Program-made: the position numbers and the translations under genes
The notes under the pieces: generated by a model
Told to the model about the DNA's origin: nothing
What the model saw: the letters and a program-made list of their open reading frames with translations, nothing else
Databases searched by the model: none
DNA from: an uncultured virus (IMG/VR IMGVR_UViG_3300032321_001470)
Lineage: Duplodnaviria; Heunggongvirae; Uroviricota; Caudoviricetes
Virus record (IMG/VR): IMGVR_UViG_3300032321_001470
Direction: 5' to 3' (one strand)
Length of the DNA stretch: 20,012 nucleotides
Shown: positions 1 through 20,012 of the stretch, piece after piece
Numbering within the stretch: position 1 is the first letter of the stretch
Layout: each line of letters opens with the position of its first letter

Positions 1-243
1 TATGCGGACAACGAATACACCGCAGTTGGAAAGGGTCTTGGAAGGTTAACCTACATCGCAGACGATATCGTCAAGCACGAATGGATTGGGACAAACGAGT
101 TTCGGGACCCACTCCTGGAGAGAAATGAGCAGGAGTGGATGTACACGTATGACCGAATGGTGTTTGAGGCAAGGGGTAACAAGGGCTTCCCAATCGATGG
201 AGGTGGGGCTTGGAAATCACACAAGAGCGACCCTCAACCCTAA
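1..243 (+). CDS. C-terminal part of a probable glycosyltransferase (GT2-like), 5' truncated by window
   Basis: Frame 1 is open from 1 to TAA 241-243: YADNEYTAVGKGLGRLTYIADDIVKHEW...DPLLERNE...VFEARGNKGFP. It resembles the C-terminus of phage GT2-type proteins (recognition from memory). Confidence 0.45.
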   Translation, partial: YADNEYTAVGKGLGRLTYIADDIVKHEWIGTNEFRDPLLERNEQEWMYTYDRMVFEARGNKGFPIDGGGAWKSHKSDPQP

Positions 244-728
244 AGCCTCACCCAGACAATCCTCGCTCTGGGGACGTTGGGGCAATAGTCGATTCGATTA
301 AGAAAAACGGCTGGCACGGCGTGGTGGTCTGCCAAAAGTCCACTCGAAGAATCCTGGTAGGAAACCATCGCGTTAGGGCTGCGTTGATTCTTGACCTCAA
401 AGAGATTCCGGTGCAGTGGGCTGACGTTGACGATCAGCGCGCACGAGCCATCCTTCTTGCGGATAACCGCGCCTCTGACCTTGGCGGGTACGACGACGAA
501 ATCCTTGCGCGAGTCGTGTATGAGTCTGCGGTTGACGGGCTTCTTGACTCAACAGGCTACGACCTAGAGGATATGGATCGGTTAGTGCGGCAGGCGATGG
601 AGCCAGCGCCAATGGACCTAGATGAGAAGAAGACCGAGTGCCCAATGTGCGGGCACAGGTTTTACGCTATCGCCTCTGGCGGCAGGCGGTCCAGGCGACC
701 TTCCCATCCTGGCGGGTCAAAGTCCTGA
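210..728 (+). CDS. ParB/sulfiredoxin N-terminal domain protein with C-terminal CxxC zinc ribbon
   Basis: LKPHPDNPR...IVDSIKKNGW...ILVGNHRVRAA...LADNR motifs and C-terminal CPMCGHRF. GGAGGT RBS before a TTG start. Confidence 0.85.
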   Translation: MEITQERPSTLKPHPDNPRSGDVGAIVDSIKKNGWHGVVVCQKSTRRILVGNHRVRAALILDLKEIPVQWADVDDQRARAILLADNRASDLGGYDDEILARVVYESAVDGLLDSTGYDLEDMDRLVRQAMEPAPMDLDEKKTECPMCGHRFYAIASGGRRSRRPSHPGGSKS

Positions 729-892
729 GGGACGCCAATCCAGTTCACGCTCACTGACCGACCCGTAGCAATCGAGAGCACCGCGTCAAGAGCTTCCTCT
801 GGGGTAAGTGCCAAATGAATCTGACCGTCGGCGTCGACCCTCCACGAGTCAACGTTTCCCCGGAGCATGGTAATCGTCGCAACGATCTTCAA
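662..892 (-). CDS. hypothetical protein
   Basis: 76-aa ORF whose TTG start overlaps the thioredoxin stop (TTGA coupling). Its 3' end overlaps the ParB 3' end. Confidence 0.45.
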   Translation of the reverse strand: MKIVATITMLRGNVDSWRVDADGQIHLALTPEEALDAVLSIATGRSVSVNWIGVPQDFDPPGWEGRLDRLPPEAIA

Positions 893-1191
893 CGATCGAC
901 CTTCTTGATCATATCGTCTGCTCGCACGAGGCCAGTAGCAGACGTGGGTGACCCGCCATTGTGGATAAACAGCAGCGTCGGGACCGACTTGATGTGATAT
1001 TCTTGTACAAGATTAGGATGGTTGTCCACATTGATCTTAATGATCTTGATGTCTGGTCGTTTCTGATTGACCTTTTCAAGCTCGGCGTTAATTGCCTTGC
1101 ACGGGTTGCACCAAGGCGCCCAAAAGTCTACAATGGCACTACTGGTCCCAACGGCTTCTTGGAGGGTCGTTGACTCAAGGTTGGTAATCAT
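889..1191 (-). CDS. trxA: thioredoxin
   Basis: VDFWAPWCNPCK active site, KINVD and SVPTLL cis-Pro motif. Start at MITNLES with an AGGAG RBS. Confidence 0.9.
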   Translation of the reverse strand: MITNLESTTLQEAVGTSSAIVDFWAPWCNPCKAINAELEKVNQKRPDIKIIKINVDNHPNLVQEYHIKSVPTLLFIHNGGSPTSATGLVRADDMIKKVDR

Positions 1192-1307
1192 GGGGGGCTC
1201 CTGTCTACAGTGGTTATGAGCAGCATTATGACAGATTGCGGCGGAATATGCACCACTGCTATGCTCTGCCACCACCCCATGTCGGTGCGTAGTATGGAGC
1301 GTGTCCT

Positions 1308-1709
1308 ATGAAGATTGATAAGTTTAAGGCGGTTGAAGAGTGGGTCGCTTCGGCTGCAATCGTCTTCGGTATCTCGCACTGGGAGATCGCAATCTCTAAA
1401 GACTTCGCTGACCCAGATGCCGATGCTGACATCGAAGTATCACCTCAGCGCAGCTACGCCGAGATGCGCTTGCAAAAAGATTTCTTCTCTTATGACCCAG
1501 AGAAGCAGCGTGTGACACTCTGCCACGAACTCGGACACATCGTCAACGCCGGAACGGATCGTGTCGTAGAGAACCTGGAGGAGACGTTGGGGAAGATTGG
1601 CTGGGCTACCTTCGAGCCAAACTATCTTGACGCTACTGAGCGCTCCACCGACCACTGGGCTCGTATCGTATCGCCACTGCTACCACTTCCCCAGTTCCCC
1701 AAGAGTTAA
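1308..1709 (+). CDS. zincin-like HExxH metallopeptidase-domain protein
   Basis: TLCHELGHI motif; GGAG RBS upstream. Confidence 0.65.
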   Translation: MKIDKFKAVEEWVASAAIVFGISHWEIAISKDFADPDADADIEVSPQRSYAEMRLQKDFFSYDPEKQRVTLCHELGHIVNAGTDRVVENLEETLGKIGWATFEPNYLDATERSTDHWARIVSPLLPLPQFPKS

Positions 1710-1712
1710 CTC

Positions 1713-2189
1713 GTGTCGTTCTCGGACCTCCCGTTCCTCCTCTCCTTTGGCGACGGTGTCGAATACGAACGCCTTGAGGATTGGGATGTGGTTGTCGCCA
1801 CTCTTAGCAGCGCCTGTACCGCCTATGACATTCCGCTCGCAGAGTTAGTGCTGCACTGCCATGGGGACGGGTACCCGCAGGCAGACCACCCGATTGGGGA
1901 GACGACATTCTCCGAGCGATCGATCCAGCTCTGCCGACCCGACATCCTGGTTGCGCTGCATGAGTTATCCCATGTGTGGCTTCAAGAGGCACACTCAAAG
2001 GATTGGGCTATGGGCTTCTTTGCGCTCATAAAGCAATACACACCAGACTTATTTGACACCGAGGTGTGGACTGTGGCAAACTCATACCCACAAGCGATGG
2101 TCGCTGTGCGGGAGATGGTGCACGACGGTATCATCCCTGAGAATAGAAAGTTCGGTTGGAATAGCGGATATTTCCCAGCAGACACGTGA
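1713..2189 (+). CDS. HExxH metalloprotein (SprT/WLM-like motif)
   Basis: VALHELSHVWLQEAHSKDW (HExxH plus a third His). Starts 3 nt after the previous stop. Confidence 0.6.
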   Translation: MSFSDLPFLLSFGDGVEYERLEDWDVVVATLSSACTAYDIPLAELVLHCHGDGYPQADHPIGETTFSERSIQLCRPDILVALHELSHVWLQEAHSKDWAMGFFALIKQYTPDLFDTEVWTVANSYPQAMVAVREMVHDGIIPENRKFGWNSGYFPADT

Positions 2190-2306
2190 GGGATCGAAGC
2201 CCGTAGGGGCAAGACTTGCGACAGCAAGGCTTGACCGTGAGGCGAGAGCCCGACCCGAGCCTGCGAGGGGCACGCCCACATGGGCACCTAAGGAGAGGAG
2301 AAACAC

Positions 2307-2522
2307 ATGGGACGCAAACGAGTAGCAGTTTCAAACGACGAGCAAGGCACCTACCGAGTAGGGAAGCAGTTGATCGGCACTGGTCGTCCATGGACACTAG
2401 AGGAGATCGCAGCAGAGTTCCGTATCTCCCGTGAACGTGTGCGGCAGATTGAACAGCGAGCACTCAAGAAACTCAAGCACCCAGCACGTGCGTGGCTCAT
2501 CCGCGATTTCCTTGGTGAGTGA
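2307..2522 (+). CDS. stand-alone sigma70 region 4 (HTH) protein
   Basis: RPWTLEEIAAEFRISRERVRQIEQRALKKLKHP matches RpoD region 4.2. Strong RBS AAGGAGAGGAG; 71 aa with no region 2. Confidence 0.85.
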   Translation: MGRKRVAVSNDEQGTYRVGKQLIGTGRPWTLEEIAAEFRISRERVRQIEQRALKKLKHPARAWLIRDFLGE

Positions 2523-2523
2523 G

Positions 2524-2883
2524 ATGCAGGGATTGATTGACAACGCACAGGAAGCCCATCTTGCCGAGACCGTCTCCCTTGAGCGTGCATGGCAGTTATG
2601 GAACGAGGGGGTCTTCTCCTATGTCACCGTCATCTCTATCGCGAAGCACAACGATTGCGAGTGCGGCGGCAATCGCGATGGATTGATCTGCATGAACAGC
2701 GATCATATGGATCTTCGGGTTGCAATGATCAAAGGGCTCAAAGGCACCATCGATACCCTACGTGTGGGGGATTTATACGGGATGCCAACGAACGAGGAGA
2801 TCTTGGGGTCGTTCCGTGGTTTGAGCACGGAGGATCGTGGTGATGGGGTTGCGGATGGTGAAAAAGGTGATACTATTGCGTGA
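2524..2883 (+). CDS. hypothetical protein
   Basis: ORF directly after the sigma4 gene. Start uncertain (GTG 2515 or ATG 2524); contains HNDCECGG. Confidence 0.55.
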   Translation: MQGLIDNAQEAHLAETVSLERAWQLWNEGVFSYVTVISIAKHNDCECGGNRDGLICMNSDHMDLRVAMIKGLKGTIDTLRVGDLYGMPTNEEILGSFRGLSTEDRGDGVADGEKGDTIA

Positions 2884-2996
2884 GGTTGGGTGGCGGTGAA
2901 ATACCTGGGCCACCCCCCGGTCGAAAGCCTCCTGAAAAGGTTCAGGCTCACTCATTAGGTTTTCGCTCGAAGCACGTAGGTATTCCGGGAGCTAAG

Positions 2997-3194
2997 ATGG
3001 CGAAATCAGAGCAAAAGATAGGGATGTGCAACTACTGCCAGGAACTAGGCCCTATCTACGAGCAGGAAGATGACAACAGGGTTATTTTTCTCATCTGTAA
3101 GCGCTGCATCACGGATGTCATTAAGCGGTTAGAGATTGATCAAAAACTAAAAAGGTTGCGCGCCCGTAAGGAATGGGATCGGTACGACACCTAG
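2997..3194 (+). CDS. small CxxC...CxxC zinc-finger protein
   Basis: CNYC and CKRC. GGGAG RBS before ATG 2997, although the ORF is open from 2880. Confidence 0.55.
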   Translation: MAKSEQKIGMCNYCQELGPIYEQEDDNRVIFLICKRCITDVIKRLEIDQKLKRLRARKEWDRYDT

Positions 3195-3269
3195 GGGGTG
3201 TAGCTCAGTGGTTAGAGCAGTGAGCTTATATCTCACCGGCCCTTGGTTCAATTCCAAGCACCCCCACCA
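3194..3269 (+). tRNA. tRNA-Ile, anticodon UAU
   Basis: Acceptor stem GGGGGTG/CACCCCC, D arm GCTC/GAGC, anticodon stem GTGAG/CTCAC with loop CT-TAT-AT (3227-3229), T arm CTTGG-TTCAATT-CCAAG, discriminator A and encoded CCA; 76 nt. Confidence 0.93.
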
Positions 3270-3287
3270 GTTATTCAGGAGGCCCAT

Positions 3288-3458
3288 ATGCCCACCTACG
3301 ACTACCAGTGCAAGAAATGCGAGGCAGTTATTGAGCTCCTCCATAAGGCGGACGAACCACCAGAGTTAGTCCATGAGGACTGCGGGGGTGAGTTAGTGCG
3401 CTGCATAAATAGTATCCAGGTTGTATACCGCGGAGAGGGCTGGGCCCGCCGGGGCTAG
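3288..3458 (+). CDS. FmdB family zinc-ribbon regulatory protein
   Basis: MPTYDYQCKKC...HEDCGGELVR...VVYRGEGW; AGGAGG RBS. Confidence 0.85.
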   Translation: MPTYDYQCKKCEAVIELLHKADEPPELVHEDCGGELVRCINSIQVVYRGEGWARRG

Positions 3459-3544
3459 GTTATTGTCCGGGCTGGCGGGATCGAACAGAAGTTATTGCAC
3501 GGGCTGGCGGGATAGAACCTAGGGCTGGGGTCTTGAGTTAGAAC
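3459..3544 (+). repeat. 28-bp direct repeat x2 plus a partial third copy, each ending in T(A/C)GAAC
   Basis: GTTATTGTCCGGGCTGGCGGGATCGAAC (3459-3486), GTTATTGCACGGGCTGGCGGGATAGAAC (3491-3518) and ...GGGCTGGGGTCTTGAGTTAGAAC (to 3544). Confidence 0.8.
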
Positions 3545-3580
3545 AACCGCACACCCAGATTTGCGCCACGCTGAGCAACG

Positions 3581-3616
3581 AAAACCCCCAACCTGGTGTC
3601 CCAGGAGGGGGTTTGT
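3581..3616. terminator. probable bidirectional intrinsic terminator between converging gene blocks
   Basis: AAAACCCCC-AACCTGG-TGTC-CCAGG-AGGGGGTTT stem-loop. A second hairpin TAGCCCC...GGGGCTA lies at about 3632-3651. Confidence 0.55.
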
Positions 3617-3654
3617 CGTTTCCAGGGCTCCTAGCCCCCTAATCGGGGCTATTA

Positions 3655-3828
3655 TTATTCAGAATCGGGAACGTAGCCTCGCTTCTCCAATCCTGCGAAA
3701 CACTCCTCGCACAAGAAGGCACCCGGCTCGCGCTTCGTTGCGGGGATGATGGTGAAGTACGGCTTGCCGTGATGGTAGTCCTCGCAGTCGTAGCAGAGGA
3801 ACCGCTCCGTCTTCTCTTCTGCGATCAC
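3655..3828 (-). CDS. small zinc-finger protein (57 aa, below ORF-track cutoff)
   Basis: MIAEEKTERFLCYDCEDYHH...FLCEECFAGLEKRGYVPDSE; the GTG start overlaps the upstream TGA. Confidence 0.65.
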   Translation of the reverse strand: MIAEEKTERFLCYDCEDYHHGKPYFTIIPATKREPGAFLCEECFAGLEKRGYVPDSE

Positions 3829-3902
3829 CGCTTCGAACCGATCAGGGCAAAGCCCATCAGGAAGAAAACGATTAACAATTGGAGCTGGATGGTTTCAATC
3901 AC
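3825..3902 (-). CDS. 25-aa putative membrane peptide
   Basis: MIETIQLQLLIVFFLMGFALIGSKR; GTGA overlaps at both ends; AGGAGG RBS at the end of the upstream gene. Confidence 0.55.
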   Translation of the reverse strand: MIETIQLQLLIVFFLMGFALIGSKR

Positions 3903-4120
3903 TTGAGTACCTCCTTAATTGCGTCAGAGATCAGGTGTCGGGCTTTCGCCACGGTCATCTCTGCGTCGATGTCGTAGTCCACAATCACTTCAGAACAGTC
4001 AAGGCACTCCAACGCAAGGTTGCGAATGTCGCTGATGTCAAAGAGTAACTGATCATTCTTGACGAGGTCGGGGCCGTATACCCCAACCTCGATCTCGTGT
4101 CCCTTGTGTTCACTTGCCAT
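3899..4120 (-). CDS. hypothetical protein (CxxC)
   Basis: MASEHKGHEIEV...LECLDCSEV; AGGAGG RBS. Confidence 0.7.
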   Translation of the reverse strand: MASEHKGHEIEVGVYGPDLVKNDQLLFDISDIRNLALECLDCSEVIVDYDIDAEMTVAKARHLISDAIKEVLK

Positions 4121-4130
4121 TGGGCCCCTC

Positions 4131-4391
4131 CTACTTGAACAGGACGACTCGGCTTGCCACGTCGCAGAACGCCACATGGTCGTAGTCGAGGATCTTATCC
4201 GCAATCTCATCGGCGGTCAACTTGGCTACCGCTTCGTAGTCCGCCTCCGTACCGCCACACTCCTCAGCGAGCCACTCCCGACCCGCCTCTGTCGCCTCGT
4301 CCTTGTCGTCGGTCATGAGATAGAAGTTATCCCCATCCGCAAGGATGATGACCGTCTGGTAGACCACAAACTCGTTTCCTTCGTATCCCAT
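4131..4391 (-). CDS. acidic hypothetical protein
   Basis: 86 aa; TAATG coupling and GGAGG RBS. Confidence 0.7.
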   Translation of the reverse strand: MGYEGNEFVVYQTVIILADGDNFYLMTDDKDEATEAGREWLAEECGGTEADYEAVAKLTADEIADKILDYDHVAFCDVASRVVLFK

Positions 4392-4693
4392 TATTCCTCC
4401 ACCAAGTCATACTGCTCAGCATCGATGTCGAGCACGCGCTCTAACTTATAAGTTTCAATATCACCCACAAACTCGTTGATGGTCTTCCCGCAGTCATAGC
4501 ACTCAATCGAGGTGACGTAGGAACCGCCATCCCCAAGTGAGTAATCATTGGCGATGCCGATCTGCACGCCACCCATCCCGCTTGGTGTGCCTGTGACCTC
4601 AAAAGACATCGACACGCTGCCGAGGAAGTAGACCCCTCGTCGCTTCTCCCCTTCTGGGGCATCGGACAGGGGGCACGTCTTATGAACTAACAT
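4391..4693 (-). CDS. hypothetical protein (HxxC...CxxC)
   Basis: Start MLVHKTC with AGGAGGAGG RBS; TAATG coupling. Confidence 0.7.
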   Translation of the reverse strand: MLVHKTCPLSDAPEGEKRRGVYFLGSVSMSFEVTGTPSGMGGVQIGIANDYSLGDGGSYVTSIECYDCGKTINEFVGDIETYKLERVLDIDAEQYDLVEE

Positions 4694-5091
4694 TACTCCT
4701 CCTCCTTCTTGTACCCATAGCGGGCGCATGGCTCACAACCATCGCACTCTTCATTGCTCAGCATGACCGCCGCTGCATGGAAGATCTCCTCGCAGGTGAA
4801 GTCGTGCTCACAGGAGAGTACCTGATGGATGTCTTGGTTGTCAACAACGCGCTCAAGGAACGCGTCCTTCTCCTCCTTTTCCATCTGGATCACATCCCAG
4901 CCGTAGCAGATGACTGCCGCGGGGAACTTCTCATAGATCCCGTCGAATGCTGTGTGGTAATAGGCAATCTCAAGACCTTGGCTGTTCCTCTCAAAGAGGA
5001 TCTCCCGCTCGCCGTTGCCGTCCTTCGTCCAGATCGACAGGTTTTCGTTTGCCGTGATGCTCTCGTCGTGAAGAATGTGCCACATACTCAT
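4693..5091 (-). CDS. hypothetical protein
   Basis: Start MSMWHIL with GGAGGT RBS and ATGA overlap; C-terminal CDGCEPC. Confidence 0.7.
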   Translation of the reverse strand: MSMWHILHDESITANENLSIWTKDGNGEREILFERNSQGLEIAYYHTAFDGIYEKFPAAVICYGWDVIQMEKEEKDAFLERVVDNQDIHQVLSCEHDFTCEEIFHAAAVMLSNEECDGCEPCARYGYKKEEE

Positions 5092-5330
5092 ACCTCCGTA
5101 TTGATTTCCCATGCCTCACCCTCGGTGCCGTCCTCATTGATTTCGGCTACCGACACCGCGATGGTGTTGCCTTCGAGGAAATCCCAGTTGCCAAGCCCCT
5201 GCTCGGCTGCATCGTCCGCAACCGCGGTAAGCAACCGATCACCCTCTAAGCCAGCCAAGTCCTCTCCATCGTAAGAGAGATCAACTGAGAAGTCATCGAT
5301 CTTCTGAATGTACACTCTGAACCGCTTCAT
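5088..5330 (-). CDS. acidic hypothetical protein
   Basis: 80 aa; ATGA overlaps at both ends; AGGAGG RBS. Confidence 0.7.
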   Translation of the reverse strand: MKRFRVYIQKIDDFSVDLSYDGEDLAGLEGDRLLTAVADDAAEQGLGNWDFLEGNTIAVSVAEINEDGTEGEAWEINTEV

Positions 5331-5572
5331 ACAACAATCCTCCTAATCAGCCATAGCGTTATCGGCGTAAACACAATCGTCGCCGTGATGCCGCCAACAA
5401 CTCCAAATAAACCCTGACCGAATCCAACAGCCACAAAGAGCGGGATTACTGACATTTGTAGTTTCCCGAATCCATCAAGGCTGATCCACAGCCACAGCGC
5501 ACCAATCCCCAAGAGTGCGATGCTGATGGTGAGTCCGATCGCGTGTCGGGCGATTTCCCAAACGATCTCCAT
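5327..5572 (-). CDS. small membrane protein
   Basis: Two to three hydrophobic segments; AAAGGAG RBS. Confidence 0.7.
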   Translation of the reverse strand: MEIVWEIARHAIGLTISIALLGIGALWLWISLDGFGKLQMSVIPLFVAVGFGQGLFGVVGGITATIVFTPITLWLIRRIVV

Positions 5573-5594
5573 AGTGCTCCTTTCCTATGGGGGC

Positions 5595-5624
5595 ATTGTA
5601 AGGCAGGGGATAGCGGTTAGTCAA
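5595..5624 (-). promoter_or_regulatory. sigma70-type promoter of the leftward operon
   Basis: Minus strand TTGACT-N18-TACAAT. Confidence 0.75.
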
Positions 5625-5708
5625 GTTTGGGGTGGGGGTGGGGTGGCTTGACAAGACTTATTATTTGTGGCAGTCCCGAGCTCGCAAGCGAGGGCCGAAC
5701 CCTATTAT

Positions 5709-5738
5709 TTGACAGACGGTTATTGGCTGACTTATAAT
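5709..5738 (+). promoter_or_regulatory. sigma70-type promoter
   Basis: TTGACA-N18-TATAAT, preceded by a degenerate hairpin-CGAAC element (about 5667-5700) and followed by a TAGGC-AGTTA-GCCTA leader hairpin. Confidence 0.8.
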
Positions 5739-5777
5739 GCGGTTAGGCAGTTAGCCTATAGGTGTAAGGAGGAAGTT

Positions 5778-6092
5778 ATGGCTGTCGAAACGATTGAGCA
5801 GTTATTTGCGGAACAGAAGTCAGGCAAGTTAATCAACGAGCGCAGGGAGTTGAATCTTAGGCTCCGCGATGCGCACTACCTTCTAACAGAGATGGTTGAG
5901 CCGCTTCTCGGCGCGGTCATCACAGGCGGGGTAGTTATTGGAAACGGCGATGACGAGCCGTTTGTTCCAGTCTTGTTCGTTATTCAGAACGGCAAGAAGT
6001 ACAGCGTTATTATTCAGTCTGATGACGAGGGCAATGACGGCGGTCGCCTTATCTTTGATCGCGGCACGGCTCAGATGGTTCCAACTTTGTAA
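5778..6092 (+). CDS. hypothetical protein
   Basis: TAAGGAGG RBS before ATG 5778; contains IIQSDDEGNDGG. Confidence 0.75.
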   Translation: MAVETIEQLFAEQKSGKLINERRELNLRLRDAHYLLTEMVEPLLGAVITGGVVIGNGDDEPFVPVLFVIQNGKKYSVIIQSDDEGNDGGRLIFDRGTAQMVPTL

Positions 6093-6255
6093 TAAGGAGG
6101 AGATGTAGTTATTGTAATCTCCTTCAACCGCTAAAAAAATAATTAGTTCGCCCTCAACAAGCTCCGGCTTGTTGAGGTAGAACTTGACAGGCGGGTAAGT
6201 TCTGCCTTACAATCTGATGGTGCGGGGCTTCCCGCGAGGACACAAGGAGGACATA

Positions 6256-7065
6256 ATGCCAAACTGGTGCGTGAACCAAGTGGACATTGGCGGCGACGAG
6301 GCAGAGGTCGCAAAGTTGATTGAGTTCGTCAAGGGCGAAGAAGATGCCTTTGACTTCTCCAACATCGTGCCGACTCCCGACAGCCCACACTACGCAGTAA
6401 GCGAAGGTCAGAACGATTTCCTTTGCGGCTGTAAGCCAGAGTTCGTCATCACCAAAGAAATGGTGAAGGGAGCGGAAGGACACGAGTACGAGAAGGAACA
6501 CGGCTTTGAGCCGCAGGAAGGCTACTGGGCTGTGGACGGCGTTGCGCTCAGGAAAGTAAATCTTGATAACGGCACGATTGAGGATTCCGTTGCCCAGATG
6601 TTTGGCGGGTCAGAGGTCTGCCCAAAGCACGACCTCCCGAGGATTTCATCGCAGCCAGACTGGTGGTACAACTGGAATGTTGCCAACTGGGGAACCAAGT
6701 GGAACTGCGGAGAAGTGTGGCACGACCGCGCTGACGACGACAAGGTTGATGGAAGGACTTCATACAACTTTGAGACGGCGTGGTCGCCAGCCGAGCCTGT
6801 GGTCGCTGCGCTTGCCGCAAAGTTTCCAACGCTCTCTATTGTCCATCGCTATTGTGAAGGCGGTATGGGATTCGCGGGGCAGGTAATCTACAACAACGGC
6901 GAAGAGGTGCTGCGCGATGATTACAACGCGACAGAACTTCCCGATGATGCGTGGATTGCCGAGGAAGATGGCAGCCGCGGATACGAGCGCGACTACGAGA
7001 AGGTTCCAATGACGGCAATGGAATCTTTCTGCGACGAGCACTTCGGCGGTATTGTCGGAGGCTAA
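6256..7065 (+). CDS. DUF1281 / YubB ferredoxin-like domain protein
   Basis: MPNWCVNQV start, WYNWNVANWGTKWN, FETAWSP and YCEGGMGFAG motifs; AAGGAGG RBS. Confidence 0.85.
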   Translation: MPNWCVNQVDIGGDEAEVAKLIEFVKGEEDAFDFSNIVPTPDSPHYAVSEGQNDFLCGCKPEFVITKEMVKGAEGHEYEKEHGFEPQEGYWAVDGVALRKVNLDNGTIEDSVAQMFGGSEVCPKHDLPRISSQPDWWYNWNVANWGTKWNCGEVWHDRADDDKVDGRTSYNFETAWSPAEPVVAALAAKFPTLSIVHRYCEGGMGFAGQVIYNNGEEVLRDDYNATELPDDAWIAEEDGSRGYERDYEKVPMTAMESFCDEHFGGIVGG

Positions 7066-7109
7066 TGACTTCGGGGCGTAAGGAGTCCTCCCTGCGCCCC
7101 ATAAAGTAA

Positions 7110-7143
7110 TAAACCCCCTGATTACTCAGGGGGTTTATTATTA
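7110..7143 (+). terminator. intrinsic terminator
   Basis: TAAACCCCCTGA-TTAC-TCAGGGGGTTTA followed by TTATT. Confidence 0.75.
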
Positions 7144-7250
7144 TGTTCCACTCAAAGGGCTCCGGCCCTTTGAGGTAGAACTTGACGCGATCTTGTGCTT
7201 GTGGGAGAATCTTCTTACGGCAGTTGCCGTATGTAAAGAAGGAGGACGCA

Positions 7251-8213
7251 ATGGCACACGAAGTAGAAACGATGGCGTACAACAAGGAGCGAGGTATGCC
7301 GTGGCACGGACTTGGCGTAGCAACGAGCGGCTTGACCACAAGCGCAGAAATGATTGTTGCGGCTGGTCTTGACTGGCGCGTACAGCAGCAGCCAATCTTC
7401 ACCACGCTTGGCGAGAAGACAATCGCTATTGAGGGCAAGCGCGCAAATGTGCGCTCGACTGACGGCGCGGTTCTCGGCGTTGTCGGCGACCGCTACACGC
7501 CAATCCAGAACGATGAGATGATGTCGTTCGCTGACGCGCTACTCGACGAGGGCGCACGCTACGAAACCGCAGGTTCGCTCAAAGGCGGGCAAGTAATCTT
7601 CGCGGCGTTGGAGATTCCTGAAAAGATTTCCATCAAGGGCGACAACGGCGAAACCACAACTTACCTTGTGATTGCCAACGGGCACAACGGGCTGTTCCCG
7701 CTCAAAGCGATGATTACGCCTGTGCGCGTGGTCTGCCAGAACACGCTCAACGCGGCTCTTGGCTCTACCAAGATGTCGTTCACTCTCCGCCACACGGCGA
7801 AGATTGAGGAGAAAGTCGCAGAAGCGAAACGCGCCCTCGGGTTGGCTTCCGCCGCTGTTGATGAGTTCTCGCGCATCGGCTCGCAGATGGTCGTTCAGAA
7901 GATTGAGCGTTCGGAAGCGTTCCGCATCATCTCAAAGATCTTCCCGCTGTCGGAGTCGGAGAAGCGCGACAAGGAAGTAATGTCGGAGCGCGCAAAGGCA
8001 ACCTTCGCGATTCTGAATAACGCGCAGAATCTTGACGGGCTTCGCGATACGAAGTGGGGTGTCTACAACGCCATCGCGGAGTATCTCGACCACGGCGTTT
8101 CCTATCGTGGCGGCGTTCGCTCAACGGCTCTTGATGCGCGAGCGTCAAGCGTGATGTTGGATACGGGCTTCGCGGCGAAGACAAAGCGCGAGGCGATTCT
8201 CGCCCTCGCGTAA
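7251..8213 (+). CDS. DUF932 (phage/plasmid-like, TIGR03299-type) protein
   Basis: MAHEVETMAY...PWHGLG, YTPIQN, YETAGSLKGG, TPVRVVCQNTL, RHT and TKWGVYNAIAEYLDH; AAGGAGG RBS. Confidence 0.9.
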   Translation: MAHEVETMAYNKERGMPWHGLGVATSGLTTSAEMIVAAGLDWRVQQQPIFTTLGEKTIAIEGKRANVRSTDGAVLGVVGDRYTPIQNDEMMSFADALLDEGARYETAGSLKGGQVIFAALEIPEKISIKGDNGETTTYLVIANGHNGLFPLKAMITPVRVVCQNTLNAALGSTKMSFTLRHTAKIEEKVAEAKRALGLASAAVDEFSRIGSQMVVQKIERSEAFRIISKIFPLSESEKRDKEVMSERAKATFAILNNAQNLDGLRDTKWGVYNAIAEYLDHGVSYRGGVRSTALDARASSVMLDTGFAAKTKREAILALA

Positions 8214-8236
8214 TCTTCACCAGAAGATAAAGCAAG

Positions 8237-8268
8237 AATCCCGCCCTTCGGGGCGGGGTTTTTGTTTT
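8237..8268 (+). terminator. intrinsic terminator
   Basis: AATCCCGCCC-TTCG-GGGCGGGGTT followed by a T-run. Confidence 0.85.
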
Positions 8269-8371
8269 ACTCCAAGTAGCTCCGGCTACTTGGAATCGAA
8301 CATTTGACTTGCGCTAGGTTGTGCCTTACAATCCTAGTACGGCAGTTGCCGTGAGGACAAAGGAGGACGAA

Positions 8372-8677
8372 ATGGCAGCGAGTTTCGACAAGGTTGAGGA
8401 GTACCTAGAAAATGCGAAGGGTATCGCGTTTGATACCTGCCACAAGATCTATGTCTTGATGGACGACGAGCAGATGGAAATGATGAAGGGATACGGCTAC
8501 GACCCGCTGATTTCCGCAGATGATTCCACCGCAAATGAAATGCTCACGACCATTATGGATTGGTATGAGGATTCTTGCGGCTTGCGATTTGTTCAGGCGG
8601 TTTACACAAACAACGACGACCCAAATGAAGGATTCGTTTCCTTGATTGAGCAGGGCGCGGAGTGGGAGGCAGAATGA
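8372..8677 (+). CDS. acidic hypothetical protein
   Basis: AAGGAGG RBS; AFDTCHKIYVL and SCGLRFV motifs. Confidence 0.8.
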   Translation: MAASFDKVEEYLENAKGIAFDTCHKIYVLMDDEQMEMMKGYGYDPLISADDSTANEMLTTIMDWYEDSCGLRFVQAVYTNNDDPNEGFVSLIEQGAEWEAE

Positions 8678-8841
8678 GTAAGTGGATTGTCGTATTACAG
8701 AACACAGGCTATCGGGAGTTTGAGGTAGAAGCCGATAGCAAAGAGGAGGCAGAGAAGAAGGCGTGGGCTGCTTCCGAGGAACCCGCTCCGTGGGATACGA
8801 CCCCAGAAACAATCGTATGGAGTACGGAGGAGTTGGTATGA
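8674..8841 (+). CDS. 55-aa acidic protein (VEADSKEEA motif; below ORF-track cutoff)
   Basis: MSKWIVVLQNTGYREFEVEADSKEEAEKKAWAASEEPAPWDTTPETIVWSTEELV; ATGA overlaps at both ends; GGAGG RBS. Confidence 0.75.
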   Translation: MSKWIVVLQNTGYREFEVEADSKEEAEKKAWAASEEPAPWDTTPETIVWSTEELV

Positions 8842-9308
8842 GCGGGCAAATGGACAAATGCGTTCGCTGCTCCACGATGGTCTTCTACGCCGACGAGAAG
8901 GTCATCGGCACTTGGAATGGTATGCCGTACACGCGATTCGATACGCTCGACTTTGAGCAGTATGATGGGGGCGTGCCAGACGGCTATCTGGTTTACTGCT
9001 TGGACTGCGCTCCTTGCGAGTGTGAGTTTCACCCGCCGTTTATGTCGGACAAGGAAGCCGTAGCCGATGGTTGGTGCTTCCGCGCTGATTGTGAGTTTGC
9101 TCTCAATCGCGATGGCGACGCTAACTGGCATCGCCACTACAACGACATTCCGCGTGAGTCCGCGAGTGAATGTCTGTGCCGAGATGTTGATTATGCGCCG
9201 TGCGGGTTATGCGACCCAGACGAGGGCGTGGACACGGGCGACAACCCAGAAGGCTGCTCTGCTCCTGTCTGTATGGCGTGTGGTTATACAACAAACCAGA
9301 TTTACTAG
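8838..9308 (+). CDS. Cys-rich hypothetical protein
   Basis: Start MSGQMDKC with GGAGGAG RBS; several CxxC/CxC motifs. Confidence 0.7.
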   Translation: MSGQMDKCVRCSTMVFYADEKVIGTWNGMPYTRFDTLDFEQYDGGVPDGYLVYCLDCAPCECEFHPPFMSDKEAVADGWCFRADCEFALNRDGDANWHRHYNDIPRESASECLCRDVDYAPCGLCDPDEGVDTGDNPEGCSAPVCMACGYTTNQIY

Positions 9309-9435
9309 GCGCATTTATTAGTTCGCCTCCAATGAGCTCCGGCTCATTGGACTAGAACCCGCTTGACGGATTGCCAAGCGTGGTCTTACAATAAGCAGGT
9401 CGGGGCTTCCCGATAAGAGGACATAAGGAGGCTGT

Positions 9436-9984
9436 ATGCCACTAAGTTGGTTCGTGGGAAACATCAAGGACGCGGATGATGTCTGTTGGCTCACCGCAAC
9501 AAAGAGCAGCGTGATGGATGGACGCGTGCGCGGCGAGGAGTACCTCAGCCCAATCACGAACTCCTTCATCTGGGCAACGATGACGATTGGACTAAACGAA
9601 ATCACCGAAGCCAATGTGGATGAGTGGGAGCAGCGACTCGCGCTCGCATACGAAATCGGTTGGCTCTCAAAGATGACCGTATGGAACGGCAACGAGCCAG
9701 ATGGCGATAAGAACGCAGATTGCTTTGAGGCTCGCCCCCTGACGCGTGCCGACATCGTTCGGCACATCGGACTCTCAACAAACGCCTCTTACGAGTCGCC
9801 GACGGCTTGGCGCAAGCGCGTTGTTGAGCGTATGACTGAGGAAGGTTTGCGCGAGGCAAAGCACGCTGAGAAGCGCAACGCCGAACTTGACGCAATCTGG
9901 ATGAAGGAAGGCAACGAGTTGCGAGATGAGATTCGCAGCGGCAAGACAACCAAAGAAGAAGCAGCAAAGGTGGTGGTAGCGTGA
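9436..9984 (+). CDS. hypothetical protein
   Basis: TAAGGAGG RBS; 182 aa; first gene of its cassette. Confidence 0.8.
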   Translation: MPLSWFVGNIKDADDVCWLTATKSSVMDGRVRGEEYLSPITNSFIWATMTIGLNEITEANVDEWEQRLALAYEIGWLSKMTVWNGNEPDGDKNADCFEARPLTRADIVRHIGLSTNASYESPTAWRKRVVERMTEEGLREAKHAEKRNAELDAIWMKEGNELRDEIRSGKTTKEEAAKVVVA

Positions 9985-10457
9985 AGAACTGGAAAGCATA
10001 CGAACTAGTCGTCAAGCGAAAGAAGGTTGCTGATCAGTCCGATGAGAGGGTTGAGCAGCCAGCCGTGGCAGCGAAGATGTTCAGAGATTTCGCAAAGGAC
10101 TCCAATCAGGAGTCGCTGTTTGTGATGGTGCTTGGGGGAAGAAATAACCTCATTGGGATTGAGCAGGTCTATGTCGGTACGGCGACAGGCACAAGCGTTC
10201 GGGTCAATGAGGTGTTCCGCTCTTGTATCCTGACTGGCGGTCAGGGCATCGTGGTTGTTCACAATCACCCAAGCGGCGATCACGCCCCATCTGACGAGGA
10301 TAAGAAACTGACTGAGGACTTGATTCGCGGAGCGCGACTCTTGGACATTGAGTTCTTGGATCATCTTGTTATTTCATCGGAGGGATACACCAGTATCCGC
10401 TCTAATGTTCCAAACATCTGGGCGATTGACTTGGAGCAAAGCGAAGTTATCGTGTAG
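9981..10457 (+). CDS. radC: RadC-like JAB domain protein (stand-alone)
   Basis: QESLFV...VVHNHPSGDHAPSDED...IEFLDHLVI JAB motif; GTGA coupling. Confidence 0.9.
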   Translation: MKNWKAYELVVKRKKVADQSDERVEQPAVAAKMFRDFAKDSNQESLFVMVLGGRNNLIGIEQVYVGTATGTSVRVNEVFRSCILTGGQGIVVVHNHPSGDHAPSDEDKKLTEDLIRGARLLDIEFLDHLVISSEGYTSIRSNVPNIWAIDLEQSEVIV

Positions 10458-10479
10458 TCATTGGGTTATCTAAACAACT

Positions 10480-10504
10480 AACCGCCTTCGGGCGGTTTTT
10501 TGTT
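10480..10504 (+). terminator. intrinsic terminator
   Basis: AACCGCC-TTCG-GGCGGTT followed by a T-run. Confidence 0.85.
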
Positions 10505-10610
10505 GTACCCAAGATAGCTCCGGCTATCTTGGCTAGAACCTATTGACGGGCGGCGAGCAGTACCTTACAATGACCTTACCCTGATTGGGGTGTGGAATAA
10601 GGAGGACGAA

Positions 10611-11060
10611 ATGGGCTACGACATTTACTCATTGCGAGAGAATCGTGAACTGGCGGCGGCGCACGCGAAGAAGCACCGCTCAATGTGGATTGAGGCAGAC
10701 GGCTCTTACGCGGAGAAAGCACCCAGCGCGGTCTATTTCCGACTGAACATTTGGGGTATGGGCTACCTGCGCGCTTTCCACGAGGAGATTGGATTCCCAG
10801 AGGTCAATGAGAATCTGTACGATAACAGCGGGAACATCATCAAGGACTATGAGTGCGAAGAACTACACAATGCCATCTCCGAGTTGAGTGAAGAAAAAAT
10901 CAAGGAGATTATTACTGGTATTCTTCTTGCCAGCCCTTACACGGACGATAAGACGAAGGCTGACCCAGATGAGGAGGCTACGGCTTGGGTTGCGATTGTT
11001 GAGGAGTGGCGAGAGTTTCTAGGTCTTTGCCGAACCCTGAAAGGGTGCGAAGTCCTATGA
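10611..11060 (+). CDS. hypothetical protein
   Basis: TAAGGAGG RBS; MGYDIY...YFRLNIWGM...WREFL. Confidence 0.8.
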   Translation: MGYDIYSLRENRELAAAHAKKHRSMWIEADGSYAEKAPSAVYFRLNIWGMGYLRAFHEEIGFPEVNENLYDNSGNIIKDYECEELHNAISELSEEKIKEIITGILLASPYTDDKTKADPDEEATAWVAIVEEWREFLGLCRTLKGCEVL

Positions 11061-11269
11061 GCGAATACTTTGAGATTCCGATTGGAGATTCGCAGTTAGT
11101 CCGCAAGTGCGACTGCCCAGACAATCTGCGCGAGGCGCATTGGCTCTGGTCTGATTGCGAGAAGGAAGGGCACGATGAAGGCTGCTTCGTCGTGTGGTGT
11201 CGTCATTGCGACCTCTATTCAAGTGATTGCGAAGAAGATTGGAAGTTAGTGCCAGACGACTGGAAGTAA
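11057..11269 (+). CDS. small Cys/His-rich protein
   Basis: ATGA overlap; MSEYFEIP...KCDC...WCRHC. Confidence 0.65.
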   Translation: MSEYFEIPIGDSQLVRKCDCPDNLREAHWLWSDCEKEGHDEGCFVVWCRHCDLYSSDCEEDWKLVPDDWK

Positions 11270-11391
11270 GTCGTTATGGTTCAGCCCCAAGTGGCCGCGG
11301 CCACTTGGGCTAGAACCCACTTGACGGCTGGGCAGAGATGACTCTATAATGGGCTTGCCCCACTTGGGGTGCTGTGAACAAGGAGGACGAA

Positions 11392-11676
11392 ATGGCAAAG
11401 AGCATCAAGCGCGCAGAGGCAGCAGAGATGATTCGCCAGAGCAATGGCGCAATCTTCGGCGTGGACTTCATCAAGCGAACCACAGGAGAACTTCGCAAGA
11501 TGACGGCGCGTATCGGCGTGAAGAAGCACCTCAAAGGCGGCGTTGCTGCCTATGACGCGGCGGCGAAAGACCTTATCTTCGTCTACGACATTACCGCCGA
11601 GGGCTATCGCTCCATCGCCCTTGACGCAATCACCGCGCTTCGCATCGGCGGCGAGCAGTACGAGGTGAAGGCGTAA
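11392..11676 (+). CDS. Sm-like/SH3 beta-barrel protein (WYL_2/DUF2693-like)
   Basis: FGVDFIKRTTGELRKMTAR...LIFVYDITAEGYRSI pattern; AAGGAGG RBS. Confidence 0.7.
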   Translation: MAKSIKRAEAAEMIRQSNGAIFGVDFIKRTTGELRKMTARIGVKKHLKGGVAAYDAAAKDLIFVYDITAEGYRSIALDAITALRIGGEQYEVKA

Positions 11677-11682
11677 ATAAAT

Positions 11683-11888
11683 CCGCGCCGTGTAGAGGAC
11701 GGCTAGTTGGCAGATTGACGAACTGCCCGCGACGATAAGGTCTGGCTCTTGGGCTCCTAACCAGAGAGGGTAGAGTCAGCAGCAACTAGGCGAGAGCCGA
11801 AGGTTGCCTCCGCAAGGGGATAAGCGTCATAGCGGCGATACGCGGGGAGTCGTGCCAGATGTGGTGTCTGGCACGGCTCCCCTTTATT
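11683..11888 (+). ncRNA. candidate structured RNA downstream of the Sm-like gene
   Basis: Nested stems CTAGTTG/CAACTAG, GGCAG/CTGCC and CTGGCTCT/AGAGTCAG; GNRA hairpins GGC-GAGA-GCC and CTCC-GCAA-GGGG; terminator hairpin at 11844-11888; no ORF with an RBS. Confidence 0.5.
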
Positions 11889-11996
11889 GTTTCCGCTCAA
11901 ACAGCCGCGGCTGTTTGAGTTAGAACTTGACGGCTGGTCAATCATCATTTAGACTTGCTCCACGCCAACTTGGGCGAGGCTACGAAGGAGGACACG

Positions 11997-12206
11997 ATGG
12001 CAAAGAAGCACAGCGCGGACTTTACGCTCACGGACGGCGGCTCGGTCTGCCTACTCACGCCAACGACACGCGAGGCACGCGGCTGGCTTGACGAGAACAT
12101 CGGCGAGGACGCGATGTATCTCGGTCGCGGTCTTGCGATTGAGCGTCAGTATGTTCAGCAGATTCTAGATGGGATTCAGGCTGACGGATTTGAGGTGGCA
12201 GTCTAA
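11997..12206 (+). CDS. hypothetical protein
   Basis: GAAGGAGG RBS; MAKKHSADF... Confidence 0.8.
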   Translation: MAKKHSADFTLTDGGSVCLLTPTTREARGWLDENIGEDAMYLGRGLAIERQYVQQILDGIQADGFEVAV

Positions 12207-12415
12207 TGGACGAGAATAAGGTTTACCTCTGCCAAGTCTGCGAGAACGGAGAGGGCGTTTGGTGGGCGGACAATAACGCCGACAAGTTTGCGCGGTGGTA
12301 CTGCGAGAACTGCGAGGAGATTCGCTCCGAGAGGTGGGGCTGCGCGATGCTTATTGCCGAAGGCGCGACCTGCGAAGACGGCATCTGCGGCTGCGGCGGA
12401 ACGGGGGTCTACTAA
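12206..12415 (+). CDS. small Cys-rich protein
   Basis: TAATG coupling; CQVC, CENC and CEDGICGC. Confidence 0.7.
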   Translation: MDENKVYLCQVCENGEGVWWADNNADKFARWYCENCEEIRSERWGCAMLIAEGATCEDGICGCGGTGVY

Positions 12416-12549
12416 TGAGTACGATGGTTTGGTGCGACGACTGCGAGCGCAATGAGGTTGTCTGCGAGTGTGTTGTGAACGACGACAGGGAGAACGGCTG
12501 CTACGAGTTTGAGCAGTTTCAGAACTGCGAGCACCCGCAAGAGAGTTAG
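12415..12549 (+). CDS. 44-aa Cys-rich acidic protein
   Basis: TAATG coupling; MSTMVWCDDCERNEVVCECVVNDDRENGCYEFEQFQNCEHPQES. Confidence 0.6.
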   Translation: MSTMVWCDDCERNEVVCECVVNDDRENGCYEFEQFQNCEHPQES

Positions 12550-12712
12550 TTATTTGGCTCCTTGTTCTTTGAGTTTATTATTGTGGCAGCCCGAAGTGCA
12601 GCTGCACTTCGGGATAGAACTGTCAAGGGGGCGGCTGGTGGATAAAAAAGATTCATAAAGAATCTTTGGGAAAGTGCTTGACAAGACCCCAGACGAGGTG
12701 AGATACTCCCTA

Positions 12713-12939
12713 TGTCGGAAGCGATCCTAGGATAAGCAACCGACTGGGTGAGACTCTGGACGAGCGAGCAGATGCCGCAGCCAAGAAATGCGGGGATAGA
12801 GACGCAAAGGACGATGACCGCTAGGAGCCAATGTATCGGCGGAGCGGAAGGAAAAGGAGTCTGGGGAAGTGATTAGCCCCAGACAACGAATCCGAGGAAA
12901 GACCTCTCAGGGCGACGGCTCTGGGGGGTCTTTCTATTT
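12713..12939 (+). ncRNA. candidate stand-alone small RNA (about 225 nt) with its own promoter and terminator
   Basis: Promoter TTGACA(12678)-N18-GATACT; several hairpins; terminator GAAAGACCTCTCAGGG...CTCTGGGGGGTCTTTC-TATTT; no convincing ORF. Confidence 0.6.
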
Positions 12940-13052
12940 GTTCGGCTCATCTTTGCTCCGGCAAAGATGAGTAGAACCCGCTTGACGGCTGATGATGTTT
13001 GTGCGTACAATGGTGCTACCCCGATTGGGGTGGCTAGTGAAGGAGGCAAACG

Positions 13053-13310
13053 ATGGGATACCTACAAGGGTCAATGACGATGTGCGGCAACGGCGACTGC
13101 TACTACGACCAATGCGAGTGCGAGATTCACGACCACGAAATGGTTCAGGAGTGCGAGGGCGAGGAGGCTCTCGGTCTGGACAAGCGTTGTCCGTTTGAGG
13201 GCAAGACGCGCTCGTTCGCTTACGGCTGGAACGGCTACGAGAACGCCTACGAGCATAAGCAATCGCTATGCGATGATTGCTACGACGCGCTCCAAAGCGT
13301 GGTCGTATGA
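13053..13310 (+). CDS. small Cys-rich acidic protein
   Basis: GAAGGAGG RBS; multiple Cys clusters, LCDDCY. Confidence 0.75.
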   Translation: MGYLQGSMTMCGNGDCYYDQCECEIHDHEMVQECEGEEALGLDKRCPFEGKTRSFAYGWNGYENAYEHKQSLCDDCYDALQSVVV

Positions 13311-13384
13311 TTGTTGAGTACGCCATATTCTACGGGCTGCTCCTGCTGCTAACGCTGTACGGACTCGCGCTCGTAAGCAAGTAG
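13307..13384 (+). CDS. 25-aa putative membrane peptide
   Basis: MIVEYAIFYGLLLLLTLYGLALVSK; ATGA overlap with the upstream stop. Confidence 0.5.
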   Translation: MIVEYAIFYGLLLLLTLYGLALVSK

Positions 13385-13502
13385 TCGTTATTGTGGCGGC
13401 GCAAGGAGCCGAGGCTCCTTGCGGTGGAACTTGACAGGCGCAGAACTTATCGCGTATAATCGTGTAGTCGGGAACTCCCGATAGTTGCGAGTAGGAGGAC
13501 TT

Positions 13503-13766
13503 ATGGACAGCAAGATTCGGGCGTGGACTTACGAGGGGTCGTTCCATTGCGTAGCGTGCGCCACGGCGCGATTCGGCGACGCACTTGACGATGGGCAGAC
13601 AACTGACCGCGAGGGCAACACCCTCGGTCCTGTCTTTGAGTGGGACGAGGTGAATCTCTGCGGCGACACTTGCGGCACCTGCCTCAACTGGGCAGTAGAG
13701 CCAGAGGCGCACGAGCCAGCCAGTTGTTTATTCGGCGCAGATTGTCGCCAGTTTGAGTTCGCATAG
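13503..13766 (+). CDS. small zinc-binding protein
   Basis: TAGGAGG RBS; HCVAC and CGDTCGTC. Confidence 0.75.
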   Translation: MDSKIRAWTYEGSFHCVACATARFGDALDDGQTTDREGNTLGPVFEWDEVNLCGDTCGTCLNWAVEPEAHEPASCLFGADCRQFEFA

Positions 13767-13813
13767 CGGACTAATGTCTACGAGGTGGCGGCAGCCTCCA
13801 CCACCTCTTCCCC

Positions 13814-13855
13814 AAGCGGGCTAGTTGATCGCAGCCAACTAGCCCGCTTTTTGTT
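13814..13855 (+). terminator. intrinsic terminator
   Basis: AAGCGGGCTAGTTG...CAACTAGCCCGCTT followed by a T-run. Confidence 0.85.
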
Positions 13856-13963
13856 ATGCCCCAAGTAGCAGCGGCTACTTGGGCTAGAACCCGCTTGACA
13901 GGCTGGGAAAGTTCACATTACAATGGGCGTAGCCCAGTTGGGTTGAGAAGACAGGAGGCTAGA

Positions 13964-14305
13964 ATGTTCAGAGCATTTGCAATCTCACTCACGAACAGCG
14001 ACTTCTACCAGTTCTACTGCTCGCAGGGCGAAGTGTGCAGCAAGTGCCCAGTCTGGTATCTCCGACCAGAAGTTCGGAGCCGCGTTGAGCCGCACGCCAT
14101 CAAGATTGAACTCATCTATGGAGATACGATGGACGGCGTTGCGATCCCAGACGAGTCGCACGAAACCGAACTTGATGGAACTTACGACAGGTTCCAGTAC
14201 GCGATCGTTCACTGGCGCAATGATGGATTCATTGACTTCGTTGTCTTTGATTCAACTGAAGCCGCGCAGCGCGAGATGCAAGACATTGTGAGCGTCTTCG
14301 CCTAA
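13964..14305 (+). CDS. hypothetical protein
   Basis: CAGGAGG RBS before ATG 13964. Confidence 0.75.
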   Translation: MFRAFAISLTNSDFYQFYCSQGEVCSKCPVWYLRPEVRSRVEPHAIKIELIYGDTMDGVAIPDESHETELDGTYDRFQYAIVHWRNDGFIDFVVFDSTEAAQREMQDIVSVFA

Positions 14306-14435
14306 ACCCGCGATAAATTAGTTCAGCCCCTAATGGCTCCGGCCATTAGGGATAGAACGCGCTTGACAGGCTGGCAGTTTATCCCTTAGTATTCAGAGGT
14401 CGGGGCTTCCCGATGAAGAAAGAGGAGGCTAGAAA

Positions 14436-14843
14436 ATGGGTAAGGCAATCAAATTCGGAGTCGGCAAGTTTGAGGACGCAACGCCAAACGGCGCACTCTT
14501 CAACTGGGTTGAGGTGGTGGACTTCAACGATGACGGCAGCACGCTCAAAGAGATTTACCGCGTGGGCGAGTTTGACATCACCGAGGTCGCGGTTTCTGGC
14601 AAGTACGGCGCGACGAGTGTGGTGCTCTGGTGCGATGAGGAGGGGCTTTTCAATGAGCCAGTCGTTCGCAATCAGGCGGCAACATCGCTGCGAAATGAGA
14701 TTCTCGGCGGGAACTTTGACGGCATCTATGGCAACTGCGTATTGACCGCAGAGGACAAGGACGGGCAGACGCTCGCCCTCAATGATGAGCAGGTGGAAGA
14801 AATCCGCACGCTGCTAGAACTGGGCGGCTACCCTATCGCGTAA
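14436..14843 (+). CDS. DUF3846-like protein
   Basis: LWCDEEGLF...NQAATSL...IYGNCVLT pattern; GAGGAGG RBS. Confidence 0.7.
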   Translation: MGKAIKFGVGKFEDATPNGALFNWVEVVDFNDDGSTLKEIYRVGEFDITEVAVSGKYGATSVVLWCDEEGLFNEPVVRNQAATSLRNEILGGNFDGIYGNCVLTAEDKDGQTLALNDEQVEEIRTLLELGGYPIA

Positions 14844-14866
14844 AGTTTCGCAGCTGCGAGAACATC

Positions 14867-14891
14867 AACGAGGGGTGCGCCCCTCGTTTTT
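14867..14891 (+). terminator. intrinsic terminator
   Basis: AACGAGGGG-TGCG-CCCCTCGTT followed by a T-run. Confidence 0.8.
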
Positions 14892-15004
14892 GTTTGCCTC
14901 CAATCTGCCTCGGCAGATTGGACTAGAACCACTTGACGGCAGGCAGAAGATGACTCTATAATGGCAGCAGCCCACTTGGGCTGGCTAGGAATAGGAGGCT
15001 ACAA

Positions 15005-15214
15005 ATGGCAACGATGGAAGACTTGGACTACGCCCCCTGCGAGCAGTGCGGCGATGGTATGAGCGAAACACTCGTCCAGAACGGCAAGCCACTTTGCGAG
15101 AGGTGCCACAACAAAATCAACTGCGGGTGCGAAACCTGCACTTGTGAGGAGTGCGGCGAGGTTCACGAGGCTGACCTAGCAAACGAGAGCGACTATCGGG
15201 AGGTAGGGAAATAA
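15005..15214 (+). CDS. small Cys-rich protein
   Basis: TAGGAGG RBS; CEQC, CERC and CGCETCTCEEC. Confidence 0.75.
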   Translation: MATMEDLDYAPCEQCGDGMSETLVQNGKPLCERCHNKINCGCETCTCEECGEVHEADLANESDYREVGK

Positions 15215-15435
15215 TGAACGAGAACACTTGGATTCAGATTCACACAAATGGCGCAAGCACGACCTTTGCCCGTTGGTATGAAGGGCAAGACGCGGAAGGA
15301 GATACGGTCTTTGTCTTTGAGAAGATGGCGACCGACTTTGTGAATAGCATCGTTGAGGTGTTCGGCGTTGAGGAGTTCGGCAGCGCGGAAGGCGCAACTA
15401 ATCGCCTACAAGAAGCCGTCGCGCTTGCGCGATAA
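15214..15435 (+). CDS. acidic hypothetical protein
   Basis: TAATG coupling; GGAGGT RBS. Confidence 0.7.
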   Translation: MNENTWIQIHTNGASTTFARWYEGQDAEGDTVFVFEKMATDFVNSIVEVFGVEEFGSAEGATNRLQEAVALAR

Positions 15436-15478
15436 CTAGATGCTCACAACGGGGAACTAGCCCCTCGGAGTGAAACAA

Positions 15479-15504
15479 TAAGCCCCGCTTCGGCGGGGTT
15501 TATT
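15479..15504 (+). terminator. intrinsic terminator
   Basis: AAGCCCCGC-TTCG-GCGGGGTTT followed by ATT. Confidence 0.8.
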
Positions 15505-15614
15505 GTTATGGCTCAAGGAGCCGAGGCTCCTTGAGATAGAACGCTTGACAAGCAGCCAGAAGTTGGCGTACTATTGTCTTGCGGCACTTGCCGTGGCGAA
15601 CGAAGGAGGCAACA

Positions 15615-15887
15615 ATGTTCGGTATCGCAGCGACCTATGTCACGAAGTTCATCAGCACCCCAGGTCACGGCTACCTCGTGTCTACGAAGGCAATGCTCCG
15701 CGAACTCGGCATCGCGGATAAGATTAGCAACTGCTCGTATGAGCGCAACGGCAGCGTCTACCTTGAGGAAGATGTTGATGCGCCGCTATTCCTCGCCGCA
15801 ATGGAGAAGGCGGGCTTCACGGTTTCGTACAACTCGGTGAGCGTGAACGACGACTACACCGCAAAGATGGAGTATTACTCGGCGTAA
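15615..15887 (+). CDS. conserved phage protein (PGHGYL...YLEED motif)
   Basis: GAAGGAGG RBS; STPGHGYL, ISNCSY and VYLEEDVD motifs seen in uncharacterised phage proteins (from memory). Confidence 0.75.
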   Translation: MFGIAATYVTKFISTPGHGYLVSTKAMLRELGIADKISNCSYERNGSVYLEEDVDAPLFLAAMEKAGFTVSYNSVSVNDDYTAKMEYYSA

Positions 15888-16020
15888 ACTCCTCGCCGCT
15901 CAGTATTAGTTCGGCTCTAGGTAGCCGCGGCTACCTAGACTAGAACGCTTGACAGCGCGCAGAATCTCACTCTATAATGGCAGCAGCCCACTTGGGCGAG
16001 GCTAATAAGGAGGCTAGACA

Positions 16021-16338
16021 ATGAGCGGACAATACAACGGCTGGAGCAACTACGAAACTTGGTTGGCGGCGTTGTGGATTGGCGAGGGCTACGCGGGGGG
16101 CAGTGATTACGTTTCGGAGATTGCCGCCGAGATTCTTACGGACAACGAGGGCGACAGCGACGAAGCCGCCGACACTCTCGCGGACACCTTGCGCAACGAC
16201 ATTGACGAAACTTGGACAACGAGGGCGGCAGGTCTTGAGGCAGACCTATTGCGTGCCGCGGTTGAGGCAATCAACTGGCACGAAATCGCACGCACCTATG
16301 TAGATGACGCGAAAGCCGAGGCAAAGGCAGAAGCATAA
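16021..16338 (+). CDS. acidic conserved phage protein (YNGWSNYETW motif)
   Basis: TAAGGAGG RBS; N-terminal YNGWSNYETW and C-terminal INWHEIA; very D/E-rich. Confidence 0.8.
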   Translation: MSGQYNGWSNYETWLAALWIGEGYAGGSDYVSEIAAEILTDNEGDSDEAADTLADTLRNDIDETWTTRAAGLEADLLRAAVEAINWHEIARTYVDDAKAEAKAEA

Positions 16339-16356
16339 ACACACCAGAACAGAAGC

Positions 16357-16477
16357 AAGCCCCCCCAAGAACCGCCGAGGCTCTTGGGGGGCTTATTATT
16401 TGGGCAAGCCCTCCTCGCCGGGCGAGGAGGGATCAAACAGAAAGCCCCCCGCTGCCGCGTGGCAACGAGGGGCTTCT
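16357..16477. terminator. converging terminators of the two arrays
   Basis: AAGCCCCCCCAAGA...TCTTGGGGGGCTT-ATTATTT (+) and AAGCCCCC...GGGGCTT at 16442-16476 (-). Confidence 0.7.
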
Positions 16478-16480
16478 GGT

Positions 16481-16711
16481 TTAGTCGCCTCCTGGAAGCG
16501 GGTCGGTATCCGTTCCGATAAACCCACGCTCGGGGCTAATCCTGCGCTTGGTGCGCTCCCAAGCGTCATCTTCTTCCGCAATAGAATCGGCGTATTCCAC
16601 CGCCCATTTCTCGTAATAGGAATCGCGTCCTTCTACGCACGCAGCGCAGATAGTTGATAGTGGCTCAAACTCGTTGAAGAAATCAACGCCACAATCTTGG
16701 CACGCTACCAT
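16481..16711 (-). CDS. small zinc-finger protein
   Basis: TAAGGAGG RBS; CQDC and CAAC. Confidence 0.75.
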   Translation of the reverse strand: MVACQDCGVDFFNEFEPLSTICAACVEGRDSYYEKWAVEYADSIAEEDDAWERTKRRISPERGFIGTDTDPLPGGD

Positions 16712-16940
16712 TTTATTGCCTCCTTATCGCAACACGGGAAGCCCCGCACCGACATAGTGCCTGAATCGCTGGGTTCATTATAGTTCGTCTGATGCGAGCG
16801 GAGCGAGCGGCAGAACCCTAGGCCAGTTATCTTAGTTAGTTATGCAGTTAGTTATTAGTCGGGTTGGCGAGCTCGAACGAAGTGAGAGAGTCGGGATAGA
16901 CCACCCCACCCACCGCCGAAGCGGTGAGTGGGGTGATGCG

Positions 16941-17285
16941 CTACGCCTGACCGTAGCAGGTCTTCTCCATGTCTAGTGTGTGCGTGAGCCTCTTGGACTC
17001 TTCGCCGCACTCCTCGCACTCCCAATAGCCGAATAGCGAGAGGTCGTCATCACTCGCGTCAGCATAAACGCTGGCGAACTCTGCAATCTCCTCGGCGTAG
17101 TGGTGTGGCTTCTCCATCACATCAACCGCATGGTCGGCGGTATCAGCGCGGCGAGCGTATGATGACGCCCACAACTCTAGCGCGTGCTCATCAGCACCAC
17201 CAGACGCCTCTACGAATCGCCATGTGTGATAGTCCACGACGCTATCGTTGCGCTCCTCTATTGCTTGATTCTTCATGACTCCCAT
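16941..17285 (-). CDS. acidic hypothetical protein (CxxC near C-terminus)
   Basis: TAAGGAGG RBS before MGVMKNQ. Confidence 0.75.
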   Translation of the reverse strand: MGVMKNQAIEERNDSVVDYHTWRFVEASGGADEHALELWASSYARRADTADHAVDVMEKPHHYAEEIAEFASVYADASDDDLSLFGYWECEECGEESKRLTHTLDMEKTCYGQA

Positions 17286-17523
17286 TACTAGCCTCCTTAT
17301 TACTACACGGCATTTGCCGCACCTGAATAATGCCACCGTCGCGTGATTCGTTTAGGTTCCTCTGATAGGCGCGGAGCGCCGAGTCGAACCAGTTATTAGT
17401 CAGTTAGTTATTAGGTTAGTTAGGTCACAGACTGGCGGTCTCGAACGAAGTGAGAGACTCGGGATTGAACCACCACCGCCCAGACCCGATGGTCTGGACG
17501 ATGGTGGAGTGAAGCGGTTGCGA

Positions 17524-17829
17524 CTACTCTTCGTCGCAATCGTCGTCGTATGAACCTAGTTCAATGTCATCGGCGCCGCAATCCTCGCAATCGTACATGC
17601 CGAATTTGCCGATGTCATACAGGAAACTATCATTGCCAAGAGCGATTGCGTAATCCGCAAGACGCTCAAGGTGCTCCTCTGGTCGCAGCGTCATGCTCAC
17701 CACGTCCATGACGTCCAACTTGGCGAACCCTGAACGATTGCGATAGGTGACGAACGACTCAACGATGTCTACGAGCGAGCGGGGATCGCCACCGCTGCCC
17801 ACTGGAGTGAACCGTAAACTATGACCCAT
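17524..17829 (-). CDS. hypothetical protein, paralog of 19089-19385
   Basis: TAGGAGG RBS; shared YDIGKFGxYxCExCxxDDIExGSY tail. Confidence 0.8.
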   Translation of the reverse strand: MGHSLRFTPVGSGGDPRSLVDIVESFVTYRNRSGFAKLDVMDVVSMTLRPEEHLERLADYAIALGNDSFLYDIGKFGMYDCEDCGADDIELGSYDDDCDEE

Positions 17830-18051
17830 TGCTTTACCCTCCTATTCATAACACGGGAAGCCCCGCACCTGAATAATGCCACGAGGGGGTGATTCATTTA
17901 GGTGGTCTCGTTAGGCGCGGAGCGCCGAGTAGAACGGTTAGTTAGTTAGTTATCTTATGGGTTGTCGGTCTCGAACGAAGTGAGAGAGCCGAGATTGAAC
18001 CACCACCGCCAACCGCCGAAGCGGTTGACGATGGTGATTTGCTGTGGCGGT

Positions 18052-18336
18052 CTACTTGAAGGTCGCGAGTTCAGTATTGTACTGCTCCTCGGTGATGACC
18101 TTGGTGCCGCACCCTGGGCACTCTGGGACGTCAGCGTAAACTTCTCTTACGTCCATTTCCTGAACGACGTTCCACGCCTTCATCGCGCGAACGAAATCAG
18201 TGTTGACGACGATTCCCAAATACTTCGGAAGCCCCGCTTCTGCGCAATACTCGCAAACGATTTCGTCGCCCAAGAAGAACGCAACAACGTCCGCTGCGCC
18301 CTCGCCCTTTGCTACAATCTTGATGTACTCCAACAT
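18052..18336 (-). CDS. small zinc-ribbon protein
   Basis: TAAGGAGG RBS; CEYC and CPGC. Confidence 0.75.
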   Translation of the reverse strand: MLEYIKIVAKGEGAADVVAFFLGDEIVCEYCAEAGLPKYLGIVVNTDFVRAMKAWNVVQEMDVREVYADVPECPGCGTKVITEEQYNTELATFK

Positions 18337-18545
18337 TGTTTACCTCCTTATGAAACGCACGGCAACTGCCGCACCAAGAGAATGCCACGGACGAGGTTGT
18401 TGTTTAGGTTGCCTCGTTAGCCGCGGAGCGGCGAGTCGAACCAGTTATTAGTTAGTTATATTACGGGGGTTCGGTATCGAACGAAGTGAGAGAGCCTCGG
18501 TAGACCACCCCGCCCACCGCCGAAGCGGTGAACGGGGTGATGCGA

Positions 18546-18869
18546 CTACTCTTGATCCGTCCAGAAGGCAGCGTCGTCATTGCCCTCCTCGTTCATTCGC
18601 GAGTAGAATGCGCTGCGCTCCTCCTCGATTGCGCGCTCCTCTACGCGAAGAAGAGCCGATCCGTCAAGGCACGCTGCCTCGCACGCTGCGTAGAACTCGT
18701 TGCTGATCAATGCCTGACGCTCGCAGCCGTTGCAATAGCCGTACCACTCTTCGCCGCACTGCTCGTGGTGCATACAATCGTATGGTTCACAGCAGCGCGC
18801 ACGCTCAATGCGGATCACCGTCAACTCGCGTGCCATCTCCTGAACGCTCATTGTTTCCGTGTCTGACAT
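18546..18869 (-). CDS. Cys-rich acidic hypothetical protein
   Basis: TAGGAGG RBS before MSDTETM; CCEPYDCMHHEQC...CNGC. Confidence 0.75.
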   Translation of the reverse strand: MSDTETMSVQEMARELTVIRIERARCCEPYDCMHHEQCGEEWYGYCNGCERQALISNEFYAACEAACLDGSALLRVEERAIEEERSAFYSRMNEEGNDDAAFWTDQE

Positions 18870-19088
18870 CTTGTGCCTCCTATAAACTATACGGCAGGTG
18901 CCGCAGAGAGACAATGACATAGACGCCATTATTGTTTAGGTTCTCCTGATAGACGCGGAGCGTCGGCTCGAACGGTTAGTTAGTTAGTTATCTTATGGAG
19001 TTTCGAGCTCGAACGAAGTGAGAGACTTGGGATGGAACCACCACCGCCCACCGCCGAAGCGGTGAGCGATGGTGGGGTGAAGCGAGTG

Positions 19089-19385
19089 CTACAACTCTTC
19101 TACGCACTCATCGTGGTATGAGCCGTACTCAATGTCATCGTCCTGACACTTCTCGCAATGGTAAGAGCCGAATTTGCCGATGTCATAAATCCAACTATCT
19201 ACGCCAGAATCAATCGCGAACTCCGCGAGCGTTGCCAGACGATCCTCGCGGAACGGATCGAATAGGAAATCCACCATATCGGAAACGTGAACTTTCCGAC
19301 ACTCAAAGTACGCTCTGATAACAGGACGGAGTACGCTGACGTCCTCCCAGACCCCCATACGCGTGAACGCTAACTTATGAGCCAT
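19089..19385 (-). CDS. hypothetical protein, paralog of 17524-17829
   Basis: TAGGAGG RBS; shared C-terminal motif. Confidence 0.8.
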   Translation of the reverse strand: MAHKLAFTRMGVWEDVSVLRPVIRAYFECRKVHVSDMVDFLFDPFREDRLATLAEFAIDSGVDSWIYDIGKFGSYHCEKCQDDDIEYGSYHDECVEEL

Positions 19386-19625
19386 TGCTTTACCCTCCTA
19401 TAAACTACACGGCAACTGCCGCACCTGAATAATGTCATGGACAAGTGATTCGTTTATGTGGGCTCGTTAGGCGCGGAGCGCCGAGTCGAACCAGTTATTG
19501 GTTAGTTACTTAGTTAGTTATCTTATGGGCTGTCGAGCTCGAACAACGTGAGAGAGAGTACCGACCGACCACCCCACCAACCGCGCGTCCGCGGTTGATG
19601 GGGTGATGTCTGGATTCGGCGATGA

Positions 19626-19883
19626 CTACTTGGCGCTCATCACCGTGAAGGTGCCTGCCGCCTTCTCCTTGCGGTACGCCTGCATAAGAGCCTTCTCGGA
19701 CTCTCGGCGAGCCGTTTCCGCGTCGCTCCACACATTGACCAATGAGGCGTAAACCTTATCGGTCAGGTAGTCTGGCTCTGGCTGCCCGTTGAGTTGCGCG
19801 ATGTTCTCCCACGATTGAACATTGCGATACGCTTCGCGCTCCGCGATGAATGATAGAGCGAACAACTTATAGAGTGCGTCCAT
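19626..19883 (-). CDS. hypothetical protein
   Basis: TAGGAGG RBS before MDALYKL. Confidence 0.75.
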   Translation of the reverse strand: MDALYKLFALSFIAEREAYRNVQSWENIAQLNGQPEPDYLTDKVYASLVNVWSDAETARRESEKALMQAYRKEKAAGTFTVMSAK

Positions 19884-20012
19884 ACTGCCTCCTATTTGAT
19901 TCTGTTTCGCGTTGCGATTCACAACGCGGCGAGCGTCCTCGCACCAGAAGAATGCCACGACCGAGTGATTCGTTTAGGTTCACCTGTTAGCCGCGGAGCG
20001 GCGATTCGAACC

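Follow-up and report, generated by a model that had tools for sequence, protein, structure and literature searches.

PeSL cassettes, described for the hyperplastic regions of T4-type myoviruses, combine strong sigma-70-like promoters with stem-loops; these sequences border small non-essential genes and mediate the shuffling of modules. In the excerpts of PMC2839356 and PMC4122927 used here, the composite motif stands at every junction, and the indels and reorderings of close relatives break within it. Motifs confined to one strand are known from the nicks of virion DNA, where they keep to that strand even if gene blocks converge: the part of PMC3517423 that we draw on gives 14 sites for phage tf, all on the top strand. 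Among hairpins, an excerpt of PMC13037366 describes GCGGAGC, the 'mini-hairpin DNA' motif, as the apex bound by the N4 mini-vRNAP, and reports related motifs at the G4 and ssiA priming sites. The N4 polymerase reportedly needs particular bases at four positions, namely C at +1 and -9, G at -8 and a purine at -1 (excerpted in PMC4496689).

The window analysed here, the whole stretch of 20,012 nt, comes from a phage family that is unrelated to the T4-type (about 83 kb, TerL at most 29% identical to that of catalogued phages), and it includes a hyperplastic accessory region whose features are collected in Table 1. As in PeSL regions, each small accessory gene is framed by a sigma-70-type promoter and a stem-loop, with a composite motif at every junction. 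The PeSL stem-loop is a terminator, whereas here it is a separate perfect DNA palindrome. Also unlike PeSL, the base of the phage's element is GTTC/GAAC, its bubble is fixed and its box keeps one polarity, and the element recurs in a second array whose genes run the other way.

The rightward units share one layout. A TTGAC(A/G)-17/18-TAnnAT promoter is followed by a short hairpin in the 5'-UTR, then by AAGGAGG and by one or two small genes, and about half of the units also have a canonical terminator. The leftward array continues past the contig end, and its modules lack the consistent sigma-70 consensus that the rightward modules have. An earlier note on this DNA had placed a flip of transcription at about 16.4 kb, and comparison of the contig with G001, a complete 83-kb relative, bears this out: substitutions at codon position 3 pile up in the minus-strand frames of 4 of 4 leftward genes, and are concentrated in the plus-strand frames of 4 of the 4 rightward genes tested. 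At the left boundary, the units at 3459-3486 and 3491-3518 each read GTTATTG..GGGCTGGCGGGA-T(C/A)GAAC, and a third, degenerate unit ends at 3544; relatives retain these units, in three copies in G001 and two in G005.

Table 1. Arrays and junction elements in the window (positions count from its first nucleotide).
Feature	Position	Strand	Remark
Left boundary of accessory region	3459..3544	+	three tandem hairpin-less units
Rightward array	5667..16400	+	16 transcription units
R element	6146..6183	+	GTTCGCC, 24-nt palindrome, G, TAGAAC
R element	7144..7181	+	TAGAAC
R element	8264..8301	+	TCGAAC
R element	9321..9358	+	TAGAAC
R element	10502..10539	+	TAGAAC
R element	11279..11316	+	TAGAAC
R element	11889..11926	+	TAGAAC
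R element	12583..12620	+	TAGAAC; next promoter 57 nt downstream, 12678
R element	12940..12977	+	TAGAAC
R element	13393..13430	+	variant box TGGAAC, outside the pattern of the earlier note
R element	13853..13890	+	TAGAAC
R element	14321..14358	+	TAGAAC
R element	14892..14929	+	TAGAAC
R element	15505..15542	+	TAGAAC; left end of one-cassette gain/loss relative to G001
R element	15909..15946	+	TAGAAC; right end of one-cassette gain/loss relative to G001
Leftward array	16400..20012	-	seven modules of ~530 nt, one small minus-strand gene each
Degenerate L1	16794..16816	+	GCGAGC-GGA-GCGAGC (direct, not inverted, repeat), then CAGAAC
L2 unit	16851..16878	+	GTTAT..N17..TCGAAC, then GAAGTGAGAGA
L1	17368..17389	+	GGCGC-GGA-GCGCC, GAG, TCGAAC
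L2 unit	17419..17446	+	
L1	17914..17935	+	TAGAAC
L2 unit	17949..17976	+	
L1	18420..18441	+	GCCGC-GGA-GCGGC; TCGAAC
L2 unit	18455..18482	+	
L1	18952..18973	+	GACGC-GGA-GCGTC; TCGAAC
L2 unit	18987..19014	+	
L1	19470..19491	+	TCGAAC
L2 unit	19517..19544	+	
L1	19990..20011	+	TCGAAC; at contig end

Junctions between single-gene expression cassettes carry a lineage-specific element whose conserved 3' edge is the hexamer T(N)GAAC; this element occurs in three forms, R, L1 and L2. The R form, 38-40 nt long, lies between the terminator of one cassette and the sigma-70-type promoter of the next. From 5' to 3' it opens with a T-rich tract, which is often the T-tract of the terminator itself, and GTTC. 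Next come a 3x3 bubble, hardly ever complementary, and a perfect 10-bp stem around a 4-nt centre; one base then separates the stem from T(A/G/C)GAAC, usually followed after 0-5 nt by the -35 box of the next cassette. GTTC pairs with GAAC at the base, and the bubble makes the otherwise palindromic element asymmetric, so that the hexamer is visible on one strand only. The TTA(G/T)TT-type sequence that had been seen upstream of the motif is real as well: rightward cassettes have TTATTAGTT or TTTTTGTT, and the leftward array has (GTTA)n.

The stem varies in sequence from copy to copy while keeping its pairing. The 105 R elements of seven genomes comprise 82 distinct palindromes, in which 818 of 820 stem cells are Watson-Crick (the others being one G.T and one other mismatch), compared with a mean of 502 of 820 when the 3' arms were dealt randomly. 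Each stem position shows 2-4 pair types, the outer stem is partly conserved (C-Y-C-A-A ... T-T-G-R-G), and the 4-nt centres flip between CGCC and GGCG. Among 94 distinct copies, the GTT(C)/(G)AAC pairs at the base form in 92, 89, 87 and 67, and the three bubble positions in just 17, 11 and 8. The distance from the box to TTGAC in the 105 elements is 0 nt in 14, 2 in 41, 3 in 25, 4 in 8, 5 in one and 12-14 in 8, TTGAC being absent in the remaining 8; this variability means that the box is tied to the hairpin and not phased with the promoter. The conserved palindrome is not the terminator: a T-run follows it on neither strand, and canonical terminators lie upstream of it. The junction element is young; relatives with TerL about 70% identical have sigma-70-like promoters without the element upstream (by eye, at 20 listed sites).

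In the window T(A/C)GAAC matches 33 times, 32 of them on + and one on - (14011), while dinucleotide shuffles of the window gave a mean of 19.6 and a maximum of 30 for both strands together. All 32 plus-strand copies are inside the cassette arrays, at contig positions 16819-33344: three form the tandem triple at 3459-3544 of the window, 14 belong to the rightward array and directly follow a perfect palindrome on its 3' side, six belong to L1, 3 nt past a GGA-loop hairpin, six sit within the 28-nt hairpin-less unit (L2), and three are unrelated, in or near coding sequence (3833, 14815, 18691). The fifteenth rightward junction has TGGAAC (13425). These counts agree with the earlier note, which had described a plus-strand motif independent of gene direction, usually placed 3' of hairpins, with three copies near 3481-3544 and one in nearly every rightward cassette; its figure of 2-3 copies per leftward module comes down to two. 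Of the 16 rightward sigma-70-like promoters, 15 have an element upstream, and the exception, the first promoter at 5709, faces a divergent operon.

The same polarity is found in G001, where T(A/C)GAAC is distributed 39:1 (+:-) inside the arrays, which make up 18 of 83 kb and confine the sites to cassette junctions, and where the extended motif GRG(N)T(A/C)GAAC occurs 25:0 inside and 0:0 outside. The proposal that orientation follows the chromosome is not supported, however: comparable counts on both strands had been named as the result that would speak against it, and outside the arrays this is what we find, with 11 on + and 8 on - in 64.8 kb of G001, and 0 on + and 2 on - in the first 16.8 kb of the contig. 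Nor is there support for a position at a genome terminus, since the arrays lie in the interior of G001; the terminal repeats that had been flagged are overlaps from the assembly of circular maps, and the two ends of the G004 contig fall within G001, near 36.5 and 38.0 kb. Because the elements are co-oriented only inside the accessory region, they look like cassette-junction sites rather than a genome-wide signal. The copies are tandem-array repeats of about three families (R; L1; L2 together with the tandem triple), so they are not 32 independent events, and with so few families the chance of one shared orientation is only about 1 in 4. The weight of the observation comes instead from the same arrangement being kept in seven related genomes, in all of which motif orientation is independent of gene direction, and in which 105 of 325 plus-strand T.GAAC sites have a hairpin on their 5' side, against 1 of 118 minus-strand sites.

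L1 and L2 are variants of the R element in the leftward array. L1 is a hairpin with a 5-bp stem and a GGA loop. It stands upstream of 6 of the 7 leftward genes in the window, with a degenerate copy at the seventh, and the hairpin lies between its box and the gene. Perfect hairpins of this kind number 55 on + and none on - in the seven genomes; the closing pair is always C:G, and the 15 distinct arm pairs covary. There are 6-11 copies in a genome, a single one for each small gene, and they lie mid-map. L2 has no hairpin, and in G004 and G005 its box is followed by an inverted copy, TAGAAC-N3-GTTCTA, with a covarying second base.

Cassette order differs among the present contig (G000) together with G001, G004 and G005, and the matching segments end within about 45 nt of a box, while no inverted homology of at least 80 nt was found within or between seven arrays. 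The single G001 junction that corresponds to the one-cassette gain or loss at 15505-15946 equals the left junction of the contig up to the outer stem and the right junction from the inner stem onward. The crossover is thus inside the hairpin, and in the resulting hybrid both arms are complementary again. Among the options raised earlier, direct-repeat recombination sites fit best, given the scrambled order, the breakpoints at elements and the lack of any inversion seen. Our preferred reading, tentative and by analogy, is that the elements may be PeSL-like, co-oriented junction repeats that organise and shuffle cassettes. PeSL-type homologous recombination has no need of a perfect hairpin, a fixed bubble or a strand-specific GGA loop, which leaves the most striking features unexplained. 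It also counts against the analogy that the palindrome here is not the terminator, as the PeSL stem-loop is. Where neighbours differ, the variable core of the stem is shared in 11 of 80 pairs when the hairpin preceding the gene is compared and in 6 of 80 for the one following it (background 4.7%), so the hairpin travels reliably with neither flanking gene and the crossover point is undefined. No cassette transfer between the rightward and leftward arrays was seen, and their shared polarity is therefore not needed for the observed shuffling.

The strand-locked GGA loops could instead mean that L1, and perhaps R, are single-stranded-DNA hairpins that fold on + and are read by a polymerase, a possibility we regard as unlikely. 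As N4-style promoters they would fire leftward, giving sense RNA for leftward genes and antisense RNA for rightward cassettes; in another version they would be priming signals of the G4 or ssiA kind. The 55:0 strand count, the constant C:G closure and the covarying arms are in line with this, as are the one L1 per leftward gene and the inconsistent sigma-70 consensus there. N4 template-strand hairpins read ...AAAA-GAAGC-GGA-GCTTC, and L1 resembles them in its 5-bp stem, loop, closure and placement on +, the template strand of leftward genes. The L1 apex in G000-type genomes, GC-GGA-GC, matches the GCGGAGC of N4 hairpin promoters, and the consensus C-G-A-T-A-GGCGC-GGA has the base that the N4 polymerase reportedly needs at each of +1 (C), -1 (purine), -8 (G) and -9 (C). 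The searches for a reader speak against it. A Pfam RNA_pol profile search of G001, G004 and G005 gave no match (nor did the control genomes), a protein search with N4 mini-vRNAP none in four family genomes; T7-type motif B is absent from all open frames of at least 250 aa, and no primase or DNA polymerase was recognised among 129 G001 reading frames scanned outside the arrays. A 1590-aa virion-type protein had no match among solved structures or phage records, its language-model neighbours being tail proteins at a score of only 0.86. G014-type relatives have the stem CC-GGA-GG and so lose the -8G of N4; the flipping centres mean that R hairpins are not strand-specific; in G004 and G005 modules the stretch from L1 to the gene can be read as containing a weak sigma-70-like promoter, CTGACT-17-TATTCT; and a priming signal would be expected genome-wide rather than at cassette junctions only. 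N4 early promoters lie at the left end of the map. The many mid-map L1 copies also differ from the three early promoters given for N4 in the excerpts of PMC4496689 and PMC13037366.

Protein binding, cutting or site-specific recombination could also account for parts of the pattern. KorB of IncP plasmids is a regulator comparable to the one required if the elements are operators, where a phage dimer (ParB-like or HTH) binds palindrome and box and switches off all cassettes jointly. The palindromes are directly upstream of nearly all strong rightward promoters, the outer stem is partly conserved, TAGAAC-N3-GTTCTA resembles a dimer site, and the phage encodes HTH proteins and two ParB-like proteins (one gene at 210-728 of the window). 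However, a sequence-specific dimer needs no complementarity at variable positions, yet the stems keep it almost throughout, the spacing to the -35 box shows no helical phasing, the predicted first promoter of the rightward array works without an element, and in leftward modules the box lies beyond the hairpin, away from the gene; we find operators distinctly improbable. Integron attC sites have short conserved inverted cores with GTT/AAC triplets, an unpaired spacer, a structure conserved over sequence and a common orientation. By analogy, a strand-selective recombinase or nickase might excise and insert cassettes at the folded elements. These likewise carry GTT and AAC in their base, along with an unpaired spacer that is fixed and a stem conserved in structure but not in sequence, and there is one copy per cassette junction, with strict co-orientation whatever the gene direction, inversion-free scrambling and one crossover inside the hairpin. 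Here, though, the polarity is mirrored (5'-GTTC...GAAC-3' against 5'-...AAC...GTT...-3'), the element is shorter than the at least 57 nt of attC, the stems are perfect and without extrahelical bases, each cassette has its own promoter, and none of the proteins recognised in G001 is a tyrosine recombinase, a serine recombinase or an HUH enzyme. A fixed crossover point would moreover require a consistent hairpin-gene linkage, which the stem-core matches do not show, and this origin seems very unlikely to us. Least credible is that the boxes are programmed nicks of virion DNA beside a hairpin, on +, as in T5, tf/LUZ24-type and phiKMV-type phages. Both are short, asymmetric, one-strand motifs independent of transcription direction, the extended form being strand-exclusive in G001 as the tf sites are, and genes for an HNH endonuclease and for ParB-like nucleases occur in the family. 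But the boxes are linked to hairpins and confined to junctions, with no genome-wide spread, and in G004 and G005 the box is also inverted 3 nt away. The T5, tf and phiKMV motifs, as far as PMC3517423 is quoted here, are genome-wide, have no adjoining hairpin and follow a consensus that the boxes do not match.

If the elements are co-oriented, PeSL-like direct repeats, recombination at them would gain, lose and reorder cassettes. Repeats that all point one way would delete, duplicate or transpose the DNA between them and could not invert it, and arrays grown by such recombination would inherit one polarity, whatever the direction of the cargo gene. The stem would be kept as a DNA hairpin or cruciform, and is probably also a recognition or insulating structure for a putative reader.

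The motif T[AC]GAAC occurs 32 times on the + strand of the window and once on the - strand; the shuffled window contains, on both strands together, a mean of 19.6 copies and a maximum of 30. Three of the + copies form a tandem triple (3459-3544), 14 lie in the rightward array, six belong to each of the two leftward forms of the element (the hairpin-bearing L1 and the hairpin-less L2), and three are unrelated (3833, 14815 and 18691), while a 15th rightward junction carries TGGAAC instead (13425). The earlier note had put two to three motifs in each leftward module, and the count supports two. The coding strand changes at about 16.4 kb: substitutions between this contig (G000) and its complete relative G001 pile up at codon position 3, and this excess falls in plus-strand frames for four of four rightward genes and in minus-strand frames for four of four leftward genes. 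That the motif keeps to the same strand despite the switch in gene direction, as was noticed from the window, is real and robust, since the arrangement is kept in seven genomes, the other six arrays having + and - counts of 39:2, 49:9, 45:13, 24:5, 22:6 and 17:3. Because the copies of this box, the T(N)GAAC hexamer at the 3' edge of each element, are tandem-array members of about three element families, the bare ratio of 32:1 overstates the statistical weight, and the weight of the observation rests on its persistence in seven genomes. Among these, T.GAAC has a hairpin before it at 105 of the 325 sites on the + strand, compared with 1 of the 118 on the - strand.

The window makes up the rightmost 20 kb of a viral contig of 33,350 nt. 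Besides a tail fibre gene, two tRNA genes and the gene for the large terminase subunit (TerL), this contig has two ParB-like genes, a thioredoxin and genes for sugar modification. Nothing among catalogued phages matches it closely, and the TerL is at most 29% identical to that of any of them; 115 related stretches found with TerL make up a large uncultured family with genomes of ~80-91 kb. The seven array-carrying genomes compared are G000, G001, G004, G005, G014, G015 and G016, of which the last three, distant relatives, were retrieved by a structural DNA pattern. G001 (82,937 nt, rated 100% complete) has the same gene order as G000 at 80-90% identity. Both tRNA genes are kept in G001 and G004, and the tRNA-Ile also in the scanned part of G005; in a comparison of the window with Rfam at E up to 1, nothing was found except this tRNA-Ile (3194-3266). 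The rightward cargo includes a set of genes typical of conjugative-plasmid leading regions and anti-defence islands. The small leftward proteins (16481-19883, minus strand) have no Pfam family and a pairwise identity of only 6-29%, and an alignment shows a C-x2-C motif common to most of them.

Features of the contig and of the two arrays, in window positions unless contig position is stated
Feature	Position	Remarks
ParB-like gene	210-728	
tRNA-Ile(TAT)	3194-3269	directly left of array boundary
tRNA-Arg(TCT)	contig position 9558-9633	farther left than tRNA-Ile(TAT)
Rightward cassette cargo	6256-16338	DUF1281_C (Api92-like), DUF932, RadC-like JAB domain, DUF3846, DUF7249
(GTTA)n/(TTAG)n tract	16832-16870	between L1 and L2
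(GTTA)n/(TTAG)n tract	17392-17430	between L1 and L2
(GTTA)n/(TTAG)n tract	17936-17960	between L1 and L2
(GTTA)n/(TTAG)n tract	18444-18470	between L1 and L2
(GTTA)n/(TTAG)n tract	18976-19000	between L1 and L2
(GTTA)n/(TTAG)n tract	19494-19530	between L1 and L2

All 32 + copies fall within contig positions 16819-33344, and the first 16.8 kb of the contig has none on the + strand and two on the - strand. Likewise, T[AC]GAAC in G001 is distributed 39:1 within the 18-kb array region and 11:8 in the other 64.8 kb, and for the longer form GRG(N)T[AC]GAAC the counts are 25:0 within the arrays and 0:0 elsewhere. With strands so nearly balanced outside the arrays, the idea of a chromosome-polar signal is not supported in the form in which the earlier note proposed it. 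Outside the G001 arrays the motif is also scarce, at 11 and 8 copies against ~29.5 per strand expected from base composition, and in each of the ten family genomes listed TAGAAC is less frequent than its reversed control word; simple avoidance of TAG may be the reason. The arrays lie mid-map in G001 (35.4-53.3 kb), and a genome terminus at this place was rejected: the two ends of the G004 contig overlap by 22 nt and map inside G001, at ~36.5 and 38.0 kb, so that the terminal repeats flagged in relatives are overlaps of circular assemblies. In the more distant relatives G006-G008 (TerL ~70% identical) TAGAAC counts are unbiased or scattered, and sigma-70-like promoters are present with the element absent from the 20 listed sites inspected by eye. 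The element thus appears, from the genomes compared, to be a recent invention of one sub-lineage. Several of the sigma-70-like promoters of G006-G008 are preceded instead by C-rich repeats (CCCCACACCCCAC...).

The 15 rightward junctions share one order: a terminator, which about half of them have in canonical form, TTTATTAGTT or TTTTTGTT as a T-rich tract, GTTC with three further bases, a 24-nt palindrome (10-bp stem, 4-nt centre), one base and T(A/C/G)GAAC, followed after 0-5 nt by TTGAC(A/G), a 17-18 nt spacer, TAnnAT, a small 5'-UTR hairpin, AAGGAGG and ATG. The rightward array has 16 promoter-like sites matching 9-12 of 12 consensus positions (shuffle mean 8.7 sites for the whole region), and the first of its promoters (5709), opposite a divergent operon, is without the element, which argues that this rightward form, R, belongs between cassettes and is no part of the promoter. 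The distance from box to TTGAC is 0 nt in 14 cases, 2 in 41, 3 in 25, 4 in 8, 5 in one and 12-14 in eight, and another eight have no TTGAC; the box is tied to the hairpin, not to the promoter.

The seven genomes contain 105 R elements with 82 distinct palindromes, in which 818 of 820 stem cells are Watson-Crick pairs, one is G.T and one is another mismatch, against a mean of 502 paired cells when the 3' arms are dealt at random; elements were selected at 8 or more of 10 pairs, and the observed pairing is far above this threshold. Every stem position has two to four pair types. G.U is tolerated in RNA stems, and the near absence of G.T from the R stems therefore favours pairing in DNA, not RNA. 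Where orthologous hairpins differ between G000 and G001, they do so by double changes that compensate each other; between G004 and G005 the orthologous hairpins have identical stems with the centre flipped (GGCG vs CGCC). The commonest centre in G000 and G001, TCCG, is always on the + strand (11 distinct copies; no CGGA). Outside the palindrome the flank GTT(C)/(G)AAC is paired in 92, 89, 87 and 67 of 94 distinct copies, whereas the three positions between this flank and the palindrome are paired in just 17, 11 and 8. Either strand thus has 5'-GTTC ... GAAC-3' at the base of the fold. It is this fixed bubble that makes the element asymmetric, with T.GAAC on one strand only. The conserved palindrome is not predicted to be an intrinsic terminator, as neither strand has a T-run after it; canonical terminators, where present, lie upstream.

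A leftward module of ~530 nt, read on the + strand, opens with the beginning of a minus-strand gene, whose ribosome-binding site and 5'-UTR hairpin appear as reverse complements, and continues through GTTTAGGTTC, L1, a (GTTA)n tract and L2 to a long G+C-rich hairpin, located where the next minus-strand gene has its 3' end. L1 consists of a 5-bp stem, a GGA loop, 3 nt and T(C/A)GAAC, and L2 of ~17 nt, TCGAAC and GAAGTGAGAGA. L1 has the layout (T-rich/GTTC, hairpin, box) and the orientation of R, but its gene lies on its left and points leftward. Perfect GGA-loop hairpins with 5-bp stems number 55 on the + strand and none on the - strand of the seven genomes, always with a closing C:G pair and with 15 distinct, covarying arm pairs. 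Because the loop never flips, unlike the centres of the R palindromes, the constraint on L1, at least, is strand-specific. Behind the L2 box of G004 and G005 stands an inverted copy of the box itself (TAGAAC-N3-GTTCTA or TCGAAC-N3-GTTCGA), which explains most of the minus-strand copies in these two genomes. The (GTTA)n/(TTAG)n tracts contain stop codons in three frames on both strands, and their copy number differs among modules and genomes, reaching 6 units in G005.

The cassettes are thoroughly scrambled in order among G000/G001, G004 and G005, and the ends of matching cassette segments fall within ~45 nt of a box, while inverted matches of at least 80 nt are absent within and between the seven arrays. 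One event can be followed directly. G000 has one cassette more than G001, and the single G001 junction is identical to the left G000 junction across the terminator, T-tract and outer stem, and to the right one from the inner stem across the box and promoter. Because this hybrid switches between outer and inner stem, the crossover was inside the hairpin, with complementarity restored or retained later; the arms of the hybrid are complementary again. Where neighbours differ, the hairpin keeps reliably with neither of the genes beside it: its core matches in 11 of 80 cases before the gene and in 6 of 80 behind the gene, with 4.7% as the background. This comparison, which has little power, agrees better with exchange at any place in the conserved junction than with a single fixed point of crossover. 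Between direct repeats of the same polarity DNA can be deleted, duplicated or transposed but not inverted, and arrays built and reshuffled through co-oriented repeats retain one polarity whatever the direction of the cargo. The single polarity of the junction repeats matches the total lack of inversions. Among the options first offered for the motif, a direct-repeat recombination site is consequently the best supported, given the scrambled order, the zero inversions and the crossover within a hairpin.

The explanation that we prefer, and put forward tentatively, is that these are composite cassette-junction elements, closest to the promoter-early stem-loop (PeSL) cassettes of T4-type phages. 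As two reports describe it, a PeSL is a strong sigma-70-like promoter with a stem-loop that flanks small genes and mediates modular shuffling and mini-circle formation (PMC2839356; PMC4122927). The rightward array likewise has a sigma-70-like promoter for each cassette, and PeSLs too flank small non-essential genes in a hyperplastic region with reordering and indels between motifs; for the shuffling the likeness is based on the scrambled order of G000, G004 and G005, the crossover in the element and the lack of inversions. By contrast, the PeSL stem-loop is an effective terminator, whereas the conserved palindrome, having no T-run, is predicted not to be one, and the leftward modules lack a consistent sigma-70 consensus and with it the PeSL type of promoter, although a weak sigma-70-like promoter is readable in those of G004 and G005. 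The PeSL-type explanation also leaves the perfect hairpin, the fixed bubble and the constant + strand GGA loop of L1 unexplained, which implies some structure-specific reader of the elements.

One alternative is that the hairpins are single-strand signals of the kind that phage N4 uses as promoters, or priming sites. L1 has the form of an N4-type hairpin (5-7 bp stem, 3-nt G(G/A)A loop, C:G closing pair, template strand), the + strand being the template strand of the leftward genes. According to one study, GCGGAGC is the 'mini-hairpin DNA' motif and the apex to which the N4 virion polymerase binds, and motifs akin to it are found at the G4 and ssiA priming sites (PMC13037366). N4's own hairpins, on the template strand, read AAAA-GAAGC-GGA-GCTTC, and the promoter determinants, as reported in another paper, are -11 A/G, -10 G, -8 G and +1 C (PMC4496689). 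For every leftward gene the G000-type L1 consensus C-GATA-GGCGC-GGA, read on the template strand, fits these determinants. The lack of a consistent sigma-70 consensus in the leftward modules points the same way. However, no polymerase able to read such promoters was found, in particular no T7-like virion RNA polymerase, in searches with little sensitivity for very distant ones; G014-type relatives have lost the -8 G, and the weak sigma-70-like promoter readable in the G004 and G005 modules also speaks against this alternative. We consider such signals unlikely. Only slightly less doubtful is a joint reading in which every element is a folded-DNA signal that some enzyme, so far unrecognised in this family of phages, reads on one strand, the GGA mini-hairpins being N4-style promoters or priming sites without an N4-like polymerase gene, and the rightward palindrome-plus-box elements their relatives, at which an integron-like cassette system of a lytic-type phage would nick or recombine DNA in a strand-selective way.

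Other readers are less probable still. Operators of a ParB-/KorB-like or HTH regulator would account for elements that adjoin promoters, but are a poor fit to the complementary variation of the stems and to the variable spacing, and we regard them as quite unlikely. The architecture is strikingly parallel to that of integron attC sites, which share the co-orientation whatever the gene direction (here 105 hairpins before a box on the + strand and 1 on the - strand). The attC core sites, 5'-RYYYAAC ... GTTRRRY-3' at the base of the fold, have the opposite polarity to the 5'-GTTC ... GAAC-3' found here, and neither an integron integrase nor any recombinase family was found among the scanned frames of G000 and G001 with Pfam and PHROGs, many of these frames being without a family, so that attC-like structure-specific recombination sites seem improbable. 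Programmed nicks at the boxes, with which the strand exclusivity would agree as described for tf, T5 and phiKMV (PMC3517423), are more improbable again: the sites here are only at junctions, and they match none of the nick consensuses quoted in that paper. Phage nick motifs lie on one strand and are spread over the genome; T[AC]GAAC is one-stranded inside the arrays, and outside them the G001 counts are 11 and 8.

Several further identities were rejected. The reverse complement of L2 and of the tandem triple resembles the T-loop, T-stem and acceptor of a tRNA 3' end, as in an att remnant, but gives no partial tRNA match. T-loop position 57 is usually a purine, and TAGAAC, read as GTTCTA, lacks it. 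As for CRISPR repeats, the elements do run GTT...GAAC over 28-40 nt, but the stems differ from copy to copy and the 'spacers' are whole genes. Chi sites do not fit either, conservation being absent from the GCTGGCGG-like core of L2; the E. coli-type Chi octamer, GCTGGTGG, occurs once in the window (12634-12641, +), just after an R element. Readings of the boxes as ECF-sigma or -10/-35 sequences fail because the partner sequences at the expected spacing are, by eye, inconsistent.

Two side sequences deserve mention. The 17-mer TCGAACGAAGTGAGAGA found, in the viral collection, one true relative and several unrelated contigs; in three unrelated high-G+C viral or proviral contigs it stands directly after a terminator-like hairpin (...GCGTCGCTCT-ATTC-TCGAACGAAGTGAGAGAAT), and it looks like a separate conserved element. 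The cassette at 12678-12935 contains no convincing gene, its longest frame being 42 aa, although it is equipped with a terminator (12896-12935) and with the promoter TTGACA-18-GATACT, upstream of which is a TG; in the 188 nt between promoter and terminator there are 11 GGA triplets, where 6.7 would be expected.

Phages innovate in arrays of small genes of the early or anti-defence type that evolve fast, and the swapping of such genes between phages is known in outline for T4-type phages only. What is new here is a sharply defined junction element with a hairpin at the DNA level, whose polarity stays fixed through complete turnover of the stem sequence, and this phage family also supplies a natural crossover inside one such hairpin. 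If some nickase, recombinase or hairpin-dependent polymerase reads it strand-specifically, the element would be a phage-borne cassette system of a new kind, or else an independent second example of transcription from hairpin promoters; if there is no such reader, it would still be a clean example of how co-oriented junction repeats allow genes to be shuffled while making inversions impossible.

Follow-up and report, generated by a model that had tools for sequence, protein, structure and literature searches.

The window analysed here, a 20,012-nt stretch of a 33-kb viral contig, contains 15 tandem cassettes, all on the plus strand, each preceded by a 38-bp palindromic element. A cassette unit is composed of this element, a sigma-70-type promoter (following the element directly in 14 of 15 units), a 5'-UTR hairpin, a strong SD sequence, a gene and often a terminator. 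The phages that carry such arrays form an uncultivated clade of tailed phages with genomes of ~80 kb and are not T4-like.

The first palindrome (6146–6183; arm CTCAACAAGC, loop TCCG) adjoins cassette 1 (6184–7065), where a promoter (6184–6213), a 5'-UTR hairpin and an SD sequence lead into a DUF1281_C/Api92-like gene (6256–7065). Palindrome 2 (7144–7181; CTCAAAGGGC) is followed by cassette 2 (7182–8213; promoter 7182–7210) with a DUF932 gene (7251–8213), and palindrome 3 (8264–8301; TCCAAGTAGC) by cassette 3 (8304–9308; promoter 8304–8332) with genes at 8372–8677, 8674–8841 and 8838–9308. Cassette 4 (9363–10457; promoter 9363–9392) lies behind palindrome 4 (9321–9358; TCCAATGAGC, loop TCCG) and holds genes at 9436–9984 and 9981–10457, the latter encoding a RadC-like JAB protein. 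Palindrome 5 (10502–10539; CCAAGATAGC) opens cassette 5 (10543–11269; promoter 10543–10571), with a gene at 10611–11060 and possibly another at 11006–11269. Palindrome 6 (11279–11316; CCCAAGTGGC, loop CGCG) precedes cassette 6 (11321–11676; promoter 11321–11350) and its phrog_2267 gene (11392–11676), and palindrome 7 (11889–11926; CTCAAACAGC) precedes cassette 7 (11927–12549; promoter 11927–11955) with genes at 11997–12206 and 12206–12415. Cassette 8 (12678–12939; promoter 12678–12707), behind palindrome 8 (12583–12620; CCCGAAGTGC, loop AGCT), has no ORF and specifies a conserved RNA of ~230 nt ending in a terminator (12896–12935).

The remaining units are compact. Palindromes 9 (12940–12977; TCATCTTTGC), 10 (13393–13430; CGCAAGGAGC) and 11 (13853–13890; CCCAAGTAGC, loop AGCG) are followed by single-gene cassettes at 12982–13310 (promoter 12982–13011, gene 13053–13310), 13431–13766 (promoter 13431–13460, scoring 12/12, gene 13503–13766) and 13895–14305 (promoter 13895–13924, gene 13964–14305). 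Palindrome 12 (14321–14358; CCCTAATGGC) leads to cassette 12 (14363–14843; promoter 14363–14392) with a DUF3846 gene (14436–14843), and palindrome 13 (14892–14929; TCCAATCTGC, loop CTCG) to cassette 13 (14933–15435; promoter 14933–14962) with genes at 15005–15214 and 15214–15435. Palindrome 14 (15505–15542; CTCAAGGAGC) opens cassette 14 (15545–15887; promoter 15545–15574, gene 15615–15887), and palindrome 15 (15909–15946; TCTAGGTAGC, loop CGCG) opens cassette 15 (15949–16338; promoter 15949–15978, 12/12), which carries a DUF7249 gene (16021–16338). A sixteenth, degenerate copy lies 3' of this last gene (16402–16438); it has a 10-bp stem, a 3-nt loop and the flank ATCAAAC, with no promoter behind it.

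All 15 palindromes are perfect: a stem of 10 bp carries a G-C-closed loop of 4 nt inside a GTT(C)...TAGAAC frame, exactly where the sequence-only reading had placed them. The uniform GTT...T(A/C)GAAC frame that it described applies to most copies. The 5' opening is GTT in 12 of 15; in the copy at 7144 GTTC is shifted by one base (TGTTCCA), and GTGG takes its place in those at 12583 and 13393. On the 3' side, 13 copies have TAGAAC, one has TCGAAC (ATCGAAC, palindrome 3) and one has TGGAAC (GTGGAAC, palindrome 10). Folded as single-stranded DNA, most units also pair the outer GTTC with GAAC, as proposed earlier, across an internal loop of 2–3 nt. A count of perfect 10/4/10 palindromes in the window gives 16, against a mean of 0.01 (maximum 1) in 200 Markov resamples, which excludes a chance origin.

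Eight records of related ~80-kb phages, together with additional metagenome contigs, hold more than 100 copies of the element, at 9–21 per array and confined to the arrays. The other 19 kb of the contig contains no perfect palindrome of this type. A covariance model (R1), proposed as a check in the sequence-only reading, was run over 233,192 bases including a complete relative and matched in array regions only; it recovered the degenerate terminal copy at 14.5 bits and gave no match in L009, L021, L024 or L025. The element was not found in the 185,579 prokaryote genomes searched, where the sequence pattern had 38 matches, none of them palindromic.

Among 112 aligned copies there are 60 distinct arms, and all 10 stem pairs covary. 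Conservation is concentrated in the flanks (5' GTT in 101–110 copies, 3' GAAC in 110–112) and in the outer arm (C2 in 88, C3 in 92, A4 in 93 and A5 in 94 of 112), in addition to the GC closing the loop. The next flank pair is formed in only 9 of 112 copies, indicating that stem extension is avoided. The arms are thus conserved in part (YCCAA...GC), which leaves room for a protein that reads sequence.

The element occupies every co-directional cassette junction and the 3' side of the last gene. It ends 0–4 nt before TTGAC in 14 of 15 units, as had been noted; at the copy at 12583 the -35 lies ~57 nt downstream. A consensus scan found 19 promoter-like sites, compared with 5.3 +/- 2.3 in shuffled sequence, all on the plus strand and 15 of them behind elements. 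The element is missing from the unit's first promoter and from other strong promoters: in the complete relative G001, 11 of 25 strong promoter-like sites bear it, all 11 inside the array, and the first promoter (12-of-12) does not. Conversely, terminal copies in G004, G005 and the window have no sigma-70 promoter. The 0–4 nt variation in spacing makes a stereospecific contact with RNA polymerase less likely, and promoters this close to consensus may need no help. Eight of the 15 elements have a terminator-like hairpin with a T run upstream of them, so the earlier suggestion that the elements are probably not transcribed holds for those; the other seven lack an upstream terminator and would be read through.

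An oriented scan on the flanks alone, covering 233,130 bases and counting some loci on both strands, gave 469 candidates: 343 have at most 6 pairs, none has 7–8, three have 9 and 123 have 10. Candidates with at least 9 pairs contain 1257 Watson-Crick and one G.T among 1260 pairs, again with some loci counted twice. Hairpins in the same intergenic regions that are expected to act as RNA are different, with G.U making up 10–16% of pairs: terminator-like hairpins have 45 G.U in 458 pairs and are perfect in just 3 of 32 cases, and 5'-UTR hairpins have 76 in 470, with 16 of 66 free of G.U. In addition, the L176 orthologue of element 4 matches it exactly in flanks and arms, yet its loop reads CGGA in place of TCCG, and element 5 shows the same type of inversion, each being found in two contigs. 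Watson-Crick-only pairing together with the inverted loop supports, at the level of sequence comparison, a constraint that acts on DNA rather than RNA, as the sequence-only reading had argued.

These observations make it very unlikely that the element works as an RNA hairpin in read-through transcripts, whether as a PeSL-like attenuator or terminator, an RNase III-type processing site or a 3'-end stabiliser. Such a role would suit its location 3' of every cassette, the last included, and the seven copies without an upstream terminator; the UCCG loop is of the UNCG type. The stem-loops of T4-type PeSLs are described as terminators (PMC2839356). But the stem here has no U tract (its 3' flank is NTAGAAC), eight copies stand directly behind a canonical terminator, the near-absence of G.U is unlike bona fide RNA hairpins, and inverting TCCG to CGGA between unchanged flanks would destroy a specific RNA tetraloop. 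No Rfam family matches.

A protein reading the sequence is a more serious alternative, though we consider it unlikely. The element would be an operator for a dimeric regulator of GTTC/YCCAA/GC half-sites that shuts off or tunes the strong early promoters, and central positions not read by the protein would be kept symmetric by arm-to-arm conversion (template switching) instead of hairpin selection. The conserved outer arm and flank positions fit such a site, as does its centre ~55–60 bp upstream of the start, adjoining the -35. The phage encodes candidate regulators, namely ParB-like proteins, two with a ParB_N domain, and HTH proteins, and the loop inversions indicate that strand-switch events do happen here. 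KorB/ParB-type palindromic operators just upstream of -35 likewise occur in many copies by promoters of mobile elements, but they share one conserved sequence, whereas 60 different arms are found here. Positions that a protein does not read have no need of symmetry, and the 0–4 nt jitter relative to the -35 is a poor fit. Also against an operator, the site is missing from the unit's first and strongest promoter but present in terminal copies, which have no promoter to act on. Perfect symmetry could in part reflect arm-to-arm conversion, but longer inverted repeats nearby, the terminators, are un-homogenised (10% G.U), which speaks against conversion only as a general effect.

Comparison of five lineages indicates that cassettes have been reassorted around the element: their order differs, and similarity between relatives switches inside or adjoining the 38 bp. 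Pairs sharing only the upstream gene remain similar through the arm (0.72 versus a background of 0.63) and drop to background 30 nt beyond it (0.48 versus 0.47); pairs sharing only the downstream gene show the converse. Where G001 lacks cassette 14, its single element combines elements 14 and 15 in a nested mosaic; L135 has an additional cassette, and the elements on either side of it carry identical arms.

These features could be taken to suggest a dedicated recombination or nicking site read by structure, where an enzyme would excise and insert cassettes at one set position, in the manner of IntI acting on attC; this was the proposal of the sequence-only reading, and we regard it as improbable. 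Variable sequence with constant structure and conserved flanks would suit it, as would N cassettes flanked by N+1 elements including the promoter-less terminal copy. The sharply mapped breakpoints, however, do not converge on one base. An indel of a 75-aa ORF is bounded by two AGTAAGGAGG repeats and a gene replacement breaks at the SD, both sharp breakpoints being at SD repeats ~100 bp downstream of the element; another joins an arm to a different element's promoter, and the G001 mosaic lies within the palindrome. Profiles for Phage_integrase, Resolvase and Y1_Tnp, which gave matches in control genomes, had none at E <= 1 in five relatives (three complete with terminal repeats), and Pfam and PHROGs scans of G001 proteins found no transposase or Rep. 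A distant or novel enzyme is conceivable among the many unannotated ORFs. All five relatives encode a RusA-type junction resolvase.

Integron attC sites have variable sequence, a conserved fold and GTT/AAC-type ends, and occur once per cassette in a single orientation. The present arrays share all of these properties, together with a cassette order that varies between relatives. They differ in that the ends read GTT...AAC on either strand, opposite to the order in attC; the stems are perfect, without extrahelical bases; the element has a constant length of 38 bp; every cassette has its own promoter; and there is no IntI. The earlier judgement that this is not a classical integron is therefore sound. 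REP/BIME elements are imperfect chromosomal extragenic palindromes of ~35–40 bp with a GTAG head, linked to a Y1 HUH transposase (RAYT), and DNA-level roles such as gyrase binding have been proposed for REPs. The elements here resemble them in size and in following genes in co-directional or convergent units rather than at divergent promoters, but they have no Y1_Tnp partner, and the pattern matches in prokaryote genomes are not palindromic.

Among the closest counterparts are the promoter-early stem-loops (PeSLs) of T4-type phages. PeSLs are likewise composite intergenic units, in which a stem-loop is combined with an AT-rich stretch, a strong sigma-70-like promoter and an SD sequence (PMC2839356; PMC4122927). 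The genes they flank are small, have mostly unknown functions and lie in a plastic region. They also bound indels and replacements between relatives, with crossovers at several points (AT-rich region, loop, -10 to SD) and no known dedicated recombinase. The PeSL stem-loop takes different positions with respect to the promoter, giving five subclasses; it includes G-T pairs and serves as an RNA terminator (PMC2839356). The present element has one fixed geometry and place, Watson-Crick pairs only, conserved GTTC/TAGAAC flanks and separate canonical terminators upstream.

The early-promoter hairpins of phage N4 are also small inverted repeats acting as DNA at phage early promoters, with non-conserved stem bases free to vary if pairing is kept; supercoils introduced by gyrase drive their extrusion (PMC4496689). 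In N4 the stem is short (7 bp at promoter P2) and the loop has 3 nt; three promoters are described, and the hairpin itself serves as the promoter for an injected RNA polymerase (PMC4496689). Here the stem has 10 bp and the loop 4 nt, the hairpin precedes a conventional -35/-10 promoter, and it recurs 9–21 times per array in a phage with no detected phage RNA polymerase. The second element of the convergent array (5-bp stem, TCC loop) is nearer to the N4 hairpin in size.

Our preferred explanation, to which we give a probability of about 0.45, is that the elements are cruciform-capable DNA boundary palindromes of PeSL-like early cassettes that reassort through general recombination and not in an integron-like way. 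Pairing is under constraint on both strands, a single geometry is kept (10 bp + 4 nt + 10 bp, framed by GTTC...TAGAAC), and the loop is able to invert. The palindrome would be read as a hairpin or cruciform, its extrusion favoured by negative supercoils arising just upstream of a strong promoter, although physiological supercoiling might not suffice to extrude a G+C-rich palindrome of 24 bp. Once extruded, it may form a boundary or insulator between tandem strong promoters, by absorbing supercoils or by binding a structure-specific protein. It could also, incidentally or as a further function, be a hot spot for general recombination through homology, microhomology or the structure itself, as in T4-type PeSLs, a role that would work without an integron-like integrase. 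Sequence that drifts while pairing stays nearly unbroken points to DNA structure at the sites where these phages reshuffle their cassettes.

Each of the 15 cassettes of the array (window 6146..16438, + strand) opens with a 38-bp palindromic element that forms part of a larger regulatory unit. The unit begins with a T/A-rich run; in 8 of the 15 copies this run forms the end of a canonical terminator. The palindrome follows, and is composed of GTT(C), three nucleotides, a 10-bp arm, a 4-nt loop, the second arm and N-TAGAAC. A promoter-like sequence, TTGAC(A/G), a 17–18-nt spacer and TAnnnT, lies 0–4 nt after the palindrome, and the unit closes with a small hairpin at the predicted RNA 5′ end, AAGGAGG and the ATG. 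All 15 arms listed in the sequence-only reading are located where it placed them and pair perfectly over a 4-nt, G–C-closed loop. A degenerate 16th copy (16402–16438) stands after the last gene. There are 16 perfect 10/4/10 palindromes in the window, the 15 elements and one long terminator, whereas 200 Markov resamples contain a mean of 0.01. The window spans bases 13339–33350 of a viral IMG/VR record of 33,350 bp with an estimated completeness of 40%. A perfect-hairpin scan of this whole contig confines the element units to window 6146–15946; the remaining hairpins are terminators.

The observation made on the window is confirmed and greatly extended. With perfect pairing required, we collected 112 copies, which carry 60 distinct arms and 11 different loop sequences. 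Their consensus is six T/A positions followed by GTTC RSC YCCAANNRGC NNNN GCYNNTTGGR N TAGAAC, in which only the outer and innermost arm positions are conserved, and TTGAC follows within 0–4 nt in 94 of the 112. A single conserved sequence, as expected of ParB/KorB- or Aca-type operators, is not seen. A metagenome scan yielded 21 further new 38-mers, and pattern scans of IMG/VR revealed element arrays in eight further records. The covariance model proposed in the sequence-only reading, built from the element copies and run over 233,192 bases that include the whole of the related phage record G001 and the part of the contig outside the window, matched in array regions only. Among 185,579 prokaryote genomes, 38 pattern matches were found and no true element; these matches form only 2–7 of the 10 pairs and are not palindromic, and are therefore attributed to chance. 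A host REP-like origin was rejected because the matches in prokaryote genomes are non-palindromic. Rfam holds no family for the element, and its gathering score was reached only by a tRNA. Our literature search, which covered sources other than subscription journals, returned no account of such a perfect palindrome, variable in sequence and adjacent to promoters, in the cassette arrays of phages.

Because the collected set had been chosen for perfect pairing, the pairs were counted again using an oriented scan of the flanks alone, a criterion independent of pairing. The 469 candidates fall into two groups: 343 with six pairs or fewer, none with seven or eight, three with nine and 123 with ten. 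A looser scan shows the same bimodality. All ten Watson–Crick pairs are thus present in 123 of the 126 scanned copies. Two imperfect elements, both in relative G005, contain one G·T and one A·C (+ strand), respectively, and the frequency of G·T is 1 in about 1260 pairs. The neighboring RNA hairpins behave differently. Terminator-like hairpins directly upstream of the elements contain 45 G·U in 458 pairs, with only 3 of 32 being perfect, and the 5′-UTR hairpins of the cassettes contain 76 G·U in 470 predicted pairs. Since a G·U on one strand is an A·C on the other, the element is constrained on both strands. Covariation occurs at all ten stem pairs, and five orthologous elements of the window and G001 differ by a compensated pair. 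A pair that would extend the stem is formed in only 9 of the 112 collected copies, so that the 10-bp length also appears to be constrained. The symmetry of the palindrome is kept on both strands, and its geometry is fixed.

The loops lead to the same view of the element. In the orthologue of element 4 on contig Ga0315904_10015303, the flanks and arms are identical and the TCCG loop is exactly inverted to CGGA; the loop of element 5 is inverted likewise, and a second contig gives the same picture. Loop orientation therefore makes no difference to function, and the palindrome does undergo strand-switch events. Together with the scarcity of G·T, these inversions support the earlier proposal that the palindrome acts as a DNA structure. 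Relatives G003 and G007, whose genomes are 95–97% identical, differ in 6 of 16 orthologous loops (CGCG, GGCG, CGCC, TGCG) and in only 1 of 160 stem pairs, and the loop differences are mainly C/G at positions 1 and 4. Illumina errors at GGC beside inverted repeats are a known artefact, and these differences reflect either a mutation hot spot at the hairpin tip or this type of sequencing error.

A consensus scan of 6000–16600 identified 19 promoter-like sites, compared with 5.3 ± 2.3 in shuffled sequence; all are on the + strand and 15 lie behind the 15 elements, such that every cassette has its own promoter-like site. In the complete genome of G001 there are 25 strong sites (consensus match in at least 10 of 12 positions), and the 11 that carry an element are all in the array. 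The first promoter of the G001 unit matches in 12 of 12 positions with an 18-nt spacer and has no element, as is also the case for plausible promoters elsewhere. Similarly, the first promoter of the rightward unit in the window (5709–5738; TTGACA, spacer, TATAAT), which precedes the gene at 5778–6092, has no palindrome. Terminal copies of the element in G004, G005 and the window are followed by no sigma-70 promoter after the last gene. The palindrome therefore flags the places where cassettes of one direction adjoin, as well as the array's end, and is not a general promoter part; it is found at cassette junctions only. A divergent promoter faces the leftward genes at 3899–5572. The product of the first gene of the unit (5778–6092) was considered as a reader protein for the element and rejected, being acidic and without a family match. 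At the predicted 5′ end of every window cassette mRNA, about 7 nt after the −10 (e.g. 6222–6235), we observed a hairpin of 4–6 bp with a 4-nt loop (GCTT, AGTT, ACTT, GATT and others), which is probably a 5′ stabilizer.

Cassettes reassort around the palindrome. As the sequence-only reading anticipated, their order varies among the five lineages: the DUF932 cassette is second in the window and G001, fourth in G003 and G007, sixth in G004, third in G005 and second in G006. To locate the switch in similarity, segment-wise identity was calculated for pairs of elements that share one flanking gene. Pairs sharing only the upstream gene are similar through the arm (0.72 versus a background of 0.63), and the next 30 nt are at background (0.48 versus 0.47). 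Pairs sharing only the downstream gene have similar promoter segments (0.55–0.61 versus 0.44–0.47), and the 30 nt before the element are at background (0.41 versus 0.40). These profiles place the switch in or beside the 38 bp. By eye, the arm YCCAAAGGGC stays with the DUF932 cassette in five of six genomes despite varied upstream genes (G006 has TCCAAATAGC), and the arm TCCAATCTGC is constant behind the DUF3846 gene, with the promoter and gene downstream varying. Arms can thus remain with a downstream or an upstream gene, indicating that both sides are used.

Individual events are scattered. G001 does not contain window cassette 14, and the single element at this location is a nested mosaic with the flanks and outer stem of element 14 and the inner stem and promoter of element 15. 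Stretch L135 of a relative's DNA has an extra cassette between two same-arm elements, one of which precedes, at its joint, a promoter of the element-15 type. G007 and G004 have a 75-aa ORF that is missing from G003; it is bounded by two AGTAAGGAGG Shine–Dalgarno (SD) repeats (L073 7981–7991 versus L077, G007 oriented 5587–5816), and was gained or lost by microhomology at the SD. In L192, one gene has been replaced with its breakpoint at the SD. The sharply mapped events therefore fall at several points, and the idea of breakpoints at one fixed base is not borne out.

Nor is an integron-like, fixed-site recombination system supported, the junctions being scattered and the expected enzymes not being detected in five relatives. 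None of the five relatives, three of which are complete with terminal repeats (G001, G004 and G005), has a match to the tyrosine recombinase family PF00589 at E ≤ 1, while controls matched in 14 of 14 genomes. Serine recombinases and the Y1 transposase family PF01797 also had no match in the five relatives, and the control genomes matched. Integron attC sites have the order RYYYAAC ... GTTRRRY, an imperfect stem with extrahelical bases and variable length. The element differs in having the order GTT...GAAC on both strands, a length fixed at 38 bp and Watson–Crick 10-bp stems. No IntI-type tyrosine recombinase was found with the element array, and the cassettes, each with its own promoter-like site, are unlike the promoter-less integron cassettes that depend on one upstream promoter. 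The earlier statement that this is not a classical integron consequently holds, on site order, fixed length and the lack of an IntI-type enzyme in the five relatives. REP/RAYT systems differ from the element in two respects: there is no Y1 HUH transposase (PF01797, 0 of 5 relatives), and there are no chromosomal copies in the prokaryote genomes searched.

The closest resemblance is to the promoter-early stem-loops (PeSLs) of T4-type phages. Like a PeSL, the unit combines a stem-loop, a sigma-70-like early promoter and an SD between small variable genes, and gene gain, loss and replacement between relatives are bounded by its motifs, with crossovers at several points. Two reports describe exchange at T4-type PeSLs by general recombination at several points (PMC2839356; PMC4122927). 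Cassette exchange in our array is of this pattern, with a repeated regulatory unit in which general recombination occurs at more than one point. The stem-loop itself is different. PeSL stem-loops vary in position, contain G–T pairs and act as RNA terminators (PMC2839356), whereas the position and geometry of the element are fixed, its pairs are Watson–Crick only and no U tract follows. An intrinsic (Rho-independent) terminator is disfavored on similar grounds: the 3′ flank reads N-T-A-G-A-A-C in nearly all copies, and a T-rich run is located before, not after, the hairpin. The phages also differ from the T4-type myoviruses that carry PeSLs, since they encode an SU10-type capsid protein and a lambda-like replication module. 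The most fitting place for the element is among PeSL-type regulatory cassettes, as a new variant specified by structure.

A second precedent is the regulatory DNA hairpin of phage N4, which is gyrase-driven and tolerates any base at non-conserved stem positions; promoter P2 has a 7-bp stem and a 3-nt loop with conserved loop bases (PMC4496689). The element, by comparison, has a 10-bp stem and a 4-nt loop with 11 sequences, and is followed by an ordinary −35/−10 promoter. We detected no N4-like injected RNA polymerase or phage sigma factor, and the largest proteins have no RNA polymerase match in PHROGs or the PDB. A PF00940 search gave no match, but its control matched nowhere either. A 1590-aa protein weakly resembles tail spikes.

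How might such a palindrome be used? We infer that its folded form, a hairpin or cruciform, is what is recognized and that it would form a boundary between tandem strong promoters. According to the twin-domain model, negative supercoils accumulate behind a moving RNA polymerase. Extrusion could be aided by the supercoils left by polymerase departing from the adjacent strong promoter. In a more elaborate and, in our estimation, improbable scheme, the palindromes are programmed cruciforms whose RusA-type resolution permits integrase-free, structure-addressed exchange of cassettes carrying anti-defence-type genes. Firing of the adjacent promoter would generate negative supercoils just upstream, the 24-bp palindrome would extrude, and the resulting static four-way junction would display the conserved YCC at the foot of each hairpin. 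Occasional RusA-type resolution would then produce a break exactly at the cassette boundary, to be repaired by the phage exonuclease, SSB and recombination functions. The preferred cut of RusA in a static junction is 5′ of CC, either at the crossover or 1 bp away from it (PMC1636454). The arms begin with YCC: of the 112 copies, 88 have C at position 2 and 92 have C at position 3. A RusA-like protein is encoded in all five relatives searched (E-values 1e-14 to 1e-16). Because RusA-like genes are common in lambdoid modules, we regard RusA as a lead and not as evidence.

The array is carried by a phage clade that is distant from cultured phages. When the whole window was compared with 50,697 phage records by megablast, no close cultured relative emerged. 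The terminase, DUF932 and portal proteins have only distant matches among phage records (terminase at most 29% identical), and the capsid protein had no match in the search for cultured relatives. The contig of the window aligns collinearly with G001 (82,937 bp, terminal repeats), at roughly 70–90% identity. In addition to the SU10-type capsid protein, the clade encodes a portal, a terminase and tail fibres, and its lambda-like replication/recombination module contains a DnaC-like loader, SSB, exonucleases and a RusA-like resolvase. Two ParB_N-domain proteins and HTH proteins are also encoded. Cassette proteins include DUF1281_C/Api92-like, DUF932, RadC-like, DUF3846 and DUF7249 members; we take the DUF932, RadC-like, DUF1281/Api92-like and DUF3846 families to be typical of early anti-defence regions in plasmids and phages. 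Upstream of the array, a nucleotide-sugar epimerase and a family-2 glycosyltransferase adjoin the two ParB_N-domain proteins and an FkbM-type methyltransferase (L009:11154-12853, window 210–728, L009:7546-8226); this group may form a DNA- or surface-modification module. A tRNA-Ile gene (anticodon TAT, window 3194–3269) is conserved in L073, L074 and L077.

Two cassettes contain no ORF. Cassette 8 (window 12678–12939; RNA about 12712–12940) consists of a promoter followed by ~230 nt that terminate in a terminator hairpin. Some 150 nt of these hardly vary among five lineages, although protein identity between the lineages is only ~50–60%, and a few helices covary. The stretch has no Rfam match and is probably a previously undescribed structured phage RNA carried as a cassette. 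A second conserved ORF-less cassette of ~280 nt, which starts ...CACGAGCCGCTCTGG..., lies outside the window at L077:6446-6725 (− strand) and also in L074, L075 and L076, with a variant in L073. It occurs in four relatives, shares the short motifs GACGAGCG and GACGATAAG with the cassette 8 RNA and likewise has no Rfam match; sub-threshold Rfam matches over the ORF-less cassettes look like chance.

A convergent array on the minus strand (window 16481–20012) contains ~100-aa genes and has its own repeated ~230-bp leader. The leader is composed of a long hairpin with a G·T pair, CTCTCTCACTTCGTTCGAG and TAACTAAC repeats, and a framed hairpin, GTTCGA..GNCGC-TCC-GCGNC..AACC, with a 5-bp covarying stem and a TCC loop. 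This GTTC...AAC frame resembles that of the main element. A −35-like CTAAAC, 17 nt, CATTAT, a 5′-UTR hairpin and an SD follow, and the arrangement may represent another class of promoter, one whose DNA hairpin is smaller.

If our reading holds, the palindrome is a clean natural example of DNA in a bacterial virus of which the fold, on both strands, and not the sequence is what is kept. Only the N4 promoter hairpins would precede it as such a case. Each genome has a dozen or more copies, placed precisely where portable expression cassettes begin and end. Supercoiling generated by promoters and the extrusion of cruciforms could here be linked, in a testable way, to either promoter insulation or targeted recombination. 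The unit of boundary palindrome, consensus promoter, 5′ hairpin, strong SD and terminator is similar to the insulated parts of synthetic biology, occurring here naturally. The array would also show how a modular, quickly reshuffled phage gene set is possible without an integrase.
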